Shown here: positions 1 to 64,000 of the stretch, one piece after another
How positions within the stretch are numbered: position 1 is the stretch's first letter
How the letters are laid out: every line of letters begins with the position of its first letter
DNA from: Escherichia phage vB_EcoM_SA35RD
Strand: one strand, 5' to 3'
Sequence record: OL960577.1
DNA: 64,000 nucleotides
Made by a program: the position numbers and the translations under genes
Notes under the pieces: generated by a model
Database searches by the model: none
Told to the model about the DNA's origin: nothing
Seen by the model: the letters and a program-made list of their open reading frames with translations, nothing else

Positions 1-286
1 TACCACAGGAATTAAGGGTTCTGTAAACACATTAAATACTCTTATAAATGGCACCAACCCAAATGGTTCGACTGTTGAAGAACGCGGTATATTGCCTACA
101 GTTAAAAGTCACGATACGACAATTAATAGTTTAACTTCTAGAATTGCTACTCTTGAAACTGATTTGGCCGCTGCAGAAGCTGAAATCCAAACTCTTAAGG
201 AAGCTGGATATATTGAAGATGCTCCTTCAGACGGTAAATTCTATGTTCGCAAAGATGGCGCATGGGTTGAACTTCCTACAGCTTAA
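1..286 (+). CDS. wac: fibritin (whisker antigen control), 5'-truncated at window start
   Basis: Open frame from position 2 to stop at 284-286; C-terminus GYIEDAPSDGKFYVRKDGAWVELP resembles the T4 fibritin foldon; lies directly upstream of gene 13 as in T4. Confidence 0.85.
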   Translation, partial: TTGIKGSVNTLNTLINGTNPNGSTVEERGILPTVKSHDTTINSLTSRIATLETDLAAAEAEIQTLKEAGYIEDAPSDGKFYVRKDGAWVELPTA

Positions 287-292
287 TGAAAA

Positions 293-306
293 GGGCCTTC
301 GGGCCC
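293..306 (+). terminator. stem-loop after wac (UUCG tetraloop)
   Basis: GGGCC-TTCG-GGCCC hairpin; no T-tract, so may be a stabiliser rather than a terminator. Confidence 0.45.
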
Positions 307-318
307 TAAAGGATTTAT

Positions 319-1245
319 ATGTCAGGTTATAATGCACAAAACCCTAAAGAATTAAAGGATGTAATATTACGTCGTTTAGGCGCTCCTATTGTAAATGTTG
401 AATTAACTACGGACCAAATTTATGATTGTATTTCACGAGCGTTAGAACTTTATGGCGAATACCATTTTGACGGGTTGAATAAAGGTTTCCATGTATTTTT
501 TGTTGATGACGAAGAAAAATACCGTCATGGCGTATTTGATATGCGTGGTTCTAACGTATTTGCCGTAACAAGAATTATAAGAACAAATGTTGGCTCTATT
601 ACTTCAATGGATGGTAATGCAACTTATCCATGGTTCACTGATTTCCTTTTAGGAATGGCTGGTGTTTCAGGTGGTATGGGTAGTAATTGTGGTAAATTCT
701 ACGGCCCTAACGCTTTTGGCGCTGATCTCGGGTATTATTCTCAATTAGTATCTTATATGGGTATGCTTCAAGATATGATTGCTCCTCTCCCAGATTTTTG
801 GTTTAACTCTGCAAACGAGCAATTAAAAGTAATGGGTAACTTTAGACAGAAAGATGTCATTATCGTTGAATCATATGTTCGCTCTTATATCGAGACCCAT
901 AAGATGGTAGGAAATACAGTAGGGTACGGACAGGTCGGTCCTCGTGATTCATGGTCTATTTCTGAGCGGTATGACAACCCGGACCATAATTTGGTCGGAC
1001 GTCGAGTTGGTGAAGATCCTGCAACTAAACAAGGCGCATATAACAACCGCTGGGTTAAAGATTACGCAACTGCATTAGCTAAAGAGCTTAATGGGCAAAT
1101 TCTTGCTAAACATCAAGGTATGATGTTACCGGGTGGCGTCACTGTTGATGGTGTTCGATTAATTGAAGAAGCTCGTTTAGAGAAAGAAGCTTTACGAGAA
1201 GAGTTATATTTACTGGACCCTCCTGCAGGTATTTTGGTAGGTTAA
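319..1245 (+). CDS. 13: neck protein gp13
   Basis: 308 aa; N-terminus [29 protein letters not shown] matches recalled T4 gp13; synteny wac-13-14. Confidence 0.9.
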
Positions 1246-1246
1246 T

Positions 1247-2011
1247 ATGGCAACTTATGATAAAAATCTTTTCGCCAAGCTAGAAAATCGTGGCGGGTAT
1301 TCTCAGACAAATGAAACCGAAATCCTCAATCCATTTGTCAATTTTAATAATTATGAGAATAGTCAGACCTTAGCCGATGTTCTAGTGGCAGAAAGCATAC
1401 AGATGCGCGGTATTGAATGTTTTTATGTTCCACGTGAATATGTTGCAGTGGACCTTATCTTTGGTGAGGACCTTAAAAATAAATTTACTAAAGCATGGAA
1501 ATTTGCTGCATATCTGAACTCTTTTGAAGGTTATGAAGGAGCGAAATCGTTCTTCAGCAACTTCGGAATGCAAGTTCAAGACGAAGTTACATTATCTATT
1601 AACCCAGGTCTTTTCAAACACCAGGTCAACAATCAGGAGCCTAAGGAAGGTGATTTAATATACTTCCCAATGGACAACAGTTTGTTTGAGATTAACTGGG
1701 TTGAACCATATGACCCATTCTATCAAGTAGGTAAAAATGCTATTCGTAAAATTACTGCAGGCAAGTTTATTTACTCTGGCGAAGAAATCAATCCGGTGCT
1801 TCAGAAAAATGAAGGTATCAATATACCTGAATTTAGTGACTTGGAACTTAACCCTGTTAGAAATCTTGACGGTATCCATGACATTAATATCGATGAATAT
1901 TCTGAAGTTGAGCAAATCAATTCAGAGGCAAGTGAATACGTTGAGCCGTATGTAGTAGTTAACAACCGTGGTAGACAAAATTCACCATTTGACGATGGGT
2001 TTATGAATTAA
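1247..2011 (+). CDS. 14: neck protein gp14
   Basis: 254 aa ORF abutting gene 13, size and position as T4 gp14. Confidence 0.85.
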
Positions 2012-2034
2012 TAAATAGATAAGATAAAGCAAAC

Positions 2035-2052
2035 ACCGGTCGAAAGGCCGGT
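2035..2052 (+). terminator. intercistronic stem-loop between genes 14 and 15 (GAAA tetraloop)
   Basis: ACCGGTC-GAAA-GGCCGGT hairpin; no T-tract. Confidence 0.4.
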
Positions 2053-2063
2053 TAGGAGAAATG

Positions 2064-2885
2064 ATGTTTGGCTATTTTTACAACTCGTCGTTCAGGCGAT
2101 ATATCACAATGATGGGCGATTTGTTTTCAAATATCCAAGTTAACCGTCAATTGTCTACAGGCAATAAATTAATTAGAGTTCCTATCACGTATGCATCTAA
2201 AGAGCACTTTATGATGAAACTTAATAAATGGACCTCTATAAACTCACAAGAAGATGTGGCTAAAGTCGAAACTATTCTACCACGTATAAATCTCCAAATG
2301 GTAGATTTCGTTTATAACCCAACGTTTAAAACGAATATATTGAATAACTCTCTTTTGAGTAAATCGACTAAGGATATTGTAGACCAATACAACCCATCAC
2401 CAATTAAAATGATTTTTGAACTGAGCATCTTTACTCGTTATGAAGATGATATGTTCCAAATCGTTGAGCAAATTATTCCATATTTTCAGCCGCATTTTAA
2501 TACGACTATGATTGAGCAATACGGACAGGATATTCCATTTGAAAGGGATATTAAAGTCGTATGGATGGCAGCAGCAATGGATGAACAAATAGACGGTGAT
2601 AATTTATCTCGTCGACGTTTAGAGTGGTCATTAACATTTGAAGTAAATGGATGGATGTATCCTCCGGTAGGCGCAGCTGAAGGCCTTATTAAAACGACTT
2701 ATCTTGATTTTCATGCTAATGAACGAGACCTTCAAACAGCCGCCAGTGTTTTTGAATCAGTTGATACAGAAATTAAACCGAGAGACGTTGAAGCACAAGA
2801 TTGGAATGGTGAAGTTGAACAAACTTATACTCATGATATTCCAATCCCGACTCCACCAACCCCTCCTGGTCCTAGAAAACAATAA
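2064..2885 (+). CDS. 15: tail sheath stabilizer / tail completion protein gp15
   Basis: Second ATG chosen (MFGYFYNSSFRRY matches recalled T4 gp15 N-terminus; better SD spacing); track ORF starts 3 nt earlier at 2061. Confidence 0.85.
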   Translation: MFGYFYNSSFRRYITMMGDLFSNIQVNRQLSTGNKLIRVPITYASKEHFMMKLNKWTSINSQEDVAKVETILPRINLQMVDFVYNPTFKTNILNNSLLSKSTKDIVDQYNPSPIKMIFELSIFTRYEDDMFQIVEQIIPYFQPHFNTTMIEQYGQDIPFERDIKVVWMAAAMDEQIDGDNLSRRRLEWSLTFEVNGWMYPPVGAAEGLIKTTYLDFHANERDLQTAASVFESVDTEIKPRDVEAQDWNGEVEQTYTHDIPIPTPPTPPGPRKQ

Positions 2886-2894
2886 GAGGTAAAT

Positions 2895-5211
<2,317 letters not shown>

Positions 5212-5238
5212 AAATAAAGCAAATTAAGAGGAATTAAA

Positions 5239-7221
5239 ATGGCACTTCTCTCTCCGGGCGTTGAGCTCAAAGAAACTACCGTACAGAGTACTGTAGTTAA
5301 TAACTCCACTGGTACTGCTGCCCTGGCTGGAAAATTCCAATGGGGACCTGCATTCCAGATTAAACAAATCACTGATGAAGTTGCGTTAGTTGATATGTTT
5401 GGTACTCCTAATACGGATACAGCAGATTATTTCATGTCTGCTATGAACTTCCTTCAATATGGTAATGACCTTCGTGTTGTACGCGCAGTTGACCGTGATA
5501 CTGCTAAGAACTCATCTCCTGTAGCAGGCAATATTGAATTCACAATCTCTGCTGCTGGTAGTAACTATGCAGTTGGTGATAAAATTATCGTTAAGTATTT
5601 GACCGAAACTGTTGAAGCAGATGGTTATGTCACTTCAGTTGATGTCGATGGTAAAATTCTTAACATTTATATCCCAACCGGTAAAATTATTGCTCGTGCA
5701 AAAGAAATTAATGAATATCCGGCATTGGGTTCTAACTGGACCGCCGAAGTTGCCAGTTCTTCTTCTGGACTTTCTGGCGTTATTACAATTGGTTCTATCG
5801 TAACCGATTCGGGTATTCTGTTAACTGAAGTTGAAACTTCTGAAGAAGCTATTACTTCTCTAACTTTCCAAGAATCTATTAAAAAATATGGTGTCCCAGG
5901 CGTAGTTGCTCTTTATCCTGGTGAACTTGGCGACCAGCTCGAAATTGAAATCGTATCTAAAGCAGACTACGACAAAGGTGCTTCAGCCCAGTTAAAAATT
6001 TATCCTGATGGTGGTACTCGTGCATCTACTGCTAAAGCAATCTTTGGGTATGGCCCACAAACTGATGACCAATATGCAATTATCGTTCGTCGTAACGATG
6101 CTGTAGTTCAGAGCGTAATTCTTTCTACTAAACGTGGTGAACGCGATATTTATGGTAGTAATATCTTTATTGATGATTTCTTTGCTAAAGGTGCAAGCAA
6201 TTATATTTTCGCTACTGCACAAGGTTGGCCAAAAGGTTTCTCTGGTGTAATCAAACTGGGTGGTGGCTTATCATCTAATGAAACGGTTGACGCTGGTGAT
6301 TTAATGGAAGCTTGGGATTTGTTTGCTGACCGCGAATCTGTTAATGCGCAGTTGTTTATTGCAGGTTCTTGTGCAGGTGAATCTTTAGAAGTTGCTTCTA
6401 CAGTTCAGAAACATGTTGTAGCAATTGGTGATTCTCGCCAAGATTGCTTGGTTCTTTGCTCACCACCACGTGCAACTATAGTCGGTATTCCTGTTAATCG
6501 TGCAGTTGATAATCTGGTTGATTGGCGTACTGCGTCAGGAACTTACACTGATAATAACTTTAATGTAAGTTCTACTTATGCCGCTATTGACGGTAACTAT
6601 AAATATCAATACGATAAATATAATGATGTGAATCGTTGGGTTCCATTAGCTGCTGATATCGCCGGTCTTTGTGCTCGCACAGACAATATTTCTCAGCCTT
6701 GGATGTCTCCTGCTGGTTATAATCGTGGACAAATTCTTAACGTTATTAAGCTTGCAATTGAAACTCGTCAACCACAGCGTGATCGTTTGTATCAGGAAGC
6801 TATTAACCCTGTTACTGGTACCGGTGGTGATGGGTATGTTCTGTACGGTGATAAAACTGCCACTTCTGTTCCTTCACCATTTGACCGTATTAACGTTCGT
6901 CGTTTGTTCAATATGGTTAAAACGAACATTGGTTCAGCATCCAAATATCGCCTGTTTGAATTGAACAACGCATTTACCCGTTCTTCTTTCCGTACAGAGA
7001 CTTCTCAATATCTACAGGGTATTAAAGCTCTCGGTGGTGTATATAACTTTAAAGTTGTTTGTGATACTACCAATAACACCCCAGCAGTTATCGACCGTAA
7101 TGAATTTGTAGCTACTTTCTACTTACAACCTGCCCGCTCGATAAATTATATTACGTTGAACTTTGTAGCAACAGCAACTGGTGCCGATTTCGACGAACTG
7201 ATTGGTGCTGTAGGTGGTTAA
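5239..7221 (+). CDS. 18: tail sheath protein gp18
   Basis: 660 aa, T4 gp18 size and position; late promoter motif upstream. Confidence 0.95.
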   Translation: MALLSPGVELKETTVQSTVVNNSTGTAALAGKFQWGPAFQIKQITDEVALVDMFGTPNTDTADYFMSAMNFLQYGNDLRVVRAVDRDTAKNSSPVAGNIEFTISAAGSNYAVGDKIIVKYLTETVEADGYVTSVDVDGKILNIYIPTGKIIARAKEINEYPALGSNWTAEVASSSSGLSGVITIGSIVTDSGILLTEVETSEEAITSLTFQESIKKYGVPGVVALYPGELGDQLEIEIVSKADYDKGASAQLKIYPDGGTRASTAKAIFGYGPQTDDQYAIIVRRNDAVVQSVILSTKRGERDIYGSNIFIDDFFAKGASNYIFATAQGWPKGFSGVIKLGGGLSSNETVDAGDLMEAWDLFADRESVNAQLFIAGSCAGESLEVASTVQKHVVAIGDSRQDCLVLCSPPRATIVGIPVNRAVDNLVDWRTASGTYTDNNFNVSSTYAAIDGNYKYQYDKYNDVNRWVPLAADIAGLCARTDNISQPWMSPAGYNRGQILNVIKLAIETRQPQRDRLYQEAINPVTGTGGDGYVLYGDKTATSVPSPFDRINVRRLFNMVKTNIGSASKYRLFELNNAFTRSSFRTETSQYLQGIKALGGVYNFKVVCDTTNNTPAVIDRNEFVATFYLQPARSINYITLNFVATATGADFDELIGAVGG

Positions 7222-7232
7222 TAAGACGCCTG

Positions 7233-7254
7233 ATGGGCTATTTCGGTAGCCCAT
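7233..7254 (+). terminator. stem-loop after gene 18
   Basis: 8-bp stem ATGGGCTA/TAGCCCAT with TTTCGG loop directly after the gene 18 stop. Confidence 0.5.
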
Positions 7255-7261
7255 ATAAATA
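7254..7261 (+). promoter_or_regulatory. late promoter motif TATAAATA upstream of gene 19
   Basis: Exact TATAAATA immediately after the gene 18 stem-loop. Confidence 0.55.
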
Positions 7262-7333
7262 TACTATATCGTTTAAAAATTAATTCTATGGGCATCAGGT
7301 TAATCCTAAGCCCATATTACTACAGAGGCTAAT

Positions 7334-7825
7334 ATGTTTGTAGATGACGTAACTCGTGCCTTCGAATCAGGTGATTTCGCTCGCCCTAACCTATTCGAAG
7401 TAGAAATTTCTTATCTTGGGCAAAACTTTAGCTTCCAGTGTCGTGCTACGGCTCTTCCTGCTGCGATCGTTGAAAAGGTTCCTGTTTCTTATATGAACCG
7501 TAAAATTAACGTGGCCGGTGATCGTACATTCGATGATTGGACTATTACAGTAATGAACGATGATGCTCATAGCATTCGTCAGAAATTTGTTGATTGGCAA
7601 GGTATTGCAGCAGGACAAGGTAATGAAATTACCGGTGGTAAACCTGCTGAATATAAAAAGACTGCTATCGTTCGTCAATTTGCTCGTGATGCTAAAACGG
7701 TCACTAAAGAAGTTGAAATTGTCGGCTTGTGGCCTACTAACGTTGGTGAAGTATCTCTTGATTGGGATTCGAATAACGAGATTGAAACGTTCGAAGTAAC
7801 TCTTGCTCTTGATTGGTGGGAATAA
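7334..7825 (+). CDS. 19: tail tube protein gp19
   Basis: 163 aa, T4 gp19 size and position. Confidence 0.9.
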   Translation: MFVDDVTRAFESGDFARPNLFEVEISYLGQNFSFQCRATALPAAIVEKVPVSYMNRKINVAGDRTFDDWTITVMNDDAHSIRQKFVDWQGIAAGQGNEITGGKPAEYKKTAIVRQFARDAKTVTKEVEIVGLWPTNVGEVSLDWDSNNEIETFEVTLALDWWE

Positions 7826-7831
7826 TCTGGT

Positions 7832-7847
7832 TGGGGAGAAATCCCCA
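7832..7847 (+). terminator. stem-loop after gene 19 (GAAA tetraloop)
   Basis: TGGGGA-GAAA-TCCCCA hairpin between genes 19 and 20. Confidence 0.45.
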
Positions 7848-7873
7848 GCTTCCCGTGATGACGGAGAAGTCCA

Positions 7874-7881
7874 TATAAATA
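7874..7881 (+). promoter_or_regulatory. late promoter motif TATAAATA upstream of gene 20
   Basis: Exact TATAAATA 29 nt before the gene 20 ATG. Confidence 0.6.
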
Positions 7882-7909
7882 TAACTATAATTCCCATTCG
7901 GAGAATACA

Positions 7910-9481
7910 ATGAAATTTAATATCTTAAGTTTGTTTGCTCCATGGGCAAAAATGGACGAACGTGATTACAAAGACCAAGAAAAAGAAAATTTAGAATCTA
8001 TCACCACACCAAAATTAGACGATGGTGCTAAAGAATACGAAGTATCTGAAAATGAAGCACAGCAAACATATAATGCTATGTTTCAGAGAATGTTTGGTAG
8101 TCAAGAACCAGGGCTCAAATCAACCCGTGAATTAATCGATACGTATCGAAATTTGATGACGAACTATGAAGTGGATAATGCAGTCTCTGAAATAGTTTCC
8201 GATGCTATCGTATATGAAGATGATACAGAAGTCGTTTCTATAAATTTAGACAACACAAAATTTAGTCCAAATATAAAATCAATGATGTTGGATGAATTTA
8301 ACGAAGTGTTGAATCATTTATCTTTCCAACGTAAAGGTTCAGACCATTTTAGGCGTTGGTATGTGGATTCTCGAATTTTCTTCCATAAAATTATTGACCC
8401 TAAACGCCCTAAAGAAGGTATTAAAGAGCTTCGTCGTTTAGACCCGCGTCAAGTTCAATATGTCCGTGAAGTTATTACAACCACTGAAGCCGGTGTTAAA
8501 ATAGTCAAGGGTTATAAAGAATATTTCATTTATGACACATCACACGAATCTTATGCTTGTGATGGCCGCATATATGAAGCTGGCACAAAAATAAAAATCC
8601 CTAAAGCCGCGATTGTTTACGCCCATTCTGGTTTAGTTGATTGTTGTGGTAAAAATATCATTGGTTATTTGCATCGGGCTATTAAGCCAGCGAACCAATT
8701 AAAACTTCTTGAAGATGCCGTCGTAATTTATCGTATTACTCGTGCTCCCGATCGTCGTGTATGGTATGTTGATACAGGTAATATGCCTTCAAGAAAAGCA
8801 GCAGAACATATGCAACATGTTATGAATACGATGAAAAACCGTATTGCATATGATGCTACTACAGGCAAGATTAAAAACCAGCAGCATATTATGTCGATGA
8901 CCGAAGATTATTGGTTACAACGACGTGATGGTAAAGCAGTAACAGAAGTTGATACATTACCAGGTGCAGATAATACTGGAAATATGGAAGATGTACGTTG
9001 GTTCCGTAATGCACTTTATATGGCTTTACGTATTCCTATTACCCGTATTCCAAGTGACCAAGGTGGTATACAGTTTGATGCTGGTACTTCTATTACACGA
9101 GATGAATTATCATTTGGTAAATTTATTCGTGAGCTGCAACATAAATTTGAAGAGATATTCCTAGACCCGCTTAAAACTAATTTAATTCTTAAAGGAATTA
9201 TTACAGAAGATGAGTGGAATGATGAAATAAATAATATTAAGATAAAATTTCATCGGGATAGTTATTTCTCGGAATTAAAGGATGCTGAGATTCTGGAGCG
9301 TCGCATTAATATGCTTCAGATGGCCGAACCATTTATTGGTAAATATATTTCTCACAGAACAGCTATGAAAGATATTCTTCAGATGTCTGACGAGGAAATT
9401 GAACAAGAGGCTAAGCAAATTGAAGAAGAGTCGAAAGAGGCTCGTTTCCAAGACCCCGACCAAGAACAAGAGGATTTTTAA
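7910..9481 (+). CDS. 20: portal vertex protein gp20
   Basis: 523 aa, T4 gp20 size and position; late promoter motif upstream. Confidence 0.95.
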
Positions 9482-9717
9482 TGGACGATTTAATTCAAGC
9501 TATTAAATCAAACGACCTCGTTGCTACTCGAAAGTTTTTTGAAAGTGCAATGGCAGAAAAAACGGTTCGTTTGATTGAAGCACGCAAAGCAGAAATCGCT
9601 TCTCAATTTTTGATTGAAGGCGAAGAACCTGAAGAAGAAAAGAAAGCTAAAGCTTCGGAAGACGACGCTGATGAAGGCGATGACGACGAAGACGAAGATG
9701 ATGAGGACGATGAATAA
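9481..9717 (+). CDS. 67: prohead core protein gp67
   Basis: 78 aa with highly acidic C-terminal tail, start overlapping gene 20 stop; position as T4 gene 67. Confidence 0.8.
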
Positions 9718-10142
9718 TGTATCTTATCCCTGAATCTTATGAATTGGTACTCGAAAATGTCGAAGCACTTATTCCTGAAGCACAGGGCCGAATCGATGCA
9801 TTGTCTTCTGCTCTCGATATTGACGATATAAATACTATTATCGAGAACATGCTTGAAACTGAAACGGATTTAGCTGTTGCAATGGCTTCCATTATTAATG
9901 AAGAACAGTTAAATGAGTTTATCGTTAAACATGTTTCTTCTCGTGGTGAAGTCACCCGCACTAAAGACCGTAAAACTCGTGAACGTAACGCGTTCCAAAC
10001 CACCGGTCTTTCTAAAGCAAAACGTAGACAAATCGCTCGTAAGGTCGTTAAAGCTAAAAAAGCTAACCCTTCAGGCCAAGTTAAAGGCTTGCGTAAGCGT
10101 AAAAAGGCTCTTAAACGTCGTAAAGCATTAGGATTAAGCTAA
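9717..10142 (+). CDS. 68: prohead core protein gp68
   Basis: 141 aa with basic C-terminus; T4 gp68 size and position. Confidence 0.8.
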
Positions 10143-10783
10143 TGAATAAACCCGAGTTACTTATTGAAACTTGGGGTCAACCCGGTGAGATTATTGATGG
10201 CGTTCCAATGTTGGAATCTCATGATGGAAAAGATTCTGGCTTAAAACCAGGGCTTTATATAGAAGGTATTTTTCTTCAGGCAGAGGTTGTTAACCGAAAT
10301 AAACGTTTATATCCTAAACGCGTTTTGGAAAAAGCAGTAAGTGACTATATTAAAGAACAAGTCGCAACCAAACAAGCCCTTGGAGAATTAAACCATCCAC
10401 CTCGTGCAAATGTTGACCCTATGCAAGCCGCTATCATTATTGAAGATATGTGGTGGAAAGGAAACGATGTATATGGACGTGCTAGAATTATTGAAGGCGA
10501 CCATGGTCCCGGCGATAAATTAGCTGCTAATATACGAGCTGGTTGGATTCCAGGTGTTTCCTCTCGTGGTCTTGGTTCTTTAACCGACACCAATAAAGGG
10601 TACCGTATCGTGAACGAAGGATTTAAATTAACCGTCGGCGTAGATGCCGTATGGGGACCTTCTGCTCCAGATGCTTGGGTTACTCCTAAACAAATATCAG
10701 AATCAGAAAATTCGGTGGAAACCACCAAAAACAGTGCTGATGAAGCATTTAAAGCTCTCGCAGAGAGTTTAAAAGCATTATAA
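10142..10783 (+). CDS. 21: prohead core protease gp21
   Basis: 213 aa, T4 gp21 size and position within the 20-67-68-21-22-23 head module. Confidence 0.9.
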   Translation: MNKPELLIETWGQPGEIIDGVPMLESHDGKDSGLKPGLYIEGIFLQAEVVNRNKRLYPKRVLEKAVSDYIKEQVATKQALGELNHPPRANVDPMQAAIIIEDMWWKGNDVYGRARIIEGDHGPGDKLAANIRAGWIPGVSSRGLGSLTDTNKGYRIVNEGFKLTVGVDAVWGPSAPDAWVTPKQISESENSVETTKNSADEAFKALAESLKAL

Positions 10784-10786
10784 ATA
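10779..10786 (+). promoter_or_regulatory. late promoter motif TATAAATA upstream of gene 22
   Basis: Exact motif overlapping the gene 21 stop, 31 nt before the gene 22 ATG. Confidence 0.55.
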
Positions 10787-10816
10787 ATAATGTAATCTAA
10801 ACCACAGGACACTAAA

Positions 10817-11629
10817 ATGATCAAAGAACAACTTTTGAAAGAAGCTCAGAACATCGAGACTTCAGTTGCTCTTAATAGTGTTTTCGAATCAGTAGAACTG
10901 TCTCCGGACGTTAAAGCTAATTTCAGCACTGTATTCGAAGCCACCGTTAAGCAGGAAGCAGTCAAACTGGCTGAATCTCATATCAAAGCCATCGCCGAAA
11001 AGGCCGAAGAAGAAGTTGAAAAGGCTAAAGAAGATGCTGAAGAGAAAGCTGATAAAAAATTGGCTGAACAAGCTTCTAAATTCCTAGACCATCTTGCAAA
11101 AGAATGGCTCGCAGAAAACCAAATCGCAGTTGATAAAGGCATTAAAGCTGATTTGTTCGAATCCATGCTTGGTGGTCTGAAAGAACTGTTTGTTGAACAT
11201 AACGTTGTTGTTCCAGAAGAATCTGTAGATGTTGTAGCAGAAATGGAAGAAGAGCTGGCCGAACATAAAGAAGAAACCGCTCGTTTGTTCGAAGAAGTTA
11301 CCAAACGTGATGCATATATCAATTACGTTCAGCGTGAAACCGCTATTAATGAAAGCGTAAAAGACCTGACTGAATCTCAGAAAGAAAAAGTTATTGGCCT
11401 GGTTGAAGGTATGGATTATTCTGACGCATTTGGTACTAAGTTAACTGCTATTGTAGAAATGGTTAAAGGTTCTACTAAAGAAGAAGCCGCTATTACCGAA
11501 AGTATAAATACAGTTGACAATGACGCTGCCGGTCTTAATTTTGTTGCCGAAGCAGTTGACACTACCACAACTCAGGTAGAACAGAATTCTAATGTAAGTT
11601 TATATGCGAAAGTCGCATCTCGTTTCTAA
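10817..11629 (+). CDS. 22: prohead core scaffold protein gp22
   Basis: 270 aa, Glu/Ala/Lys-rich coiled-coil composition typical of T4 gp22. Confidence 0.9.
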   Translation: MIKEQLLKEAQNIETSVALNSVFESVELSPDVKANFSTVFEATVKQEAVKLAESHIKAIAEKAEEEVEKAKEDAEEKADKKLAEQASKFLDHLAKEWLAENQIAVDKGIKADLFESMLGGLKELFVEHNVVVPEESVDVVAEMEEELAEHKEETARLFEEVTKRDAYINYVQRETAINESVKDLTESQKEKVIGLVEGMDYSDAFGTKLTAIVEMVKGSTKEEAAITESINTVDNDAAGLNFVAEAVDTTTTQVEQNSNVSLYAKVASRF

Positions 11630-11646
11630 TTTAAAGGTTAACACAA

Positions 11647-13215
11647 ATGACTACTATCAAAACTAAAGCTCAGCTCGTAGACAAATGGAAAGAACTGCTG
11701 GAAGGTGAAGGCCTGCCGGAAATCGCTAATAGCAAGCAGGCTATTATCGCTAAAATCTTCGAAAACCAGGAAAAAGATTTCGAAGTATCCCCTGAATATA
11801 AAGACGAGAAAATCGCTCAGGCATTTGGTTCTTTCTTGACCGAAGCTGAAATTGGTGGTGACCACGGTTATAATGCTCAAAACATCGCAGCAGGTCAAAC
11901 CTCTGGTGCAGTAACCCAAATTGGGCCGGCAGTTATGGGTATGGTTCGTCGTGCTATTCCTAATCTGATCGCTTTTGATATTTGTGGTGTTCAGCCTATG
12001 AACAGCCCGACCGGTCAGGTATTTGCTCTCCGTGCAGTATATGGTAAAGACCCTATCGCTGCTGGTGCTAAAGAAGCTTTCCATCCGATGTATGCCCCAG
12101 ACGCGATGTTCTCTGGTCAGGGTGCTGCTAAGAAATTCCCAGCTCTGGCTGCTGACACTACTACTGTTGTAGGTGATATCTATACTCACTTCTTCCAAGA
12201 AACTGGTACTGTATATCTGCAAGCTTCTGCTATCGTAACACTTGATTCTGGTGCAACTGATGCAGCTAAATTAGATGCAGAAGTTAAGAAACAAATGGAA
12301 GCTGGTGCACTGGTAGAAATCGCTGAAGGTATGGCTACTTCTATCGCTGAACTCCAGGAAGGTTTCAACGGTTCTACCGATAACCCATGGAATGAAATGG
12401 GCTTCCGTATCGATAAACAAGTTATCGAAGCTAAATCTCGCCAGCTGAAAGCTGCTTACTCTATCGAATTGGCACAAGACCTCCGTGCAGTACACGGTAT
12501 GGATGCTGATGCTGAACTGAGCGGTATTCTGGCTACAGAAATTATGCTAGAAATCAACCGTGAAGTTGTTGATTGGATTAACTACTCAGCACAGGTTGGT
12601 AAATCTGGTATGACCCTGACTCCGGGTTCTAAAGCTGGTGTATTTGACTTCCAGGACCCGATTGATATCCGTGGTGCTCGTTGGGCCGGTGAAAGCTTTA
12701 AATCTCTGTTGTTCCAGATTGATAAAGAAGCAGTTGAAATTGCTCGTCAAACCGGTCGTGGTGAAGGTAACTTCATTATCGCTTCCCGTAACGTAGTTAA
12801 CGTACTGGCTTCAGTTGATACTGGTATTTCTTACGCTGCACAGGGTCTGGCTTCTGGTTTTAATACCGACACTACTAAGTCTGTATTTGCCGGTGTACTT
12901 GGTGGTAAATACCGCGTGTACATCGACCAGTATGCTAAACAGGATTACTTCACCGTTGGTTACAAAGGCGCTAACGAAATGGATGCAGGTATTTACTATG
13001 CTCCTTACGTTGCACTTACCCCACTGCGTGGTTCCGATCCTAAGAACTTCCAGCCGGTAATGGGCTTTAAAACTCGTTACGGTATCGGTGTTAACCCGTT
13101 TGCTGAAAGTTCCCTGCAGGCTCCAGGTGCTCGCATCCAGTCCGGTATGCCGTCTATCCTGAACAGCCTTGGTAAGAACGCTTACTTCCGCCGTGTATAT
13201 GTAAAAGGCATCTAA
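11647..13215 (+). CDS. 23: major capsid protein gp23
   Basis: 522 aa, T4 gp23 size and position; codon usage of a highly expressed gene. Confidence 0.95.
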   Translation: MTTIKTKAQLVDKWKELLEGEGLPEIANSKQAIIAKIFENQEKDFEVSPEYKDEKIAQAFGSFLTEAEIGGDHGYNAQNIAAGQTSGAVTQIGPAVMGMVRRAIPNLIAFDICGVQPMNSPTGQVFALRAVYGKDPIAAGAKEAFHPMYAPDAMFSGQGAAKKFPALAADTTTVVGDIYTHFFQETGTVYLQASAIVTLDSGATDAAKLDAEVKKQMEAGALVEIAEGMATSIAELQEGFNGSTDNPWNEMGFRIDKQVIEAKSRQLKAAYSIELAQDLRAVHGMDADAELSGILATEIMLEINREVVDWINYSAQVGKSGMTLTPGSKAGVFDFQDPIDIRGARWAGESFKSLLFQIDKEAVEIARQTGRGEGNFIIASRNVVNVLASVDTGISYAAQGLASGFNTDTTKSVFAGVLGGKYRVYIDQYAKQDYFTVGYKGANEMDAGIYYAPYVALTPLRGSDPKNFQPVMGFKTRYGIGVNPFAESSLQAPGARIQSGMPSILNSLGKNAYFRRVYVKGI

Positions 13216-13239
13216 TCTTAATTGATTAAATCTTATTTT

Positions 13240-13264
13240 GGGAGACTTCGGTCTCCCATTTTTG
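13240..13264 (+). terminator. rho-independent terminator after gene 23
   Basis: GGGAGAC-TTCG-GTCTCCC followed by ATTTTTGG. Confidence 0.7.
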
Positions 13265-13267
13265 GTT

Positions 13268-13537
13268 TTATTTCTGTGCAATTTTGATGTAAGTTTTCAA
13301 AATATTTTGCCAATTAGGCATACCTTCTTGGACATACGCTGGAGAACCGTCTTTGTTTTTGAATGATGCAAGTTTATCAGTGGCCCAATAACCTTTAGCT
13401 CGAGCTTCAGAATCAACTTTCATCCATACTTTGTTGAAGGCATTACCATTAACTTTTGCACCATATTTTTCTACTAACTTAACTGCTTCAGCTTCTAGAA
13501 CTTTTAAAGTATCTCGTAAGAAACGTGCTTTAGTCAT
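13268..13537 (-). CDS. hypothetical protein (89 aa), reverse-strand early-type gene between genes 23 and 24
   Basis: ATG at 13537 preceded by GAGGAG SD; own GTTTAC/TACTAT promoter upstream on minus strand; no recognisable domain. Confidence 0.55.
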   Translation of the reverse strand: MTKARFLRDTLKVLEAEAVKLVEKYGAKVNGNAFNKVWMKVDSEARAKGYWATDKLASFKNKDGSPAYVQEGMPNWQNILKTYIKIAQK

Positions 13538-13567
13538 TTTGTTTACTCCTCTGTAGTTGATAAGTCT

Positions 13568-13597
13568 ATAGTATCACATACCAAATACGTTGTAAAC
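13568..13597 (-). promoter_or_regulatory. early (sigma70-type) promoter for the 89-aa reverse-strand gene
   Basis: Minus strand GTTTAC-18 nt-TACTAT, then leader with GAGGAG SD. Confidence 0.55.
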
Positions 13598-13603
13598 AAT
13601 CTT

Positions 13604-13611
13604 TATAAATA
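13604..13611 (+). promoter_or_regulatory. late promoter motif TATAAATA upstream of gene 24
   Basis: Exact motif 28 nt before the gene 24 ATG. Confidence 0.6.
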
Positions 13612-13638
13612 ATCTATATCACATAAGGAAAAAATGCA

Positions 13639-14922
13639 ATGAGTAAAATCCAAAAATTATTGCGTGAATCTACAACGTCTACTAGCAACTCAATTGGTCG
13701 CCCAAATCTCGTTGCTTTGACTCGCGCTACGACTAAATTAATATATTCTGACATTGTAGCAACACAAAGAACTAATCAACCTGTTGCTGCTTTTTATGGT
13801 ATCAAATATCTTAACCCAGATAACGAATTCACATTTAAAACTGGTGCTACTTATGCAGGCGAAGCTGGATATGTAGACCGAGAAAAAATTACTGAGCTCA
13901 CAGAAGAATCAAAAGTCACACTAAATAAAGGTGATTTTTTCAAATATAATAATATCGTCTATAAAGTGTTAGAAGATACACCATTTGCAGATATTCAAGA
14001 AAGTGATCTAGAATTAGCTCTTCAGATTGCAGTCGTTCATTTAAAGGTACGGTTATTTTCAGATGCAGCGGTAACAAACAAATTTGAAAGCTCTGATAGC
14101 GAAATTTCTGATGCAAGATTCCAGATTAATAAATGGCAAACTTCAGTCAAATCTCGTAAACTTAAAACTGGCCTAACGGTCGAATTAGCGCAAGATTTAG
14201 AAGCGAATGGATTTGATGCCCCTAACTTCTTAGAAGATTTGCTTGCTACTGAAATGGCAGATGAAATTAATAAAGATATTCTTCAGTCTTTAATTACTGT
14301 ATCGAAACGTTATAAAGTTACTGGAATTACTGACACCGGATTTATTGACTTGAGTTATGCATCAGCTCCAGAAGCAGGTCGTTCATTATATCGAATGGTG
14401 TGTGAAATGGTATCACACATTCAAAAAGAAACAACTTATACTGCAACGTTTTGTGTAGCCTCAGCCCGTGCAGCTGCTATTCTTGCTGCTTCTGGTTGGT
14501 TAAAACATAAGCCAGAAGATGACAAGTATCTTTCACAAAATGCTTATGGATTCTTGGCAAATGGATTACCTCTTTACTGCGATACCAACAGCCCGTTAGA
14601 TTATGTTATTGTGGGTGTTGTAGAAAATCTCGGCGAAAAAGAAATTGTAGGGTCCATCTTTTATGCTCCATACACTGAAGGAATAGATTTAGATGACCCG
14701 GAACATGTCGGTGCATTTAAAGTTGTAGTTGATCCAGAAAGCTTGCAACCGTCTATCGGATTATTGGTTAGATATGCGTTATCAGCAAATCCTTACACAG
14801 TAGCAAAAGATGAAAAAGAAGCGAGAATAATTGATGGCGGGGACATGGATAAAATGGCAGGACGTTCAGACTTGTCTGTTTTATTAGGTGTTAAACTACC
14901 AAAAATTATCATCGATGAATAA
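13639..14922 (+). CDS. 24: head vertex protein gp24
   Basis: 427 aa (T4 gp24 size); TATAAATA 28 nt upstream. Confidence 0.9.
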   Translation: MSKIQKLLRESTTSTSNSIGRPNLVALTRATTKLIYSDIVATQRTNQPVAAFYGIKYLNPDNEFTFKTGATYAGEAGYVDREKITELTEESKVTLNKGDFFKYNNIVYKVLEDTPFADIQESDLELALQIAVVHLKVRLFSDAAVTNKFESSDSEISDARFQINKWQTSVKSRKLKTGLTVELAQDLEANGFDAPNFLEDLLATEMADEINKDILQSLITVSKRYKVTGITDTGFIDLSYASAPEAGRSLYRMVCEMVSHIQKETTYTATFCVASARAAAILAASGWLKHKPEDDKYLSQNAYGFLANGLPLYCDTNSPLDYVIVGVVENLGEKEIVGSIFYAPYTEGIDLDDPEHVGAFKVVVDPESLQPSIGLLVRYALSANPYTVAKDEKEARIIDGGDMDKMAGRSDLSVLLGVKLPKIIIDE

Positions 14923-14926
14923 AACA

Positions 14927-14952
14927 AAAGGGACCTTACGGTCCCTTTTTTT
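14927..14952. terminator. bidirectional terminator between gene 24 and rnlB
   Basis: AAAGGGACC-TTAC-GGTCCCTTTTTTT: A-tract upstream and T-tract downstream, serving both convergent genes. Confidence 0.7.
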
Positions 14953-14954
14953 CG

Positions 14955-15953
14955 TTATGATACTAATTCAATCCATGCAGGACGCAGAACATCTTGCACC
15001 ATTCGGACTAATTCTTTCTTAACAAGATTCGGATTATCAGATGATGTTAATACAATACCTTCACGAGAAGTTTCTTCCAGAATATCTTGAACAGTCAATC
15101 CCATCACTTTGCCAAAATCTTTTGGCGTTACAGTCCCAATCTTAGAAATCACATTATTAATACGATTTAATGTAACATAACAAGCTAGAACATCAAGCAA
15201 GTTTTTGTCAGTTTCGGTTAATGGAACCTGAGTTTTAATAGGCTTATCAGACTTTTTCTTTTCACTGAATTTAGAGTTCTTGCACTTAATAGCTACACGA
15301 GTACCGTTTGGCAGCCATTTAGGGAAACAGGGCTTCAGAACATAACCTTCTGCCGTATTATCACCAATAACATTAGCATCAAATACACAATTATTTGCTT
15401 CGACAAGGTCTTCTGACGCAGTAGCATTATAAGCGGCTAAGACGGAATCAAGGTCATTTGGAATCATGATAAGAGAATCAAATGTTCCACGACCAAGCAT
15501 TGGTGCCATTTTAAAACCGAATTCATTACAGAAATCTTGCATTTCATAATCGGTCAAATACGTATTATCACCACTTTCTGTATTGATAAGGATATCGAAC
15601 ACATAAAAATCTTTTTCACCGTAGTCAACACCTTTCTGGATTCCACCACCGGCGAATTCACCGAATACTTGATATGATACAGCTCGAGCTGTGTACATGA
15701 ATTCCTGAACGGCTTTAATAGCTTTATCATACTTCTTGAGTACGATTTCATAACCATAAAAATCTTCTGCTGGAAGAATAGGGCCTGTGCGCTTGGCGCA
15801 TGTGACGTTGTCACGTTCAATTATTAACGAGAAGTTGGTCCCATGGATTTTCTCACGTGCTACCCAAACACCGGTAGTCAAACCATTAGTGTAGAGTTTT
15901 TCAATAAACTTAGAGTTGTAGTGGTTTTCAAGACTGCTGTATTTCTTAAACAT
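14955..15953 (-). CDS. rnlB: RNA ligase 2
   Basis: 332 aa; nucleotidyltransferase motif KIHGTNFS near N-terminus; position after gene 24 as T4 rnlB. Confidence 0.9.
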
Positions 15954-16044
15954 AAATCACCATTATAAATAATAATATCAAAATAATTAGCAGAGACTCT
16001 GTCTCCGACCAGATGTTTAATTTGAATGGATAGAACCTAGATTC

Positions 16045-16070
16045 ATTATACCATCAAAAAATGTAAAGCA
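16045..16070 (-). promoter_or_regulatory. candidate MotA-dependent middle promoter upstream of rnlB
   Basis: Minus strand ATGCTTTAC (MotA-box-like TGCTTTA), then 13 nt, then TATAAT. Confidence 0.45.
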
Positions 16071-16072
16071 TA

Positions 16073-16324
16073 TTAGAACTTGATTTCTATCCAATGACCA
16101 TCACGCTGGTCGTGATTAATTTTATACTGAAAGCCATTATCACGTAACCACTGCCCGACTTGCTCAGTGATAGTTAAATCGTTCTTTGACGGGTAGTACG
16201 TGAATTGTGTCTGGCCTTTATCAGCGGCTTTCTCTGCCATCACAGAGAAGTTAGTAATAAAATCACTCAACAAATTAGCTTTAGTGGCCAGTGCCCTTTC
16301 TCTTAATTCCTGTGCAAAACTCAT
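16073..16324 (-). CDS. hypothetical protein (T4 24.2 position)
   Basis: 83 aa ORF, ATG start, ATGA overlap with upstream ORF; synteny only. Confidence 0.55.
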   Translation of the reverse strand: MSFAQELRERALATKANLLSDFITNFSVMAEKAADKGQTQFTYYPSKNDLTITEQVGQWLRDNGFQYKINHDQRDGHWIEIKF

Positions 16325-16515
16325 TTCTTCACCTTTTTGTTAATCAAACGTTTACGGTATACAACTTTTTCTTTTGCTTTAAACTTTGACCGAGCTGTCT
16401 CGGCTTTAGTCCATAGTAATCCAACTTCTTTAGGTTGTAAACCAATTTTTTGAGCAATTTCTACGAATGAAAATCCCGCCTCATGTAATGTATAAACTTC
16501 AACTTCAGCTCTCAT
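16321..16515 (-). CDS. hypothetical small basic protein (T4 24.3 position)
   Basis: Start moved to the ATG at 16515 (track ORF begins at a TTG at 16521); basic C-terminus. Confidence 0.5.
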   Translation of the reverse strand: MRAEVEVYTLHEAGFSFVEIAQKIGLQPKEVGLLWTKAETARSKFKAKEKVVYRKRLINKKVKK

Positions 16516-16583
16516 AATCAATCCAGTATTATTTGGTTTGTGCCATTATATACATCAATCTCAAGATGTGTTTTGTATGCTTT

Positions 16584-16610
16584 AAAAACGAAGAAAGGGG
16601 CCGAAGCCCC
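16584..16610 (-). terminator. terminator after hoc (minus strand)
   Basis: GGGGC-CGAA-GCCCC; on the minus strand followed by TTTCTTCGTTTTT. Confidence 0.6.
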
Positions 16611-16616
16611 TTACGA

Positions 16617-17747
16617 TTATGGATATGTATAGATGATACCAGTTTCCAAAGCAGTTTTATGGATGATGTATCCATTACGTGATTCTTGAACATCAACTTC
16701 CGGATAGTCTTTCATCATCTTCTGAAGAGTGTAACGATGCAGGTAGTATTTACTATCTGGATCTTCAGTTTTCCAATCTTTACCTTCTTCAGTCATTTTT
16801 TGGATTTCATCCATAACCCACCATCCGCACCAGATGTAAGCTGAAGTACGATGTGGAAGAGGATGAACATAAGGTAGTTCACCTTCTGGTTCTGGAGCAA
16901 CTTTATCAGTTACCTGAACTTGACCTTCTGCTGTAATAGTTTTTCTATCGTAATCAGTTGCAGTAATAGTTGCAGTAACTTCAATAGTTTGACTTCCAAT
17001 AGACGAGGTATCAACGGTATATACATTAGTTGACCCTTCTACAGGAGAAGAATCTTTCTTCCATGAATAAGTAATTTGTGCTTCTGGTGGTGCATCAGTG
17101 ACATTAGCAGTAAATGTGGCTGAAGCGTCTTGCTGAACATTAATAGAAGGAGGGGTCAACGTAACCTGTGGATTCATTGTCTTCTTATTAACCGTTAATG
17201 ATACTTCATTCGAAGTAACTTCCTTTGCATCATAATCTGTCGCAGTTACTTGGGCTACACATTTAATTCTTTTTACTCCATTTGTAGTTGGAGTATAATT
17301 AAATGTAGAGTTAGTTTCTCCACTAACTTGAGAACCGTCAACATACCATTGGTACGTAGCAGATGCACCTGATGGCTTCGAAGCCAAAGCAGCGGTAAAT
17401 TTAACAGCTGTTCCAATTACTCCTGCTGGAGGACTATTGGGAGTTACAGCTAAGGTAGTCGTTTGTGTCTTGTTTTGAACTGTGATGGTTGTAGAAGCTT
17501 CTGCTGTTTCAGCTTCAGCTTCTGGAACTGTATTTGTTGCAACTACTTTAATAGTCTTTTGACCGGCAGGTCCTTTTAGTACATAACTAAAAGTTGCTTC
17601 AGCTCCATCTTGCGGAACATCATCTACAGTCCAAGCATATGTAATAGTTCCACCTCCAGTTTCACCACTGGGAGTAGCAGTAAACTGCTTAGTCTCATCT
17701 ATAACTCCAGTAGGTGTTTTAGGAGTTATATCAACTGTAAAAGCCAT
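16617..17747 (-). CDS. hoc: highly immunogenic outer capsid protein Hoc
   Basis: 376 aa, Thr/Val-rich repeated Ig-like segments plus C-terminal Trp-rich domain; T4 Hoc size. Confidence 0.85.
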   Translation of the reverse strand: MAFTVDITPKTPTGVIDETKQFTATPSGETGGGTITYAWTVDDVPQDGAEATFSYVLKGPAGQKTIKVVATNTVPEAEAETAEASTTITVQNKTQTTTLAVTPNSPPAGVIGTAVKFTAALASKPSGASATYQWYVDGSQVSGETNSTFNYTPTTNGVKRIKCVAQVTATDYDAKEVTSNEVSLTVNKKTMNPQVTLTPPSINVQQDASATFTANVTDAPPEAQITYSWKKDSSPVEGSTNVYTVDTSSIGSQTIEVTATITATDYDRKTITAEGQVQVTDKVAPEPEGELPYVHPLPHRTSAYIWCGWWVMDEIQKMTEEGKDWKTEDPDSKYYLHRYTLQKMMKDYPEVDVQESRNGYIIHKTALETGIIYTYP

Positions 17748-17756
17748 AAGTTATCC

Positions 17757-18425
17757 TTATTTTAATGTTACGAAAGAAGAATTACGAGTTTCACGAATTA
17801 GAACTGATCCATCGCGATTAATATAATAAATTAAGCTAAATAATGTTTGGTGAGCAGAAGCGTGCACAAAACTGGTTGGACGAGATTTCCAATCTGGGGT
17901 TTCGGCTATCCATTGATAAATCCACCAAGGAACAGTAACATATCCTGGGGCTTTGCCTAATTTAATGAGTGTAGGACTAAAATTTTCAGGCAGAACAAAA
18001 TTTACTTCTTTATTTACTTCTGGCTCAGGCTCTTTTTCAGATTCAACAACCTGAGTAATTGCTTCTTCGAATTTATCATGGTCGAATTCTTTTTCTTGTT
18101 CGACAACTTCTAATACTTCAACTTGTTCTGTTGGAGAATCAAACAACAGAATAGCTTCTTCTTTAACTTCTTCGTTGGTGAAATTAACACCGTCCACATC
18201 ATCTGCGGCAGTAATTAAATCGGTGATAGATAATCCATCAGTTTCAGGTAATGGTTCATCAGCCAGTGCGTTAAGAGCTTCTTCGATATCAATAACAATA
18301 TTATCGAATGATTTTGTTTTCTTAACACTAATGCCAAATTGTTCCGCATATTCAAACAGTTTAGCTTTGGCTTCCTTTTTATCAGAAAGAGCACGTAACT
18401 CTTCAATATAGTCTTTATCGATCAT
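17757..18425 (-). CDS. inh: Inh, inhibitor of prohead protease
   Basis: 222 aa acidic protein at the T4 inh position between hoc and uvsW. Confidence 0.7.
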   Translation of the reverse strand: MIDKDYIEELRALSDKKEAKAKLFEYAEQFGISVKKTKSFDNIVIDIEEALNALADEPLPETDGLSITDLITAADDVDGVNFTNEEVKEEAILLFDSPTEQVEVLEVVEQEKEFDHDKFEEAITQVVESEKEPEPEVNKEVNFVLPENFSPTLIKLGKAPGYVTVPWWIYQWIAETPDWKSRPTSFVHASAHQTLFSLIYYINRDGSVLIRETRNSSFVTLK

Positions 18426-18438
18426 GATATTTCCTCAT

Positions 18439-18446
18439 TATAAATA
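18439..18446 (+). promoter_or_regulatory. late promoter motif TATAAATA upstream of uvsW
   Basis: Exact motif 30 nt before the uvsW ATG. Confidence 0.55.
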
Positions 18447-18475
18447 TAGTTATATTTATTACATGGTAATTTGAC

Positions 18476-19990
18476 ATGACTGACATTAAAGTACATTTTT
18501 ATGATTTTAGTCACGTGCGCATTGAATGCGACGAAAGTACGTTTTACGAACTTCGTGACTTTTTTAGCTTTGAAGCTGACGGGTATAAATTTAACCCAAA
18601 ATATCGCTATGGGAACTGGGATGGTAGAATTCGTCTTTTAGATTACAACCGTTTGTTACCATATGGACTTGTAGGACAAATAAAAAAGTTCTGTAACAAT
18701 ATGAGTTATTCTGTATGGATTGACCCTAAAATCTTTGAGACTGAAGACCTTACCAGGGAAGATTTTGACTCATGGCTTTCTAAACAAGAAATTTATTCAG
18801 GCAACGCCAAAATCGAACCACATTGGTATCAAAAAGATGCAGTATACGAAGGACTAGTTAATCGTCGTCGAATTTTAAACCTTCCGACATCAGCAGGTAA
18901 ATCACTAATCCAAGCACTTTTAGCTCGGTATTATCTAGAGAACTATGAAGGTAAAATTCTCATTATCGTCCCTACAACAGCATTGACAACCCAGATGGCT
19001 AATGATTTTGTTGATTATCGCTTGTTTAGTCATTCGATGATTAAGAAAATTGGCGGTGGTGCTGATAAAGCGGACAAATCTAAAAACGACGCTCCAATTA
19101 TTGTTGGCACCTGGCAAACGGTAGTTAAGCAGCCTAAAGAATGGTTCTCTCAGTTCGGTATGATGATGAACGATGAATGCCACTTAGCAACAGGCAAAAG
19201 TATTTCTTCAATCATCTCAGGATTAAATAATTGCATGTTTAAATTCGGTTTATCCGGCTCATTAAGAGACGGAAAAGCCAATGTAATGCAGTACGTAGGT
19301 ATGTTCGGCGAAATCTTCCGTCCTGTTAGCACGTCTAAATTAATGGAAGACGGACAGGTAACTGAGCTTAAGATTAATAGTATTTTCCTTCGTTATCCGG
19401 ACGAATTCACTGTTAAATTAAAAGGTAAAACATACCAAGAAGAAGTTAAAATTATTACCGGACTAAAACGTCGTACAAAGTGGATTGCTCAACTTTCAGT
19501 CAAATTGGCTAAGAAAGACGAGAACGCCTTTGTAATGTTTAAACACGTTACACACGGTAAAGAAATATTTGAAGCTATTAAAGAGCTTGGATACGAAAAA
19601 GTTTATTACGTATCAGGTGAAGTTGATACTGAAACACGTAATGCGCTTAAAGTCATGGCAGAAAATGGTAAAGGCATTATTATTGTCGCATCATATGGAG
19701 TATTCTCTACTGGTATTTCAGTCAAGAATCTTCATCATGTTATTTTTGCCCATGGTGTTAAATCAAAAATTATCGTACTTCAAACCGTAGGTCGTGTGCT
19801 TCGTAAGCACGGTTCTAAAGCTGTTGCTACAGTTTGGGATCTCATAGATGACGCAGGTGTAAAACCTAAATCATTAAATACTAAAAAGAAGTATACTCAT
19901 CTTAATTACTTGTTAAAACACGGTATTGATCGTATCCAACGTTACGCTGATGAGAAATTTAACTATGTAATGAAAACAATTAATTTATAA
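18476..19990 (+). CDS. uvsW: UvsW RNA-DNA / DNA helicase
   Basis: 504 aa; helicase motifs (GKS Walker A, DECH box); late promoter motif upstream. Confidence 0.9.
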   Translation: MTDIKVHFYDFSHVRIECDESTFYELRDFFSFEADGYKFNPKYRYGNWDGRIRLLDYNRLLPYGLVGQIKKFCNNMSYSVWIDPKIFETEDLTREDFDSWLSKQEIYSGNAKIEPHWYQKDAVYEGLVNRRRILNLPTSAGKSLIQALLARYYLENYEGKILIIVPTTALTTQMANDFVDYRLFSHSMIKKIGGGADKADKSKNDAPIIVGTWQTVVKQPKEWFSQFGMMMNDECHLATGKSISSIISGLNNCMFKFGLSGSLRDGKANVMQYVGMFGEIFRPVSTSKLMEDGQVTELKINSIFLRYPDEFTVKLKGKTYQEEVKIITGLKRRTKWIAQLSVKLAKKDENAFVMFKHVTHGKEIFEAIKELGYEKVYYVSGEVDTETRNALKVMAENGKGIIIVASYGVFSTGISVKNLHHVIFAHGVKSKIIVLQTVGRVLRKHGSKAVATVWDLIDDAGVKPKSLNTKKKYTHLNYLLKHGIDRIQRYADEKFNYVMKTINL

Positions 19991-20004
19991 GGGCTTCGGC
20001 CCTT
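19989..20004 (+). terminator. stem-loop between uvsW and uvsW.1
   Basis: AGGGC-TTCG-GCCCT hairpin; no T-tract. Confidence 0.4.
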
Positions 20005-20015
20005 AGGAGATAAAA

Positions 20016-20246
20016 ATGGTACTTGAATTTAAACAATTTTTATACGAAGCATCTATTGACGAATTCATGGGTAAAATTGCTAGTTGTCATACCTTAGAAG
20101 GGCTTGAAGAATTGGAAGCTTATTATAAGAAACGTATAAAAGAAACGGAATTAAAAGATACAGATGATATTTCTGTCAGGGATGCCTTAGCAGGTAAGCG
20201 TGCCGAACTTGAAGGCGATGATGAGGATGTGGAAGAAGACTTCTAA
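20016..20246 (+). CDS. uvsW.1: UvsW.1 small acidic protein
   Basis: 76 aa ORF with AGGAG SD directly after uvsW, as in T4. Confidence 0.7.
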   Translation: MVLEFKQFLYEASIDEFMGKIASCHTLEGLEELEAYYKKRIKETELKDTDDISVRDALAGKRAELEGDDEDVEEDF

Positions 20247-20248
20247 TT

Positions 20249-20278
20249 AAAAAAAGGCCCGACCTTTTTGGAAGGGCC
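20249..20278 (-). terminator. terminator at the end of the minus-strand uvsY cluster
   Basis: GGCCC...GGGCC stem; on the minus strand followed by TTTTTTT. Confidence 0.55.
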
Positions 20279-20304
20279 AAAAACCATAGGCAAAAAAGGT
20301 AACA

Positions 20305-20472
20305 CTATAGTAAAAGTTGGGTTTCGTTCAATTGCTCTTCTGAACTTTCTGAAACCGGCAATTGTTGGACATAATTATAACAAGGACCAGGATGTGCTGG
20401 ACCTTTGTCTGTTTCAACAACCAATGCAGAATCGATTGGAGTTTTACAGACAACACAAATCTTATCTGACAT
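20305..20472 (-). CDS. small Cys-motif protein, 55 aa (T4 uvsY.-2 position)
   Basis: Not in the ORF track (<60 aa). ATG at 20472 with AGGAGG SD; translation MSDKICVVCKTPIDSALVVETDKGPAHPGPCYNYV...; minus-strand TATAAATA 30 nt upstream; strong terminator downstream. Confidence 0.45.
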   Translation of the reverse strand: MSDKICVVCKTPIDSALVVETDKGPAHPGPCYNYVQQLPVSESSEEQLNETQLLL

Positions 20473-20501
20473 GATTGCCTCCTAAGTTGAAATTACATAT
20501 C

Positions 20502-20509
20502 TATTTATA
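20502..20509 (-). promoter_or_regulatory. late promoter motif (minus strand) upstream of the 55-aa ORF
   Basis: Plus-strand TATTTATA is TATAAATA on the minus strand, 30 nt before the ATG at 20472. Confidence 0.45.
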
Positions 20510-20729
20510 CCACTCGCATGCACATATCGATACCCATATCTTTTGTATAAAAATACTCGTCGATGTACCCGGCAAACTTCCCTTTAATATAAAGGACGTC
20601 TTCGCCACAAGGATGGTCTGCCAGGATACGAATATCCTGACGTCGTAGACGATACTTTTCCATTAAGAATTTAATTTCTGTTTCAAATTCTTCATCATTA
20701 TTAAAGGCATCTTCAATTGAATAACGCAT
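20505..20729 (-). CDS. hypothetical protein (T4 uvsY.-1 position)
   Basis: 74 aa ORF immediately downstream of uvsY with stop/start overlap. Confidence 0.55.
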   Translation of the reverse strand: MRYSIEDAFNNDEEFETEIKFLMEKYRLRRQDIRILADHPCGEDVLYIKGKFAGYIDEYFYTKDMGIDMCMRVV

Positions 20730-21142
20730 TATTGCCCCGCTTCAAATTCTCGCATATCCTGGATATGTTTAAGTGCAAAACTACGAGACTTAACTGCATC
20801 AAGTGCACCACTACAGAACTCAAGTAAAATTCCCCAGTATTGTAAAGTAGTCTCTATTTTAAGCACATCTTTATCAGCAGCCAGGACAGTTTTCATTTCA
20901 GATTTCTCGTATCGGTCCATACTGAATTCATCACCGTCACCTCGTCCCGAGTAGTAGTCTAATCTCGCTTTTAGAGCAGTTTTCTTCTGAGTCTCTATAC
21001 GCAACATTTCTTTACGAATAAATGAGTGCTTACGTAGCCATTTGCTGTATAACTTAACATTATTCGCTGTCTCATATTGCAACTTTGTCGTATCAATAGC
21101 TAAGTCTGTGTCTAACTCTTCCTGTAAATCTTCCAGCTTCAT
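20729..21142 (-). CDS. uvsY: UvsY recombination mediator
   Basis: Start set at internal ATG 21142 (MKLEDLQEEL...), giving 137 aa as in T4 UvsY; track ORF extends to 21223. Confidence 0.9.
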   Translation of the reverse strand: MKLEDLQEELDTDLAIDTTKLQYETANNVKLYSKWLRKHSFIRKEMLRIETQKKTALKARLDYYSGRGDGDEFSMDRYEKSEMKTVLAADKDVLKIETTLQYWGILLEFCSGALDAVKSRSFALKHIQDMREFEAGQ

Positions 21143-21222
21143 AATATTCTCTCTTTTAACTAATAATCTCCCGGCTGTATCGGAAGGACCTAAAACCATT
21201 ATACATAGGTTGCCTTGAAGCA

Positions 21223-21621
21223 TTACACTCTATTGCTTGACGCTAACTGAAGTTTGATTTGTTCGATATCATCAGGGTTATCTACGACCGAAAATCTAAT
21301 CTCTACTATAACTGTATAGTCATCATATACTGGCGTTACACTTACAGAAAGTTTGTCGATGCGCGGCTCATAGTTACGGACGGCTGCCTGGATATTACGC
21401 TCAATCGTATCGGCTGTAAGTGGTGTCATGTTCTCGAAAAGTTCATCAACCAAATCGCATCCAAATTCAGGGTCGAAGGGGCGTGAGCCTTTTCTAGTTG
21501 TCACTATGCCAAGAAGACTATTTTTAATAGAACGAAGTCCTACAGAACGAGCAACGTCCTTGTTCCAATCCATACGCATTTCTGGGTCGATATCTGAATA
21601 AAGTTTATTGATATTAGACAT
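21223..21621 (-). CDS. 25: baseplate wedge protein gp25
   Basis: 132 aa; MSNINKLYSDIDPEMRMDWNKDV... near-identical to recalled T4 gp25. Confidence 0.9.
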   Translation of the reverse strand: MSNINKLYSDIDPEMRMDWNKDVARSVGLRSIKNSLLGIVTTRKGSRPFDPEFGCDLVDELFENMTPLTADTIERNIQAAVRNYEPRIDKLSVSVTPVYDDYTVIVEIRFSVVDNPDDIEQIKLQLASSNRV

Positions 21622-22247
21622 TATAGTAACTCAAAGAATTCTTTGAGGCCTCGTATTGTGTGAACGTGTGACGCCCCACATTTGGGACATTTAATAGGGG
21701 TTGCCAGATAAATTGATGGCGATACCAAAAGATTTTTAATATTGATCATGTCATCTTCTGTTATAAGGCCGTAAAGGTCGTTTATTTCTGCTTCAGTTAA
21801 ATCTTCAACAGGGATGGACTCTCCATTGACAAAAACAGCCTCAATACATGAAGCAATCATTAATGCGATATTTTTATCGTCAAATAATTTAGGTTGACGG
21901 AACTTAATTTTAATACCACTGAACGAATACCAGGGATCGGCCTGTTCATCTAATTGAGTGTGCAATAAATTCATATAGACTTGAAATGAATGCCCACAGG
22001 AACAATTCCAGGTGTGTTCTTGATTCACTTCACCTAATGAATGTGCCCACAGATTTACCAACAATAACTCGGCTTCTTGTTTAGACAAGTTTTTAGCGTT
22101 AGAGCAATTAGTGATAATATTGTTCACTGCTGATTCAATAGTACCGGTAGCCCGCGCACCTATGAGTCCTAAATATTCTTTTAAAGTAAAGGCTCTACAA
22201 TTCACTTCTTTATCGCCTAAACGTACGGTAAACGTATATTTGTACAT
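21621..22247 (-). CDS. 26: baseplate hub protein gp26
   Basis: 208 aa, T4 gp26 size and position; divergent from gene 51. Confidence 0.85.
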   Translation of the reverse strand: MYKYTFTVRLGDKEVNCRAFTLKEYLGLIGARATGTIESAVNNIITNCSNAKNLSKQEAELLLVNLWAHSLGEVNQEHTWNCSCGHSFQVYMNLLHTQLDEQADPWYSFSGIKIKFRQPKLFDDKNIALMIASCIEAVFVNGESIPVEDLTEAEINDLYGLITEDDMINIKNLLVSPSIYLATPIKCPKCGASHVHTIRGLKEFFELL

Positions 22248-22265
22248 GTTAACTCCTTTATTGTG

Positions 22266-22277
22266 TATTTATAAATA
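22266..22277. promoter_or_regulatory. divergent late promoters for genes 26 (minus) and 51 (plus)
   Basis: TATTTATAAATA contains TATAAATA on both strands between the two divergent start codons. Confidence 0.55.
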
Positions 22278-22294
22278 ATAGAAAAGGAGTAATT

Positions 22295-23047
22295 ATGGCT
22301 AATATAATTCGTTGTAAATTACCGGATGGTGTTCATCGTTTTAAGCCGTTCACTGTGGCGGATTATAGAGACTTTTTACTAGTTAGAAATGATATCGAAC
22401 ATCGTTCGCCGCAAGAACAAAAAGAAATAATTGCCGATCTGATTGATGATTATTTTGGCGAGTACCCTAAAACATGGCAACCATTTATATTCCTGCAAGT
22501 TTTTGCAGGCTCTATAGGCAAAACAAAAGTTCCTGTTATTTTCACTTGCCCTAAATGCTCTAAAGAAAAAACTGCACCATTTGAGATATATCAAAAAGAA
22601 CTAGTCGAACCTGAACTTGATGTTGCTGGTATAAAAATACGTTTTTCTTTCCCTGAAAAGTTTTATGACAACAAGGCATTAATGATAAGTGAAAACATAA
22701 AAGAAATATACTATAATGATGAATGGTACCCATGGAATGATTTGACTGAAGAGAACCAAATCCAAGTAATAGAAGCAATAGACATTGACTCGCTCGAGAA
22801 GGTTATTGCTTCTATGAATCCTATTAATTTGACCCTTAGATTAGGTTGTTGTGAACGACATGTTAAAACATATACTGATATCTTAGAGGTTTTTAAATTG
22901 TTAGTTAACCCTGATGAGATTTTTACATTCTATCAGATAAACCATTCACTGGTAAAGAGTCAATACACATTGGATTCTATTATGCAAATGATTCCTGTTG
23001 AACGTGGTATTGCTTTAACATTAGTAGAAAAGGACCATAAAAAATGA
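22295..23047 (+). CDS. 51: baseplate hub assembly catalyst gp51
   Basis: 250 aa at the T4 gene 51 position; CxxC motifs. Confidence 0.85.
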
Positions 23048-24216
23048 AAGTATTCCAACGTCCAGGATATCCTAACTTAAGCGTTAAATTATACCAAGAT
23101 TATTCGGCTTGGCAAGAAAATAGATACGTTGAACTCGCAGCAACAATAACAACTTTAACCATGCGAGATTCGTTATATGGAAGAAATGAAGGGATTCTTC
23201 AATTTTATGACACTAAAAACATCCACACTAAAATGGACGGTAGACAGATAGTTCAAATCTCTGTTTCAAATTCAAACACGCCTCTCCAAGTTAGAACTCG
23301 AATTTATGGATGCAAACATTATTCTGTGTCTGTGGACTCAAAAGGTGACAATATTATTGCAATTGAGCTTGGAACAATACATTCTATAGAGAACCTTAAA
23401 TTTGGGCGACCATTCTTCCCGGACGCAGGCGAATCTATACGTGAAATGTTAGGTGTCATATACAAAGACCGTGCGTTAATTACTCCGCCAATAAACACTA
23501 TTAATGCTTATGTTCCTGATATCCCTTGGACAAGCACATTTGATGATTATTTGGCATATGTCAGAGAATTAGGACTTGCTACAGCGAGTGATAAGTTCGT
23601 ATTCGTATGGCAAGATATTTTAGGCGTAAACATGATTGACTATGATACTCTTATTGGTCAGGAAGGCATTAAGATGATTGTAGGCGAGCCAAATACCGTA
23701 GGTCAGTATATTCAAGAGCTTGAGTATCCATTAGTATGGGATTTCACCTGGATGACTAAAGCTAACCAATTTACAAGAGACCCTATTAAAAACGCCACGA
23801 TATTCGCTCATTCATTTTTAGATACATCTATTCCGGTTATTGTTACAGGCGATGGTGATAATGCTATTGTTGTGTCAAGATCCGGTGGATATTCCGAAAT
23901 GACCTATCGTAATGGATTTGAAGAAGCAAGTCGTCTTCAGACAATGGCTCAATATGACGGATATGCTAAATGCACTACTACAGGTAATTTTAACATAACT
24001 CCTGCTACTAAAATTATATTTGTTGACCAAAAGAACCAATTCAAATCCGAATTTTACGTAGATGAAGTTATTCATGAGTTATCAAATAACAACTCACAAA
24101 CTCATCTGTACATGTTTACCAACTCAATGGTGTTAGAACCTGTTAACCCAGTTAAGGTTAAAAATGAACTTAAATCTGATTCTACCTCTAAAGAAAATAA
24201 TTCTACCACAGTCTAA
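23044..24216 (+). CDS. 27: baseplate hub protein gp27
   Basis: 390 aa, T4 gp27 size and position. Confidence 0.9.
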
Positions 24217-24697
24217 TAAAAAGGTAATGATTCCTAAATTAGGGCTCAAACATTATAATCTTTTAAAGGACGTTAAAGGTCCTGACGAAAACATGAAAAT
24301 CTTAGCTGATTCTATTTGTAAAAATATGAGTCCTGCAGATTTTGATTTTGCATGTCTACACATATTGGAATTTAATAACAAACTTAAGTCTGAAGTTGAA
24401 AAAGACGGATTCACGTATAAACTAGATGACGTCTATGTATGCCAACGAACAGAATTCCAATTCCAAGGCAATACTTTTTATTTTAGACCTCCAGGCAAAT
24501 TTGAACAATTCGCTACAATCAGTGAAATGCTATCAAATTGCTTAATAAAAGTTAATGACGAAGAGAAAGAAATTTCTTTCCTTGAGATGCCTGCTTTTGT
24601 AATCAAATGGGCAGAAGACCTTTCGACAACTATTGCTATTCCAGGCCCTAATGGCCCTATTAAGGGTATAGCAGAAATTATTGGATTGCTTGAATGA
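24164..24697 (+). CDS. 28: baseplate hub distal protein gp28
   Basis: 177 aa (T4 gp28 size) if started at 24164, overlapping gene 27 by 53 nt; an alternative ATG lies at 24227. Confidence 0.75.
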
Positions 24698-26466
24698 AAC
24701 CTGAAGAAATGAAATCCATGCGTAGAAATAAGGTCATTGCCGATAATAAACCACAAAAAGTAGCTGCAACAGCAGCTACCGATTCATTAGAAGCATTGAA
24801 TGACATTTCATCAAAACTAGACGATGTCCAAGCCGCGTCTGAACTCACATCACAAAGTGTAGAAGATAAAGGCAATGGAATTATTGAATCAATTGGAGAC
24901 TTAAAGAATTCGACAGATAATACTGCTGAAGGCACAGAGCTTATCGCAGAAGTTATTGAAAAACAAACTGAAGTCACTAAAAGTATAAACGAAGTTTCTA
25001 GTGCAATAAGCTCTAAGTTAGACCGATTAGCTACATTATTAGAGCAAAAATTACAAACATCTACCGCTATTCAAAATACAGGAGGCACCTCTCTTGAAGT
25101 AATTGAGAACGCAATACCTGTTAAAGTGGTTGAGAATGAAACTTCTGATGAGTTGTTTAAAGCATTACCTACACCTGAAAAGATTGATAATAAGCCAGAC
25201 GAAGATTTCTTCCCAGCCCCGGTTCAAGAAAGTGCTAATTCTACTTCCGATTCTAAAGGCGGAATTAGCTTTAAATTGAGCGATAAAATTGCAATGCTCA
25301 CCAAAACAGTTCAAACCGGGTTTAATAAATCAATATCAATTTCGGACAGAATTGCTGGAATGCTTTTCAAATACACTATAACGGCCGCTATTGAAGCAGC
25401 AAAAATGGCCGCACTTATTCTTGGTATTGTTATCGGTATTGATTTATTGATAGTCCATTTCAAATATTGGACAGACAAGTTCACTTCTGCTTGGGATTTA
25501 TTTGATGAAAACTTTACTAAATTCTCTGATGAAGCTAAAGAGTGGGGTAAATTCTTAAGTGATATATTCACTTCTATTGACTCGATAAAACAATTGTGGG
25601 AAGCTGGAGACTGGGGCGGTTTAACCGTTGCTATTGTCAAAGGTGTAGGAACGGCATTAATGAACTTAGGTGAACTAATTCAATTAGGAATGGCTAAACT
25701 CTCCGCGTCTATATTGCGTGCTATAGGTTTTGGTGATACTGCGGACGAAATAGAAGGACGTGCTTTGGAAGGATTCCAAGAAACTACTGGGAATAAATTA
25801 AAGAAAGAAGACCAAGAGAAAGTCGCTAAATATCAAATGAAGCGTGACGATGGGGAATTAGGAACCGTTTCTAAAGGTCTTGATATGTTACAACGCGGCA
25901 AAACATTCGTTACTAACTGGGTTCGTGGTAATGACAATAAAGAAGAGTTTAGTACAAGCGATGAGCGTGCTGCGGAATCAGCAAAATTAAAAGAGTTACC
26001 TGAAGAGGAGCGTAAAGAGGCATACATAAAAGCGAATGAAACTCGTGCGGCACTGGTTAGATTTGAGGATTATATCGATAAAATCGATATGACTAATCCG
26101 GAAAATGCTAAAAACGTTGAGAAGTCTTATGCTGATTTAAGTAAACTTATTAAAGACCCTGAACTTAATAAAACTCCTGTTGTTAAAAAGGAATTAGATG
26201 CTAGATTTGAAAAGCTAAATAATAAAATGGCTGAAGCCAAAAAGGCTCAGACCACAGTTAAGCCTGAATCTTCGTCTAAATCTCCGGAAGCAAAACAAGT
26301 TCAGTCAATAGAGAAAGGACGTGCTTCTGAATCTAAACAACAGCAACCGGTAGCGGCGATTAGTAACACAAATAATGTCGTCAAAAAGAATACCGTAGTC
26401 CAGAATATGGCCCCTGTAACAAGTACAACGGCTCCTGGAATTTTCCATGCCACCGGTGTTAATTAA
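24694..26466 (+). CDS. 29: baseplate hub / tail length determinator gp29
   Basis: 590 aa, T4 gp29 size and position. Confidence 0.9.
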   Translation: MKPEEMKSMRRNKVIADNKPQKVAATAATDSLEALNDISSKLDDVQAASELTSQSVEDKGNGIIESIGDLKNSTDNTAEGTELIAEVIEKQTEVTKSINEVSSAISSKLDRLATLLEQKLQTSTAIQNTGGTSLEVIENAIPVKVVENETSDELFKALPTPEKIDNKPDEDFFPAPVQESANSTSDSKGGISFKLSDKIAMLTKTVQTGFNKSISISDRIAGMLFKYTITAAIEAAKMAALILGIVIGIDLLIVHFKYWTDKFTSAWDLFDENFTKFSDEAKEWGKFLSDIFTSIDSIKQLWEAGDWGGLTVAIVKGVGTALMNLGELIQLGMAKLSASILRAIGFGDTADEIEGRALEGFQETTGNKLKKEDQEKVAKYQMKRDDGELGTVSKGLDMLQRGKTFVTNWVRGNDNKEEFSTSDERAAESAKLKELPEEERKEAYIKANETRAALVRFEDYIDKIDMTNPENAKNVEKSYADLSKLIKDPELNKTPVVKKELDARFEKLNNKMAEAKKAQTTVKPESSSKSPEAKQVQSIEKGRASESKQQQPVAAISNTNNVVKKNTVVQNMAPVTSTTAPGIFHATGVN

Positions 26467-26474
26467 GGATTATT

Positions 26475-27584
26475 ATGATTAGTGTAAAAGAAATAGTAGT
26501 AGATGCAAAGGATTTAAATAAAGCAATCCCAGTCTCAGAAAGTGCTGGGCAAAGCACTAAAACCGAAACAACTACTAAAACTTATGTTGCTCAATTTCCT
26601 ACAGGAAGAGCAGCCGGAAATGACTCCACAGGAGACTTCCAGGTAACAGACCTTTATAAGAACGGATTATTATTTACCGCGTACAATATGTCTGCACGCG
26701 ATTCAGGATCCCTCAGGAATTTACGTCCGGCGTATGCCGGAACTTCATCTAATGGTATCATATCAGATTTAACTGATAATGTGAAAGATGCAGTGACTAA
26801 ATTCTCTAATGGGTTGCTTCCTGCCGGAGCTAATAAATCTACTATAAATAAAACTCCTGTTGCCAATATCCTTTTGCCACGTTCCAAATCTGACGTTGAT
26901 ACAACTTCACATCGTTTTAATGATATCGGTGATAGCCTTATTACTAAAGGTGGAGGTACTGCTACGGGTGTTTTAAGTAACATTGCTTCTACTGCAGTTT
27001 TTGGTGCATTAGATTCTATTACTCAAGGGCTTATGGCTGATAATAACGAACAGATTTATACGACTTCTCGTAGTATGTATGGCGGTGCTGAGAACCGTAC
27101 TAAAGTCTTTACATGGGATTTAACTCCACGTTCAACTGAAGACCTTATGGCTATTATAAACATTTACCAGTATTTTAACTATTTCTCATATGGTGAGACC
27201 GGTAAATCACAGTACGCCCAAGAGATTAAAAGTTATTTAGACGAATGGTATCGTTCAACGTTTATTGAGCCTATGACGCCAGATGATGCAGTAAAAAATA
27301 AGACATTGTTTGAAAAGATTACTGCGTCATTAACAAACGTATTAGTTGTAAGCAACCCTACAATTTGGATGGTTAAAAACTTTGGTTATACATCTAAATT
27401 TGATGGATTAACTGACGTATTTGGCCCATGTCAAATTCAAAGTGTACGTTTTGATAAAACTCCAAATGGACAATTTAATGGTCTCGCTGTTGCTCCTAAC
27501 TTACCATCAACATTTACGTTAGAGATAACAATGCGAGAAATTATTACATTAAACCGTTCTTCACTTTATGCGGGGACTTTCTAA
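26475..27584 (+). CDS. 48: baseplate tail tube cap gp48
   Basis: 369 aa at the T4 gene 48 position. Confidence 0.9.
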   Translation: MISVKEIVVDAKDLNKAIPVSESAGQSTKTETTTKTYVAQFPTGRAAGNDSTGDFQVTDLYKNGLLFTAYNMSARDSGSLRNLRPAYAGTSSNGIISDLTDNVKDAVTKFSNGLLPAGANKSTINKTPVANILLPRSKSDVDTTSHRFNDIGDSLITKGGGTATGVLSNIASTAVFGALDSITQGLMADNNEQIYTTSRSMYGGAENRTKVFTWDLTPRSTEDLMAIINIYQYFNYFSYGETGKSQYAQEIKSYLDEWYRSTFIEPMTPDDAVKNKTLFEKITASLTNVLVVSNPTIWMVKNFGYTSKFDGLTDVFGPCQIQSVRFDKTPNGQFNGLAVAPNLPSTFTLEITMREIITLNRSSLYAGTF

Positions 27585-28546
27585 TGTACTCTTTAGAAGA
27601 ATTTAATAACCACGCTATAAATGCGGATTTCCAACGAAACAATATGTTTAGTTGTGTATTTGCTACTACCCCATCGACCAAATCATCTTCACTAATTTCG
27701 TCAATTGGTAGTTTTGCTTATAATAACTTAGGGTTGGATTCAGATTGGCTAGGATTGTCTCAAGGTGATATCAATCAGGGCGTAACAACCCTGATTACAG
27801 CAGGAACACAGAAATTAATTCGAAAATCGGGTGCAAGTAAATATCTGATTGGAGCAATGAGTCAACGTACGGTACAAAGCTTGTTAGGTGAGTTCACAGT
27901 AGGAACTTATCTGATAGACTTCTTCAATATGGCATATAATAATACAGGTTTAATGATTTATTCTGTAAAAATGCCTGAGAACCGATTATCTTATGAAACG
28001 GATTTCAACTATAACTCCCCGAACATCCGAATTACCGGTCGTGAAATGGACCCGTTAGTAATAAGCTTTAGAATGGATTCCGAAGCATCTAACTTTAGAG
28101 CAATGCAAGACTGGGTAAACTCAGTCCAAGACCCTGTAACAGGTCTTCGTGCTTTACCACAAGACGTCGAAGCAGATATTCAGGTTAATTTACACGCACG
28201 AAATGGTTTACCGCATACCGCTGTCATGTTCACCGGATGTATTCCTGTTAGTGTCTCTTCTCCTGAGTTAACGTATGATGGTGATAATCAGATAACAGTT
28301 TTTGATGTAACATTTGCTTATCGCGTTATGCAATCAGGTGCTGTAAATAGACAGGCTGCTTTAGAATGGTTGGAATCAGGACTTATTAGTAGTGTTTCAG
28401 GAATGTTTGGAAATAATCAGAATGATTCTGGACTAGGAAGTGCAGTATCAAGACTTTCTAGATTAGGTGGGACTGCTGGTGGTGTGTCTAATATAAACAC
28501 ATTGACAGGTGTTGTGAATTCTGCGTCAAGAGTTTTAGGACTATAA
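27584..28546 (+). CDS. 54: baseplate tail tube initiator gp54
   Basis: 320 aa, T4 gp54 size and position. Confidence 0.9.
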   Translation: MYSLEEFNNHAINADFQRNNMFSCVFATTPSTKSSSLISSIGSFAYNNLGLDSDWLGLSQGDINQGVTTLITAGTQKLIRKSGASKYLIGAMSQRTVQSLLGEFTVGTYLIDFFNMAYNNTGLMIYSVKMPENRLSYETDFNYNSPNIRITGREMDPLVISFRMDSEASNFRAMQDWVNSVQDPVTGLRALPQDVEADIQVNLHARNGLPHTAVMFTGCIPVSVSSPELTYDGDNQITVFDVTFAYRVMQSGAVNRQAALEWLESGLISSVSGMFGNNQNDSGLGSAVSRLSRLGGTAGGVSNINTLTGVVNSASRVLGL

Positions 28547-28547
28547 G

Positions 28548-28571
28548 AAAAAGGGAGACGTTGTCTCCCTT
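28548..28571 (-). terminator. terminator after ORF 28579..28872 (minus strand), convergent with gene 54
   Basis: 9-bp stem AAGGGAGAC/GTCTCCCTT; on the minus strand followed by TTTTT. Confidence 0.6.
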
Positions 28572-28578
28572 TAGGGGT

Positions 28579-28872
28579 TTATTTACGGAATGAAAGGAAT
28601 GCTGGTGCTCGGAATGGAGTATCATCTTTAGAGTATTTAACTAATACGACCATTGGTACCTCTGTTTCTAAATGACCTGTCACTACACCGATAAAAATTT
28701 GATCAGTGTGCTCAGGGTCACGAAAGTTTTTAAGAGGTTCCATAGCAATATGGAATGCACCTGGGAATACTCGATTCAATTCGTCAATCACAGCTTCGTT
28801 AAAAACATCATCCGCTGGGATAGCATCTTCAACTACTAGTTCTTGACCATTAAAGCGAAGCATAGATTTCAT
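28579..28872 (-). CDS. hypothetical protein (T4 alt.-1/-2/-3 position)
   Basis: Start set at ATG 28872 with GAGGAAA SD, downstream of an early promoter; the track ORF start at 28944 lies upstream of that promoter and overlaps alt. Confidence 0.5.
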   Translation of the reverse strand: MKSMLRFNGQELVVEDAIPADDVFNEAVIDELNRVFPGAFHIAMEPLKNFRDPEHTDQIFIGVVTGHLETEVPMVVLVKYSKDDTPFRAPAFLSFRK

Positions 28873-28901
28873 AACGTTTTCCTCATGTTGTTGATGGGAT
28901 G

Positions 28902-28931
28902 ATAGTATCACACATCCATGTGTTTGTAAAC
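28902..28931 (-). promoter_or_regulatory. early promoter upstream of the ORF 28579..28872
   Basis: Minus strand GTTTAC-18 nt-TACTAT followed by leader caacaacatGAGGAAAacgtt-ATG. Confidence 0.55.
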
Positions 28932-31018
28932 TATCCTTGGACAAATTTAAACGGAACTGATTCTAAATCCATTAAAGATGCTAACAATTTCAAACCTTTA
29001 GGTGCACTAGTTTTTTCTACAAATGAAGCAAAAGATACCGGCTCATCTGATTCGATTTCACCCGTCATAGCAACCACATCGCCTGTTTCCATGAGAACAT
29101 CGCCATCGTAAATGACAGCTTCGTCCAACTGGTCCGAGGACATGACTTCAGCTTGAATAAATTTAAGGTTGGATTCTAAACCTGCACCAGTATCAGATGA
29201 CGCATCTGTAATTTTATTTATCTGCAAGAGGATGCCTCTAGGCAAAATAATTTCTTGCTCATTAGGGTGATTACTCAACTGTCCTGGATAAATCACGTTA
29301 ACTTTATGGGCACCATCAATAGCCCATCCGACGTTAACACGGATTTGTTCTGGTGCATGTATAGCTGTTCTTACTTGACTAGGAGAAATAGTAACACCTT
29401 CGTCATTATTGTCAATGTTAAGCTCTTTGCGAACTTCTTCAGGAGCAAGTCCAAGGGCAACGTTCTCTTTAAACCCACCGAAAATAATAGGAGCTAGTGA
29501 AGTGGAAACATAGTTTCTGAAGTAGAATACCTTATTTTTAACCATTGCTTCGTAAATAGGCATTCTGATAGACTGAGCTCTATATAACGTTAGTCCTTCA
29601 GGTAAACGGTCTCCATTTAAAAACGCCGAATCAAGACCATCAATAGCGCGTTTAACTTCATCTTCATCCGCAACATCGTAAAAATCTGGTTTATAACGAC
29701 CTAACAACATGTTATTGATATCGGTATACGCAGAAGAGGCGTATTCACGAATAGCTCGTTTTTCAGCAACAGAGTATTGTTTAGGGTCCCGATTCATTGT
29801 TATATTAAAGGTGCCTCTAGCCGATTCTCGTGCATAAGTATACATCACATTAGACAAGAACGCTGATTTACGTTGTTTCCAAGTTCTTTCAGATACTTCA
29901 GCTAAAACGTCATCAGGCAGTTGGAAATTATCACGTCTAAAATCTTCAAACCATTCGTCTTTAATAGAGTCTGCAATTTCATTTGCAGCTTCAACAAAAG
30001 CAGCTAATGCTTTAACAGATGTTGTTTTTTCGGTTTTAATTTTCTTAGCAAACTTTTCTAAAGTCGGCTTAATAACACTACCATAAGAAACTTCATCGGC
30101 AAATTTAAAGGATTCATCAATACGATTATAAATCTTATTTTCGATATCAGCAACTAAAGTGCCTTTTGCTGTGGACGATGCTTGGGCTAGTACGATTTCA
30201 TATGCTTCAGGAAGTAATTCGGCTGTAGCCGGGCCACTAACTTCTTTAGCAGAATTTTCGTATTTCTGGAATAACTCACCTTCTTGGCGGTCAGCTTCTA
30301 AAGATTGACTTGCTGCAATAGCACGACGAGAAATTTTAGTACGAGCAATAACAGGCTTATCTTTACGTTTTTCTTCTACAGCAGCAATAGAACCAGCGAT
30401 AGCCGTTTCTTTGGTGACCTTTTCGCCGGTCTTTTTACTCACATAAACTTCGCCAACATCAGAATCTACTTTCGTGTACAACTCTGTGTTAATGTTAGGG
30501 ATGCCTTTAATATCTTCAATGTTGGCATTTTTACGAACCATCATCACATAGGTGTGTTTACCTGTGAATTGATACATTGCCGACAATACTTTAAAACGAC
30601 CACCGGTTTTAGTAGAAACTAAACGAGCAAGAAGAGTTTGAAGCTGTTGTCCACGTCCTTTCAATTTCTTGGTAGGGAACCGGAACAGAACTGCATCCAT
30701 ACGAAGAGCTTTAACCTGTTCATATACTGTATTGAAAATAGTGTTGATTGCATCAATAGGAGCAGGGCCAAGGCCATTTTTCAATTCAGCGAGATTACCC
30801 TTTTCAGATAGACTCATAATAACAACATGAGCGTATTTGTCGCCAAGTTTAACTTGTTTTACTGCGTCGCCTTCAGAAAGGTAAGAGAATAAGCGAACTA
30901 CGATGTTTGTATCGATATCACCAATTTTCCAGACTTGTGGAACTTTAGCTTTAGGGTTCAAATTGACGACAGGAAGACTGCCTTCAGATTCAAACACTTC
31001 ATTTAATTGTTCAGACAT
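28931..31018 (-). CDS. alt: Alt ADP-ribosyltransferase (packaged)
   Basis: 695 aa at the T4 alt position next to gene 30. Confidence 0.85.
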   Translation of the reverse strand: MSEQLNEVFESEGSLPVVNLNPKAKVPQVWKIGDIDTNIVVRLFSYLSEGDAVKQVKLGDKYAHVVIMSLSEKGNLAELKNGLGPAPIDAINTIFNTVYEQVKALRMDAVLFRFPTKKLKGRGQQLQTLLARLVSTKTGGRFKVLSAMYQFTGKHTYVMMVRKNANIEDIKGIPNINTELYTKVDSDVGEVYVSKKTGEKVTKETAIAGSIAAVEEKRKDKPVIARTKISRRAIAASQSLEADRQEGELFQKYENSAKEVSGPATAELLPEAYEIVLAQASSTAKGTLVADIENKIYNRIDESFKFADEVSYGSVIKPTLEKFAKKIKTEKTTSVKALAAFVEAANEIADSIKDEWFEDFRRDNFQLPDDVLAEVSERTWKQRKSAFLSNVMYTYARESARGTFNITMNRDPKQYSVAEKRAIREYASSAYTDINNMLLGRYKPDFYDVADEDEVKRAIDGLDSAFLNGDRLPEGLTLYRAQSIRMPIYEAMVKNKVFYFRNYVSTSLAPIIFGGFKENVALGLAPEEVRKELNIDNNDEGVTISPSQVRTAIHAPEQIRVNVGWAIDGAHKVNVIYPGQLSNHPNEQEIILPRGILLQINKITDASSDTGAGLESNLKFIQAEVMSSDQLDEAVIYDGDVLMETGDVVAMTGEIESDEPVSFASFVEKTSAPKGLKLLASLMDLESVPFKFVQG

Positions 31019-31053
31019 AGTGTTTTCCTTTTAGTAATAATTTATATTTATGC

Positions 31054-31074
31054 CAAAAAGAGCCCGAAGGCTCT
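31054..31074 (-). terminator. terminator after the small ORF between gene 30 and alt
   Basis: AGAGCC-CGAA-GGCTCT; on the minus strand followed by TTTTTGG. Confidence 0.6.
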
Positions 31075-31262
31075 TAATCCACAATCGGAAGCAAAGTACG
31101 ATAAACTTCAAAATTAGAGCCTTTTTCGTACTTATCGAAATTGTCCATAAAAATATGATAGGAATCGTTATTAGGAAAATCTAATATAATCTGAGAGCAA
31201 GAGGTGGAAACATCTCCACCATCCTTCTTAGCTACAATAACTGTTTCTAAATAAGCTTTCAT
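31074..31262 (-). CDS. hypothetical small protein between gene 30 and alt
   Basis: Start at ATG 31262 (TAATG overlap with ligase stop); track ORF begins at a GTG at 31283; terminator downstream. Confidence 0.4.
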   Translation of the reverse strand: MKAYLETVIVAKKDGGDVSTSCSQIILDFPNNDSYHIFMDNFDKYEKGSNFEVYRTLLPIVD

Positions 31263-32755
31263 TATAAACCTGTCTGGGACCACGGTCCAAATACGTCTTC
31301 AAATGAATCCGCTTCTGTTTTATCAAAACGGAACCCTTTAATAATTGGAAGGAAAATACCTACAGTGCCTTCACGGCCTTTAGAATGAACCCAACCATTG
31401 CATTCACAATCAGCAATACGTCCAATCAATTTACCTTCACGAGCTTCGGTCATTAATCGTTCACGGTCTAAATCATGACGCTCGTCTAAAGGAATAAGAA
31501 CCTTTACACCGTCAACTGTTTTATGAGTTGTATCTTTAAAACCTGAACCACAATCAGTTGTAATACGACGACAACGTGATACGAGTTCGACACCACCTAA
31601 TTTGTTAGGGTCTTTAGAGTGTTCATAGTATCCTACAACTTCTAAAGCGATATCAATAACTTCTTTAAATTTAATTAGGTTCTTAGAGCGTTTGTTTTCC
31701 CAATATGAATCACGGTTTTTAAGGATAATACCTTCAAGACCTTGGTCAACATATTTTTTATAAACCACTTTAGCTTCGTCAAGATTACGAACTAACTGAT
31801 TTTCAATTGGCTCAATTCGCTTAAAGCCTTCAGCCATATTTTCAAGAGCAGCAAAACGAACATCGTATTTCTGACCTTTAATTTTGCCGTCAGAATAGAC
31901 TTCATCTAAAGGAACATAGTCCCAGGCTTGAAGAACCATACCTTCCGCTTCTTTAGGAGAAATAGTCCCTTGAAGAGATTTATTTGCTAAACCGTTTGAA
32001 GTGCTACGGTCCGCAACTTGTACTTCTTCGGATTCTTCATTATCACCAAATAAGAACGACAGGTCATTTCCTGAGCTCACAGCCTTTTTAATATCAAATG
32101 AATGATAAACTAATTCACCGTCGATTAAAACCCCATTAGGATGTCTTTCACGAGCTTCTTTAGTCATTTCCATCAGTTCATCCGCTAATAGAGTAAGACC
32201 ATGATATTCGTTACCGGCACGAGAAAAGAATTGAACACCGTCATCGCGAACTTCAGCGAAACAACGAGCACCATCTGCTTTTAATTGGGCAAATGCAGGC
32301 CATTTAATATTTTTAGTAATCAATTTCTCATCATATGCAGATGCTAACATCTGTGGTTGCAATTGAATAAGTCCAGGCCACACCTTATTCGCGATAGACA
32401 CTGAAGCACCTACTTCAAGGTCGCGCATCATTACACGACGAAGGACTTCTACATCATCAGGTTTACCGTCAGCGATATAACCCATGAGCTCTTTAATTGC
32501 AGCATTACCAGTGAGTTTACGAGTGGCTAATGTGAACTCAATAAAATCCAACATGTCATCTAATTCAAGAAGACCGTATGCTTGAGACCTTTCACCTGGC
32601 CCCGGCCATTTCTTAATATAATACTGGATACCACGTGCATATGTTAAACGATACACACGTTCAAGTAATTTGTTGTCCTTATTTTTCTTAAGGATTTCTT
32701 GTTTTGTTTTAGTAGAACCGATCGCAGCTATTTGGTTTAAAATATCTAAAATCAT
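31262..32755 (-). CDS. 30: ATP-dependent DNA ligase gp30
   Basis: 497 aa; N-terminus MILDILNQIAAIGSTKTKQEILKKNKDNKLL and C-terminus match recalled T4 DNA ligase. Confidence 0.95.
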   Translation of the reverse strand: MILDILNQIAAIGSTKTKQEILKKNKDNKLLERVYRLTYARGIQYYIKKWPGPGERSQAYGLLELDDMLDFIEFTLATRKLTGNAAIKELMGYIADGKPDDVEVLRRVMMRDLEVGASVSIANKVWPGLIQLQPQMLASAYDEKLITKNIKWPAFAQLKADGARCFAEVRDDGVQFFSRAGNEYHGLTLLADELMEMTKEARERHPNGVLIDGELVYHSFDIKKAVSSGNDLSFLFGDNEESEEVQVADRSTSNGLANKSLQGTISPKEAEGMVLQAWDYVPLDEVYSDGKIKGQKYDVRFAALENMAEGFKRIEPIENQLVRNLDEAKVVYKKYVDQGLEGIILKNRDSYWENKRSKNLIKFKEVIDIALEVVGYYEHSKDPNKLGGVELVSRCRRITTDCGSGFKDTTHKTVDGVKVLIPLDERHDLDRERLMTEAREGKLIGRIADCECNGWVHSKGREGTVGIFLPIIKGFRFDKTEADSFEDVFGPWSQTGL

Positions 32756-33021
32756 TTGATGTCCTCGATTTTGGTTACGGTTCTATTATAAGCCACTTCA
32801 TCTAGAAGCGATTTCAGCGTTTTCTGATAAGTGGTAATCCATTTACCGAGACCTTCAACATAGTATTCTGAAATGTAGATGAACCCTTGTTCAACACACT
32901 CTTTAAATATTTCTGCGTCTTTTACTGAACGAAACAATGGCCAGTCTCGAAAGAACATGTTAACGTGACCGTAGTCACGTGTGGTATTTTTGCCATCTGT
33001 AATATCATGAACTACAAACAT
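32752..33021 (-). CDS. hypothetical protein (30.x region)
   Basis: 89 aa ORF with ATGA overlap with gene 30; synteny only. Confidence 0.5.
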   Translation of the reverse strand: MFVVHDITDGKNTTRDYGHVNMFFRDWPLFRSVKDAEIFKECVEQGFIYISEYYVEGLGKWITTYQKTLKSLLDEVAYNRTVTKIEDIK

Positions 33022-33030
33022 AATTAACCC

Positions 33031-33846
33031 TTAACAATTTATAGACCAAGTCCATTTGGACGAATCTAAAGGAAAGTTTTGAATCGTCCACCATGGCTGC
33101 ATATCGGTTGGTCCTGGGGTTCGCCAGGTATACGGATTCGACGGAGCGCCAATTTGATTAGGCCATGCGCCTGGACTTGTTGCACCAGATTCTTTAAGCA
33201 AATCCGCCAATCGTTTTAAAAGGTCTTCACGATCTGAATCTGAATTATGCTCGGGTGGAACCAAACGAGATTCAATATCATCCCACGTGTGTACACGTTG
33301 TGCAGTACGAGGAATGGCATCACGTTCACCACGAGCCAACCAATAAATCGGTACATTAAGAATTTCTGCTGCATGGTCACAGTGATGAGCTAAATCGTCA
33401 ACGTAACAAATCACGTTATATTTTGTTTTAGCTAGTTCAAATAATTGTTCTTTTGAAGAATCATGACCACACATCATTACTTCAGAGAAAGCGCCTGGGA
33501 ACAAAGCATTCAAATTAAATTGTCTATTCAATCGAGCATCAATTGAATCACCTAGCGCCGTCACAGCTACAAAATTATAGTCTTCTTTTAGTTTATTGAT
33601 AACTCGAAGAGCATCCGAATAAGGCGCTAAGTAACGAATAAAATCAGAGCTATTATATTTTTCTATTAATTGTTTACCAAGGTTATCGTCGGTATTGAAC
33701 AGTTTACCAGGAGAAATAAATTTTTCGTCCTGAATCATTTTTAAAATATGTTCTAATGGAAGATTATATTTTTGGGCAAAATAAGGAAGTCCAGATTGCC
33801 AGCTTAAACATACACCATCAATATCAGTCAAAATAGTAGGCTTCAT
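33031..33846 (-). CDS. HAD-superfamily hydrolase-like protein (30.x region)
   Basis: 271 aa; N-terminal DIDGV (HAD motif I) and later YVDD (motif IV-like); Trp-rich C-terminal extension. Confidence 0.55.
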   Translation of the reverse strand: MKPTILTDIDGVCLSWQSGLPYFAQKYNLPLEHILKMIQDEKFISPGKLFNTDDNLGKQLIEKYNSSDFIRYLAPYSDALRVINKLKEDYNFVAVTALGDSIDARLNRQFNLNALFPGAFSEVMMCGHDSSKEQLFELAKTKYNVICYVDDLAHHCDHAAEILNVPIYWLARGERDAIPRTAQRVHTWDDIESRLVPPEHNSDSDREDLLKRLADLLKESGATSPGAWPNQIGAPSNPYTWRTPGPTDMQPWWTIQNFPLDSSKWTWSINC

Positions 33847-34301
33847 AAAGAGTCTCTTAATAGGTTTAACACATCAATAAATTCGGCTTCGGTTAATATT
33901 GTATCATCTTTTGTTAGGTGGCTGGCCATGCTGTGCTTCAAAATTTTTCCTTTAGAGGCTTGTAAGGCATCGCGAAACCCCTTGTTTTGGATCGCGGCTT
34001 CAAAATATGCATTTGTGTATAATTCTTTCCACGCTTCAGAGTATCTTGAAAATGGAACTCCTAACCAGAAGAGAGTCCCACGGTCCTGAGCTCTTGCGTA
34101 AGACCTTCCAGCTTGCTGTGCAGCCAATCCAGACAACCCAAATATATGTCTTTGTTGTTCAACATTTTTCACCTTACATCCTTGGAGAAATCCTTCAAGA
34201 CCTCCGAATTGAATACCATCCATAACAAAAGGCCATTGAGCAAAGTTACTTAATGCACATGACGGCCATTTGAAATTACTTCTTATTTCTAATTCAGACA
34301 T
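33843..34301 (-). CDS. hypothetical protein with YbiA/NADAR-like N-terminal motif (30.x region)
   Basis: Start set at ATG 34301 (track starts at a GTG at 34310); SNFAQWP...DG...E.F.Q..K pattern resembles YbiA/NADAR; C-terminal half does not obviously match. Confidence 0.45.
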   Translation of the reverse strand: MSELEIRSNFKWPSCALSNFAQWPFVMDGIQFGGLEGFLQGCKVKNVEQQRHIFGLSGLAAQQAGRSYARAQDRGTLFWLGVPFSRYSEAWKELYTNAYFEAAIQNKGFRDALQASKGKILKHSMASHLTKDDTILTEAEFIDVLNLLRDSL

Positions 34302-34512
34302 CTTTAACACTTATAATTTCAACATCAGCCCAATGTCCATATCCAGGTATACGGTCTTCGATAGATAAATTTCTGTCATTTTTAGGCATTTTAATTGACG
34401 TAACGTATGGTTCTAAACGGTTTTCCGCGTAATATGGAAAAACGTCGGTTACACGATAAGTAACTTCAATCATTTCCGTACCAAACAATTTCTGGATTAA
34501 TTTATTCAACAT
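34294..34512 (-). CDS. hypothetical protein (30.x region)
   Basis: 72 aa ORF overlapping neighbours at both ends. Confidence 0.45.
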   Translation of the reverse strand: MLNKLIQKLFGTEMIEVTYRVTDVFPYYAENRLEPYVTSIKMPKNDRNLSIEDRIPGYGHWADVEIISVKDV

Positions 34513-34699
34513 GTTTCAACCCTTTAATAGGAGATAACTCTTTACCCATACGTATGTCAGAAGTCCAATCAACCCATTGAACAGCATACGCTTCATTGAT
34601 AATTCCAGCGGCGGTTTTAAATTCAGGGAGAACTTTAAAAATCACCCCAGGAATTCCAACACCTTTTAATTGGACTGTTTGTGCTATTAAAAATTTCAT
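34502..34699 (-). CDS. hypothetical protein (30.x region)
   Basis: 65 aa ORF, ATG start, overlaps downstream ORF. Confidence 0.45.
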   Translation of the reverse strand: MKFLIAQTVQLKGVGIPGVIFKVLPEFKTAAGIINEAYAVQWVDWTSDIRMGKELSPIKGLKHVE

Positions 34700-34753
34700 A
34701 TTTTTCCACTTACTAAAGAAATCATTATACTCTAATCCGTCCTTGGATGTAAA

Positions 34754-35368
34754 CTACTTAATGAAATTAATTTCTACCGGATGAACAACAGGTTGAGCAG
34801 TGATATATTGAGTAATTGCTTTCATGACTAGAGCTTCAGAGCCAGGATTTTTCTCAACGAATTCACGTGCTTGGTTATGAGCTTCAAGTTCACTTAGTAA
34901 ACCACTTCGTTGACATCCACGGTCTTGAGTACCCTGTTCAGATAAAAAGGCGACGATGTATTTTTCATCGTCATAAGGTTTAGGCAGTTGAGCAAATGTT
35001 CCTTTACTTCCAAAAGGAGAGTTATGACGCCACATCACGCCGTGAGGAGTTTCAACCTTCGTATATTCGTGTGGGCCATTTTTCTTAGTTTCTTGATGTG
35101 GAACTTCATGGACCTTAGGGTTAGGACATTCAATAAAATGCTCATCTAAATCAGTCGAGAATATTAAAGTAAAACAATTACTAAATTTACCAACACCTGC
35201 CTGATAAATTTTACCTTCAGACGTTCTAATTTCACAAACCGAGCCAGCATCAGTAACTTCTAAAACTTCAAAAGGCTCGATAAGATCATATGAGAACATG
35301 TTTTTAAGGCGTGGAGTAATATCCCCATTTTTAAAATTCATTTTATAAAAAGTATTAACTTTAAACAT
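34754..35368 (-). CDS. hypothetical His-rich protein (30.x region)
   Basis: 204 aa ORF with SD; stem-loop upstream; no domain recognised. Confidence 0.55.
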   Translation of the reverse strand: MFKVNTFYKMNFKNGDITPRLKNMFSYDLIEPFEVLEVTDAGSVCEIRTSEGKIYQAGVGKFSNCFTLIFSTDLDEHFIECPNPKVHEVPHQETKKNGPHEYTKVETPHGVMWRHNSPFGSKGTFAQLPKPYDDEKYIVAFLSEQGTQDRGCQRSGLLSELEAHNQAREFVEKNPGSEALVMKAITQYITAQPVVHPVEINFIK

Positions 35369-35403
35369 AATTTCCTCAGTGGGAGCCGAAGCTCCCAGTT
35401 AAA

Positions 35404-35769
35404 TTAGATATCGAATTCGTTAAGAACTACATCAAAGATTGCTTCGAGATGTTCAGGTTTAGCTCGGTTACTCAGGATATGACGAATCCAAGTTTTAACC
35501 AGAAGTTTACGATTAACACCATTCCAGCAAGGATGAGTACCTAAATCACGTTGACGGAAATCATCATCTAATGCAATTTTGAAGTTGGAACCTTCCATCG
35601 TGATTGAAACCGTGATGCCATTTTCAAATCGCATATAAACGTAATTAGGAGTCATGCACTGTTCGATTTCACAAACTGTACCGTTTTCGTGTTTCCATAA
35701 GCAAATAACTTCAGAAGAACCAGCGATACCATTAGAAACATATTTACGTTCGAAGTTGATGTAGTTCAT
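35404..35769 (-). CDS. hypothetical protein (30.x region)
   Basis: 121 aa ORF with GGAG SD behind an early promoter. Confidence 0.55.
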   Translation of the reverse strand: MNYINFERKYVSNGIAGSSEVICLWKHENGTVCEIEQCMTPNYVYMRFENGITVSITMEGSNFKIALDDDFRQRDLGTHPCWNGVNRKLLVKTWIRHILSNRAKPEHLEAIFDVVLNEFDI

Positions 35770-35810
35770 TTTATTCTCCAGATGTTTAGGTTGTTTGTTG
35801 ATACAGGTCT

Positions 35811-35839
35811 ATAATAACATAACCTGTACCAAAGTAAAC
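35811..35839 (-). promoter_or_regulatory. early promoter upstream of ORF 35404..35769
   Basis: Minus strand GTTTAC-17 nt-TATTAT; flanking inverted repeat ACAGGT/ACCTGT encloses the -10. Confidence 0.5.
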
Positions 35840-35843
35840 TGTT

Positions 35844-36212
35844 TTATGCAACTTTAATCCAATTGTCTAAATTTAAAACACCTTTGGCTTTCATTTTTTC
35901 GATCAGGTTATCTGCTGTAATGCGTCCATTTTGATACCATGTAACATCTTCAGAGTAACCAGTTTCTTCGTCAACATATGTTTCTGAACGAATTTTACCG
36001 GTAATAATAGTTTTTAATTCGTATGTGTCACCTGTGAAAAAGTTTGCTAACACAATTTTCCAAGAGAAATCATCAGAAGGACCTTCAGGGGTCATACAAC
36101 CTACGAACTCAAATTGCTCTTTGTATAACATCCACTGGAATTCTTTAATTTCGATAGCTTTATAACCATCGTGGTCTTTACATTTGATGTATGAGTTCAG
36201 ATTGATTTTCAT
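35844..36212 (-). CDS. hypothetical protein (30.x region)
   Basis: 122 aa ORF with GGAG SD behind an early promoter. Confidence 0.55.
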   Translation of the reverse strand: MKINLNSYIKCKDHDGYKAIEIKEFQWMLYKEQFEFVGCMTPEGPSDDFSWKIVLANFFTGDTYELKTIITGKIRSETYVDEETGYSEDVTWYQNGRITADNLIEKMKAKGVLNLDNWIKVA

Positions 36213-36254
36213 TTTGTTCTCCAGGTTGTTTTATTGATTAGATGGTACAAGTCT

Positions 36255-36283
36255 ATAGTAACACATCCTACAGGAGAGTAAAC
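36255..36283 (-). promoter_or_regulatory. early promoter upstream of ORF 35844..36212
   Basis: Minus strand GTTTAC-17 nt-TACTAT. Confidence 0.55.
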
Positions 36284-36315
36284 ATCTTTTTAAACTTTTT
36301 CTGCCCTAAACGCAC

Positions 36316-36337
36316 AAAAGGGAGACCGAAGTCTCCC
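36316..36337 (-). terminator. terminator after the 59-aa basic ORF
   Basis: GGGAGAC-CGAA-GTCTCCC; on the minus strand followed by TTTTGTG. Confidence 0.6.
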
Positions 36338-36342
36338 TAAAA

Positions 36343-36522
36343 TTATGCAACAACCTTTCCAAAACGAGAAGCATCATCTCGAAGAACTGCACGTGCTCTG
36401 CGCATGATCTTCTCAACTGTTTGATTAATACGAGAGTTCGACCCACGCTTGTATCCAGCGCGTTTAGAGGTACCATCAACTTTCTTTTCAACTGCTTTCT
36501 TTGCTTTAGCTTGTTTTGCCAT
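36343..36522 (-). CDS. hypothetical small basic protein, 59 aa
   Basis: Not in the track. ATG at 36522, translation MAKQAKAKKAVEKKVDGTSKRAGYKRGSNSRINQTVEKIMRRARAVLRDDASRFGKVVA; terminator hairpin right after stop. Preferred over the overlapping track ORF 36306..36491. Confidence 0.4.
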   Translation of the reverse strand: MAKQAKAKKAVEKKVDGTSKRAGYKRGSNSRINQTVEKIMRRARAVLRDDASRFGKVVA

Positions 36523-36684
36523 TATAAATTCTCTTTAAATGAAAATGCAGGACTTATTGACATTGCCTGCGCAAGCCCTCAAGGGGAACATAGGTTTTGG
36601 ATATTTAACGACAGGATAACCATAAACCCGTCATCATACCACCAAGACTTACACAGCTAACCTTTTGCTGACGCATGATAGCAA

Positions 36685-36933
36685 TTATTTCAAAGTAATA
36701 ACAAAATGACGAACTGCTTTACGTGCGGCAGAAGCCAGAGGCTTAGCATATTTCAATTCATCTTTAGCTTCCAGCGCAGCGGCCAGAGTAGCCTGAGCAG
36801 GATTCAGATGTTTGAAATATCGCAGGATTTCCAGTGCTTCGGCTTCAACATCAATCGACGCGCCGTAGTTTTCGTGACCGTTATTCCATGCGTTTCGTTG
36901 CAGTTCAAGAGCGTGTTGTAATTGTTTAATCAT
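36685..36933 (-). CDS. rIII: rIII lysis-inhibition accessory protein
   Basis: 82 aa (T4 rIII size) immediately downstream of gene 31. Confidence 0.8.
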   Translation of the reverse strand: MIKQLQHALELQRNAWNNGHENYGASIDVEAEALEILRYFKHLNPAQATLAAALEAKDELKYAKPLASAARKAVRHFVITLK

Positions 36934-37049
36934 TTTAAATTCTCAATTCGAGATAATATTTAGTAGCCACGTTCGTCTGAATTTCACCTTCTTTCGACAA
37001 GTCTCTCAGTTGTAGGCTACCGCTTAGAAGAGTGTTCTCTTCATATAGT

Positions 37050-37057
37050 TATTTATA
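37050..37057 (-). promoter_or_regulatory. possible late promoter motif (minus strand) upstream of rIII
   Basis: TATAAATA on minus strand about 117 nt before the rIII ATG; distance is long, so weak. Confidence 0.3.
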
Positions 37058-37390
37058 TCACTTATAAAGACACGGAATAGCTTTATAGTGGCATGTTACG
37101 AATTTCTGTTTAATTTCTTTAGGTTGTTTAAGTCCCAAAGCCACAAATGGATGTGGAACATTTCGAATTTGTCCAACTGGTAGTGGAGTCAAATCACCGA
37201 CTTCAACAAAACCTTCAGGAACATCAGGACCTACAGAATGAACTACACATAGTTCAGGAACTTCACCTTGAACACGTTTACCAATCACAAGTCCTGATTC
37301 GGTAACTTCTTCATCACCTGCTTGAGCGGGTTCAGAAACCAGAATGACATATTCACCAACAGCACGAATTGGGAGTTGTACTTCAGACAT
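37058..37390 (-). CDS. 31: co-chaperonin gp31 (GroES-like)
   Basis: 110 aa; [29 protein letters not shown]... near-identical to recalled T4 gp31. Confidence 0.95.
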
Positions 37391-37420
37391 CTTATTTCCT
37401 TGTTGTTTGACGATAGATTA

Positions 37421-37445
37421 ATAATACCATAATATTCGTAAAGCA
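37421..37445 (-). promoter_or_regulatory. candidate MotA-dependent middle promoter upstream of gene 31
   Basis: Minus strand ATGCTTTAC, then 12 nt, then TATTAT about 30 nt before the gene 31 ATG. Confidence 0.45.
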
Positions 37446-37447
37446 TA

Positions 37448-37756
37448 TTACATAAGAAGCAAACGTTCTACCGGAGTACCATCAACCGAAATTACTTTAT
37501 CAAGGCGGAAAGAACGCCACTGACCTAACTTGGTATCGAATGCTCGAACTGATTCACGAGGTTCAGAACGAACTTCTGTTGCCGGATTGTTATTTTCATA
37601 TTTGACTTCAAGTTCATCGCGAGAAGCAAACATAGTACGAACATCACCGTTAGCCTTTTCAAATACAACACAATGAACGCCTACAGACAGAATAGTTTTA
37701 ATACGTTCACGAAGAACCATAGTTTCTTGTTCAGTTAAAATCATATTATTCACCAC
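37448..37756 (-). CDS. hypothetical protein (T4 31.1/31.2 position)
   Basis: Track ORF starts at a GTG at 37756; an ATG at 37744 would give 98 aa. Confidence 0.5.
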   Translation of the reverse strand: MVNNMILTEQETMVLRERIKTILSVGVHCVVFEKANGDVRTMFASRDELEVKYENNNPATEVRSEPRESVRAFDTKLGQWRSFRLDKVISVDGTPVERLLLM

Positions 37757-38327
37757 AAAAGTTTCGGATTTGTTCCCAATTCAGAGAACGAAGATTATTA
37801 CGAGAGTACTGAATTACTTCAATACCGGCTTGTTTTAGAATGTCTGCCCAATTTTCAGGAGATCTGTCATATAATTCTGCGTATACAACCTTTTTAATAC
37901 CTGACTGCGTAATAGCTTTAGTGCAATCAGGACATGGAGAAAGCGTCGTATATAACGTAGCACCTTCAATAGAATTACCTTTACGAGCTGCAAACAAAAT
38001 TGCATTCAGTTCCGCATGGATTTCGTTATTGGCAGACCATGCACTATGAGCGGCCCGATGTTCTTTAGCCAAAACAAAATTATCTACCCGTCCAAATGCT
38101 GTAGTGCCTTCTTTATGTCCAGCAACGATGACTGGGATTGGTTTATTCTTCAACCAACCATTTTCAGATGCATGTTCGCAACAGTTAACGCCACCTGAAG
38201 GAGAGCCATTATAACCTGTAGAAATAATGCGTCCATCTTTTTCAATGACGGCGCCAACTTTCCATGAACAACATTTTGATTCTTGAGAAATCAGATATGC
38301 AATCTGAAGGTATGTGCTAGCTTTCAT
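37746..38327 (-). CDS. cd: dCMP deaminase
   Basis: 193 aa; zinc-binding HAELNAI and PCPDC motifs of the cytidine/dCMP deaminase fold. Confidence 0.95.
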   Translation of the reverse strand: MKASTYLQIAYLISQESKCCSWKVGAVIEKDGRIISTGYNGSPSGGVNCCEHASENGWLKNKPIPVIVAGHKEGTTAFGRVDNFVLAKEHRAAHSAWSANNEIHAELNAILFAARKGNSIEGATLYTTLSPCPDCTKAITQSGIKKVVYAELYDRSPENWADILKQAGIEVIQYSRNNLRSLNWEQIRNFCGE

Positions 38328-39319
38328 TATTGAACCTTATTAATATAAGTTAACAGCTCTTTAGTTTGTTCCCAACTGATGCACGCATCGGTAACGGAAA
38401 CGCCATAGGACATATTATCAGAAATTTTTTGATTTCCTTCATGTAGGAATGATTCTATCATAATTCCTTTGACCAAATCATTAGCTGCTAAATTTTTACC
38501 AATACCAATTTGATTGCTATAATGCCCATCAGCGTTTGCATGGCTACAATCGACCATTACATAATGATTCAGACCTACTGCCCTTGCTTTGTTAGAAGCT
38601 TCTTGAATATCAGAAGAATGATAGTTCGGGCCGTTGGTCCCGCCACGCAATACGATATGCGTATTCTGATTACCTTCAGCTTCAACAATGCCTACAGTAC
38701 CATCGACGTCCATACCCATATACCGATGAGGCCAGGCGGCACTATACATCGCGTCTGTAGCTACTTTAATAGAACCATTGGTTGCGTTCTTGAAGCCTAC
38801 GCACATCGGTAGACCTGAAGCAATTTCACGATGTGTCTGACTTTCAGTCGTACGGGCGCCAATAGCAACCCATGAGAAAATACCAGAAAGATACTTAATC
38901 GTGAATGGGTCTAATACTTCAGTTGCTAATGGAAGTCCCATACGTAGAAGTTTACGACACAATGTTCGTGCAACTATAAGACCGTGGTTCATATCAAAAC
39001 TTCCGTCAAGATACGGATCATTTACAAGACCTTTCCAACCTACGGTAGTTCGAGGCTTTTCAAAATAAACGCGCATCACTAACAGAACATTAGGAAGACG
39101 AGTTTGAAGTTCAGCCAGACGTTTGCCGTATTCAACAGCAGCAATAGGGTCATGAATTGAACAAGGACCTACAACAATAAGTTTGCGTGGGTCTTCACCG
39201 TTCATAATCGAATTAACTTGTTCGCGATGAGAAGCCACTTGTGATGCGTAAGCTTCCGACAAAGGAATAATCTCAGCTAGTTCTTTTGGAGAAATAAGTT
39301 TTCCGACGACAGGTAACAT
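38327..39319 (-). CDS. 3-deoxy-D-arabino-heptulosonate 7-phosphate (DAHP) synthase, class I (AroG/F/H-like)
   Basis: 330 aa; GPCSIHDP, RVYFEKPRTTVGWKGL, GARTTESQ, ILRGG, DCSHANA, ESFLHEGNQ, TDACISW align with recalled E. coli AroG including its four metal ligands; AAGGA SD; TAATG overlap with cd start. Confidence 0.9.
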   Translation of the reverse strand: MLPVVGKLISPKELAEIIPLSEAYASQVASHREQVNSIMNGEDPRKLIVVGPCSIHDPIAAVEYGKRLAELQTRLPNVLLVMRVYFEKPRTTVGWKGLVNDPYLDGSFDMNHGLIVARTLCRKLLRMGLPLATEVLDPFTIKYLSGIFSWVAIGARTTESQTHREIASGLPMCVGFKNATNGSIKVATDAMYSAAWPHRYMGMDVDGTVGIVEAEGNQNTHIVLRGGTNGPNYHSSDIQEASNKARAVGLNHYVMVDCSHANADGHYSNQIGIGKNLAANDLVKGIMIESFLHEGNQKISDNMSYGVSVTDACISWEQTKELLTYINKVQ

Positions 39320-39327
39320 AACAATCC

Positions 39328-39453
39328 TTAGGAGATATAAACAGATTCTGATTCAACAATACCTTTAACCGGATTAGACAGGCTAAGTTGGTAGTGCTCA
39401 GATTTATGACCATTCTCGATAGTAATGAGATAGCTCTCATTATAGTGTTCCAT
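39328..39453 (-). CDS. possible small ORF, 41 aa
   Basis: ATG at 39453 overlapping the 3' end of the upstream ORF; stop overlaps the DAHP synthase SD; coupling geometry only. Confidence 0.3.
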   Translation of the reverse strand: MEHYNESYLITIENGHKSEHYQLSLSNPVKGIVESESVYIS

Positions 39454-39676
39454 ATACTCGAGTTGCTTCAACAAGACCATCACTGCCTAATTTAAGATTA
39501 GTAATTTGGTCGCCATCTTTAGGATTAACAATTATGAGAAAAGAACGTGGAGATTCTTGAATAACTCGTAATGTTGCATCCTTGAAACGTTCAGACACTT
39601 TATTTATGAGTGCTTGAGCAAATTCTTTTACTTTAATCTGAAATTCGTGCACTGTAATTGGGTTTTCACTTAGCAT
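39440..39676 (-). CDS. hypothetical protein (cd.x region)
   Basis: 78 aa ORF, GAGGAAA SD, behind an early promoter. Confidence 0.5.
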   Translation of the reverse strand: MLSENPITVHEFQIKVKEFAQALINKVSERFKDATLRVIQESPRSFLIIVNPKDGDQITNLKLGSDGLVEATRVYGTL

Positions 39677-39705
39677 TCTGTTTTCCTCATTGTGTTGGTA
39701 GAGTT

Positions 39706-39735
39706 ATAGTATCACAACTCTACCATGTTGTAAAC
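39706..39735 (-). promoter_or_regulatory. early promoter upstream of ORF 39440..39676
   Basis: Minus strand GTTTAC-18 nt-TACTAT, then leader caacacaatGAGGAAAacaga-ATG. Confidence 0.55.
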
Positions 39736-39737
39736 CA

Positions 39738-40013
39738 TTAAATTGCTTTGCATTCAATTTTTTGTGTACCGAAATTGATATCGCATTGGATAACTAAATC
39801 GCCGTCAAGATCAAATACCACTATGACGTGTGCAGACCCAGGGAGAAGAGTAATAGCAATAGAATCTACTTGGTCTGGGAGCAAAGCATTGAGTACATGA
39901 GTTAGTTGAGCATGAACTCTGAGTTCGGCTGCATTATCAAGCACTTCAAACATATTATTAGCAATAATCTGACTGAAGACTACCTTTACAATTTCAGAAT
40001 AAGTTGGGAACAT
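39738..40013 (-). CDS. hypothetical protein (cd.x region)
   Basis: 91 aa ORF, ATG start. Confidence 0.5.
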   Translation of the reverse strand: MFPTYSEIVKVVFSQIIANNMFEVLDNAAELRVHAQLTHVLNALLPDQVDSIAITLLPGSAHVIVVFDLDGDLVIQCDINFGTQKIECKAI

Positions 40014-40020
40014 AATTACC

Positions 40021-40245
40021 TCAGTGTACAGTATTTACTTTAACTCGAACAACAAATCGCTCGGTCGGTTCACCTACAGGAACAAACTCTACATGATATT
40101 CACCTTTGTAACGAGTATTCAGATCATTACGAATTCCTGCGAGTTTGTTGATTAATGTAGGACTCATATTAAGTCCCACTAGTTTACGAAGCATTTTGTA
40201 TGCTTCATCTTCGATTTCATGATGTTTATCGTACATAGTTTTCAT
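40021..40245 (-). CDS. hypothetical protein (cd.x region)
   Basis: 74 aa ORF, ATG start. Confidence 0.5.
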   Translation of the reverse strand: MKTMYDKHHEIEDEAYKMLRKLVGLNMSPTLINKLAGIRNDLNTRYKGEYHVEFVPVGEPTERFVVRVKVNTVH

Positions 40246-40416
40246 TTAACCATTCAATTGCCTGGTCGACGTTATCAAATATACCGCCGTCCAACCATTC
40301 TTCATGTTCATAGTCCAGCACATCAATACCGAACCGTCCATTTACTAAAGGCCATACTACAAACAAATATTCTTTATGCTGTTCGATGGCCTCAATCACT
40401 TCATATAATCGTTTCA

Positions 40417-40417
<1 letters not shown>
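40226..40417 (-). CDS. hypothetical protein (cd.x region)
   Basis: 63 aa acidic ORF, stop overlapping pseT start. Confidence 0.5.
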
Positions 40418-41503
<1,086 letters not shown>

Positions 41504-41504
<1 letters not shown>

Positions 41505-41803
41505 TATTTTATTCCTAAGAAAATTTCAAGAATACGAATGTTATGCTCGCGCCGGTCTTTATTAATTTCAGCAACGTTTTTATTAATTGACGTACTTCTA
41601 ACGTTTGAAGAAATAAATTTAATCATATGACTTTTGAGTTGTTGCAAATCCAACCCTTTTTCTTTAGCAGCTTTACGAAGAGCTTTACCTGCTTCATCTA
41701 GTGCCTTTGCTGCATCTTTGTCATAATAGCCAAGTGACATTCCACGACAGATATCAATATACTCATCAGACCGTTTGATGTAATTCTCTAGTAATGTTTT
41801 CAT
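41504..41803 (-). CDS. hypothetical protein (pseT.x region)
   Basis: 99 aa ORF behind an early promoter. Confidence 0.5.
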
Positions 41804-41831
41804 TTAGATTTCCTCAATTATCCATAGGAGC

Positions 41832-41861
41832 ATTATACTCTGCTCCTGAGAGTTTGTAAAC
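41832..41861 (-). promoter_or_regulatory. early promoter upstream of ORF 41504..41803
   Basis: Minus strand GTTTAC-18 nt-TATAAT; -10 lies in the loop of hairpin GGAGCA/TGCTCC. Confidence 0.5.
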
Positions 41862-42085
41862 TATTTTACTAAAGATTCAATATACTCGTGAAGAGCTTTA
41901 GTCGCTACTGCCCACTTATTCTGATATTCATTTTTCAGATTAGCACGAGACTGAACTAACAATCGGTCATTAGTCGGAGGCAAAGATTCTAATCGTTGAA
42001 TCTGGCGCCCATAAATCATAGCCGCCATTTCAGATTCATAGATAAGCCCTTTAATGTGTTCATGCTGTTCTTTAGTCATTGGCAT
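41861..42085 (-). CDS. hypothetical protein (pseT.x region)
   Basis: 74 aa ORF overlapping o-spanin 3' end. Confidence 0.5.
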   Translation of the reverse strand: MPMTKEQHEHIKGLIYESEMAAMIYGRQIQRLESLPPTNDRLLVQSRANLKNEYQNKWAVATKALHEYIESLVK

Positions 42086-42366
42086 TTTTCCTCTTTTAAA
42101 CCACTACGATAATAACATAACATAGTCTTCTGGTCATGTACATATCTTTTTACGTCGTTTAACCAGATACGAAATTCTTGAGAGTCTTCAAATGGCATTC
42201 CAACCCACGGATTACCATCAATAACCTTTACTTGCCATTTCTGGTTGTATTCAACAATAGATTCAGGCCATGGTGGATGTAAAGTTTCTTTAGGGCTTAA
42301 GGGCACATCCTGGGCACATCCGGCCAAAATGCCAATAGATAATACAACTGCGGTTAATTTAATCAT
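42076..42366 (-). CDS. o-spanin (outer-membrane lipoprotein, Rz1-like)
   Basis: 96 aa; signal peptide with lipobox LAGC; ATGA overlap with upstream i-spanin; T4 pseT.2 position. Confidence 0.75.
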   Translation of the reverse strand: MIKLTAVVLSIGILAGCAQDVPLSPKETLHPPWPESIVEYNQKWQVKVIDGNPWVGMPFEDSQEFRIWLNDVKRYVHDQKTMLCYYRSGLKEEKCQ

Positions 42367-42719
42367 TCTGAGAGCTTCCTGAGGTCTTCTGCAAAGGAAT
42401 CGAAGGACTTGTTGATTTGTTTTTCGACCAATCCTGGTTTACTTGCCACCACGTTCTTCTTCTTCGAATCCTTACGGAGCTTTTCATTTTCAGCCTTAAG
42501 TTGGTCAACTAAAACACGATTCTTATAAGTCATTTCTTCGATTGATTGATATTGAGCTTTGAAGTCGTCTAATACTTTAGCATTGTTTTTAGCAGTCTCT
42601 TTAACAGAAGCTAATTCAGTATTCAATGAATCAACTTTGTTGTTTAAGACCACTATTGTTATCGTAGAAACTAGAGCAAAAGCTGCTACTATAGCATAAA
42701 TCGGATTTACTTTAAGCAT
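42363..42719 (-). CDS. i-spanin (Rz-like)
   Basis: 118 aa; N-terminal transmembrane helix followed by coiled-coil region; T4 pseT.3 position. Confidence 0.75.
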   Translation of the reverse strand: MLKVNPIYAIVAAFALVSTITIVVLNNKVDSLNTELASVKETAKNNAKVLDDFKAQYQSIEEMTYKNRVLVDQLKAENEKLRKDSKKKNVVASKPGLVEKQINKSFDSFAEDLRKLSE

Positions 42720-43207
42720 GTTTTAATAATCTCAATGATTTCATCTCGGGATAAACCATTAATAAGAACGGTTTTCAAACCATCACACTGGATTTTGTAC
42801 GATTCAAACAATACACACAACTCTTCTGCTGTATGATATGGACTTGAAATTCCGAGGCGGTTGAATTTGTCTGTAAGAGGGTCGCAAATAATGTAGAATT
42901 TTATACCTGCGATATGTACGTTTGGTTGACTAATATTAACGAAAACATTAGCGTCATATTTAGTCAAATTGTTTTGAAGAAATTCTACCATAGCATTAAC
43001 TGCTTCCGGCATCGCTTCACGTTTCTCTTCGGTGTAACGTGTTGAATATTCCTTTTGCTTTAACTTCTTTTTAGCATTTTTCGCTAGAGTAGTACGAAGG
43101 TCTGTAAGATAACCAACTGCACGGCCTTTCTTAAAGACCCGGATTCCATCTGTAGAATCACCAAATGCTGCCACAACCATATCGTTAGTAATCAATTGCA
43201 TATTCAT
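42707..43207 (-). CDS. alc: Alc-like protein (host transcription shutoff) by position
   Basis: Start set at ATG 43207 (GAGGAG SD), giving 166 aa; lies between spanins and rnlA as T4 alc. Assignment by synteny and length only. Confidence 0.6.
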   Translation of the reverse strand: MNMQLITNDMVVAAFGDSTDGIRVFKKGRAVGYLTDLRTTLAKNAKKKLKQKEYSTRYTEEKREAMPEAVNAMVEFLQNNLTKYDANVFVNISQPNVHIAGIKFYIICDPLTDKFNRLGISSPYHTAEELCVLFESYKIQCDGLKTVLINGLSRDEIIEIIKTCLK

Positions 43208-43236
43208 AATTTTCTCCTCGTGTTGTTGATAAAGCC

Positions 43237-43266
43237 ATAGTAACACCATCCTTGGTGTTTGTAAAC
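43237..43266 (-). promoter_or_regulatory. early promoter upstream of alc
   Basis: Minus strand GTTTAC-18 nt-TACTAT, then caacaacacGAGGAGaaaatt-ATG. Confidence 0.55.
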
Positions 43267-43268
43267 CA

Positions 43269-44402
<1,134 letters not shown>

Positions 44403-44419
44403 TCAGTTAGTTTTTTTAA

Positions 44420-44449
44420 ATTGTACCACAATCCTTGTGGTGTGTAAAC
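44420..44449 (-). promoter_or_regulatory. early promoter upstream of rnlA
   Basis: Minus strand GTTTAC-18 nt-TACAAT; spacer contains hairpin CCACA/TGTGG. Confidence 0.5.
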
Positions 44450-44859
44450 TACTTTTTCTTATGTTGGATATTCCAAGGCGGGTTGAACTTTTTGATAAAA
44501 AGCGGTTCTTCAAGGTCCATTGTTGCGATGGTCATTGAACCAAGTTCGTTGGTGACTGAAAGGTCAAAACATTGGCGGGCCCAGAATTCAACCTTTTTGC
44601 CTTGCATTAAGGCATCCAAAATCATAAGTGATTTTCTTGAATCTGAAGTCTGGTCTTTTCGATTTATGGCTGTTCGATAATAGTTAATGCGTTTCTTTAA
44701 ATTCTTGGTTTTACCAATATACACAAGTTCGTCATCTATAGCAATAGCGTATATGACATTTTTCTTATTAGGGACATCAACTGTTTTAATTGTTGCATCT
44801 TCTAATAGCTCCAATTCTGTATATTTAATAAAGGAATATTCAGCGGCGATATCTTTCAT
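44449..44859 (-). CDS. denA: endonuclease II (GIY-YIG family)
   Basis: 136 aa (T4 EndoII size); GIY-YIG-like IYAIAIDDELVYIGKT; position between rnlA and nrdB. Confidence 0.85.
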   Translation of the reverse strand: MKDIAAEYSFIKYTELELLEDATIKTVDVPNKKNVIYAIAIDDELVYIGKTKNLKKRINYYRTAINRKDQTSDSRKSLMILDALMQGKKVEFWARQCFDLSVTNELGSMTIATMDLEEPLFIKKFNPPWNIQHKKK

Positions 44860-44885
44860 AATAAAGTGGGACCGAAGTCCCGTCC

Positions 44886-46064
44886 TTAGAAATATTTTTT
44901 GTATGAATTGATTACATTTTGGTCTACATCATTATCAATTTGTGCGACAAGATAAGAACTGATTTCAACTTCCTGAGGAGCTGCTTGAACTAAATCAGAG
45001 TTCAGATATTCACGAATCCAAGGATACGGATGCTTGGTCGGAGCATCAGTGATTGGACACGGCAAACCACACTGTTTCATACGAGACACAGTCAAGTAAT
45101 CAACAAAAGCACACATACTCTGCGTATTGATACCTGGACATGTACCGTCTTTAAAGAGGTGTGCAGCCCATTCCTTCTCTTGTCTATTTACTTCCATAAA
45201 AATATCAACTGCTTCTTGTTCACATTCTTTAGCAATTTGAACCCACTCATCACCATCAGTACCAGATTGAAGTTGACGGATAATGTACTGAGTACCCTTG
45301 AGGTGGAGTTGTTCGTCACGAGCAATGAACTTCATAATCTTTGCATTACCTTCCATAATTTCCATATTTTTATGGAAGTTGAAAGTACATGCAAATGATA
45401 CGTAAAAACGAATAGCTTCTAAGGCGTTGATAACATGCAAACAGAGATAAAGAGACTTCATTAATGCACGTTTACATTCTTCCACATGCATAAGACTATT
45501 TGAATATGCATCCAAATCATATTCATTTTCGGAAAAACATTTAAAAATTTCTTTAGCATTTTCCCATTCACGTGTTTTAACTAGAACATCATCATAATAT
45601 TTGCCGATTGATTCCGCACGTTTCATAATTGCTTCATCTAATACAATCTCATCAAATACCTTCGATGGATCAGTATAAAGATTTCGCATGATATGAGTAT
45701 ATGAACGAGAGTGAATGGTTTCACTGAATGTCCATGTAGCAACCCATGTATCTAATGAAGGGTCGGAAAGCAATGCCATAAGTACCGCAGATGGTGCCCT
45801 GCCTTGGATAGAATCCAATAATGATTGATACTTAAGGTTGTTCGTAAAGATGTTCTGTTGGAACTGTGGAAGCTTATTGAACTGCGCAGAGTCCAACATC
45901 AAGTTTACCTCTTCAGGGCGCCAAAAAAACGACAATTGCTTTTCAATAAGCTCTTCAAAAACTTTATGGCGTTGAATATCGTAACGCGCAAGGCCAAGAC
46001 CGGAACCAAAGAACATTGGTTCATTCAAAACATCAACTTTTTGGGTATTAAAAACTGTACTCAT
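44886..46064 (-). CDS. nrdB: ribonucleotide reductase small subunit, uninterrupted
   Basis: 392 aa continuous ORF with class Ia beta-subunit motifs. Confidence 0.95.
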   Translation of the reverse strand: MSTVFNTQKVDVLNEPMFFGSGLGLARYDIQRHKVFEELIEKQLSFFWRPEEVNLMLDSAQFNKLPQFQQNIFTNNLKYQSLLDSIQGRAPSAVLMALLSDPSLDTWVATWTFSETIHSRSYTHIMRNLYTDPSKVFDEIVLDEAIMKRAESIGKYYDDVLVKTREWENAKEIFKCFSENEYDLDAYSNSLMHVEECKRALMKSLYLCLHVINALEAIRFYVSFACTFNFHKNMEIMEGNAKIMKFIARDEQLHLKGTQYIIRQLQSGTDGDEWVQIAKECEQEAVDIFMEVNRQEKEWAAHLFKDGTCPGINTQSMCAFVDYLTVSRMKQCGLPCPITDAPTKHPYPWIREYLNSDLVQAAPQEVEISSYLVAQIDNDVDQNVINSYKKYF

Positions 46065-46114
46065 TATATTCTCTCAATAGTGACTCATCCATGAGTCAAT
46101 TATAAACAAAATTC

Positions 46115-48370
46115 TTAAAGCTTACAAGCGGAGCAATCTTCAGCTTTAGGTGTTTCTAATTCATAGTCATCTGTACCAGAACCATCTCGAGTGTTATGAT
46201 AGTAAAGGTTCTTACCACCAAAGTACCAGAAGTAAAGCAAGTCATCAAGCATTACAGACATTGGCACTTTGCCTTTCTCAAAGACTGAAGGGTCGTAGTA
46301 TGTATTAGCAGAAGCAGATTGGCACACCCATTTTAACATGATAACAACTTGTGTCAGATAAGGCTTATTACCTTTCTTAGCGAGTTTCCACGCATAGTCA
46401 TAAAGACCCATGTTGTGTTCAATATTAGGAACTACTTGACGGAAATTACCTTCTTTAGATTCTTTAATACTTACCGGGCCACGAGGTGGTTCAATACCAT
46501 TTGTGCTATTTGAGACCTGGCTGCTTGATTCGCATGGCATGAGAGCACTGAGTGTACTGTTACGAATCCCGTGTTCTTTAAGTTCGGCTCGTAGTTCTTC
46601 CCAATCACATACATAGTTTGGGGCTGCGATTTGGTCAATCTTTTTATTGTACCAGTCGATAGGTAATTCGCCTCGAGACCATTTAGTGTCTGAATAATAC
46701 TCGCAACGTCCTTTTTCTTTGGCGAGTTTGATTGATGCTTTGATAAGGCCATATTGCAATCTCTCAAACAATTCATGAGTCAAATCGTTAGCGTCTTCAT
46801 ATGAAGCGAAGTTAGAAGCTAACCATGCAGCATAGTTCGTAACACCAACACCAAGATTACGACGCTTTTTGGCTTTTAAAGCTTCTGGAACCGGATAATC
46901 TTGATAGTCTAACAGGTTATCAAGTGCACGTACTTGTACTTCGGCAAGTTCATTAATTTTATCTTGGTCTTGCCAATCAAATTTATCTAACACGAATGCA
47001 GATAATGTGCATAAACCAATTTCAGCATCAGGACCATTCACATCATTAGTTGGAATAGCGATTTCACAACATAAGTTACTCTGACGAATTGGAGCTTTTT
47101 CACGAATAAATGGAGTGTAGTTATTCGTGTTATCAACAAACTGTGGATAAATTCGAGCAGTGCCAGAACGTTCAGTCATGAACAATTCAAAGAGTTCTAG
47201 TGCTTTGATTCTTTTCTTTCTGATTGTTGGGTCTTTTTCAGCTTTCTCATAAAGCTCACGGAATTTATCTTGATCTTCAAAGAACGAGTAGTATAGTTCG
47301 CCTGACATTTCGTGAGGGCTAAATAAAGTAATATAATCATTTTTACCAAGGCGTTCCATCATAAGGTCATTAATCTGAATTCCGTAGTCCATATGTCGAA
47401 TACGGTTTTCATCCACGCCTTTGTTATTTTTCAGAACTAATAGGTTCTCTACTTCTAAGTGCCACATCGGATAATACGCTGTAGCAGCACCACCACGAAT
47501 ACCACCTTGAGAACAAGATTTTACTGCAGTTTGGAAATGTTTCCAGAATGGAATAACACCCGTATGTCGAACTTCACCCACACCGATCTTAGAACCTTCT
47601 GCACGAAGCATACCAACGTTGATACCGATACCAGCTCGTTTAGAAATATATTCAATAATTGATGCTGAAGTTTTGTTAATAGATTTTAACGAATCACCAG
47701 CTTCAATAACTACACAACTAGAGAACTGGCGAGTTGGAGTACGAGCACCTGCCATAATTGGGGTTGGCAATGAAACTTGATGAGTAGAAACGGCATCATA
47801 AAAACGAATAATATGTTTCAAACGGTCATGAGTTTCGTCTTGGTGTAAGGCCATGCCAATAGCCATGATAGCAAACTGGGGAGTTTCATAAATCTTCCCA
47901 GTTGTTTTATCTTTAACTAGATATTTTTCTTTAAGCTGCATAGCACCAGCATAAGTCAGGTCAAAGTCTCGTTCATGTTTAATCTGTGAATCGAGATAAA
48001 TGATTTCTTCTGCTGAATATTGAGACAACAGCTCAGGGTCATATTTGCCTTCATTAACACAATAAGAAATATGGTCGATAAAAGCAGGCGGTTCAAACTG
48101 CCCATATACATCTTTACGAAGTGCAAACATTAGCCCTTTGGCGGCGACATACTGATAATCAGGTTCTTCGACAGAAATCGAGTTAGCTGCAACTTTAATA
48201 CAAATCTTCTGGATATCTTTGGTGCTCATCCCGTCAACAAGATGGGTCTTAATTTCTTCGTACAATTCATATGGGTCAATTTGTGTTCCTTCACATTGCC
48301 AGGTCAGAACTTGGATAATTTTCTGTGCATCAAAATTTTGGGATACGCCACTGCTCTTAGTTACTTGCAT
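46115..48370 (-). CDS. nrdA: ribonucleotide reductase large subunit
   Basis: 751 aa; class Ia alpha-subunit features including NLCCEIA and C-terminal CSACKL. Confidence 0.95.
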   Translation of the reverse strand: MQVTKSSGVSQNFDAQKIIQVLTWQCEGTQIDPYELYEEIKTHLVDGMSTKDIQKICIKVAANSISVEEPDYQYVAAKGLMFALRKDVYGQFEPPAFIDHISYCVNEGKYDPELLSQYSAEEIIYLDSQIKHERDFDLTYAGAMQLKEKYLVKDKTTGKIYETPQFAIMAIGMALHQDETHDRLKHIIRFYDAVSTHQVSLPTPIMAGARTPTRQFSSCVVIEAGDSLKSINKTSASIIEYISKRAGIGINVGMLRAEGSKIGVGEVRHTGVIPFWKHFQTAVKSCSQGGIRGGAATAYYPMWHLEVENLLVLKNNKGVDENRIRHMDYGIQINDLMMERLGKNDYITLFSPHEMSGELYYSFFEDQDKFRELYEKAEKDPTIRKKRIKALELFELFMTERSGTARIYPQFVDNTNNYTPFIREKAPIRQSNLCCEIAIPTNDVNGPDAEIGLCTLSAFVLDKFDWQDQDKINELAEVQVRALDNLLDYQDYPVPEALKAKKRRNLGVGVTNYAAWLASNFASYEDANDLTHELFERLQYGLIKASIKLAKEKGRCEYYSDTKWSRGELPIDWYNKKIDQIAAPNYVCDWEELRAELKEHGIRNSTLSALMPCESSSQVSNSTNGIEPPRGPVSIKESKEGNFRQVVPNIEHNMGLYDYAWKLAKKGNKPYLTQVVIMLKWVCQSASANTYYDPSVFEKGKVPMSVMLDDLLYFWYFGGKNLYYHNTRDGSGTDDYELETPKAEDCSACKL

Positions 48371-48666
48371 ATGTCCTCTATATTAAATTCGTCTTTAAAA
48401 AGTTTATTAACCACTAGAGCTATTATATCACCATGACAGGCTTTTGGTTTACATGTGCATCCCAGACGCATACCACGTAAAGGTTCTAGATGAGCTTTTG
48501 TGATTTCTCCACACTTAATTCTCTTAATAAAATCCTTTTTGAAAAGCTCAATAGCTTCTTCTCGGGAAGAGGCATCCTTGCCTACATAATTTCCCCAGAA
48601 TGTGCCACGATGAATATTAACATCAAAATCGGATTTATATTTATTCACAACGCGGCACATTTTCAT
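48361..48666 (-). CDS. hypothetical Cys-containing protein (T4 nrdA.1 position)
   Basis: 101 aa ORF overlapping nrdA start; synteny only. Confidence 0.55.
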   Translation of the reverse strand: MKMCRVVNKYKSDFDVNIHRGTFWGNYVGKDASSREEAIELFKKDFIKRIKCGEITKAHLEPLRGMRLGCTCKPKACHGDIIALVVNKLFKDEFNIEDICK

Positions 48667-48920
48667 TACATGTCCTCTGCAATAATTTCTTCGTATTCTT
48701 TAGGAGTCAAGACCGTGATATTAAAATAAACCAACGGTTCTTTTTCTATACCGAATCCACCACAGAATTCACGATATTCATAAATTCGTTCATGTGAATA
48801 ACAAATGAATCGTTCACCTTTAACTGTGATTTCACTATTTGGTGAAGGGATATCCAGTTCACTTGGATTTTTCATTTCAAAAATTGTGGTGCCATATGAA
48901 TTAATAAAACGTAAAATCAT
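48666..48920 (-). CDS. hypothetical protein (T4 nrdA.2 position)
   Basis: 84 aa ORF, coupled starts and stops. Confidence 0.5.
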   Translation of the reverse strand: MILRFINSYGTTIFEMKNPSELDIPSPNSEITVKGERFICYSHERIYEYREFCGGFGIEKEPLVYFNITVLTPKEYEEIIAEDM

Positions 48921-48921
48921 T

Positions 48922-50607
<1,686 letters not shown>

Positions 50608-50609
50608 AA

Positions 50610-50858
50610 TTATTTCCTCAGATTTTTCTTAACAACTTTCCAATCAGCTTTAAACGATTCAACATCAGAGTGGTGAATCCAGAATCCTGCGCTTTCACCA
50701 TCTTCGTAGAGTGGACATCCATCACATTCTTCGTTCCAACCCATTTCACGTAAAGCTTCTTCAGCTTGTTCAAGGAGTTCAGCGTCTTTACCAACTATGT
50801 TAAAGTACCATTTACCTCTAACTTCAGAATCTTTGATGCTCTGGCGTTGCAATCTCAT
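50610..50858 (-). CDS. hypothetical protein (frd.x region)
   Basis: 82 aa ORF with GGAG SD behind an early-type promoter. Confidence 0.5.
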   Translation of the reverse strand: MRLQRQSIKDSEVRGKWYFNIVGKDAELLEQAEEALREMGWNEECDGCPLYEDGESAGFWIHHSDVESFKADWKVVKKNLRK

Positions 50859-50893
50859 TTTATTCTCCGCTTCACTTTTGATTTGATAGGGCT

Positions 50894-50923
50894 ACTATAA
50901 CATAACCCTATCCGATTGTACAC
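50894..50923 (-). promoter_or_regulatory. early-type promoter upstream of ORF 50610..50858
   Basis: Minus strand GTGTAC-18 nt-TATAGT; -10 inside hairpin ATAGGG/CCCTAT. Confidence 0.45.
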
Positions 50924-51327
50924 TACTTTTTAAAAGTTTTTTGCAAAAGTTTGATGATTTCGTCGACGTTGGTTTCATCTACGATACAATGGATTTTTGT
51001 TACACCTAAAGTTATACCTTCGTTAGTAGGTTGAGGCTTTACTAAATCTACCTCAGTAAAGTACTCAATAAAGTATTTGAACTCGTCAGGATAAATCTCA
51101 AAATAAGTTTCAATTTCACCACCGGCAGAACATACAGTACCATCTTCCATAGTTACACTTACTACGTTTGACGTATCGCTATCATAATCAGGTTCCATTC
51201 CGTTTACAACAAAACTAGGCCCGTGGAGTTCAATCAATTTTAACATCTTAGCGTTATTATGTGGTGCTTCTTGAACAAAGTCGTCTTTAAATAAAGGGTT
51301 AATGATATAAGATTTTCCGATTTCCAT
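50923..51327 (-). CDS. hypothetical protein (frd.x region)
   Basis: 134 aa ORF with GAGGAAA SD behind an early promoter. Confidence 0.5.
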   Translation of the reverse strand: MEIGKSYIINPLFKDDFVQEAPHNNAKMLKLIELHGPSFVVNGMEPDYDSDTSNVVSVTMEDGTVCSAGGEIETYFEIYPDEFKYFIEYFTEVDLVKPQPTNEGITLGVTKIHCIVDETNVDEIIKLLQKTFKK

Positions 51328-51356
51328 TTTGATTTCCTCATGTTGTTGATAGGTCT

Positions 51357-51385
51357 ATATTAACACATCTAGGGAAGAAGTAAAC
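51357..51385 (-). promoter_or_regulatory. early promoter upstream of ORF 50923..51327
   Basis: Minus strand GTTTAC-17 nt-TAATAT, then caacaacatGAGGAAAtcaaa-ATG. Confidence 0.55.
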
Positions 51386-51412
51386 AACTTTTTCGGCAAT
51401 TTACAGATACTC

Positions 51413-51434
51413 AAAAGGGAGACCGAAGTCTCCC
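51413..51434 (-). terminator. terminator after gene 32
   Basis: GGGAGAC-CGAA-GTCTCCC; on the minus strand followed by TTTTGAG, 7 nt past the gene 32 stop. Confidence 0.65.
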
Positions 51435-51440
51435 GATTTA

Positions 51441-52343
51441 TTATAGACCAGCTAACAGGTCATCGAGGTCGCCATCATCTGAAGATGAGGTAGAGCTCAT
51501 GAAGTCATCTTCAGTTTTTGCAGAACTAAAGGCTTCCATGTCTTTATCAAAATCGTCAAGGTCAGAAGCAACTTTATCTGCAACAGAAGCTGCGGCAGCT
51601 GCTGCACCACCAAGAGCAGCAGTACCAAGAACCTTAGCGAAAGATTCATTTAATTTTTCAAAGGATTTGAACTGGTCTTTAGCCGTCAAAGTAGTAAGGT
51701 CTACCATCTGATCATATAGTTCTTTCTGGAATGCTTCGTCATTAATACGAGGAATTTCAGATTGACCTAAGAATTTAGATTCATCGTAGTTGCTAAAACC
51801 GGAAACCTGCTTAGCTTTCAGAACGAAGTTAGCACCTTCAAACGGACAAGTAACATCAACTGGAGTTTCACCCATTTCGGTATCAACAGCAATCATTGCA
51901 TTGATTTTGTCCCAAATCTTTTTACCGAAACGATATTTAAATACTTTACCTTCGTTATCTGGAGCTTGAGGGTCTTTAACAACCAGAATATTAGCCCAAT
52001 AAGAAGTTTTACGTTTCAGTTGAGAATATTCAGTTTTGTTGGTATTGTACAGGTCATTTTTACTAATGTACTGACATACAGGACAAGAGTCGTAATCACC
52101 ATGTGTAGAAGAGCAATTTTCAATATACCATTTACCATTTTTCTTGAAACCGTGGTTAACAAGAATTGCAAATGGTAGTGCATCATCAGTTTTTGCTGGC
52201 AAGAAACGAATTACCGCTTGACCATTACCTGATGCATCTAGCTTCAGCTTCCATTCGCCTTTATCTTCTGAAGAGAAACCTTTGTTACCGTTCAGTTTAG
52301 CCATTTGAGCAGCGAGGTCAGCAGTAGATTTACGTTTAAACAT
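51441..52343 (-). CDS. 32: single-stranded DNA-binding protein gp32
   Basis: 300 aa; N-terminus [23 protein letters not shown] and acidic C-terminal tail as T4 gp32. Confidence 0.95.
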
Positions 52344-52384
52344 TATATTTACCTTTATTTAGATTATTTAATTTATTTACAGTT

Positions 52385-52415
52385 GGTTGCTACGACACTT
52401 ATACCTCGTAGCTGG
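52385..52415 (-). promoter_or_regulatory. gene 32 leader structure (candidate autoregulatory translational operator)
   Basis: Inverted repeat GCTACG (52388-52393) / CGTAGC (52407-52412) in the gene 32 leader, followed by an A/T-rich tract to the start codon. Confidence 0.45.
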
Positions 52416-52422
52416 TATAATT

Positions 52423-52430
52423 TATTTATA
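52423..52430 (-). promoter_or_regulatory. late promoter motif (minus strand) for gene 32
   Basis: TATAAATA on minus strand about 80 nt before the gene 32 ATG, leaving a long leader. Confidence 0.5.
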
Positions 52431-52459
52431 AAGTAATTTTAACACACAAGAAATAAAGC

Positions 52460-53113
52460 TTAATACTTACATGATTTGATTGTTTCTATGAACAATTTCT
52501 TAGCAACATTTCCATCGATTTGAAGTATTTTTCGATATGCCTTTAATTTGGTAGAATAATTTTGCCAGACTAAGTTATCGGTGAGTTCGTCGTGCTTATC
52601 TATAATATTCAAAAATGAGTCCAACAATAAGAAAGTTTCAAACGAAATTATATTGCTTTGTAGCAATTTAAATATGTAGCTCGACTGAACGTTGTTATTA
52701 TAATCAAATATCTCTTGAAGCGCACTAACTTCAACTTTCTTACTGAAATAGTAGATGTTACGTACGTCTTCAGCAAACGTCTCTTTAGCTTGTTTGAGAC
52801 GTCCAATATATTCCCTATAGAAAACTAATGCATCAGCGTCTGATATCTCACCAATCCATGCGTCTTGGTTAGCAACTAAGTTGCTTATGAATATCAAGGT
52901 GAGTTCCTTCAATTTATATTTCTCTGCTAGTTTTTCAAAGAAATATTTATCTCGGCGTTTTTGATACGCATTATCCGAAACACGCATGCACCAGTTATAT
53001 TTGATTACGTCATACCGACCACCAAAGTGGTTTTTGCACATCAAGTATAGTTTATATACTGATTTACCATTAATATAACGTTCTCCATCAGGAGGCATGC
53101 GTATTTTAATCAT
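52460..53113 (-). CDS. 59: helicase loader gp59
   Basis: 217 aa; near-identical to recalled T4 gp59 throughout. Confidence 0.95.
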   Translation of the reverse strand: MIKIRMPPDGERYINGKSVYKLYLMCKNHFGGRYDVIKYNWCMRVSDNAYQKRRDKYFFEKLAEKYKLKELTLIFISNLVANQDAWIGEISDADALVFYREYIGRLKQAKETFAEDVRNIYYFSKKVEVSALQEIFDYNNNVQSSYIFKLLQSNIISFETFLLLDSFLNIIDKHDELTDNLVWQNYSTKLKAYRKILQIDGNVAKKLFIETIKSCKY

Positions 53114-53789
53114 AGTTCCATCCAGGCCATTTTGAAGATTTAAGTCTATATGTAACTAAAGACGCAGAAATATTAAAAACATTTGAAACTTCTTTACACG
53201 AGGCGTATTTTATACCATCAATAATTATAGGTTTTTGTTTTTTAATAGTTCTTTCTTTAGAATGCGGCTTTGAATTTGCTATTCTAAGAGCTTCTTTGGT
53301 TGAATCAGGCATCGGCTTATTCGTTTTTCGCCCTTTTCGGACTTTACTCAAGGCCAATTTGTGAGCTTCAGATAGTTTCTTACCCTTATTAGGTGACGGT
53401 ATTTTTCTTTCTAGTCTTGTTTTAGATACTTTAGCCTTAGTCTCTTCAGATCTAGGTTTACCTAATTTAGAAAGTGAAATAGACCTTTTAGCTTCATCAC
53501 TTTGTTTTTTACCAGGACCACCTTTACCACCGGGAACTAAGTTATAAGTATCATCTCGCAAAACAAAATCTTCATTAACCAATTCTGCTTCTTTTTTATA
53601 GGCGTCCTTGTCATTATCATATTCATAAAGAATTTCGGTATAAAAATTTTTTAGTCCATATTTAGCTTTGGCCGCTAATATAGCGCGGCCTGATCCAATA
53701 TACCAATCTTTCTCTTTATGTTTTTTGTGTACGCCTATATAAATTTTACCATTTATTTTATTGGTAGTTTTATACACAACGTATTTCAT
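53106..53789 (-). CDS. GIY-YIG homing endonuclease (Seg-like, free-standing)
   Basis: 227 aa; N-terminal GIY-YIG module (KIYIGVHKK...WYIGSG, NLVPGG); Lys/Arg-rich linker; overlaps gene 59 start and gene 33 stop. Confidence 0.8.
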   Translation of the reverse strand: MKYVVYKTTNKINGKIYIGVHKKHKEKDWYIGSGRAILAAKAKYGLKNFYTEILYEYDNDKDAYKKEAELVNEDFVLRDDTYNLVPGGKGGPGKKQSDEAKRSISLSKLGKPRSEETKAKVSKTRLERKIPSPNKGKKLSEAHKLALSKVRKGRKTNKPMPDSTKEALRIANSKPHSKERTIKKQKPIIIDGIKYASCKEVSNVFNISASLVTYRLKSSKWPGWNYD

Positions 53790-54124
53790 AATAAGAAATC
53801 TAACGTATTAGTTTTTTCACCACGAGCAACTGATGGGCGAAGCATGTTTTCGTCAATTGCTTCGCTTGTAATTTTTTCAACAATTCCTGTAGGAATAAAT
53901 TTAGCAAATTGTGTTTCTGGAATAGAATTTTCTTCCAAGAAAGCAGTTGTTGCTTCTAAATAAGACATACCAAATTGTTCAACCATGGATTCGATAATGA
54001 ATCCGTTTTCTTGTCGGTCAAGTAATTTAGCGATATCATCTTTATCGTGTTTTACTGCTAATTCTTGTTCAGATAAACCGGCCTCATCAACCGGTTTAAT
54101 ATCACTTAGTGAAAACTGTGTCAT
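53786..54124 (-). CDS. 33: late transcription accessory protein gp33
   Basis: 112 aa, T4 gp33 size and position. Confidence 0.9.
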   Translation of the reverse strand: MTQFSLSDIKPVDEAGLSEQELAVKHDKDDIAKLLDRQENGFIIESMVEQFGMSYLEATTAFLEENSIPETQFAKFIPTGIVEKITSEAIDENMLRPSVARGEKTNTLDFLL

Positions 54125-54371
54125 AAAGCTCGACTACCTCTTCGTTTTCAGCTTCAAATTGATCACGAGCGTCTTTATGATAAAGAGCTAACAAACGATT
54201 AAACATTTTTCCATCGACGCCAAGCTCTTCTTTAGCACGAGTACGAATGTCTTTAATCAGTTCATTATAACCAGAAATTTTAAGTTTGTTATCGGAAGCT
54301 TCCTTGACTAGTTTAGCCAGTTCTTCACCATGCACATCTTGATTAAATTCAACTGCTTCTTTCTTAGCCAT
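54102..54371 (-). CDS. dsbA: double-stranded DNA-binding protein DsbA
   Basis: Start set at ATG 54371 (MAKKEAVEF..., GAGGT SD), giving 89 aa as T4 DsbA; track ORF starts at 54389. Confidence 0.85.
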   Translation of the reverse strand: MAKKEAVEFNQDVHGEELAKLVKEASDNKLKISGYNELIKDIRTRAKEELGVDGKMFNRLLALYHKDARDQFEAENEEVVELYDTVFTK

Positions 54372-54378
54372 GTTTACC

Positions 54379-55296
54379 TCAGAATTCATTAATTACACTT
54401 GTTAATTTAGAAAGACCGGATTTTACAAAGTATGAATAAATCTTGCCTTTAGGTTGTTGTTTATACGAGTTATAATACTCTATAATGGTTGAAGCAATAT
54501 TATCAGGGATATAATCAAAATCAATGAGAACCAAATTTTCTTGATACCGTTTATATTCTTCTGCACTTAATAATACTTCAGCTTGAGAACGGTCGTTAGC
54601 AATTGCTTCAATAATTGATGTTTTCATGCTTGGAGTTCGTTCACCTTCAACTCGAGTAAACCAGAAGTCACCACGAACTCGAACAGATGCAACACCATCC
54701 TTACGGTCACCTTTAAGAATTTTAGTCATGCAATCAATTTCAGCAGAACCGTTCTTAATTTTAACCCATTTTTTCTGTGGTGGCGACCACTGTTTAACGT
54801 TAGGATATTTGTGTAATTGTGTAAAGTCACCATCTGATGCAACAATACATACCTTATGTCCAGCTAATGACAAATATTTAGTTAATACACCGATATGGTC
54901 ATCCGCTTCATACTTGTCAATATCCATTACAACGTATGGCATGTATTTCTTAATCTCATCAACAACTTGATGGAGTGCAGTAAAATATCCTTCCCAATCC
55001 CACTTTGAAGCTTCACGATCGGTTTTACGATTTTTCTTGTAATAGTAAGCAAAATCACGTCGCCAATAACCTGAAGTAGCATTATCCATACACAATACAA
55101 ATTTTGTATAGCCTTGCTTACGGAACAACACGACGTTTTTACGAATTGAATTCAAGATTACATGGCGAACCATTGGAACAGTAATTTTATCACCGTCTTC
55201 AAAGTTGTTTAATGCGGCTGCCAACGCAATGTTACTAAAGTCGGCAAGTGCAATACCTTCTTTGTAATCTTCATCCAACATCATTTCTAAATCCAT
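54379..55296 (-). CDS. rnh: RNase H (5'-3' exonuclease, FEN family)
   Basis: 305 aa at the T4 rnh position upstream of gene 34; early promoter upstream. Confidence 0.9.
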   Translation of the reverse strand: MDLEMMLDEDYKEGIALADFSNIALAAALNNFEDGDKITVPMVRHVILNSIRKNVVLFRKQGYTKFVLCMDNATSGYWRRDFAYYYKKNRKTDREASKWDWEGYFTALHQVVDEIKKYMPYVVMDIDKYEADDHIGVLTKYLSLAGHKVCIVASDGDFTQLHKYPNVKQWSPPQKKWVKIKNGSAEIDCMTKILKGDRKDGVASVRVRGDFWFTRVEGERTPSMKTSIIEAIANDRSQAEVLLSAEEYKRYQENLVLIDFDYIPDNIASTIIEYYNSYKQQPKGKIYSYFVKSGLSKLTSVINEF

Positions 55297-55328
55297 ATGA
55301 ACCTCTTGTTCAGTTAGTCAACTTGTCT

Positions 55329-55358
55329 ATAGTAACACACTCATTTGAAAGCGTAAAC
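55329..55358 (-). promoter_or_regulatory. early promoter upstream of rnh
   Basis: Minus strand GTTTAC-18 nt-TACTAT, back-to-back with the gene 34 late promoter. Confidence 0.55.
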
Positions 55359-55362
55359 TGGT

Positions 55363-55370
55363 ATAAATAA
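55363..55370 (+). promoter_or_regulatory. late promoter motif TATAAATA upstream of gene 34
   Basis: Exact motif 30 nt before the gene 34 ATG. Confidence 0.6.
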
Positions 55371-55399
55371 GTATTATTGAAACAATAAAGGAAAAACGA

Positions 55400-58300
55400 A
55401 TGGCCGACATCAAACGTAAGTTCAGAGCCGAAGACGGTCTGGACGCCGGTGGCGACAAGATTGTTAACGTAGCATTAGCCGACCGTACAGTAGGTACTGA
55501 TGGCGTAAACGTTGACTTCCTGGTACAAGAAAACACCGTTCAAGTATATGATTCTACGCGTGGATATAACAAAGGATTTGTTGTTCTTTATGACAACCGT
55601 TTATATCAAGCAATAAATGATATCGTGTCTCCTTCCGGGGCATTTAACCTTTTACAATGGCGTGCAGTTCGTACCGATGCACAATGGATAACTGTAGCTT
55701 CTGGGACTTATCAACTTTCTTCAGGTGAATCGATTTCGGTTAACACTGGTGCCGGCAATGATATGGTTTTCACGTTGCCAAATGCGCCGGTTGATGGTGA
55801 CACTATTGTTTTGGCTGATATTGGTGGAAGAACCGGGGCGGTTAAAGTACAGATTAACGCGTCTGTGCAGAGTATTTTAAACTTTAGAGGCGAACAAGTT
55901 CGTACAGTTTTAATGACGCGTCCGCGTTCACAACTAGTGTTTGTGTTTAGTAATCGTTTGTGGCAGATGTATATCATTGATTACGGTAAAGAATCAATCA
56001 CTGTTACACCTGCTACACCATATCAAGCGCAAGCAAACGATTTTATTGTTCTTCGTTTTACTAGTGCAGCACCAATCAACATTACACTTCCACGTAATGC
56101 TAACAATGGTGATATAATCAGCCTAGTTGATTTAGATAAATTAAACCCACTGTATCATACGATTATTAAAACATTTGATGATACAACGTCTATTGGCGAA
56201 GTCGGGACTCATATCGTCGAAGGTAGAACTTCTTCTGACGCGTTTTTTGTTTTTGATGCTGCAAATAGTTTATGGCGTATATGGGAAGGCGACCAGAAAT
56301 CACGTCTTCGTATTATCCGTACAGATTCAAATATTCGCCCAAATGAAGAAGTTCTTATTTTTGGTACAAATAACGCTACAGCAGAAACTATTAACCTTAC
56401 GCTTCCTACAGGAATTTTGACCGGTGACACTGTTAAAATTTCAATGAACTACATGCGTAAAGGCCAAACAGTAAAAATTAAAGCTGCCGAAGGTGATACA
56501 ATTGCTTCTTCTGTTGCATTGCTTCAGTTCCCTAAACGTTCTGAATATCCACCTGATGCTCAATGGGTTTCTGTTACTGAATTGGAATTCAATGGTACTA
56601 ATTCATATGTTCCTGTATTAGAATTAGCATATATTGAAGACACCGTTGCTGGTACACGTTATTGGGTTGTGCAACAGAATGTCCCTACAGTAGAACGTGT
56701 TGATGCTGGAACTGATGCTACACGAGCTCGTTTAGGTGTTATTGCTCTTGCTACTCAAGCGCAAGCAAATGTTGATTTAGAGAATACTCCAGCTAAAGAA
56801 GTTGCTATTACTCCTGAAACGTTGGCAAATCGTACAGCAACTGAATCTCGACGTGGTATCGCTAAAATTGCTACAACGGCACAAGTTAATCAGAATTCCA
56901 CAGCAGAATTTGTGGACGATACTATTGTTACGCCTAAAAAACTAAATGAGCGTACAGCAACTGAAACTCGTCGCGGTCTTGCTGAAATTGCTACTCAGAC
57001 TGAAACCGATGCTGGTCTTGATGACACAACGATTATTACACCTAAGAAATTGCAGGCACGTCAGGGTTCTGAAACACTATCGGGTATAGTTAAATATGTA
57101 TCAACTACTTCTGCTACTCCTGCTGAAACTCGTGGGGCCGCAGGCACTAACGTTTATAATAAAACCGTAAATAATTTAACTATTTCTCCTAAAGCCCTTG
57201 ACCAATATAAGGCAACTTATGCACAACAAGGTGCAGTAATTTTAGCTGTTGATAGTGAAGTAATTGCTGGTCAATCACAAGCAGGTTATTCTCACGCTGT
57301 AGTAACTCCTGAAACACTGCATAAGAAAACTTCTACTGATGGGCGTATTGGTTTAATTGAAATTGCTACGCAAACAGAAACTAATGCTGGGACTGATTAT
57401 ACGCGGGCAGTAACGCCTAAGACGTTAAATGATAGGAAAGCTACGGAAGGATTATCCGGCATAGCCGAACTTGCTACGCAAGTTGAATTTGATACTGGAA
57501 CTGATGATACTCGTATCTCGACTCCACTGAAAATTAAAACTCATTTTGATTCTTCTGACCGTACCAGTGTTAATTCTGATTCCGGACTTATTGAAGAAGG
57601 AACCTTGTGGAACCATTATACTCTTGATATTTCTAAAGCAAATGAAACACAACGTGGTACACTTCGCGTAGCGACTCAGGCAGAATCTAATGCAGGAACT
57701 TTAGATGATGTTCTTATTACTCCTAAAAAGCTTTTAGGGACTAAGTCCACTGAAACGTCTGAAGGTGTAATTAAGGTTGCTACTCGGGCTGAAACTGTAA
57801 CAGGAACTTCTGCTAATACTGCTGTATCGCCTAAGAATTTAAAATGGATTGTCCAGAATGAACCAACATGGGCTGCTACTACGGCAATTCGTGGATTCGT
57901 TAAAACTTCATCCGGTTCTATTACATTCGTTGGTAATGATACAGTTGGTTCAACACAACCTTTAGAATCATATGAAAAAAATAGCTATGCTATATCTCCA
58001 TATGAATTAAACCGTGTACTTGCTAACTATTTGCCATTAAAAGCAAAAGCTGCTGACGCAAATTTATTAGATGGCATAGATTCATCTCAGTTCATTCGTA
58101 GGGATATTGCACAGACGGTTAATGGTTCACTAACCTTAACGAAACAAACTAATCTGAGTGCCCCTCTTGTATCATCTAGTACTGCTACGTTTGGTGGGTC
58201 AGTTTCGGCAAATAGTACATTAACTATTTCTAATACTGAAACGGCAACTCGTCTGATTTTTGAGAAAGGACCTCAAACTGGAACTAATCCAGCACAGACG

Positions 58301-59275
58301 ATGACTATCAGAGTTTGGGGAAATCAGTTTGGTGGCGGATCAGATACAACACGTTCTACTGTATTTGAAGTTGGTGATGAAACGTCTAATCATTTTTATT
58401 CTCAACGTAATAAAGATGGGAATATAGCGTTTAGCATTAATGGTACTGTGATGCCAATAAACATTAATGCTTCTGGTTTGATGAATGTTAATGGCGTTGC
58501 AACATTCGGTCGTTCAGTTACTGCTAATGGCGAATTCATTAGTAAGTCTGCAAATGCTTTCAGAGCAATTAGTGGTGATTACGGATTCTTTATTCATAAT
58601 GACGCTGCTAATACCTATTTTATGCTCACTGCATCAGGCGATCAGACTGGCGGATTTAATGGATTACGTCCTTTAGCTATTAATAATGCATCCGGCCAAG
58701 TAACGATTGGTGAAGGTTTAATCATTGCCAAAGGTGCTACTATAAATTCTGGCGGTTTAACTGTTAACTCGAGAATTCGTTCTCAGGGTTCTAAAACTGC
58801 TGATTTATACACTCGTGCTCCTACTGCTGATACAGTCGGATTCTGGTCAATCGATATTAACGATTCAGCCACTTATAACCAGTTCCCGGGTTATTTTAAA
58901 ATGGTTGAAAAAACTAATGAAGTGTCTGGACTTCCATACTTAGAACGCGGTGAAGAAGTTAAATCTCCTGGTACATTGACCCAGTTTGGTAATACACTTG
59001 ATTCGCTTTACCAAGATTGGATTACTTATCCAACAACTCCAGAAGCACGTACAACCCGTTGGACTCGTACATGGCAGAAAACTAAAAATTCTTGGTCAAG
59101 TTTTGTTCAGGTATTTGATGGCGGAAACCCTCCTCAACCTTCTGATATTGGTGCTTTACCTTCTGATAATGCAACAATCGGAAACTTGACAATAAGGGAT
59201 TTCTTAAGGATTGGTAATGTCCGCATTATTCCAGACCCTGTGAATAAATCTGTTAAATTCGAGTGGATTGAATAA
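55400..59275 (+). CDS. 34: long tail fibre proximal subunit gp34
   Basis: 1291 aa; internal repeats (RRG.AEIATQTE..AG.DDT...TPK.L); late promoter motif upstream. Confidence 0.95.
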   Translation: MADIKRKFRAEDGLDAGGDKIVNVALADRTVGTDGVNVDFLVQENTVQVYDSTRGYNKGFVVLYDNRLYQAINDIVSPSGAFNLLQWRAVRTDAQWITVASGTYQLSSGESISVNTGAGNDMVFTLPNAPVDGDTIVLADIGGRTGAVKVQINASVQSILNFRGEQVRTVLMTRPRSQLVFVFSNRLWQMYIIDYGKESITVTPATPYQAQANDFIVLRFTSAAPINITLPRNANNGDIISLVDLDKLNPLYHTIIKTFDDTTSIGEVGTHIVEGRTSSDAFFVFDAANSLWRIWEGDQKSRLRIIRTDSNIRPNEEVLIFGTNNATAETINLTLPTGILTGDTVKISMNYMRKGQTVKIKAAEGDTIASSVALLQFPKRSEYPPDAQWVSVTELEFNGTNSYVPVLELAYIEDTVAGTRYWVVQQNVPTVERVDAGTDATRARLGVIALATQAQANVDLENTPAKEVAITPETLANRTATESRRGIAKIATTAQVNQNSTAEFVDDTIVTPKKLNERTATETRRGLAEIATQTETDAGLDDTTIITPKKLQARQGSETLSGIVKYVSTTSATPAETRGAAGTNVYNKTVNNLTISPKALDQYKATYAQQGAVILAVDSEVIAGQSQAGYSHAVVTPETLHKKTSTDGRIGLIEIATQTETNAGTDYTRAVTPKTLNDRKATEGLSGIAELATQVEFDTGTDDTRISTPLKIKTHFDSSDRTSVNSDSGLIEEGTLWNHYTLDISKANETQRGTLRVATQAESNAGTLDDVLITPKKLLGTKSTETSEGVIKVATRAETVTGTSANTAVSPKNLKWIVQNEPTWAATTAIRGFVKTSSGSITFVGNDTVGSTQPLESYEKNSYAISPYELNRVLANYLPLKAKAADANLLDGIDSSQFIRRDIAQTVNGSLTLTKQTNLSAPLVSSSTATFGGSVSANSTLTISNTETATRLIFEKGPQTGTNPAQTMTIRVWGNQFGGGSDTTRSTVFEVGDETSNHFYSQRNKDGNIAFSINGTVMPININASGLMNVNGVATFGRSVTANGEFISKSANAFRAISGDYGFFIHNDAANTYFMLTASGDQTGGFNGLRPLAINNASGQVTIGEGLIIAKGATINSGGLTVNSRIRSQGSKTADLYTRAPTADTVGFWSIDINDSATYNQFPGYFKMVEKTNEVSGLPYLERGEEVKSPGTLTQFGNTLDSLYQDWITYPTTPEARTTRWTRTWQKTKNSWSSFVQVFDGGNPPQPSDIGALPSDNATIGNLTIRDFLRIGNVRIIPDPVNKSVKFEWIE

Positions 59276-59283
59276 GAGGTATT

Positions 59284-60411
59284 ATGGAAAAATTTATGGC
59301 TAAGTTTGGACAAGGATACGTCCAAACGCCATTTTTATCGGAAAGCAATTCAGTACGATTTAAATTAAGCATAGCGGGCTCTTGTCCGCTATCAACATCT
59401 CCTGCTTATATTAAGTTCCAGGATAATCCACTTGGGTCCCAGGTTTTTTCTGTTGGATTAAACGTTCGTGTAATAAATCCTACAACAGGTGCAGTAGTTG
59501 AATCTAAGTCATATAATTTCTCTACTGAAAACGACGCCACGTCAAGTGCATTTGTTACTTTCATGGACACATACGCTTCAAATTTTATATTTGCTCTTGT
59601 TACTAACGCTAAAACAAACTTTCCGCCAGAAGTTCTTGCATGGTTTACCAAAGCTGGGAGTTCTGCTATTCCATTAGCTCAACAAGTTTTAAATATAGTG
59701 GACATTTCTTATTCGGCATTTTATATTTCTGGTAAGAATGCTATAGCGCTAGAACATATTAAGTATAGTAATAAGAAAACTTCAACCGACTATAGTACAC
59801 CACTTGATGTTGTGTACGACACGATCGATGATATTGGTGCGACCGGCTTCCCTAGACGTACGTATGAATCGACAGACACATTTTTATCTGCTGTTGGAGG
59901 TACTAATAACGAAATTAAAAGGATGCCTACAACGTCCATTATTACACCTCTCGCTGGGTATAAATTGAAGCCTGGAGATTTCCTTTATATGAAATTCCAA
60001 CTAATGGCTGATGCCGATTTGTTAGCACAAGGGACGACACGACTTTCTATTCGTTTCTTTAAATCTCCTTCTACTTCACCTATTTCATTTAAGGATACAA
60101 ACTTTGATGGGGCTGCAGGTGAATGGAAGATATATGAAGACTACATAGAAATTCCTGCTGGTGCTGACGGGTTCACGATTTATTGTTATCGTACAGCTCC
60201 AGTCGGGCAAGGTGGATTAAGAAACGTTATATTCACTGAAGTATCATGTAATGGAAGCGTTTCAAAACCTGCTGAGTTTGGTATAAATGGTATTCGTGTA
60301 AATTATGTTTCAGAATCTTTAAGTGCTCCAGACATAATGACATTACCTACTCAATCTTCAACTGATACTGGTAAGGTATTTGGACAAGAATTTAAAGAAG
60401 CATCAGAATAA
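59284..60411 (+). CDS. 35: long tail fibre hinge protein gp35
   Basis: 375 aa, T4 gp35 size and position. Confidence 0.9.
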   Translation: MEKFMAKFGQGYVQTPFLSESNSVRFKLSIAGSCPLSTSPAYIKFQDNPLGSQVFSVGLNVRVINPTTGAVVESKSYNFSTENDATSSAFVTFMDTYASNFIFALVTNAKTNFPPEVLAWFTKAGSSAIPLAQQVLNIVDISYSAFYISGKNAIALEHIKYSNKKTSTDYSTPLDVVYDTIDDIGATGFPRRTYESTDTFLSAVGGTNNEIKRMPTTSIITPLAGYKLKPGDFLYMKFQLMADADLLAQGTTRLSIRFFKSPSTSPISFKDTNFDGAAGEWKIYEDYIEIPAGADGFTIYCYRTAPVGQGGLRNVIFTEVSCNGSVSKPAEFGINGIRVNYVSESLSAPDIMTLPTQSSTDTGKVFGQEFKEASE

Positions 60412-60416
60412 ATTTA

Positions 60417-60440
60417 GGGAGACTTCGGTCTCCCATTTTT
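60417..60440 (+). terminator. rho-independent terminator after gene 35
   Basis: GGGAGAC-TTCG-GTCTCCC followed by ATTTTT. Confidence 0.7.
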
Positions 60441-60441
60441 G

Positions 60442-60449
60442 TATAAATA
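60442..60449 (+). promoter_or_regulatory. late promoter motif TATAAATA upstream of gene 36
   Basis: Exact motif 25 nt before the gene 36 ATG, just after the gene 35 terminator. Confidence 0.6.
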
Positions 60450-60473
60450 TGGTATACATATAAGGAGACAACT

Positions 60474-61139
60474 ATGGCCGATTTAAAAGCTGGTAGTACA
60501 ACTGGCGGTGCTGTTATATGGCATCAAGGTAATTTCCCTTTAATGCCAGCAGGTGATGACGTCCTGTATAAAACGTTTAAACTCTATTCAGAATATAATA
60601 AACCGCAAGCTGCTGATAACGATTTCGTTTCTAAAGCTAATGGTGGTACTTATGCATCAAAGGTAACATTTAACGGCGGCGTTCAAGTCCCGTATGCTGT
60701 AAACAACACAAACCCGTGCGGTATTTATCCAGGTAACGGTGATAATGCTACTTTTGCTGTAGCAAATATCGATATTGTTTCATGGAATGGTATTGGTTTT
60801 AAATCATCGCAAGGTTCAGCAGCCCGAACTGTTGTAATTAATGCACGTAATGGTGATATTAATACAAAAGGTGTTGTGTCTGCGGCAGGTCAAGTAAGAA
60901 GTGATGCAGCTGCTCCTATAGCAGCGAATGACCTTACTAGAAAGGACTATGTTGATGGACGAATAAATATTGTTACGGATAACGCAAATTCCCGTGTATT
61001 GCGTAAAGGCGATACCATGACTGGTACTTTAACAGCACCAAACTTTTTCTCACAGAATCCGGCGTCTGAGGCTAATCATGTTCCTCGTTTCGACCAGATT
61101 GTAATTAAAGATTCTGTTCAAGATTTCGGCTATTATTAA
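60474..61139 (+). CDS. 36: long tail fibre distal connector gp36
   Basis: 221 aa (T4 gp36 size); late promoter motif upstream. Confidence 0.9.
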
Positions 61140-61147
61140 GAGGACTT

Positions 61148-64000
61148 ATGGCTACATTAAAACAGATACAATTTAAAAGAAGCAAAGTGGCAGGAGTTAA
61201 TCCTACTGCAGCACAATTAGCCGAAGGCGAATTAGCGATAAACTTAAAAGACCGAACTCTTTTTACTAAAGATGACCTCGGTAATATTATTAGCCTGGGC
61301 TTTGCTAAGGGTGGGCAAGTTGACGGCAACGTTACTATTAACGGACTTTTGAGATTAAATGGCGATTATGTACAAACAGGTGGAATGACTGTAAACGGAC
61401 CAATTGGTTCTACTGATGGCGTAACTGCAAAAGTTTTCAGATCTACACAGGGTTCGTTTTATACAAGAGCATCAAACGATACTGCAAATGCCCATTTATG
61501 GTTTGAAAATGCCGATGGCACTGAACGAGGCGTTATATATGCTCGTCCTCAAACTACAACTGATGGTGAAATACGCCTTAGGGTTAGACAAGGAACAGGA
61601 AGCACTACTAATAGTGAATTCTATTTCCGTTCTATAAATGGAGGCGAATTTCAGGCTAACCGTATTTTAGCATCAGATTCGTTAGTAACTAAACGCATTG
61701 CAGTTGATACAGTTATTCACGGCGGCAAAGCCTTTGGTGTATATGATACGGATTCATTAGTTAACTATGTATACCCAGGCACCGGTGAAACGAATGGTGT
61801 AAACTATCTTCGTAGAGTTCGTGCCAAATCCGGTGGCACTATGTGGCATGAGCTTTGTACTGCTCAATTAGGCCAAGCTGATGAAATGTCTTGGTGGACA
61901 GGTAATACTCCACAGTCAAAACAGTATGGTATTCGTAATGATGGTCGAATGGCTGGCCGTAATAGCCTTGCATTAGGTACATTCACTACAGATTTCCCGT
62001 CTAGCGATTATGGTAACGTCGGTGTAATGGGCGATAAGTATCTTGTTCTCGGTGACACTGTAACAGGTCTGAAATATATTAAACAAGGAGTTTATGATTT
62101 AGTTGGCGGTGGTTATTCTGTTGCTTCTGTTACTCCTGACAGTTTCCGTAGTACTCGTAAAGCGTTATTTGGACGTTCAGAAGACCAAGGCACTACATGG
62201 ATTATGCCTGGTACTAATGCTGCATTTTTATCAGTCCAAACTCAAGCGGATGTGAATAACGCAGGGGACGGTCAGACGCATATTGGCTATAACTCTGGTG
62301 GAAAAATGTCACACTATTTCCGCGGTAAAGGCCAAATGAATATTAATACCCAAGAAGGTATGGAAATTAACCCCGGTGTTCTTAAACTAGTAACAGGCGC
62401 TAATAATGTAAGGTTTTATGCTGATGGCGGTATTACATCTGTTAAGCAGCTTTCAATATATAACGGCGTATATTTAGCAGCTAATAACTCAACAGCAGGT
62501 TTGACTTTTTCAGCAACTACCACGATTGATGGCACCAAACAAATCCTTTGGGAAGGCGGCACTCGAGCAGGCCAGAATAAGAGTTATGTAACTGTTAAAG
62601 CATGGGGTAATGCCTTTAACGCATCTGGCGATCATTCCCGTGAAACAGTTTTTGAAGTATCAGATGGACAAGGTTACCATTTTTATTCTCAACGAGTTGC
62701 TCCTGGTGCAGGTTCTACTGTCGGACCTATTCAATTCCGAGTTAATGGCGGTTTATTAACTTCAGGTAGTATTGTTGCTTCTGGTTCTATTACAACTGAA
62801 TCTTCTTTGAGTGTTAATAATGGCATGACAGTAAATGGCCAGGCTAAGTTTGGCGGAACTGCAGATGCGTTAAGAATTTGGAATGCTGAATATGGTGCTA
62901 TTTTCCGTCGTTCAGAGGCGGCATTGCATATTATCCCGACTCCTAAAGATGCTGGAGAATCAGGTGGAATAAGCAATCTCCGTCCATTAAGTATTAGTCT
63001 TAATAATGGTATGGTACAAATGCGCCATTCTGTCACGTTAGGCGATGATGGCGCTGGCGGTAATATGATTACTGTGGACAATGATAACAAACTTGTTGTT
63101 GTTACTAGTCATAGTCGTATTTCTCCTAATTACCGTATGCAGGTAGGACAAGCAGCTTATATTGATGCTGAATGTACTGACACCGTTCGCCCGGCTGGTG
63201 CAGGGTCTTTTGCTTCACAAAATAATGAAAACGTTCGTGCTCCGTTCTATATGAATATTAATCGCACAGATACAAGTACTTACGTTCCTATTTTAAAACA
63301 ACGTTATGTTCAAGGAAATAGCTGTTATTCTTTAGGTACTTTAATAAATGGCGGTAACTTCAGAGTTCATTATCATGAAGGTGGAGACGGAAGTTCAACA
63401 GGCGCAACTATAAAAGATTTAGGCTGGGAATTTACACGTTCTGGTGATTTTATATCTCCTAAGCGCATTTCTGCTGGGGGTTCAGTTTATTTAGGTACAG
63501 ACGGTAACATTACTGGTGGTTCTGGTAATTTTGCCAACTTAAATAGTACAATTGAATCACTTAAAACTGATATTGTCTCAAGTTATCCAATTGGTGCTCC
63601 GATTCCTTGGCCTACTGATACACCTCCTGAAGGCTATGCCATAATGGAAGGTCAAACATTTGATGCTGACTTGTATCCTAAGTTAGCTGCAGTGTATCCT
63701 TCCGGCGCTCTGCCTGATATGCGTGGTCAGACGATTAAAGGTAAACCATCTGGGCGTGCTGTATTAAGTACAGAAGCAGACGGTGTTAAGTCACATAGCC
63801 ATAGTGCAAGTGCATCAAACACAGATTTGGGTACTAAGACCACTTCTAGTTTTGATTACGGTAGCAAAACGACTTCAAGCTTTGATTACGGTACCAAGAC
63901 CAGTAATACCACTGGTAACCATAACCATACAGTGAGTGGTAATACTAGTTCCGCAGGAGCTCACCAACACGCGCGTTCAGGTCCACAGGTCACTGCTGCA
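61148..64000 (+). CDS. 37: long tail fibre distal subunit gp37, 3'-truncated at window end
   Basis: ATG at 61148 with AAGAGGA SD; frame open for 951 codons to window end; His-rich segment and tandem TSSFDYG(S/T)KT repeat near the end. Confidence 0.9.

Follow-up and report, generated by a model that had tools for sequence, protein, structure and literature searches.

The interval between genes 23 and 24

The window, by which we mean the whole 64,000-nucleotide stretch analysed, is DNA of a Mosigvirus (RB69-like T-even) phage. Over positions 12900-14000 it was 100% identical to vB_EcoM_EP32a and ~99% identical to PhAPEC2, JS09, HX01 and Shf125875. Between the plus-strand genes for the major capsid protein and the capsid vertex protein lies a minus-strand ORF of 89 amino acids, with its own Shine-Dalgarno sequence and promoter (Table 1). 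An earlier note on this DNA had described the ORF, its GAGGAG and GTTTAC/TACTAT elements, and the neighbouring terminator (gene 23) and late promoter (gene 24); each was confirmed in position.

Table 1. Genes and sequence elements in and around the 23-24 interval of the window.
Feature	Position	Strand	Source
Gene 23, major capsid protein (gp23), 522 aa	11647..13215	+	ORF listing and annotation in matching records
Intrinsic terminator hairpin of gene 23, 8-bp GC-rich stem, UUCG loop	13239-13258	+	Terminator scan
T-run of gene 23 terminator, up to 13268, abutting the stop codon of the 89-aa ORF	13239..13268 (with hairpin)	+	
89-aa ORF, ATG start, intact ortholog of RB69ORF188c/189c (PHROG 6003)	13268..13537	-	ORF listing
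Shine-Dalgarno GAGGAG, 8 nt 5' of the ATG	13546-13551	-	Sequence
-10 TACTAT of early promoter, TG-extended (TG-n-TACTAT)	13568-13573	-	Promoter scan
-35 GTTTAC of early promoter	13592-13597	-	Promoter scan
T4-type early (sigma-70) promoter, whole	13568..13597	-	Promoter scan
Late promoter TATAAATA of gene 24	13604-13611	+	Sequence
Gene 24, capsid vertex protein (gp24), 427 aa	13639..14922	+	ORF listing and annotation in matching records

The early promoter has a spacer of 17 nt in the TTTACA register, and 27 nt separate the end of its -10 element from the ATG of the 89-aa ORF; transcription is predicted to start near 13561. The gene 24 late box lies 6 nt from the -35 element on the opposite strand, which places the two promoters back to back, with the late promoter overlapping the A-rich upstream region of the early one. 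A minus-strand ORF of 46 aa (13614..13754) lies upstream of the early promoter and overlaps the beginning of gene 24; it has no support and is probably spurious.

At the other end of the interval, the terminator stem folds with -16.1 kcal/mol on the plus strand and -13.5 kcal/mol on the minus strand (z -4.3 and -5.4, respectively). It is conserved, with compensatory changes in VR7. On the minus-strand transcript the same stem begins 9 nt past the stop of the 89-aa ORF and is not followed by a U-tract, so termination there may be inefficient, and an effect of the minus-strand transcript on gene 23 at the RNA level is conceivable. A scan of the 23-24 intergenic region against Rfam returned nothing near gathering scores.

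Conservation of the 89-aa ORF and its disrupted copies

The 89-aa ORF is a true protein-coding gene under purifying selection. Its entire product (residues 1-89) aligned with positions 1-90 of the 90-position profile phrog_6003 (unknown function; E 2.9e-45), and tblastn found the ORF in 238 phage records. It is intact in ~117 closely related records, and relatives at 31-37% identity are present in ~119. The earlier note would have been refuted by a lack of coding conservation in close relatives; 236 of the 238 records hold one full-length match, and pairwise Nei-Gojobori dN/dS was 0.11-0.16 in pairs with unsaturated synonymous sites (window v L006, 0.137; VR7 v WG01, 0.110; WG01 v 04086, 0.136). 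VR7 is a Gaprivervirus (its copy is VR7ORF190c), WG01 and 04086 are Dhakaviruses, and L006 and L008 are metagenomic intermediates. In all five, as in PhAPEC2, RB69, JM10 and LF82-1, genes 23 and 24 flank the ORF, which runs on the opposite strand, and every examined relative at 31-37% identity occupies the 23-24 gap in this orientation. With one position and one orientation in three genera, Mosigvirus, Dhakavirus and Gaprivervirus, this is a long-resident syntenic gene and not a recent arrival. The GC content of the ORF (34.8%) and its GC3 (23.3%) both resemble those of gene 24 and likewise give no indication of a recent foreign origin.

More than 200 phage records already list the gene as a hypothetical protein, and the annotation of PhAPEC2 (PhAPEC2_170) equates the window ORF with RB69ORF188c. 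In the RB69 reference (NC_004928; L015 382-622) two indels break the gene into ORF188c (41 aa) and ORF189c (29 aa): a +1 indel among clustered mismatches and, ~150 nt further on, a -1 indel. Either the gene is a pseudogene in that laboratory strain or the split reflects old sequencing errors. An independent frameshift occurs in phage mogra, and the copy in 310Ecol104PP is truncated. Thus, the gene is generally constrained yet dispensable in some isolates.

An early promoter shared with T4 segD

The pattern GTTTAC-N17-19-TAnnnT matched 14 times in the 64-kb window, compared with 2.84 ± 1.67 matches in shuffled sequences, none of which (0/100) reached 14. All 14 matches are on the minus strand, and several have the form GTTTACAA...TGTGATACTAT seen in the promoter of the 89-aa ORF. 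The 13 further matches lie at 16413, 28902, 34724, 35811, 36255, 39706, 41832, 43237, 44420, 51357, 55329 and other minus-strand positions; many have in common an extended -10 element, TGTG(A/T)TACTAT, and together they can serve to map the early transcription units of the window. The promoter of the ORF has the -35 element, spacer, TG-extended -10 element, A-rich upstream region, orientation and distance to the ORF of a T4-type early promoter.

The same elements had been predicted in RB69 by Nolan et al. 2006 (PMC1524935, supplements), who listed an early promoter on the minus strand (Pe:109605, score 29.9), a late promoter (Pl:109573) and a terminator labelled '23-><-RB69ORF188c'. All three map onto the window elements by alignment offset.

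Occupied gaps were seen to have a common layout when read on the strand of the cargo: TATTTATA, which is the late box in reverse complement, is followed after 2-6 nt by (G/A)TTTAC and, ~17 nt later, by TAnnAT. This holds for the window, VR7, WG01, 04086, JM10, L006 and L008, for T4 segD, and for the endonuclease gene of Moonvirus NM4.3. The ORF promoter is thus, by its motifs and placement, a member of the phage's early class and homologous to the promoter of T4 segD. In T4 itself (NC_000866; L005 ~7234-7323), TTTACA, 17 nt and TG-n-TATTAT stand upstream of segD and abut the gene 24 late box, making this early-type promoter a candidate for segD expression. A 2010 review (PMC2988022) could identify no segD-specific promoter and considered that transcript levels were perhaps vanishingly low; the candidate promoter offers a contrasting, sequence-based explanation of how segD is expressed. 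In a T4 omics study (PMC9697503, supplements), segD was classed as 'early-RNA_middle-Protein' and SegD was detected by mass spectrometry.

From the promoter class and the analogy with T4 segD, we infer that host RNA polymerase would transcribe the 89-aa ORF in the first minutes of infection. The description of the ORF as an early-type gene in the earlier note agrees with the excess of early-pattern matches in the window, with the RB69 prediction and with the early RNA of T4 segD behind a homologous promoter. A literature search for a Mosigvirus transcriptome found none.

Occupancy of the 23-24 gap across T4-like genera

To survey the gap in T4-like genera, we joined the C-terminal 150 aa of gp23 to the N-terminal 150 aa of gp24 and searched with this chimera; where nothing intervenes, its match covers ~900 nt, and the gap length was read from any excess. 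Many Tequatrovirus genomes have an empty gap of ~80-90 bp, as do Karamvirus CC31, Klebsiella phages of the Slopek/Jiaoda type, Acinetobacter phage Acj61 and Morganella phage MP1. The gap is ~426 bp in Mosigvirus, which carries the 89-aa ORF, and ~780-815 bp in PhiZZ6, IME-CF2 and Moonvirus NM4.3, which carry a GIY-YIG endonuclease gene. It is ~720 bp in Krischvirus W115 and Delraymugoa, where unrelated small ORFs occupy it on the plus strand. T4 carries segD at the same site, as the earlier note had stated, and there the gene lies on the minus strand. An empty gap of ~85 bp in many genera, segD-type endonuclease genes in T4, Moonvirus and others and unrelated ORFs in Krischvirus support the suggestion that insertions recur at this site.

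The empty sites show what the insert consists of. In Tequatrovirus F1 and Karamvirus CC31 the gene 23 stop codon is followed by the terminator hairpin, ~17 nt and TATAAATA, and no GTTTAC or -10 element was found on the opposite strand of either gap. The gene 24 late box is invariant across all aligned lineages and is also present at the empty sites. Because empty gaps keep the terminator and the late promoter and lack the early promoter, promoter and gene together form a true cassette, which upholds the description of the locus as self-contained; judged from these alignments, the early promoter belongs to the insert and occurs only with cargo. The claim that the gene was inserted stands in one respect, that it is a cassette at an insertion-prone site, and not in another, since its long residence in three genera means that it is no fresh insert.

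Several other features of these loci were recorded. In Krischvirus W115 the gap (L012 648-1385) contains two small plus-strand ORFs (57 aa, 50 aa) as well as ~330 nt that carry no annotation but include a hairpin resembling a terminator and TATAAATA boxes. Downstream of the cassette, gene 24 is present in two tandem copies in VR7, WG01 and L006 (Dhakavirus/Gaprivervirus), compared with one in Mosigvirus and T4. In phage 04086 (OR842557; L004 3502-5083), gp23 is annotated at just 369 aa (3502-4611), and an opposite-strand 'hypothetical protein' is annotated at 4633-5046, where the remainder of gp23 would be expected; apparently the annotation is faulty, a frameshift is involved or the capsid gene is interrupted.

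Exchange of alleles between genera and linkage to SegD

Between the window and VR7, amino acid identity was 36% for the ORF, 84% for gp23 and 70% for gp24, indicating that the 89-aa ORF evolves much faster than the flanking capsid genes. L006 has capsid genes of the Dhaka/Gapriver type (91-93% aa identity) and an ORF of the Mosig type, which is 62% identical to that of the window v 27-29% to those of VR7 and WG01. The reverse holds in the LF82 series, JM10, mobillu and ATK47, whose flanks are of Mosigvirus and whose match to the window at 97-100% is confined to 13546-13660: here the ORF is of the Dhaka type, with a SegD ortholog immediately after it. This ortholog is 57% identical to T4 SegD (E 3e-86), and the ORF and segD are co-linear behind one promoter. 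The earlier note had treated the ORF as an alternative occupant to segD; that part fails, given that some phages hold both, side by side behind one promoter.

Three-way alignment placed the left breakpoint of the swaps at the common GAGGAG of the Shine-Dalgarno sequence and the right breakpoint at the common terminator hairpin. LF82-1, for example, has exactly the sequence of the window as far as the Shine-Dalgarno element, continues with the Dhaka-type ORF and SegD, and rejoins the window at the hairpin. The loci with both genes are at 1501-2430 in LF82-1 (L017), 2501-3430 in JM10 (L010) and 2501 to ~3440 in 04086 (L004), whose endonuclease gene has no annotation in its record. Breakpoints at a conserved Shine-Dalgarno sequence and a conserved hairpin are the pattern expected of recombination across conserved boundaries. 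In these alignments, the promoter with its Shine-Dalgarno sequence and the terminator hairpin delimit the exchange of ORF alleles between genera, with or without SegD. Homing by SegD with co-conversion of the adjoining ORF allele plausibly drove the swaps.

Protein family, features and predicted fold

The family to which the 89-aa protein belongs is tiny. An exhaustive HMMER search gave 8 matches at E <= 1e-3 among 1.84 billion (1.84e9) representatives, and 25 family clusters were found among 5.8 billion (5.8e9) sequences; cluster members are 51-160 aa long, with no Pfam domain and no meaningful name. One 90-aa homolog from an ENA/JGI metagenome (P0006, L006 4001-4273) is named 'NADPH-dependent curcumin reductase CurA', a clear mis-annotation.

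The family falls into three clades, the Mosig type, the Dhaka/Gapriver type and a third comprising the Vequintavirinae (rV5-like) phage ABPH49, contigs with small-ORF arrays and one siphovirus-like contig. In ABPH49 and similar contigs the homolog sits within long arrays of small same-strand ORFs; in the siphovirus-like contig it adjoins tail genes. Most third-clade copies are preceded by a sigma-70-type promoter of their own, and a GC-rich hairpin lies past the stop of each. The rV5-like copies (L018 4935-5000, L020 4945-5000, L021 and L009) also have a conserved 5' leader, GGCAGGCAATAC[A/C]GCCAGCCACC, between promoter and Shine-Dalgarno sequence; with the GC-rich hairpin right after the stop, this leader is possibly regulatory.

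Family members are ~10 kDa (10.1 kDa in the window), free of Cys and without membrane segments. The window protein has a pI of 9.8; the pI is 9.3-9.8 in 10 of the 11 members and 8.0 in P0009. Invariant residues are M1, K3, F6, G31, N32, N35 and Q70, and no conserved His, Cys or acidic cluster was found among family members, which makes an enzyme unlikely. An AlphaFold2 model built with 20 family sequences was confident (pLDDT 94.1, pTM 0.79) and predicts helices at 3-25 and 31-48, a beta-hairpin at 52-60/66-70 and a final helix at 76-88.

The profile and structure searches and the structure prediction that the earlier note had proposed thus gave a confident fold without a characterised relative. 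A Foldseek search of viral models matched a family member only, and a PDB profile search, PADLOC and NCBIfam returned nothing significant for the 89-aa protein. In the databases searched, it had no sequence or fold similarity to a characterised defence, anti-defence or takeover protein or to a solved structure. Pfam gave no GIY-YIG or SegE hit for the ORF, while the endonucleases of T4 (SegD), LF82 and NM4.3 do hit PF19835/PF01541. The Pfam, NCBIfam, PADLOC, PDB-profile and hhalign comparisons therefore agree with the earlier reading that the ORF has no endonuclease motif or recognisable domain.

Two candidate similarities were discarded. DUF4859 matched the window protein alone, below the gathering score (E 0.0029), and was absent from the other clades. 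The 655-aa protein P0013 was hit in five stretches by the exhaustive HMMER search; it is a Cyt-b5 repeat protein (PF00173, E 6.3e-47) that resembles only the hairpin motif of the Mosig-type proteins, with no hit in the other clades, and we regard the similarity as a coincidence.

Possible functions

We assign a probability of roughly 0.55 to the reading that the locus is an autonomous early cassette whose product, a non-enzymatic binder, acts as a conditionally useful host-takeover or counter-defence factor. Under this proposal, host RNA polymerase would transcribe the ORF from its own early promoter at the start of infection, and the product, a basic ~10-kDa protein predicted to form a three-helix bundle with a beta-hairpin, would bind a macromolecule of the host or of a competing phage. 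The benefit would be felt only on some hosts, and the gene would be dispensable on laboratory hosts. Four observations fit such a role: the gene diverges rapidly, is spread patchily and horizontally, is knocked out naturally in some phages, and has an early-type promoter in every context. The suggestion of the earlier note that small early proteins of this sort serve host takeover or anti-defence is plausible here. The basic charge is compatible with binding to nucleic acids as well as to proteins.

The last point leads to the most serious competitor, a regulator that binds DNA or RNA early in infection (the nucleoid, or phage or host transcripts), which we consider a minority possibility. A pI of 9.3-9.8 maintained across clades, although individual basic positions are unconserved, suggests general electrostatic binding, and size and helical architecture with a beta-hairpin would fit a small DNA- or RNA-binding protein. 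However, the searches recovered no family or fold that binds nucleic acids, be it HTH, RHH, HU/IHF or another; apart from K3 the family conserves no basic patch, and P0009 departs from the high pI. We think it improbable that the cassette serves to make an early minus-strand RNA, antisense to gene 23 or interfering with the gene 24 late promoter, with the ORF being incidental. The overlapping back-to-back promoters and the possible read-through into antisense gene 23 past a hairpin without a U-tract would suit that idea, but the low dN/dS reflects selection on the protein, the Shine-Dalgarno sequence is strong, the rV5-like and siphovirus-like homologs lie away from capsid genes, and the cargo behind the same promoter can be segD.

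Equally improbable is a selfish or neutral passenger, whether a relic of the DNA-binding domain of a homing endonuclease or a hitch-hiker linked to SegD homing. The ORF and segD have slot and promoter in common, the protein is basic and helical, and the ORF adjoins and co-transfers with SegD in LF82, JM10, mobillu and 04086. Nevertheless, hhalign gave probabilities of only 1.4% and 0.5% against T4 and LF82 SegD, on which we rejected a relic; no GIY-YIG, NUMOD or HTH motif was found; homologs occur in phages with no endonuclease gene nearby; and in most carriers, which have no endonuclease gene, the ORF is still intact under purifying selection. The position between genes 23 and 24, together with a very weak PHROG match to an internal virion protein family (E 0.13), might suggest a head-assembly or virion-associated factor, which we judge the least probable of all. 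Such a role fits poorly with the opposite orientation and an early instead of a late promoter, with homologs elsewhere in early-type ORF arrays, with viable phages that carry disrupted copies, and with absence from most T4-like genera, which build equivalent heads.

A more far-reaching version of the takeover or counter-defence proposal is tentative and rather doubtful. Here, the protein would found an uncharacterised early-effector fold family of T-even, rV5-like and siphovirus-like coliphages that neutralises a specific host defence or an essential host factor, and its rapid divergence and SegD-driven swapping would reflect an arms race with this target.

Novelty and significance

The ORF, promoter and terminator were already annotated or predicted publicly, the latter two for RB69 in 2006, and as an element this is an accessory gene of an ordinary kind whose intergenic site is plastic. 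Added here are the promoter module common to the 89-aa ORF and T4 segD, the evidence from empty sites that this promoter travels with its cargo, the allele swaps between genera that are linked to SegD, and the wider family with its confident fold, for which no known relative was found. The locus is more instructive than the protein, as one compact divergent promoter module appears with interchangeable cargo across genera. Genomes of the LF82/JM10 type provide natural examples of a homing endonuclease that may have brought an adjoining accessory allele into another genus. In itself the gene has modest value: it adds one small early protein to those known from phages, though a well-defined one with a confident fold, three clades and natural knock-outs.

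We found no paper on RB69ORF188c in the literature, and no transcript, protein or phenotype data for this gene in the literature and sources searched. The AV110 screen of Mosigvirus early proteins picked genes by T4 homology, and its Emp/Gp94 is a different protein; the 89-aa ORF has no T4 homolog and was therefore missed, which makes it a reasonable candidate for anti-defence and host-takeover screens. HIDEN-SEQ covered no Mosigvirus, and the accessory-gene paper does not mention the locus.

Comparison with known systems

RB69ORF188c/189c, JS98 ORF173c, VR7ORF190c and PhAPEC2_170 (PHROG 6003) represent the same gene at the same site and on the same strand, with the same promoter and terminator. 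The window copy is intact, unlike that of RB69, which is split into ORFs of 41 and 29 aa, and the Dhaka/Gapriver alleles are only 31-37% identical to it. The T4 segD cassette occupies the same slot in the same antisense orientation, where a homologous early-type promoter abuts the late box of gene 24 and the terminator hairpin again forms the boundary. Its cargo, however, is unrelated: SegD is a 223-aa nuclease, whereas the window encodes an 89-aa protein without a catalytic motif.

The morons of lambdoid phages are autonomous promoter-gene-terminator units between conserved late genes. Like them, the cassette has its own promoter and a trailing hairpin between conserved structural genes, is missing from close relatives and has been horizontally transferred between groups of phages. 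Unlike them, it has a strictly virulent carrier and a promoter of the T4 early class, so it would be expressed at an early stage of the lytic cycle instead of from a prophage. AsiA, Arn, Dmd and Acb2/Vs.4 are small early T4 proteins of host takeover and counter-defence, and the 89-aa protein resembles them in its size of ~10 kDa, predicted early expression, fast evolution, patchy distribution and dispensability.

Follow-up and report, generated by a model that had tools for sequence, protein, structure and literature searches.

In T4, the host sigma70 RNA polymerase reads an A-rich UP-like stretch, a phage-typical GTTTAC -35 element and a TAnnAT -10 element, with a 17-18 nt spacer that ends in an extended -10 (TGTG), and the early promoters built in this way win out over those of the host during the first minute of infection. 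A review calls them UP/-35/TGn/-10 'uber' promoters and notes additional consensus regions (Hinton 2010, PMC2988021), and 58 early promoters have been predicted in RB69 (Nolan et al. 2006, PMC1524935). In the arrangement termed PeSL, the stop codon of the upstream gene lies in an AT-rich stretch with a sigma70-type early promoter, a stem-loop sits mostly between the -35 and -10 or over the -10, and an SD and ATG follow (Arbiol et al. 2010, PMC2839356); the T-even form of the promoter, from T4/PST, is TTTACW-N17-TAYWAT (Comeau et al. 2014, PMC4122927). A role of the PeSL stem-loop on upstream transcription was demonstrated in RB49/phi1, mini-circles were shown experimentally for the same phages, and the RB49 stem-loop acted as a terminator in a reporter (PMC2839356).

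The stretch analysed here (the window; 64,000 nucleotides of Escherichia phage vB_EcoM_SA35RD) is 96-98% identical to Mosigvirus genomes and is, judged by its sequence, a Mosigvirus, an RB69-like T-even phage. The pattern GTTTAC-N16-19-TANNAT has 12 matches in the whole window, all on the minus strand; 100 dinucleotide-preserving shuffles gave 1.28 on average and never more than 4, which makes the enrichment 9-fold. The first-pass annotation had proposed a minus-strand GTTTAC/TAnnAT module at ten or more sites, and this holds: all 11 sites that it listed exist, and ten match the pattern exactly. The eleventh, 50894-50923, is off-consensus (GTGTAC ... TATAGT, one mismatch per hexamer) but is nevertheless the ortholog of a predicted RB69 early promoter. 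Two further sites, 16413-16442 and 34724-34754, bring the total to 13. The proposed leader with an SD and then an ATG was also confirmed, since GAGG/GGAG and ATG lie 24-42 nt downstream at every site except 16413-16442 (12/13). At 8/13 sites the gap between the upstream stop codon and the -35 is only -1 to +4 nt. The features are as follows, with the number used below for each site in brackets.

13535-13597, minus strand (13568): predicted early promoter and leader of an 89-aa ORF188c-like gene, divergent from gene 24; -35 GTTTAC 13592-13597, -10 TACTAT 13568-13573, SD GAGGAG, ATG 13535-13537; ortholog RB69 Pe:109605.
16413-16442, minus strand (16413): promoter-like site within ORF 24.3; ortholog RB69 Pe:112451, 100% over 48 nt; no SD/ATG found nearby (24.2 ATG 88 nt off), and no hairpin beyond shuffles on folding.
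28870-28931, minus strand (28902): predicted early promoter and leader of alt.-3; -35 GTTTAC 28926-28931, its G common to the TAG stop of alt; -10 TACTAT 28902-28907; leader ...ATCAACAACATGAGGAAA, then ATG 28870-28872; RB69 Pe:125323.
34697-34754, minus strand (34724): predicted early promoter and leader of 30.5, after the TAG stop of the 204-aa 30.6A ORF; 19-nt spacer, -10 TATAAT.
35767-35839, minus strand (35811): predicted early promoter and leader of 30.7; SD GGAGAATAAAA; hairpin around the -10 with arms GGTACAGGT (35822-35830) and ACCTGTATC (35800-35808), -15.6 kcal/mol, z -3.8, the stem being conserved in T4 and phage 212 and throughout the Mosigviruses; RB69 Pe:131670.
36210-36283, minus strand (36255): predicted early promoter and leader of 30.8; SD GGAGAACAAAA; RB69 Pe:132117.
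36320-36337, minus strand: predicted intrinsic terminator GGGAGAC-TTCG-GTCTCCC + TTTT, between 30.9 and the 30.8 promoter.
39674-39735, minus strand (39706): predicted early promoter and leader of cd.2; 10-bp hairpin 39696-39725, -17.2 kcal/mol, z -4.6, with a 10-nt loop GTGATACTAT equal to the extended -10 plus -10; RB69 Pe:134561.
41801-41861, minus strand (41832): predicted early promoter and leader of ORF231c; -35 overlapped by the TAG stop of pseT.1; hairpin AGGAGC/GCTCCT around AGAGTATAAT, 41821-41851, -12.2 kcal/mol; RB69 Pe:136687.
43205-43266, minus strand (43237): predicted early promoter and leader of alc; spacer-internal hairpin ACACCA-AGGA-TGGTGT, 43242-43259, -8.0 kcal/mol, z -1.35; RB69 Pe:138093.
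44391-44449, minus strand (44420): predicted early promoter and leader of rnlA; -35 overlapped by the TAG stop of denA; spacer-internal hairpin CCACAA-GGA-TTGTGG, 44425-44441; RB69 Pe:139277.
50856-50923, minus strand (50894): predicted early promoter and leader of frd.1 (GTGTAC / TATAGT); SD GGAGAATAAAA; 9-bp hairpin around the -10, 50885-50912, -16.2 kcal/mol, z -4.6; member of the RB69 promoter subfamily TAGGNCT...AGNCCTA; RB69 Pe:145300.
51325-51385, minus strand (51357): predicted early promoter and leader of frd.2; leader TATCAACAACATGAGGAAATCAAAATG; RB69 Pe:146013.
51417-51434, minus strand: predicted intrinsic terminator GGGAGAC-TTCG-GTCTCCC + TTTT, after gene 32.
55294-55358, minus strand (55329): predicted early promoter and leader of rnh, divergent from gene 34; no hairpin beyond shuffles on folding; RB69 Pe:149309.

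Twelve of the 13 sites correspond one-to-one with predicted RB69 early promoters (PMC1524935, Additional file 3), most of them 94-100% identical to their counterparts. The differences from RB69 are that 34724 sits in a 30.6A segment missing from that phage, that the window yielded no match for the weak RB69 site Pe:136969, and that RB69 carries ORF245c in the leader of its 51357 ortholog. The T4 promoters share the GTTTAC -35, the 17-18 nt spacer, the GT-rich extended -10, the TAnnAT -10 and an A-rich -40 to -44, and in both phages the promoters precede early genes on the early strand. T4 promoters occupy the orthologous junctions 30.8/30.7, 30.9/30.8, cd.3/cd.2 ('Pe133295'), rnlA/alc, frd.2/frd.1, 32/frd.3, alt.-2/alt.-3 and 34/rnh. 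Nothing essential distinguishes the two sets, although individual spacers and leaders differ and some junctions hold a promoter in one phage only (41832 and 34724 are missing in T4). Sites are also conserved at orthologous positions in phage 212 and phiR1-RT. The repeated module is thus the already catalogued RB69-like early promoter, leader and ribosome-binding site, and is already named 'PeSL'. We consider it very probable, on sequence grounds, that the sites serve an RB69-like T-even phage as immediate-early promoters and that each is coupled to a short leader, a ribosome-binding site (GAGG/GGAG) and an early-gene start codon, and this assessment includes the accounts of gene shuffling and of hairpins given below.

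Alignment of the sites yields the consensus aaAAAaTaGTTTACAa...tTGTGtTAcTATagaCcTATCAAcAa..GAGGAaaa..ATG, in which information extends outside both hexamers. The initial description of one repeated cassette was overstated. Mean pairwise identity is 47% (maximum 71%) over 48 nt, compared with 26% for random 48-mers, indicating that the sites share a consensus and are not near-identical copies of one another. The longest exact word common to two window sites is 18 nt (ATCAACAACATGAGGAAA), and the caacaaca(t/c)GAGGA core ascribed to four sites is present at 28902, 43237 and 51357 but only approximate at 39706. What the sites share is the early-promoter consensus of T4 together with a leader and SD; they are alike because all are selected for the 'uber-promoter' consensus. 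Some are additionally members of subfamilies spread by copying or gene conversion. The T4 alt.-3 and alc promoters, 13 kb apart, share a block identical at 54 of 55 nt and bounded by the -35 and SD, and RB69 has subfamilies of promoters whose spacers are identical.

The PeSL identity suggested earlier is borne out by the published parts (PMC2839356, PMC4122927): the order of parts is that of the PeSLs of RB49/phi1, T4/PST and KVP40/nt-1, the promoters fit the T4/PST form, and some indels of adjacent ORFs have crossovers inside the element. In contrast with those PeSLs, a stem-loop of any kind is found at only 8/13 window sites, and the stems are AT/GC-mixed rather than polyG/polyC as in RB49. 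The units also recall lambdoid 'morons', in which an ORF stands between a promoter and a terminator of its own, where a small accessory ORF has its own promoter (41832 with ORF231c/230c, or 30.6A with 34724). They differ in lying directly one after another, with stop codons that overlap the -35 of the following unit, in using the phage's own early promoter type, and in having no compositional sign of recent foreign origin, as argued for RB69 (PMC1524935).

A stronger form of the PeSL model, which we regard as unlikely, would make the sites dedicated mobile regulatory elements. Recombination between cassettes would then be the chief cause of the gain, loss and exchange of small ORFs in these regions, ORFs would be excised with their cassettes as mini-circles of the kind found in RB49/phi1 (PMC2839356), and every site would be an insertion boundary. 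Indels were surveyed across 13-56 kb in nine Mosigvirus genomes, which are close relatives, and in T4, with loci counted rather than phylogenetically resolved events. Among the 21 indel loci in the nine genomes, 16 touch no promoter site and five do. Indel endpoints fall at 6/12 promoter-bearing junctions and at 17/56 others (odds ratio 2.3, one-sided p=0.17), and synteny breaks relative to T4 fall at 4/12 and 16/56, respectively (p=0.50); neither excess is significant. In this sample, therefore, gains and losses of genes are no commoner at the sites than at other gene boundaries, although with loci counted in nine close relatives and T4 a modest true enrichment (odds ratio ~2) may exist. Six of the 12 intergenic sites (28902, 39706, 41832, 43237, 44420 and 55329) have the same flanking genes in 9/9 relatives. 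Most indels are homing-endonuclease/intron insertions or small-ORF indels at promoter-less junctions, and boundaries at the latter likewise lie at SD/start codons. In NRG-P0074 and LF82-2, a homing endonuclease and a different ORF stand downstream of the 13568 promoter, with the breakpoint in the leader (13546).

The earlier designation of the sites as probable insertion boundaries keeps some force from three or four events that cross over inside cassettes, and these also favour the stronger model. First, G2285 lacks 30.8 through recombination of the 36255 cassette, the upstream partner, with the 35811 cassette; its sequence switches from P30.8 to P30.7 inside AAACA-CTGGAGAAYAAAATGAA, and the junction is contiguous in PTE-Eco05, AV109, AV114 and AV115 as well (5 records). 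Second, RB69 ORF245c (T4 frd.3) is inserted exactly in the frd.2 leader, between ATCAACAA..GAGGAAA repeats. Third, LF82-2 and some 20 further records have an additional frd.2 paralogue that is flanked by two diverged promoter+hairpin units, one of them the ortholog of the 50894 site. A possible fourth event is the replacement of a block comprising 30.6A and the 34724 promoter (34700-35361) by the promoter-less gene 30.6 in SF, RB69 and T4. This promoter thus travels with its ORF, and the 41832 promoter, ORF231c and ORF230c are missing from T4 as a block; the duplicated T4 block and the RB69 subfamilies fit the stronger model too. However, exact homology among window sites does not exceed 18 nt, and the in-cassette crossovers lie mostly within the leader/SD part rather than the promoter or stem-loop. 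From time to time, an adjacent small ORF is probably deleted, inserted or replaced by crossing over within these short common leader/SD stretches. Since crossovers are about as frequent at other gene starts, the cassettes would not be a privileged shuffling device.

Strong hairpins enclose the -10 at 35811, 39706, 41832 and 50894 (-12 to -17 kcal/mol, z -2.5 to -4.6), and weaker ones lie inside the spacer at 43237 and 44420. The first-pass annotation had placed a hairpin around the -10 'often', which holds for a minority of the sites: folding against shuffled sequence reveals no nested hairpin at the other 7/13. UUCG terminators lie upstream of two sites; 36320-36337 and 51417-51434 are identical in sequence, have counterparts annotated as terminator in related records (WFbE185, G2285, NRG-P0074), and are canonical upstream PeSL stem-loops. 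Neither nested nor upstream hairpins were found at 13568, 16413, 28902, 34724 and 55329 (5/13). The nested hairpins have no U-tract and hence are not classical intrinsic terminators. At the alc-promoter junction of phiR1-RT, a 13-bp hairpin encloses the -10 (-22.9 kcal/mol). Across RB69, 19/58 published promoters fold at <= -12 kcal/mol, compared with 3.4% of chimeras (the spacer of one RB69 promoter followed by the -10 and downstream portion of a second) and 4.0% of random 48-mers; the native mean was reached by 0/5000 permutations, with the caveat that the 58 promoters fall into subfamilies and so are not independent.

Nested hairpins in RB69 accompany tight stop/-35 packing (17/30 vs 6/27, Fisher p=0.014); where the gap is 22-75 nt, strong hairpins lie upstream of the promoter instead. 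This preference suggests that the hairpins act on the upstream transcript. An inverted repeat would often be nested in the spacer or around the -10 where the stop of the upstream gene lies right at the -35, whereas 20-75 nt of intergenic room would allow a GC-rich UUCG hairpin with a U-tract upstream instead. With a -10-enclosing repeat, the promoter's own transcript would begin within the 3' arm or beyond it, and with a spacer-internal repeat it would begin past the whole repeat; the nested hairpin would consequently form only in RNA reading through from upstream. Such a hairpin may attenuate or insulate upstream transcription, or stabilise the upstream 3' end; homology and the literature suggest both this function and the promoter activity itself.

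A different role for the nested repeats, which we consider improbable, would be to act directly at the promoter, either as a DNA structure or as the target of a structure-specific factor, for example in rapid early-promoter shut-off, rather than as read-through RNA elements. In favour of this, their geometry is very regular: the loop is exactly the 10 nt of the extended -10 plus -10 in 12/21 RB69 cases, the 3' arm begins at -6, and stems vary in sequence among promoters while keeping their position. However, loops of 10-16 nt disfavour cruciform extrusion. Stem mismatches in RB69 (G-T 6 vs A-C 5) are as expected if both strands matter and do not tell RNA from DNA as the selected form. Ortholog changes, in contrast, proceed mostly via G-U on the sense strand, as at 41832, where a pair passes from A-U to G-U to G-C (GGGAGC/GCTCCC) in NRG-P0074 and phage 212, and at cd.2, where 94% of stem cells are still paired. 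Covariation among orthologs amounts to 1-2 fully compensatory pairs, the rest being G-U, with no excess over column shuffles. The mechanism of early-promoter shut-off has been described as not completely understood (PMC3014915), which speaks for such a role, but the RB49 stem-loop terminates in a reporter (PMC2839356) and the hairpins favour junctions where the upstream gene ends at the -35.

Finally, although a loose TTGACA/TATAAT scan of 20 kb finds 75 sites vs 63 +/- 8 in shuffles, generic sigma70-like matches arising by chance in AT-rich DNA have a negligible likelihood of explaining the sites, and this reading is refuted by the enrichment of the specific pattern on one strand, its placement 24-42 nt before start codons, and the 12/13 RB69 orthologs and other conserved positions.

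The pattern GTTTAC-N16-19-TANNAT is matched 12 times in the window, on the minus strand only, compared with a mean of 1.28 and a maximum of 4 in dinucleotide-preserving shuffles, and this comparison rules out chance as the source of the sites. This T-even-specific pattern was adopted because a generic scan for sigma70 promoters plus terminators did not discriminate (75 sites versus 63 expected) and was dropped. The first-pass annotation had proposed 11 promoter sites, ten of which are exact matches to the pattern; the eleventh, 50894, carries GTGTAC and a -10 of TATAGT, against TAnnAT elsewhere. Two matches were absent from that annotation, one at 34724-34754 and one at 16413-16442. The resulting set, in which each site is named by the first plus-strand coordinate of its -10 element, is as follows.

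13568-13597, minus strand, putative early promoter ahead of an 89-aa ORF188c-like gene
16413-16442, minus strand, putative early promoter within ORF 24.3
28902-28931, minus strand, putative early promoter ahead of alt.-3
34724-34754, minus strand, putative early promoter ahead of 30.5
35811-35839, minus strand, putative early promoter ahead of 30.7
36255-36283, minus strand, putative early promoter ahead of 30.8
39706-39735, minus strand, putative early promoter ahead of cd.2
41832-41861, minus strand, putative early promoter ahead of ORF231c
43237-43266, minus strand, putative early promoter ahead of alc
44420-44449, minus strand, putative early promoter ahead of rnlA
50894-50923, minus strand, putative early promoter ahead of frd.1
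51357-51385, minus strand, putative early promoter ahead of frd.2
55329-55358, minus strand, putative early promoter ahead of rnh

Similarity confined to generic sigma70 elements was looked for as counter-evidence to a shared module, and an extended consensus outside both hexamers was found instead. Aligned, the sites yield aaAAAaTa-GTTTAC-Aa...tTGTGt-TAcTAT-agaCcTATCAAcAa..GAGGAaaa..ATG, with measurable information in the UP-like A-rich region directly 5' of the -35 (around -40 to -44; 0.4-1.0 bits per position) and in the GT-rich extended -10 (TGTG; 0.8-1.4 bits per position). The -35 hexamer, with G at -36 and T at -33, is exact at all sites except 50894, and the spacer measures 19 nt at 34724 and 17-18 nt at the other 12. 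A GAGG or GGAG Shine-Dalgarno (SD) sequence and an ATG follow after 24-42 nt at 12 of the 13 sites. The earlier view of one repeated module thus holds for the shared consensus, but not in the sense of near-identical repeats. Pairwise identity over 48 nt averages 47% (maximum 71%), compared with 26% for random 48-mers, and the longest exact word common to any two sites is 18 nt. The likeness among leaders is explained in part by RegB-like sequence, because 30.7, 30.8 and frd.1 have GGAGAA(T/C)AAAA around their SD (35772-35782, 36215-36225 and 50861-50871, minus strand) and the consensus quoted for strong cleavage sites of the RegB endoribonuclease is GGAGRAYARAA (PMC3014915).

These features identify the sites, on sequence grounds, as putative T4-type early promoters. 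The window extends from gene 23 to gene 34 and is 96-98% identical across tens of kilobases to many genomes of Mosigvirus, the RB69-like T-even phages of the Straboviridae. Its minus strand carries the early genes (alt, 30.x, cd.x, pseT.x, nrd, td, frd and 32 among them), and every site is oriented with early transcription. T4 early promoters have been described as UP/-35/TGn/-10 'uber' promoters with extra consensus regions (PMC2988021), the form reported for T4/PST is TTTACW-N17-TAYWAT (PMC4122927), and RB69 early promoters were predicted by their characteristic GTTTAC at -36 to -31 (PMC1524935). Of the 13 sites, 12 have a positional ortholog in the published RB69 list of 58 (Pe:109605, 112451, 125323, 131670, 132117, 134561, 136687, 138093, 139277, 145300, 146013 and 149309); 34724 has no counterpart there because the 30.6A segment that bears it is missing from RB69. 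T4, phage 212 and phiR1-RT likewise carry the same promoter type at several of the same junctions.

In the published promoter-early stem-loop (PeSL), the upstream gene has its stop codon in AT-rich DNA, and a sigma70-type early promoter, a stem-loop, an SD sequence and an ATG make up the rest of the element (PMC2839356). At 8 of the 13 sites the gap between stop codon and -35 is only -1 to +4 nt, and at two it is 55-59 nt; the remaining three comprise two divergent junctions and one intragenic site. The upstream TAG overlaps the GTTTAC element by its G at five junctions (28931, 34754, 41861, 44449 and 50923), such that the A-rich UP-like stretch there is coding sequence of the upstream gene. 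Strong hairpins enclosing the -10 (-12 to -17 kcal/mol, z -2.5 to -4.6) are present at 35811, 39706, 41832 and 50894, and weaker, spacer-internal hairpins at 43237 and 44420. The same upstream terminator, GGGAGAC-UUCG-GUCUCCC followed by U4, precedes two sites, and five have neither a nested hairpin (spacer-internal or -10-enclosing) nor this UUCG terminator. The claim that a hairpin often surrounds the -10 therefore stands for four sites, but nine lack such a structure, two of these having the weaker spacer hairpins. The PeSL label itself is apt: stop/-35 packing, promoter and SD with ATG match the published anatomy, and hairpins are present at part of the sites. The identification is correct, and published work on this phage group had already made it. 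For annotation, the window gains 13 predicted early promoters, 2 predicted terminators and 6 predicted hairpins nested in promoters.

The 18-nt UUCG-tetraloop hairpin GGGAGACTTCGGTCTCCC occurs in four copies and one variant, on both strands, and is a predicted repeated terminator module. The copies lie after 30.9, after 32 and after gene 23, with the variant after alt.-3, and a T-run follows the minus-strand copies. An Rfam scan of 13-56 kb returned no family at gathering score.

13240-13257, plus strand, copy of the UUCG hairpin, after gene 23
28553-28569, minus strand, variant of the UUCG hairpin, after alt.-3
36320-36337, minus strand, copy of the UUCG hairpin, after 30.9, predicted upstream terminator
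51417-51434, minus strand, copy of the UUCG hairpin, after 32, predicted upstream terminator
60417-60434, plus strand, copy of the UUCG hairpin

The -10-enclosing hairpin was considered as an undescribed feature, and this was dropped because the commonest PeSL subclasses are listed as having the stem-loop over the -10 or in the interval from -35 to -10, with upstream placement in some cases (PMC2839356). Literature searches on dyad symmetry in T4 early promoters turned up no description beyond the PeSL and promoter papers.

Whether nested hairpins exceed the complementarity built into the consensus was assessed with the complete published RB69 list (58 promoters), using chimeras in which the spacer came from one promoter and the -10 with its downstream sequence from a different one. 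Nineteen of the 58 native promoters fold at <= -12 kcal/mol, compared with 3.4% of chimeras and 4.0% of random genomic 48-mers, and none of 5000 permutations attained the native mean. Genome-wide, then, the hairpin arms match far better within RB69 promoters than in chimeras. The loop consists of exactly the 10 nt of the extended -10 and -10 in 12 of 21 clear cases, and roughly one in three RB69-type early promoters has this form of hairpin, which goes with junctions whose upstream stop abuts the -35. The stop codon lies <=6 nt from the -35 in 30 of 57 RB69 early promoters, and nested hairpins accompany this tight packing (17/30 versus 6/27, p=0.014). Where 22-75 nt separate the stop codon from the -35, strong upstream hairpins are present instead, although the mutual exclusivity of upstream and nested hairpins is a marginal trend (2/12 versus 21/45, p=0.10).

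The packing data agree with the published proposal of a stem-loop that works for the upstream transcript. We infer that the nested hairpins, which have no U-tracts, may do so here. Termination or attenuation of upstream transcription by the stem-loop, and mini-circle formation between flanking elements, have been demonstrated experimentally in RB49/phi1 only (PMC2839356). Ortholog comparisons of the hairpins give mostly one-sided G-U changes and 1-2 compensatory pairs, among orthologs so little diverged that shuffle controls are uninformative. One stem pair at 41832 passes from A-U through G-U to G-C, and one compensatory pair occurs at the frd.1 hairpin of phage 212. The count meant to tell RNA-level from DNA-level selection gave six G-T and five A-C mismatches. 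In phiR1-RT (L014, 15907-15936) the alc promoter has a 13-bp perfect -10-enclosing hairpin of -22.9 kcal/mol, whereas the Mosigvirus ortholog has only a 6-bp spacer hairpin, so hairpin type turns over at a fixed junction.

It seems very improbable to us that the regular hairpin is more than a leftover terminator and acts on the promoter itself, for instance by making firing dependent on upstream read-through or in the rapid shut-off of T-even early promoters, a process that the literature leaves unexplained. If it did, this would constitute a distinct regulatory layer, outside what the PeSL papers tested.

The sites had also been proposed to mark insertion boundaries. Because a search of viral contigs for relatives of the cd.2 locus, made with its protein, gave only two near-identical loci, regions of annotated genomes were compared whole, and nine Mosigvirus genomes (NRG-P0074, WFbE185, JS09, SF, RB69, G2285, LF82-2, O157 typing phage 13 and JK36) were aligned to the window. 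Of 21 indel loci within 13-56 kb, five touch promoter sites, and three of these are textbook cassette recombination with crossovers inside the cassettes. G2285 lacks 30.8, and its junction tracks the 30.8 promoter to ...TAAAACAA and then switches into the 30.7 leader CTGGAGAATAAAATGAAC; the same contiguous junction is present in PTE-Eco05, AV109, AV114 and AV115. RB69 ORF245c (T4 frd.3) is bordered on either side by a ATCAACAA..GAGGAAA leader repeat, the 51357 ortholog having one of the two as its leader. An extra frd.2 paralogue lies between two promoter-hairpin units in LF82-2 and about 20 other records. The window has 30.6A and promoter 34724 where SF, RB69 and T4 have 30.6, and the ORF downstream of 13568 is exchanged for a homing endonuclease block in some relatives.

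In T4, the alt.-3 and alc promoters, 13 kb apart, share a block identical at 54 of 55 nt, with the -35 and the SD as its exact limits (L002, 19040-19094 and 32283-32337), whereas the corresponding window pair, 28902 and 43237, is only about 69% identical. The T4 block suggests recent cassette copying or gene conversion. G2285 also has a second, promoter-independent deletion (34625-35652 of the window), which removes 30.6A with promoter 34724 and leaves a fusion of an N-terminal piece of 30.7 with a C-terminal piece of 30.5.

The other 16 loci touch no promoter site. They include homing endonuclease or intron indels (18469, 40387, 45388, 46065, 49233 and 53114-53786), hoc-internal variation, a DAHP-synthase block, nrdA.1, frd.1b and others. 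Indel endpoints fall at 6 of 12 promoter-bearing junctions versus 17 of 56 others (odds ratio 2.3, one-sided p=0.17), and gene-level synteny with T4 is broken at 4 of 12 versus 16 of 56 (p=0.50). The boundary proposal is thus supported in part, by the three events with in-cassette crossovers, but the excess over other junctions is not significant; a modest enrichment may escape a sample such as this. Promoter-less indels likewise have boundaries at SD sequences or start codons, and the crossovers seen in cassettes fall in the leader/SD part. Together, these results favour any translation-initiation region as a possible module boundary over promoters as privileged boundaries. Promoter cassettes do recombine, yet in this region of the RB69 group gene gain and loss occur at SD/start-codon boundaries generally, with homing endonucleases dominating; in quantitative terms this advises a little caution about the PeSL hypothesis. 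Should a phylogeny-aware count across the genus also show no enrichment, the recombination-prone T-even boundary would be short translation-initiation homology and not the promoter/stem-loop.

Several individual differences were recorded in the same alignments. Between 30.9 and rIII, at 36681-36685, the window is ~100-135 bp shorter than all nine compared Mosigviruses, whose additional stretch some records annotate as a 37-aa ORF. A 227-aa homing-endonuclease-like ORF between 59 and 33 (53106-53789) is missing in eight of nine relatives and present in WFbE185. The 101-aa ORF after nrdA (48361-48666) is also kept only in WFbE185; its place is taken by 92-98 bp in seven relatives and by a homing endonuclease in NRG-P0074. 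RB69 and JK36 lack an entire block (38331-39424) made up of the DAHP-synthase gene plus a small ORF, with a 19-nt alignment overlap and no promoter site at the junction. Finally, NRG-P0074, RB69 and O157 typing phage 13 have other sequence in place of the hoc interior (16892-17483), whereas in WFbE185 this part is duplicated, giving an extra domain.

Follow-up and report, generated by a model that had tools for sequence, protein, structure and literature searches.

Genes 30.3 and 30.2 of the T4-like coliphage vB_EcoM_SA35RD: an AdfN ortholog and a predicted capped HAD phosphohydrolase

The window analysed here, a stretch of 64,000 nt from sequence record OL960577.1, belongs to a T4-like coliphage, Escherichia phage vB_EcoM_SA35RD, and shows 98.8% DNA identity to Escherichia phage vB_EcoM_EP32a; at the megablast level, 694 phage records match it. 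An initial annotation had described a HAD-like hydrolase ORF and a YbiA/NADAR-like ORF, coupled by an ATGA and situated downstream of DNA ligase. Both ORFs exist at the positions reported there and encode 271 and 152 aa (Table 1), and the coupling can be read directly, since the plus-strand tcat at 33843-33846 corresponds to ATGA on the coding strand, i.e. a 4-nt overlap. Both ORFs are carried by the minus strand, so that the pair lies upstream rather than downstream of ligase in transcription, with the NADAR gene read before the HAD gene. The order of transcription is 30.5, 30.4, 30.3, 30.2, 30.1, ligase, alt.1 and alt, and the gene order of the locus is the same as in T4. Genes 30.4 and 30.5 overlap one another and the start of 30.3, forming the head of a tightly packed gene run (34294..34699). 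For 30.3, the ATG start yields a protein of 152 aa; the longest ORF begins at an in-frame GTG (34310), 9 nt upstream.

Table 1. Coordinates of genes, subregions and transcription signals at the 30.5 to 30 locus of the window.
Feature	Coordinates	Strand	Basis
Gene 30.3 / adfN, 152 aa	33843..34301	-	96% identity to T4 gp30.3, PF08010, model, Foldseek
Gene 30.3 codon E36 (catalytic)	34196..34194	-	
Gene 30.3 codon K43 (catalytic)	34175..34173	-	
Gene 30.3 codon H123 (catalytic)	33935..33933	-	
Gene 30.2, whole, 271 aa	33031..33846	-	ORF list
Gene 30.2 catalytic core, aa 1-195, predicted HAD fold with helical C1 cap (aa ~13-76)	33262..33846	-	
Gene 30.2 C-terminal tail, aa 196-271 and stop codon	33031..33261	-	low pLDDT, no conserved columns
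ATGA overlap, 30.3 stop codon / 30.2 start codon	33843..33846	-	direct sequence reading; likewise annotated in T4
Gene 30.1 (DUF3045), between 30.2 and ligase	32752..33021	-	PF11243 E 1.4e-26; T4 gene order
Gene 30, ATP-dependent DNA ligase, downstream of 30.3-30.2 in transcription	31262..32755	-	PF01068 E 1.9e-26
Gene 30.4	34294..34512	-	phrog_2042 / phrog_1690 for 30.4 and 30.5; ORF coordinates
Gene 30.5	34502..34699	-	phrog_2042 / phrog_1690 for 30.4 and 30.5; ORF coordinates
Sigma-70-like promoter match, TTTACA-18-TATAAT	34724..34753	-	consensus scan only, 11/12
Position equivalent to T4 middle promoter PM30.2, inside 30.3 3' end	33898..33923	-	X53848 annotation and pairwise DNA alignment

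Gene 30.3 encodes a protein that is 96% identical to T4 gp30.3 over 152/152 aa, and none of the six substitutions relative to T4 (K11R, H52R, E89P, I120V, M125I and H128G) touches a catalytic or invariant position. The NADAR assignment, previously suggested by a short N-terminal pattern, is borne out by profile searches: gp30.3 matches Pfam PF08010 (Phage_30_3) with an E-value of 6.6e-69 (230.5 bits, cutoff 36) over the entire profile (positions 1-138), 12 of 35 family members also match Pfam NADAR PF08719 (best E 1.5e-7), and the family profile matches E. coli YbiA at E 0.0024. This profile was needed to reach solved structures, as a single-sequence search of PDB sequences with gp30.3 gave no matches; searching NCBIfam with gp30.3 and gp30.2 returned nothing useful. 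The pattern itself, SNFAQWP..DG..E.F.Q..K, spans residues 18-43, and none of E36, K43 and H123 varies among 35 relatives, with H123 falling in a predicted strand (residues 120-123). The AlphaFold model (pLDDT 93.6) adopts the NADAR fold over the whole protein, which removes the earlier reservation that the C-terminal half does not fit this family. Its top three Foldseek matches in the PDB are the three solved NADARs, namely YbiA (2b3w; TM 0.66 over 160 columns), PnNADAR (8bau) and GlNADAR (8bat), and the next match has an E-value above 1. The C-terminal helix is intact, given the full length of 152 aa and a helix predicted at residues 138-151.

For T4, it was published that ADP-ribose removal from DNA guanine by AdfN counters DarT (Johannesman, Carlson and LeRoux, PMC11257639; also Cihlova et al., PMC11125620). 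T-even phages escape DarTG1 via gp30.3, i.e. AdfN, a guanine-ADP-ribose DNA glycohydrolase that is necessary and sufficient against DarTG1 and, as a purified protein, strips ADP-ribose from DNA in vitro by itself (PMC11257639). Substitution E36A or K43A abolishes its function, and the RB69 allele, 15 residues shorter, is inactivated by loss of the C-terminal helix; moreover, AdfN is unable to detoxify DarT1 in uninfected cells (PMC11257639). The gp30.3 proteins represent a phage NADAR subfamily in which His replaces the catalytic Glu, the respective residue of the last beta-strand being Glu in YbiA-type NADARs, Asp in DarT1-linked NADARs and His in the gp30.3 subfamily (PMC11125620, PMC11543638). 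In HIDEN-SEQ, a T4 transposon screen, insertions in 30.3 show a log2FC of -7.25 under DarTG1 (q = 0). Thus, gp30.3 of SA35RD is an ortholog of AdfN and should, by orthology, confer escape from DarTG1. The earlier proposal of an enzyme that removes ADP-ribose from DNA guanine and counters DarT has thus been demonstrated for the 96%-identical T4 protein; the NADAR guess was correct yet not new, the role of AdfN already being known. Mechanistically, AdfN of SA35RD would act as a stand-alone NADAR-fold ADP-ribosylglycohydrolase: ADP-ribose placed on guanine of the phage DNA by the host DarT1 toxin would be removed during infection, with catalysis by E36, K43 and the phage-subfamily H123, the latter replacing the Glu/Asp of cellular NADARs, and replication could then proceed in DarTG1-carrying hosts.

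With respect to transcription signals, the best sigma-70-like match of the region sits just upstream of 30.5 and is a candidate early promoter for 30.5-30.4-30.3. A further signal is the middle promoter PM30.2, which T4 record X53848 annotates inside the 3' end of 30.3; pairwise DNA alignment of the equivalent position shows that the -10 region is kept, while in the upstream (MotA-box) part several bases deviate from those of T4. T4 insertions in 30.4 are depleted under DarTG1, an observation that agrees with an early promoter upstream of 30.5 without proving it. The initial annotation had moreover placed the pair in one early transcription unit with alt. Between alt.1 and alt, we found a hairpin (31074..31059) followed by TTTT and a late-promoter-like TATAAATT (31046..31039) located 20 nt before the alt ATG; in T4, an exact TATAAATA stands 29 nt ahead of the alt ATG. 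Given the hairpin and the late-promoter-like box, an early unit common to the pair and alt is unsupported.

For gp30.2, the presence of HAD motif I and of a DD motif, noted before, was confirmed and extended to a full motif set. Motif I corresponds to D8-I-D10-G-V12 (D8 to D10 at 33825..33817), motif II to T96, motif III to K132 (33453..33451) and motif IV to D150-D151 (33399..33394), the codons of motif I and of the DD having been checked by hand. In an alignment of 110 relatives with a mean column identity of 17%, D8, D10, R108 and K132 show no variation, and conservation of W16, T96 and D151 is at least 90%; catalytic residues kept at such divergence argue that the motifs are not due to chance. 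The model shows a Rossmannoid HAD core fold with a large helical C1 cap that closes the active site. When searched alone, gp30.2 falls below every Pfam/NCBIfam HAD threshold (HAD_2, 16 bits vs 23.8; TIGR01428, 12.7 bits vs 125.4), so that its HAD membership rests on fold and motifs; some GenBank records label it HAD-like hydrolase or putative phosphatase. Within the HAD superfamily, a second Asp in motif I is the hallmark of phosphatases and mutases and sets them apart from dehalogenases. The intact aspartyl-phosphate catalytic set, as read from the sequence, thus fits a phosphatase and not a dehalogenase. Hence, gp30.2 would be a C1-capped HAD-superfamily phosphohydrolase with a Mg-dependent phosphatase fold, in which D8 may serve as nucleophile and D10 as acid/base, together with T96, K132 and D150-D151 for Mg2+. 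The C-terminal tail differs from this core. A predicted helix (aa 203-219) is followed by a disordered Trp/Pro-rich stretch, model pLDDT drops to 34-63 beyond residue 220, and the alignment has no conserved columns past about residue 195. The tail is hypervariable and absent from many relatives, numerous homologs comprising only 196-220 aa, and its DNA segment is mosaic relative to T4 with both flanks conserved; in long relatives (P0264, P0304, P0208, P0250) no Pfam domain was found outside the HAD part. Such a variable, disordered tail may act as a docking or regulatory appendage.

Which phosphatase family lies closest becomes apparent only with a broad family profile. On its own, gp30.2 yields nothing better than E 0.12 (to cdN) against PDB sequences and no match to Pfam NT5C (PF06941), and a profile built from T4-like phages only finds no HAD in the PDB. 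The 110-member profile, in contrast, matches 3bwv, a putative deoxyribonucleotidase, along the entire length (E 1.8e-6), and mdN/cdN at E about 0.008. NT5C is also the commonest Pfam match among the relatives (36/110, best 4.2e-10). Furthermore, W16 aligns with the Phe after motif I of cdN (DGVLADFESGL), within a shared DGV..D/S-W/F-.SGL. In cdN and mdN, the aromatic residue eight positions after the nucleophile stacks on the base. By family profile, gp30.2 thus appears most closely related to the 5'(3')-deoxyribonucleotidases (NT5C), in line with the phosphatase or nucleotidase originally suggested, and given this proximity its most likely substrate is a (deoxy)nucleoside monophosphate or some comparable small phosphoester. 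Since T4 reuses the dNMPs of its host, a general phosphatase for them would apparently work against the phage, unless the enzyme discriminates among its substrates. A full-text literature search for gp30.2 and the names 30.1/30.2/30.3 turned up no functional study of 30.2. According to T4 transposon data, the gene is non-essential, insertions having no phenotype in LB, M9 or DarTG1 hosts, an outcome that lends no support to a role of gp30.2 in nucleotide metabolism.

Taken together, we assign the locus, with a probability of roughly 90%, to the T4 gene pair 30.3-30.2 in Tequatrovirus, 30.3 being adfN and 30.2 encoding a capped, nucleotidase-like HAD phosphohydrolase. Alternatively, the substrate of gp30.2 might lie beyond ordinary dNMPs, a possibility to which we give limited weight. 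The protein would then be a phosphatase for a host- or defence-derived phosphoester (candidates being nucleotides that are toxic or act as signals, and sugar phosphates), i.e. an accessory counter-defence or host-takeover factor with a host-specific phenotype. Consistent with this, 30.2 is non-essential in T4 yet kept in >1,400 phage records, it resides within an accessory gene run that holds a proven counter-defence gene, and even close relatives differ in its tail, which is hypervariable and mosaic; however, the sole family-level sequence signal favours nucleotidases, and 30.2 shows no phenotype under the conditions of the published T4 screen. Rather unlikely, in our estimate, is that gp30.2 is a selective nucleotidase for host range or counter-defence that destroys a harmful or defence-made nucleotide (a chain-terminating or signalling NMP), its tail co-evolving with host factors. 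If true, this would explain why 30.2 is kept in >1,400 T4-like genomes though dispensable in laboratory E. coli K-12.

A role in DNA end healing is improbable. In this case gp30.2 would be a nucleic-acid 3'-phosphatase that readies nicks for the downstream DNA ligase, like the HAD phosphatase domain of PNKP. Indeed, 30.2 lies immediately, or one small gene, upstream of ligase in T4, Klebsiella phage KP15, Aeromonas phage 65 and Acinetobacter phage KARL-1, and 1 of the 110 relatives weakly matches Pfam HAD_PNKP. Gene order is, however, often conserved in T4-like phages without a functional link, T4 already has PseT for the 3'-phosphatase job, and the profiles favour NT5C, not PNKP. The large helical C1 cap that closes the active site in the model likewise speaks against this role. 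C1 caps are typical of small-molecule HAD phosphatases, whereas PNKP-type DNA phosphatases are capless.

The coupling of the two genes raises the question of whether their products work together, either as a two-step module in which AdfN frees ADP-ribose and the HAD phosphatase processes the product or the residual sugar-phosphate, or with gp30.2 as the factor that confines AdfN activity to infected cells. Besides the ATGA overlap, it fits such a module that about 1,450-1,500 phage records contain each gene, with host genera distributed almost identically, and that AdfN fails against DarT1 in uninfected cells, the rescue having been done in RB69 infections and RB69 having its own 30.2. In addition, genes for ligase, a T5-dNMPase-like HAD and a NADAR matching PF08010 lie on the same strand within a 4-kb stretch of an unrelated phage contig (two overlapping assemblies, 59-70 kb). 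Against this, T4 insertions in 30.2 are not depleted under DarTG1 (log2FC -0.12, p 0.61), in marked contrast to those in 30.3, and purified AdfN needs no partner in vitro. Neither is the adjacency kept: two ORFs separate 30.3 from 30.2 in KP15, Aeromonas phage 65 has 30.2 adjoining ligase with no 30.3 nearby, and no 30.2-like gene adjoins the distant PF08010 NADARs of other contigs. For DarTG1 in T4 the module is thus largely refuted, and overall we regard it as very improbable; the published screen data speak against gp30.2 as a partner of AdfN, and the functional pair implied by the initial annotation finds no backing. Gene 30.2 is not needed against DarTG1, and by synteny its tie to ligase is closer than that to 30.3; the ATGA overlap therefore reflects the compact packing of T4 genes. 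It is part of a co-oriented T4 gene run ending at DNA ligase rather than a sign of a demonstrated two-enzyme pathway. A conserved NADAR-HAD module outside the T4-like phages was considered as well and rejected, since neither of the two NADAR neighbours compared by hhalign is a relative of gp30.2, one being encoded by a 199-aa gene that overlaps its NADAR gene, the other by a 254-aa gene directly following a different NADAR gene; the T5-dNMPase-like protein of the above contig aligns with the gp30.2 family in motif I only. Finally, the lack of a known phenotype and the scores below the thresholds of curated HAD models might suggest a HAD-fold protein that is devoid of catalysis and plays a structural or regulatory part; for gp30.2 this is hardly credible, because four catalytic motifs that stay invariant or nearly so at 17% mean column identity indicate selection on catalysis.

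In practical terms, the intact adfN predicts that SA35RD plates on DarTG1-carrying E. coli; its presence is useful for annotation and for the choice of therapeutic phages, though not a discovery. For gp30.2, one of many conserved T4 gene products dispensable in the laboratory, the analysis narrows the assignment to a predicted active, capped HAD phosphatase nearest to deoxyribonucleotidases.

Compared with known systems, gp30.3 of SA35RD equals T4 AdfN in orthology, length (152 aa), genomic position, the residues E36/K43/H123 and an intact C-terminal helix, and differs from it by its six substitutions. With the DarG1/DarT1-associated NADAR antitoxins and YbiA (8bat, 8bau, 2b3w) it shares the fold and the N-terminal motif SNF..P..DG..E.F.Q..K, and DarG1/DarT1-associated, YbiA and gp30.3-type NADARs are all guanine-ADP-ribose hydrolases (PMC11543638). 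Unlike these antitoxins and YbiA, phage gp30.3 is an orphan without a linked toxin, has His instead of Asp or Glu as catalytic residue of the last strand and is shorter (152 aa vs 168-219). For gp30.2, T4 PseT (polynucleotide kinase-phosphatase), whose gene lies about 6 kb from 30.2 within the same T4 gene run, belongs to the same superfamily, and its HAD-type 3'-phosphatase domain has the same DxDxT chemistry. PseT acts on nucleic-acid ends and is without a cap, whereas gp30.2 carries a large cap and lacks a kinase domain. The deoxynucleoside-5'-monophosphatase of phage T5 (PF26880, Phage_T5_dNMPase) sets a precedent for a phage HAD-type dNMP phosphatase, and a gene of this kind occurs near the gp30.3-type NADAR in the unrelated phage contig; gp30.2 itself gives no match to PF26880. 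NT5C members (human and mouse cdN, mdN; S. epidermidis 3bwv) rank first in both the profile and the Foldseek comparisons with gp30.2, with which they have in common the HAD core, the helical C1 cap, motif IV DD and a motif I D-x-D-G-V followed by an aromatic residue eight residues on and then SGL. In comparison with NT5C, gp30.2 shows 13-19% identity, stays under the Pfam NT5C threshold, and has a larger cap and an extra variable tail of 75 residues.

The ORF that the initial annotation had proposed as a NADAR protein, i.e. a member of the ADP-ribosylglycohydrolase superfamily that includes E. coli YbiA, to be checked by HMM search and structure comparison, encodes gp30.3, now called AdfN. The 152-aa protein shows 96% identity to T4 gp30.3 over 152/152 residues and matches Pfam family Phage_30_3 (PF08010) with 230.5 bits. 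Its NADAR relationship was checked in four independent ways and proved correct. Hereby, Pfam NADAR (PF08719) is also matched by 12 of 35 gp30.3 family members (best E 1.5e-7), and the family profile matches YbiA (2b3w; E 0.0024) across the SNF..P..DG..E.F.Q..K motif. For the AlphaFold model, built from 35 sequences (mean pLDDT 93.6), the three solved NADARs come out on top in the PDB, namely YbiA (E 2.6e-5, TM 0.66 over 160 columns), the Phytophthora NADAR and the Geobacter DarG1-type NADAR, with no other PDB match below E = 1. Since the model shows the NADAR fold over the whole protein, the C-terminal half, previously described as not obviously fitting, is part of this fold as well. The family alignment shows no variation at E36, K43 or H123, and H123 lies on the last predicted strand. 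Within the NADARs, phage gp30.3 proteins constitute a subfamily with His at this position in place of the catalytic Glu or Asp (PMC11125620; PMC11543638).

Resistance to DarTG1, a bacterial defence whose toxin DarT1 ADP-ribosylates DNA guanine, was mapped by Johannesman, Carlson and LeRoux to gene 30.3, renamed adfN, which is both necessary and sufficient for T-even escape (PMC11257639). Purified AdfN takes ADP-ribose off DarT1-modified DNA, E36A and K43A each abolish its function, and the RB69 allele, shortened by 15 residues, is inactive (PMC11257639). Uninfected cells are not rescued from DarT1 by AdfN, which the authors explain by AdfN preferring phage DNA that is hydroxymethylated (PMC11257639). 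In vitro, a phage NADAR hydrolyses guanine-ADP-ribose (Cihlova et al., PMC11125620), and in a T4 transposon screen (HIDEN-SEQ) 30.3/adfN was conditionally essential under DarTG1, with tk.4, a macrodomain gene, filling the equivalent role for DarTG2 (bioRxiv 10.1101/2025.11.20.689424). As the allele in the window is not truncated and retains every catalytic residue, we infer from its sequence that it should share the function of T4 AdfN. Truncated gp30.3 products of 86-109 aa are found in several T4-like phages, i.e. SV76, UGJNEcP4, vB_Eco_NR1 and vB_EcoM-RPN226 (our protein handles P0106, P0113, P0116, P0153), those of NR1 and RPN226 also matching the neighbouring-gene families PF11097 and PF06019; by analogy with RB69, such phages may be sensitive to DarTG1.

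At the DNA level, the window shares 98.8% identity with Escherichia phage vB_EcoM_EP32a, 694 T4-like records match by megablast, and the gene order here is that of T4. Both ORFs lie at the positions originally proposed, and their ATGA coupling is evident by direct reading (plus-strand 'tcat', 33843-33846), but they are encoded on the minus strand, where transcription runs 30.5, 30.4, 30.3, 30.2, 30.1, ligase, alt.1-like ORF, Alt. Thus, the pair is situated upstream of the DNA ligase gene and not downstream, with the NADAR gene leading. The longest mechanical ORF of 30.3 in the ORF listing extends to a GTG at 34310. In place of T4 30.6 (95 aa) stands a 204-aa ORF (34754..35368, minus strand; phrog_17531, E 1.8e-146) with no Pfam match and no homology to T4 30.6. 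The T4 out-of-frame ORF 30.3' (75 aa, inside 30.3) is stopped after 34 codons in the window copy (33938..34165, minus strand) and is thus not conserved as an ORF in a close T4 relative, which argues against 30.3' as a real gene.

Features of the 30.5 to alt region, in transcription order
Feature	Position	Strand	Details
Strongest sigma-70-like match of the region	34753..34724	-	consensus match only; between the 204-aa ORF and 30.5
T4 30.5 family ORF		-	65 aa; phrog_1690; first in transcription order
T4 30.4 family ORF	34294..34512	-	72 aa; phrog_2042; directly upstream of adfN, overlapping its start
Gene 30.3 ORF	33843..34301	-	152 aa from ATG; ORF listing and direct reading
PM30.2 equivalent site	33898..33923	-	T4 record annotates middle promoter PM30.2 inside the 30.3 3' end
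Gene 30.2 ORF	33031..33846	-	271 aa; ORF listing and direct reading
30.1		-	DUF3045 protein; after 30.2, before ligase
ATP-dependent DNA ligase		-	after 30.1
alt.1-like small ORF		-	between ligase and Alt ADP-ribosyltransferase
Hairpin	31074..31059	-	between alt.1 and alt; AGAGCC-TTCG-GGCTCT, then TTTT
TATAAATT	31046..31039	-	20 nt ahead of alt ATG

The gp30.2 protein is a capped phosphatase of the haloacid dehalogenase-like (HAD) superfamily, as had been suspected, although curated sequence models missed it (HAD_2 16 bits, cutoff 23.8; nothing in NCBIfam); the fold and the catalytic motifs instead carry the assignment. It belongs to phrog_420, which is labelled 'function unknown'. The model (pLDDT > 90 over residues 1-195) has a helical insertion that separates motifs I and II (about residues 13-76), corresponding to a C1 cap, and after the core one helix (203-219) followed by disorder. 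Foldseek returned 106 PDB matches at E <= 0.001, led by cytosolic 5'(3')-deoxyribonucleotidase (2jao, E 6.7e-8). The set of catalytic motifs is complete (D8-x-D10-G-V, T96, K132, D150-D151) and shows little or no variation, both in 33 T4-like relatives and in 110 wider ones; the latter come from searching 1.8 billion representatives, among which 1,011 clusters reached E <= 0.001. Two Asp in HAD motif I denote phosphoryl transfer and not dehalogenation. The broad family profile aligns end to end with a putative S. epidermidis 5'(3')-deoxyribonucleotidase (3bwv, E 1.8e-6) and matches the NT5C-family nucleotidases mdN/cdN at E about 0.008, NT5C is the most frequent Pfam family among the relatives (36/110, best E 4.2e-10), and W16 aligns with the cdN Phe following motif I. 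Given the HAD assignment, nucleotide-monophosphate phosphatase is thus the best-supported activity, to which we assign a probability of about one half. Some GenBank records already label 30.2 'haloacid dehalogenase-like hydrolase domain-containing protein' or 'putative phosphatase'.

Identity to T4 gp30.2 is 70% overall, about 88% over the first ~195 residues, the remainder being essentially unalignable. The last ~76 codons (33031..33261, minus strand) form a mosaic segment unalignable with T4 as DNA and as protein, flanked by a 30.2 core and a 30.1 start that are both conserved, and many relatives lack the tail altogether; it is hypervariable. A loose 'W-R/K-x-P-G..P-W/Y' motif recurs among some tails.

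Beyond their ATGA overlap, 30.2 and 30.3 have near-identical distributions with matching host genera (tblastn: 1,437 and 1,509 phage records), which speaks for a functional link. However, the evidence is mostly against a functional pair. Their adjacency is not conserved among the T4-like phages compared: Acinetobacter phage KARL-1 retains the pair, two ORFs separate them in Klebsiella phage KP15, and in Aeromonas phage 65 the order is gp32, 30.2, one ORF, ligase, with no 30.3 nearby, ligase being the constant neighbour of 30.2 in all three. Distant PF08010 NADARs on other phage contigs likewise have no gp30.2-like neighbour. Decisively, the supplementary tables accompanying the T4 screen show no depletion of 30.2 insertions under DarTG1 (log2FC -0.12, p 0.61; 71 TA sites), whereas 30.3 insertions are depleted (log2FC -7.25, q = 0); the control-versus-DarTG1 sheet, S6, was recognised by its position two before the labelled S8 and by the 30.3 depletion. 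T4 30.2 also tolerates insertions at 72/72 sites, i.e. is non-essential, and its insertions behave neutrally when LB and M9 are compared. Hence, gp30.2 is not required for the known job of AdfN in T4. On one unrelated phage contig (59-70 kb), represented by the overlapping assemblies L009 and L010 (positions 1..4456), a DNA ligase, a 175-aa T5-dNMPase-like HAD and a PF08010 NADAR lie within 4 kb on one strand, a set loosely resembling the T4 neighbourhood.

The genes of the run are co-oriented and tightly packed. Depletion of 30.4 insertions under DarTG1 (log2FC -1.79, q 0.014; same tables) probably reflects polarity on adfN, fitting a promoter upstream, though 30.4 might also contribute itself. 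At PM30.2 the window keeps the T4 -10 region unchanged, whereas several bases of the MotA-box region upstream of it are different (T4 ...ATTGCTAGTGGTC..., window ...ATGGCCAGCCACC...), so that middle-mode expression of 30.2 may differ in this phage. The suggestion that the pair shares one early unit with alt is not supported, because the hairpin and TATAAATT intervene and the equivalent T4 site carries TATAAATA, an exact late promoter; alt would thus seem to form a unit of its own that is expressed late. The octamer TATAAATA occurs 18 times in the whole window (about 7 expected), mostly on the plus strand at 5 to 27 kb, the structural-gene side, with one copy at 37050..37057 (minus strand) between gene 31 and rIII.

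In conclusion, the observation was real except for strand and direction, and its family interpretation was right. The NADAR gene is an already published, experimentally characterised counter-defence gene, and its recognition here was correct, not new.

Follow-up and report, generated by a model that had tools for sequence, protein, structure and literature searches.

A phage-specific, plausibly feedback-resistant DAHP synthase in the pseT–cd slot of RB69-like and related T4-like phages

The RB69-like (Mosigvirus) Escherichia phage vB_EcoM_SA35RD encodes a full-length type I-alpha DAHP synthase (3-deoxy-7-phosphoheptulonate synthase), located in the 64,000-nucleotide stretch of sequence record OL960577.1 that was analyzed here (referred to as the window). 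The gene occupies positions 38327 to 39319 of the minus strand, stop codon included, and its 330-residue product was assigned from the open reading frame (ORF), matches to PF00793, TIGR00034, and PHROG 5045, the catalytic residues, and an AlphaFold model. On balance, we favor the explanation that this protein is a catalytically competent, phage-specific, feedback-resistant, and probably early-expressed DAHP synthase that channels carbon into the shikimate pathway of the host. The gene itself is already known: it is a correctly annotated, widely deposited auxiliary metabolic gene (AMG) of RB69-like and related T4-like phages, and published genome papers name the phage gene as a DAHP synthase or an AMG (PMC8022965 and PMC11845039). 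The present analysis contributes the monophyly of the phage clade, the purifying selection acting on it, the rewriting of seven positions in the feedback pocket, the N-terminal cut, and a lead based on co-occurrence with a U32-family protein. The literature searched contained neither biochemical nor genetic work on a DAHP synthase from any phage.

The ORF begins at the first possible start codon downstream of an in-frame stop, and the family matches of its product lie far above chance. Pfam model PF00793 was matched with an E value of 5e-75 (252 bits against a cutoff of 25.5), the NCBIfam equivalog model TIGR00034 (aroFGH) with 427.7 bits against a cutoff of 173.2, and NF009395 with an E value of 1e-136 (score of 455 against a cutoff of 343). 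Residues 1 to 330 aligned with positions 8 to 337 of the 341-position PHROG 5045 profile (phospho-2-dehydro-3-deoxyheptonate aldolase, AMG category; E = 3e-182), and the nearest solved relative is Escherichia coli AroF (PDB entry 6agm; E = 5e-105). A prior reading made from the DNA letters alone (the sequence-only reading) had proposed a class I DAHP synthase on the basis of AroG motifs; BLASTP-type and profile searches, in which PF00793, TIGR00034, and NF009395 agree, uphold that assignment. The motifs it had singled out as metal and substrate binding (GPCSIHD, DCSHANA, ESFLHEG, TDACISW, RVYFEKPRTT, and GARTTESQ) are all present in the 330-residue translation. By alignment, the metal ligands C53, H260, E289, and D311 correspond to AroG C61, H268, E302, and D326 and are invariant across 127 aligned sequences, and the window protein and its counterparts from four other phage genera retain every PEP/E4P residue (R92, K97, P98, R99, T100, G163, A164, R165, K186, and R234). 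KDO8P synthase, the competing assignment that the sequence-only reading had named as a check, was rejected, as the top profile matches are to DAHP synthase models only and the E4P-type KPRTT loop is present. The AlphaFold model (pLDDT of 91) has a TIM-barrel fold that superimposes on AroG and on Neisseria meningitidis DAH7PS with a TM-score of 0.95 to 0.96 and an rmsd of 1.6 Å, and its strands 198 to 203 and 209 to 214 form the I-alpha-specific beta6a/6b hairpin. Judging from these residues, the phage enzyme is predicted to be catalytically competent, converting PEP and erythrose-4-phosphate (E4P) to DAHP and Pi.

In an unbiased scan, only 7 positions discriminated the phage clade from about 100 bacterial enzymes, and all 7 fall inside segments bearing known Phe/Tyr inhibitor-site residues. 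In AroG numbering, the changes are P150I, Q151K, D155G, L156I, S180P, F209Y, and T223A, which correspond to I141, K142, G146, I147, P171, Y200, and A214 of the phage protein; five of the seven positions are among 11 feedback-site positions taken from the literature (hypergeometric P = 3e-7). Among bacterial relatives, Q151 is kept in 98 of 98, and S180 and F209 are each kept in all but one. The phage substitutions are 97 to 100% conserved across phage genera, within a clade whose pairwise identity reaches down to 53% (median, 63%) and in which only 34% of positions are invariant. The side chains of Q151/Q152 and S180/S181 contact the main chain of the inhibitor, and the variants P150L, S180F, L175D, and F209A/S are feedback resistant (PMC9529685), as is AroF with Ile11 deleted (PMC10729320).

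The N terminus is also altered. In every phage sequence, 6 to 10 residues precede the position of AroG L17 (8 in the window protein), versus 14 to 51 in all bacterial sequences, and the N-terminal inhibitor-binding segment containing AroG Asp6/Asp7 (AroF Asn7/Asn8; I11) is missing. The pocket signature of the feedback-regulated isozymes (P150, Q151, S180, and F209 together with the N-terminal segment) is not found in the phage protein. With its feedback pocket rewritten and its N-terminal segment missing, the enzyme is expected to escape inhibition by Phe, Tyr, and Trp. Resistance being judged from residues, it is plausible that feedback inhibition has been lost, and the phage DAHP synthase is probably deregulated. 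The sequence-only reading had arrived at the same idea from an N terminus believed to be about 20 residues shorter than that of AroG; the idea is plausible and is backed by the pocket changes, whereas the length on which it was based is wrong.

The gene lies in the variable slot between pseT and cd, and the features described here are all on the minus strand. The upstream edge of the slot is pseT (polynucleotide kinase; positions 40417 to 41316, from ORF and annotation), and the downstream neighbor of the synthase is cd (dCMP deaminase, 193 residues; positions 37746 to 38327), an ORF that is annotated in phage F2 (98.5% identical) and in RB69. Directly upstream of the synthase is a 41-residue ORF (positions 39328 to 39453, annotated in F2), which partially duplicates the C-terminal half of cd.2 and matches positions 44 to 76 of Pfam DUF7320 (E = 1e-6) as well as PHROG 15876. 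It is preceded by the cd.2 homologue itself (DUF7320, 78 residues; positions 39440 to 39676, from ORF and Pfam). Between cd.3 and cd.2, a consensus scan located an early-promoter-like site at positions 39706 to 39734, composed of TTTACA, a 17-nucleotide spacer, and a TG-extended TACTAT. This site is the closest upstream promoter candidate for cd.2, the 41-residue ORF, the synthase, and cd, and an early promoter is annotated at the corresponding cd.2/cd.3 position of T4. Matches in the sigma-70 consensus scan were not enriched over shuffled sequence, and no MotA-box middle promoter was found directly upstream of the synthase. Given its position behind this candidate site, the synthase gene is probably carried on an early transcript beginning ahead of cd.2.

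Direct reading of the sequence bears out two features claimed in the sequence-only reading, namely, a dedicated AAGGA Shine-Dalgarno motif (positions 39325 to 39329, 5 nucleotides before the ATG) and a TAATG overlap with cd (positions 38325 to 38329), in which the last A of the TAA stop is the first A of the cd ATG. What does not follow is the significance attached to the latter, that the gene has been incorporated into a nucleotide-metabolism operon. In RB69, the stop of cd.2 overlaps the cd start in an identical TAATG, and 14 of the 35 gene junctions in the neighborhood overlap. Because the overlap is generic to the slot, it provides no functional link to nucleotide metabolism, and TAATG coupling was discarded as a functional clue. 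The 10 small neighboring ORFs contained no chorismate mutase or other shikimate gene in comparisons to Pfam and PHROGs, and a tblastn search with the TyrA chorismate mutase domain found no phage chorismate mutase.

Homologues of the synthase were found in 211 phage records, including 138 of about 140 Mosigvirus-type records, and many deposited Mosigvirus genomes include an annotated protein that is 100% identical to it. The pseT–cd slot holds the synthase in at least five T4-like genera, among them Kanagawa-, Marfa-, Winkler-, and Bragavirus, and the same placement was observed at 10 of 10 T4-like IMG/VR loci. In neighbor-joining analysis, 29 phage sequences were monophyletic (100 of 100 bootstraps) on a long stem, and dN/dS values of 0.12 to 0.18 indicate purifying selection. 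Together, tree and synteny identify an old, phage-specific lineage inherited in the pseT–cd slot of many T4-like phages. Recent capture of a host aroF was ruled out by the closest bacterial proteins, which are only 50 to 55% identical and come from many phyla, by the long stem of the phage clade, and by a phage-like GC3 (0.30, versus 0.51 to 0.57 in aroF/aroG). Two "Bacteriophage sp." fecal contigs with a DAHP synthase were examined; they look bacterial (aroD, an ABC transporter, and MarR) and were set aside as uninformative. Contigs labeled "Acinetobacter phage MD-2021a" also carry a DAHP synthase; they are short, and the identity is only 45 to 48%.

The statement in the sequence-only reading that T4 has only small cd.x ORFs at this locus is accurate, as the T4 slot contains cd.1 to cd.5 and no synthase. 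A survey of homologues likewise placed the gene outside the conserved T4 core: in addition to T4, it is missing from RB69, Tegunavirus TG1, and Pectobacterium phage PM2. In blastn comparison and alignment of the window with RB69, the segment absent from RB69 spans 1,094 bp (positions 38331 to 39424), comprises the 41-residue ORF and the synthase, and is flanked by an imperfect direct repeat, ATAATGA(G/A)AGCTA. The absence of the synthase from RB69 thus looks like a 1.1-kb deletion.

In the explanation that we favor, the synthase would be made from the early transcript starting ahead of cd.2, and its expression would not rely on host TyrR/TrpR control. With an unaltered active site, the enzyme would be active and would not be inhibited by Phe, Tyr, or Trp, such that it would keep driving carbon to chorismate and prephenate once host gene expression ceases. 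We infer its activity, its loss of feedback, its early expression, and likewise the downstream product that the phage wants. Some observations speak against parts of this explanation. RB69, TG1, and PM2 do without the synthase, and the gene is therefore dispensable, at least in the laboratory. Only the first of approximately eight steps to prephenate is phage encoded. Against deregulation, the invariance of the pocket residues across the clade is as compatible with a switch to another ligand as with a dead pocket. In that case, the enzyme would remain under allosteric control, with a metabolite relevant to the phage taking the place of Phe, Tyr, and Trp; the strong conservation of the seven residues in an otherwise divergent clade and the retained beta6a/6b regulatory hairpin are in keeping with this. 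We nevertheless regard retargeting as unlikely, since part of the binding site is gone with the N-terminal segment and the conservation may be structural, with the pocket merely filled in.

Several purposes for a deregulated synthase were weighed. The default role of a DAHP synthase is general metabolism, i.e., extra chorismate for aromatic amino acids to feed the surge in phage protein synthesis, or for folate or quinones, and such a role was proposed in the KLB31 genome paper (PMC11845039). Given that AroG, AroF, and AroH are feedback inhibited (PMC10729320), a deregulated copy would raise flux in amino-acid-rich habitats. However, feedback matters when aromatic amino acids are plentiful, and the phage then need not make them; moreover, a general role leaves unexplained both the restriction of the gene to U32/5hoC-type phages and its absence from the far more common Tequatrovirus; we consider this purpose possible but doubtful. 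Its folate version, which the sequence-only reading had put forward, is disfavored: T4 makes hydroxymethylcytosine by a folate-dependent enzyme and lacks the gene, whereas carriers of the gene have replaced this step with a flavin/O2 enzyme that makes 5-hydroxycytosine (PMC13326640). A carbon sink, in which consumption of E4P (and PEP) pulls transketolase toward pentose phosphates for nucleotides and arabinose-5-phosphate, strikes us as very improbable. The carriers do need extra pentose for arabinosylation, drawn from ribulose-5-phosphate (PMC13326640), and the synthase is partly codistributed with arabinose-5-phosphate isomerase. On the other hand, removal of E4P would, by stoichiometry, lower the pentose yield of the nonoxidative branch; the synthase occurs without the isomerase in at least 22 Klebsiella phage records, the isomerase occurs without the synthase in 57 Acinetobacter records, and RB69 arabinosylates its DNA without a synthase. 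This mismatched distribution in RB69, Klebsiella, and Acinetobacter phages, together with the E4P-type substrate motifs, led us to reject any link to the arabinose branch, whether as arabinose-5-phosphate supply, E4P sink, or KDO8P-like chemistry. Least credible of all is a decoy, noncatalytic protein, KDO8P-type enzyme, or decaying passenger. A decoy or counterdefense role was raised in the sequence-only reading and has nothing specific in its favor, while all catalytic and E4P-specific residues (KPRTT loop) are conserved, the aroFGH equivalog cutoff is exceeded, and the low dN/dS and the synteny across at least five genera contradict a decoy or passenger.

Mosigvirus DNA carries arabinosylated 5-hydroxycytosine (5hoC). 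A more specific purpose, which we advance only tentatively, is prephenate supply for DNA hypermodification: the synthase would be the supply arm of an O2-independent route to 5hoC DNA in the gut, with prephenate serving the U32 protein gp50. By flooding the shikimate pathway, a feedback-free synthase would raise prephenate, and a gp50-type U32 protein would use it to hydroxylate cytosine at C5, as has been proposed for RlhA and TrhP, at a ratio of approximately 1:1 with the ∼64,000 cytosines per genome if prephenate is a stoichiometric donor. This route would operate when the O2-dependent flavin enzyme gp48 cannot, as in the anaerobic gut. The RB69 gp48 hydroxylase uses O2, as shown by 18O2 labeling, and gp50, encoded in the same gene cluster, is listed solely in a table as a "sugar or heterocycle reductase" (PMC13326640). 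The characterized U32 enzymes RlhA and TrhP act on C5 of pyrimidines and do so independently of O2. RlhA, which forms ho5C in rRNA, requires prephenate and Fe-S clusters (PMC5727448); TrhP, which forms ho5U in tRNA, is prephenate dependent and O2 independent (PMC6599085); and CmoA/CmoX provides a precedent for a phage DNA modification that consumes prephenate (PMC12783734). RB69 gp50, which lies outside this window, matches the peptidase U32 hydroxylase family PF01136 (42 bits against a cutoff of 22.4) and aligns with RlhA/TrhP/UbiU/UbiV in hhalign (95.8% probability; E = 7.6e-9). In that alignment, E188, C206, and C212 of gp50 fall on RlhA E161, C169, and C176, an E/C/C motif that is essential in RlhA and TrhP. 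These three gp50 residues and a C-terminal CX4CX3CX2C cluster are invariant across the gp50 family. At least nine unrelated viral contigs have a U32 gene beside arabinose-activation genes resembling the isomerase and AfhE, and no gene similar to gp48 lies within 8 kb.

As a speculative lead, the synthase appears confined to phages whose arabinosyl-5-hydroxycytosine DNA-modification cluster includes a U32-family protein. Record counts for the synthase and gp50 run closely parallel overall (211 versus 220) and in phages of Klebsiella (25 versus 26), Proteus (7 versus 7), Serratia (6 versus 7), Enterobacter (4 versus 4), and Edwardsiella (3 versus 3). The arabinose-5-phosphate isomerase is distributed differently (274 records, of which 57 are from Acinetobacter and at most 2 from Klebsiella). 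Each of the eight full-length T4-like contigs from IMG/VR in which the synthase is present has U32 as well, and phages of Acinetobacter, a strict aerobe, have the isomerase and lack both U32 and the synthase. However, this codistribution may reflect shared ancestry within one enterobacterial T4-like group, possibly with a single gain of each gene. RB69, TG1, PM2, and apparently Thanatos carry U32 without the synthase, and in an independent test of co-occurrence, none of ∼35 non-T4 contigs with U32 overlapped with the list of synthase contigs. The lack of a detected phage chorismate mutase also weighs against prephenate supply.

If the link to U32 is true, it would be a testable connection between central metabolism and DNA hypermodification, and it raises the question, left open by the published pathway, of how gut phages modify their DNA without oxygen. 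Independently of purpose, the phage lineage has altered positions that metabolic engineers mutate, and its enzyme could be a ready-made deregulated catalyst for the production of aromatic compounds. It would also exemplify a virus that disables the control of a host pathway rather than supplying a new reaction.

Relative to known phage homologues, the window protein is one more Mosigvirus member, with no difference from the annotated proteins of phiC120 (ORF64), HX01, Shf125875, and O157 typing phage 3. Homologues in other genera, found in Kanagawavirus CIP9 and KLB31, Marfavirus F48, Winklervirus X20, and Bragavirus phiP4-3, are 58 to 77% identical; in X20 and phiP4-3, the synthase and cd have one or two small ORFs between them, and TAATG coupling is thus not universal. 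The carboxymethyl-cytosine system CmoA/CmoX of Synechococcus phage S-B43 likewise uses the host prephenate pool for DNA hypermodification, and its authors raise prephenate availability as a question (PMC12783734). That system has no DAHP synthase, and the connection between the present gene and DNA modification is hypothetical. Compared with E. coli AroF, AroG, and AroH (51%, 47%, and 44% identical, respectively), which contribute 20%, 79%, and 1% of E. coli activity and are all feedback inhibited (PMC10729320), the phage protein shares the family, fold, active site, metal ligands, PEP/E4P residues, and beta6a/6b hairpin. It falls below the cutoffs of the AroG equivalog model NF006723 (363 against 568) and the AroH subfamily model NF009396 (386 against 463), and it has other residues in place of the inhibitor-binding Q151, S180, P150, and F209. 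By alignment, only the first ∼9 N-terminal residues are missing, rather than about 20 as the sequence-only reading had it; the remaining difference in length consists of internal deletions of 5 and 2 to 3 residues near the phage C terminus and a shorter C-terminal tail. Finally, the phage substitutions hit the same positions as those in the engineered feedback-resistant enzymes (AroG P150L, S180F, L175D, and F209A/S and AroF delta-Ile11). Rather than relying on such a change, the phage lineage joins several substitutions with an N-terminal truncation, in a combination that is evolutionarily fixed and conserved.

The open reading frame at 38327..39319 (minus strand) begins at the first possible start codon past an in-frame stop and encodes a 330-aa protein, which the sequence-only reading had called a class I DAHP synthase. 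Every motif cited in that reading was found in the translation, and the assignment proved correct. The protein matches Pfam DAHP_synth_1 (E = 5e-75), NF009395 (E = 1e-136), and the NCBIfam aroFGH equivalog TIGR00034 (427.7 bits; cutoff, 173.2). By sequence, the nearest solved structure is Escherichia coli AroF (6agm; E = 5e-105), followed by AroG, the Neisseria meningitidis enzyme, and yeast enzymes. An AlphaFold model (66-sequence input; pLDDT, 91) superposes on AroG and N. meningitidis DAH7PS with TM-scores of 0.95 to 0.96 and an rmsd of 1.6 Å. In an alignment with the three feedback-inhibited E. coli enzymes—AroF (51% identity), AroG (47%), and AroH (44%)—the four metal ligands are kept, as are all PEP- and E4P-binding residues checked, including the KPRTT loop. 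Based on these profile matches, structures, superposition, and conserved residues, the product is classified as a type I-alpha DAHP synthase and not a KDO8P synthase.

Deregulation of the enzyme had been proposed from an N terminus thought to be about 20 aa shorter than that of AroG. Alignment reduces this difference to ∼9 residues relative to the E. coli enzymes, the other length shortfall being small near-C-terminal deletions, but deregulation itself is favored by a rewritten pocket together with the cut N terminus. We compared 29 phage with 98 bacterial I-alpha sequences for columns near-fixed within each group and different between groups. Only seven positions qualified, namely, P150I, Q151K, D155G, L156I, S180P, F209Y, and T223A (AroG numbering), and at six of them the phage residue occurs in none of the 98 bacterial sequences. 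All seven lie within two segments and a hairpin bearing known inhibitor-site residues, and five are among eleven feedback-site or feedback-resistance positions in the literature (hypergeometric P = 3e-7). The side chains of Q151/Q152 and S180/S181 contact the main chain of bound Phe or Tyr, D155 stabilizes the feedback site, and feedback-resistant variants include P150L, S180F, L175D, and F209A/S (PMC9529685). Every phage sequence has 6 to 10 residues ahead of the AroG L17 position, compared with 14 to 51 in bacterial ones, such that the equivalents of AroG D6/D7 and AroF N7/N8 are gone; deletion of AroF Ile11 alone yields a feedback-resistant enzyme (PMC10729320). None of the four metal ligands varies among the 127 sequences. 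The best-supported reading is that the synthase is catalytically normal and would escape shut-off by aromatic amino acids. It is rather unlikely that the phage pocket has instead been retargeted to another ligand, a reading in keeping with the 97 to 100% conservation of the replacement residues among phages when just 34% of all positions are fixed throughout the clade.

With regard to expression, the start is preceded, at a distance of 5 nt, by an AAGGA Shine-Dalgarno sequence, and the TAA stop shares one A with the ATG of the dCMP deaminase gene cd (37746..38327) as TAATG, both as originally described. A promoter-like site on the minus strand at 39734..39706 (TTTACA, a 17-nt spacer, and a TG-extended TACTAT; a consensus match not enriched over shuffled sequence) falls between cd.3 and cd.2; an early promoter is annotated at this position in T4, making early expression together with cd likely. 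The TAATG overlap had also been taken as a functional link to nucleotide metabolism. This part does not hold because in RB69, which lacks the synthase, cd.2 forms an identical TAATG with cd; the coupling is thus a property of the slot and carries no functional weight. Overlapping junctions are found at 14 of 35 positions in the synthase neighborhood. On the other side of cd, a 102-aa gp31.1-like ORF situated between it and gene 31 (37448-37756, minus strand) matches WYL_2, an Sm-like domain of the SH3 beta-barrel type (E = 1.5e-9); the label "tail fiber protein" in several deposited records looks like an annotation error. Separately, nrdA, the gene for the ribonucleotide reductase large subunit (about 46078-49237, minus strand), is apparently split into two ORFs by a homing-endonuclease gene, as judged from how the 98.5%-identical phage F2 is annotated (L001 17079-20238).

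The slot in which the synthase resides, between cd and the polynucleotide kinase gene pseT, holds only the small ORFs cd.1 to cd.5 in T4, which bears out the earlier statement that T4 has no shikimate-pathway enzyme there. The 4.5 kb around the synthase is 98% identical to many carrier genomes, and the cd and pseT flanks are 96 to 97% identical to RB69, placing the source among RB69-like (Mosigvirus-type) phages. Of ∼140 records whose pseT is of the Mosigvirus type (≥90% identity), 138 carry the synthase at 95% identity or higher, the difference being two deposits of RB69. The gene also lies between pseT and cd in Kanagawavirus CIP9, Marfavirus F48, Winklervirus X20, and Bragavirus phiP4-3 (separated from cd by one or two small ORFs in the latter two) and in all 10 T4-like IMG/VR loci; it is missing from Tegunavirus TG1 and Pectobacterium phage PM2. 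A single clade on a long stem unites the 29 phage-type proteins (neighbor-joining bootstrap, 100/100), and the nearest bacterial proteins, from many phyla, reach only 50 to 55% identity. GC3 is 0.30, similar to that of neighboring phage genes (aroF and aroG, 0.51 to 0.57), and dN/dS comes to 0.12 in comparison with phage F2 and to 0.14 to 0.18 with other genera. Synteny, clade structure, GC3, dN/dS, and patchy absence together identify an old, vertically inherited accessory gene under selection that is occasionally lost. The segment missing from RB69 (38331-39424) comprises the synthase and a 41-aa ORF, and the edges of the gap carry an imperfect direct repeat, ATAATGA(G/A)AGCTA. This ORF, just upstream of the synthase (39328-39453, minus strand), partially duplicates the C-terminal half of cd.2 (DUF7320 positions 44 to 76); this duplication and the flanking repeats suggest past recombination in the slot.

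As to the purpose of the enzyme, a supply of chorismate for folate had been suggested, a weak rationale since the carriers dispense with the folate-dependent hydroxymethylase reaction of T4. In RB69-type phages, gp48, a flavin- and O2-dependent thymidylate-synthase homologue, forms 5-hydroxy-dCMP, and the base is then arabinosylated (PMC13326640). A tie to the arabinose branch was rejected because arabinose-5-phosphate isomerase is distributed differently: of its 274 records, 57 are Acinetobacter phages without the synthase and no more than 2 are Klebsiella records, compared with 25 Klebsiella records for the synthase.

The distribution of the synthase instead comes close to matching that of RB69 gp50, which belongs to the Peptidase_U32 family and is encoded in the arabinosyl-5-hydroxycytosine modification cluster (NC_004928 26492-27661, minus strand; L010:4493-5662, outside the window). 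Counts of synthase and gp50 are 211 and 220 over all records, 25 and 26 in Klebsiella, 7 and 7 in Proteus, 6 and 7 in Serratia, 4 and 4 in Enterobacter, and 3 and 3 in Edwardsiella. U32 accompanies the synthase in all eight full-length T4-like IMG/VR contigs that encode the latter, but it occurs without the synthase in RB69, TG1, PM2, and, apparently, Thanatos; synthase carriers are therefore nested within U32 carriers. In the pathway paper, gp50 is named only in a table, as "sugar or heterocycle reductase," and prephenate is absent (PMC13326640). Characterized E. coli U32 enzymes are pyrimidine C5 hydroxylation factors: RlhA, which makes 5-hydroxycytidine in 23S rRNA, requires Fe-S clusters and prephenate, as established with aroB, aroD, aroE, aroA, aroC, and pheA/tyrA mutants (PMC5727448), and TrhP makes ho5U in tRNA in a prephenate-dependent manner that does not need O2 (PMC6599085). 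Profile-profile alignment relates the gp50 family to RlhA/TrhP/UbiU/UbiV (probability, 95.8%; E = 7.6e-9), with gp50 E188, C206, and C212 aligning to the essential RlhA residues E161, C169, and C176. This E/C/C motif, on which RlhA and TrhP both depend, is invariant in the family, as is a C-terminal CX4CX3CX2C cluster. Across genera, gp50 is 82 to 89% identical and more conserved than its neighbors.

Parallel record counts, co-carriage in IMG/VR, and the retained motif of prephenate-using hydroxylases are consistent with a tentative reading, for which we hold a minority expectation, in which gp50 would provide an O2-independent, prephenate-using route to 5-hydroxycytosine and the deregulated synthase would supply the prephenate. 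Such a route would be useful in the gut, and phages infecting Acinetobacter, a strict aerobe, would have no need of it. Because each genome contains ∼64,000 cytosines, modification would consume much prephenate, which the deregulated synthase would provide. However, shared descent, perhaps with each gene gained only once, may explain the co-distribution, and several U32 phages manage without the synthase. Moreover, ∼35 non-T4 U32 contigs have none in common with the synthase contig list, and no phage chorismate mutase was found among 10 small neighboring ORFs (Pfam and PHROGs) or by tblastn with the chorismate mutase domain of TyrA. Homologues of the phage U32 protein (45 to 58% identity) also occur in large uncultivated viral contigs (L016, at 10001-11086 of a 466-kb JGI contig, L017/L018, L126, L127, L129, L132, L134, L135, L137, L141, and L149). 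In some unrelated viral contigs the homologue adjoins dCMP deaminase, thymidylate-kinase-like, UDG, and PolIII-alpha genes; in at least nine it adjoins an SIS isomerase and AfhE-like arabinose-activation genes (NTP-transferase/APH-kinase), and no thymidylate-synthase homologue of the gp48 type lies within 8 kb of U32.

More distant relatives of the synthase exist in other viruses. Dozens of giant-virus metagenome bins (putatively viral; GVMAG-named contigs, L039-L099) encode a type I-alpha DAHP synthase 40 to 48% identical to the phage protein. Aeromonas phage HJ05 (79 kb, not T4-like; L021 6257-7420) has a homologue at 38% identity, annotated as hypothetical, whose neighbors gave no Pfam matches and which is apparently an independent acquisition.

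Among known phage genes, the synthase cannot be considered novel, because it is already annotated and common in RB69-like and related phages. It occurs in 211 of 50,697 deposited phage records (tblastn), most of which annotate it as DAHP synthase, and many encode a 100%-identical protein (HX01, Shf125875, phiC120, O157 typing phage 3, p000v, and the LF82 series). In PHROGs, phrog_5045 matches over the full length (E = 3e-182) and is labeled phospho-2-dehydro-3-deoxyheptonate aldolase in the AMG category. In the literature searched, no biochemical or genetic work on any phage DAHP synthase was found; from annotation alone, phiC120 ORF64 was assigned a DAHP synthetase domain (PMC8022965) and the Kanagawavirus KLB31 copy was proposed to be an aromatic-amino-acid AMG (PMC11845039). 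Beyond these descriptions, what is new and most useful is that the feedback pocket has been rewritten throughout the phage clade and that synthase carriers are nested among those with the U32 gene; both findings are open to simple experiments.
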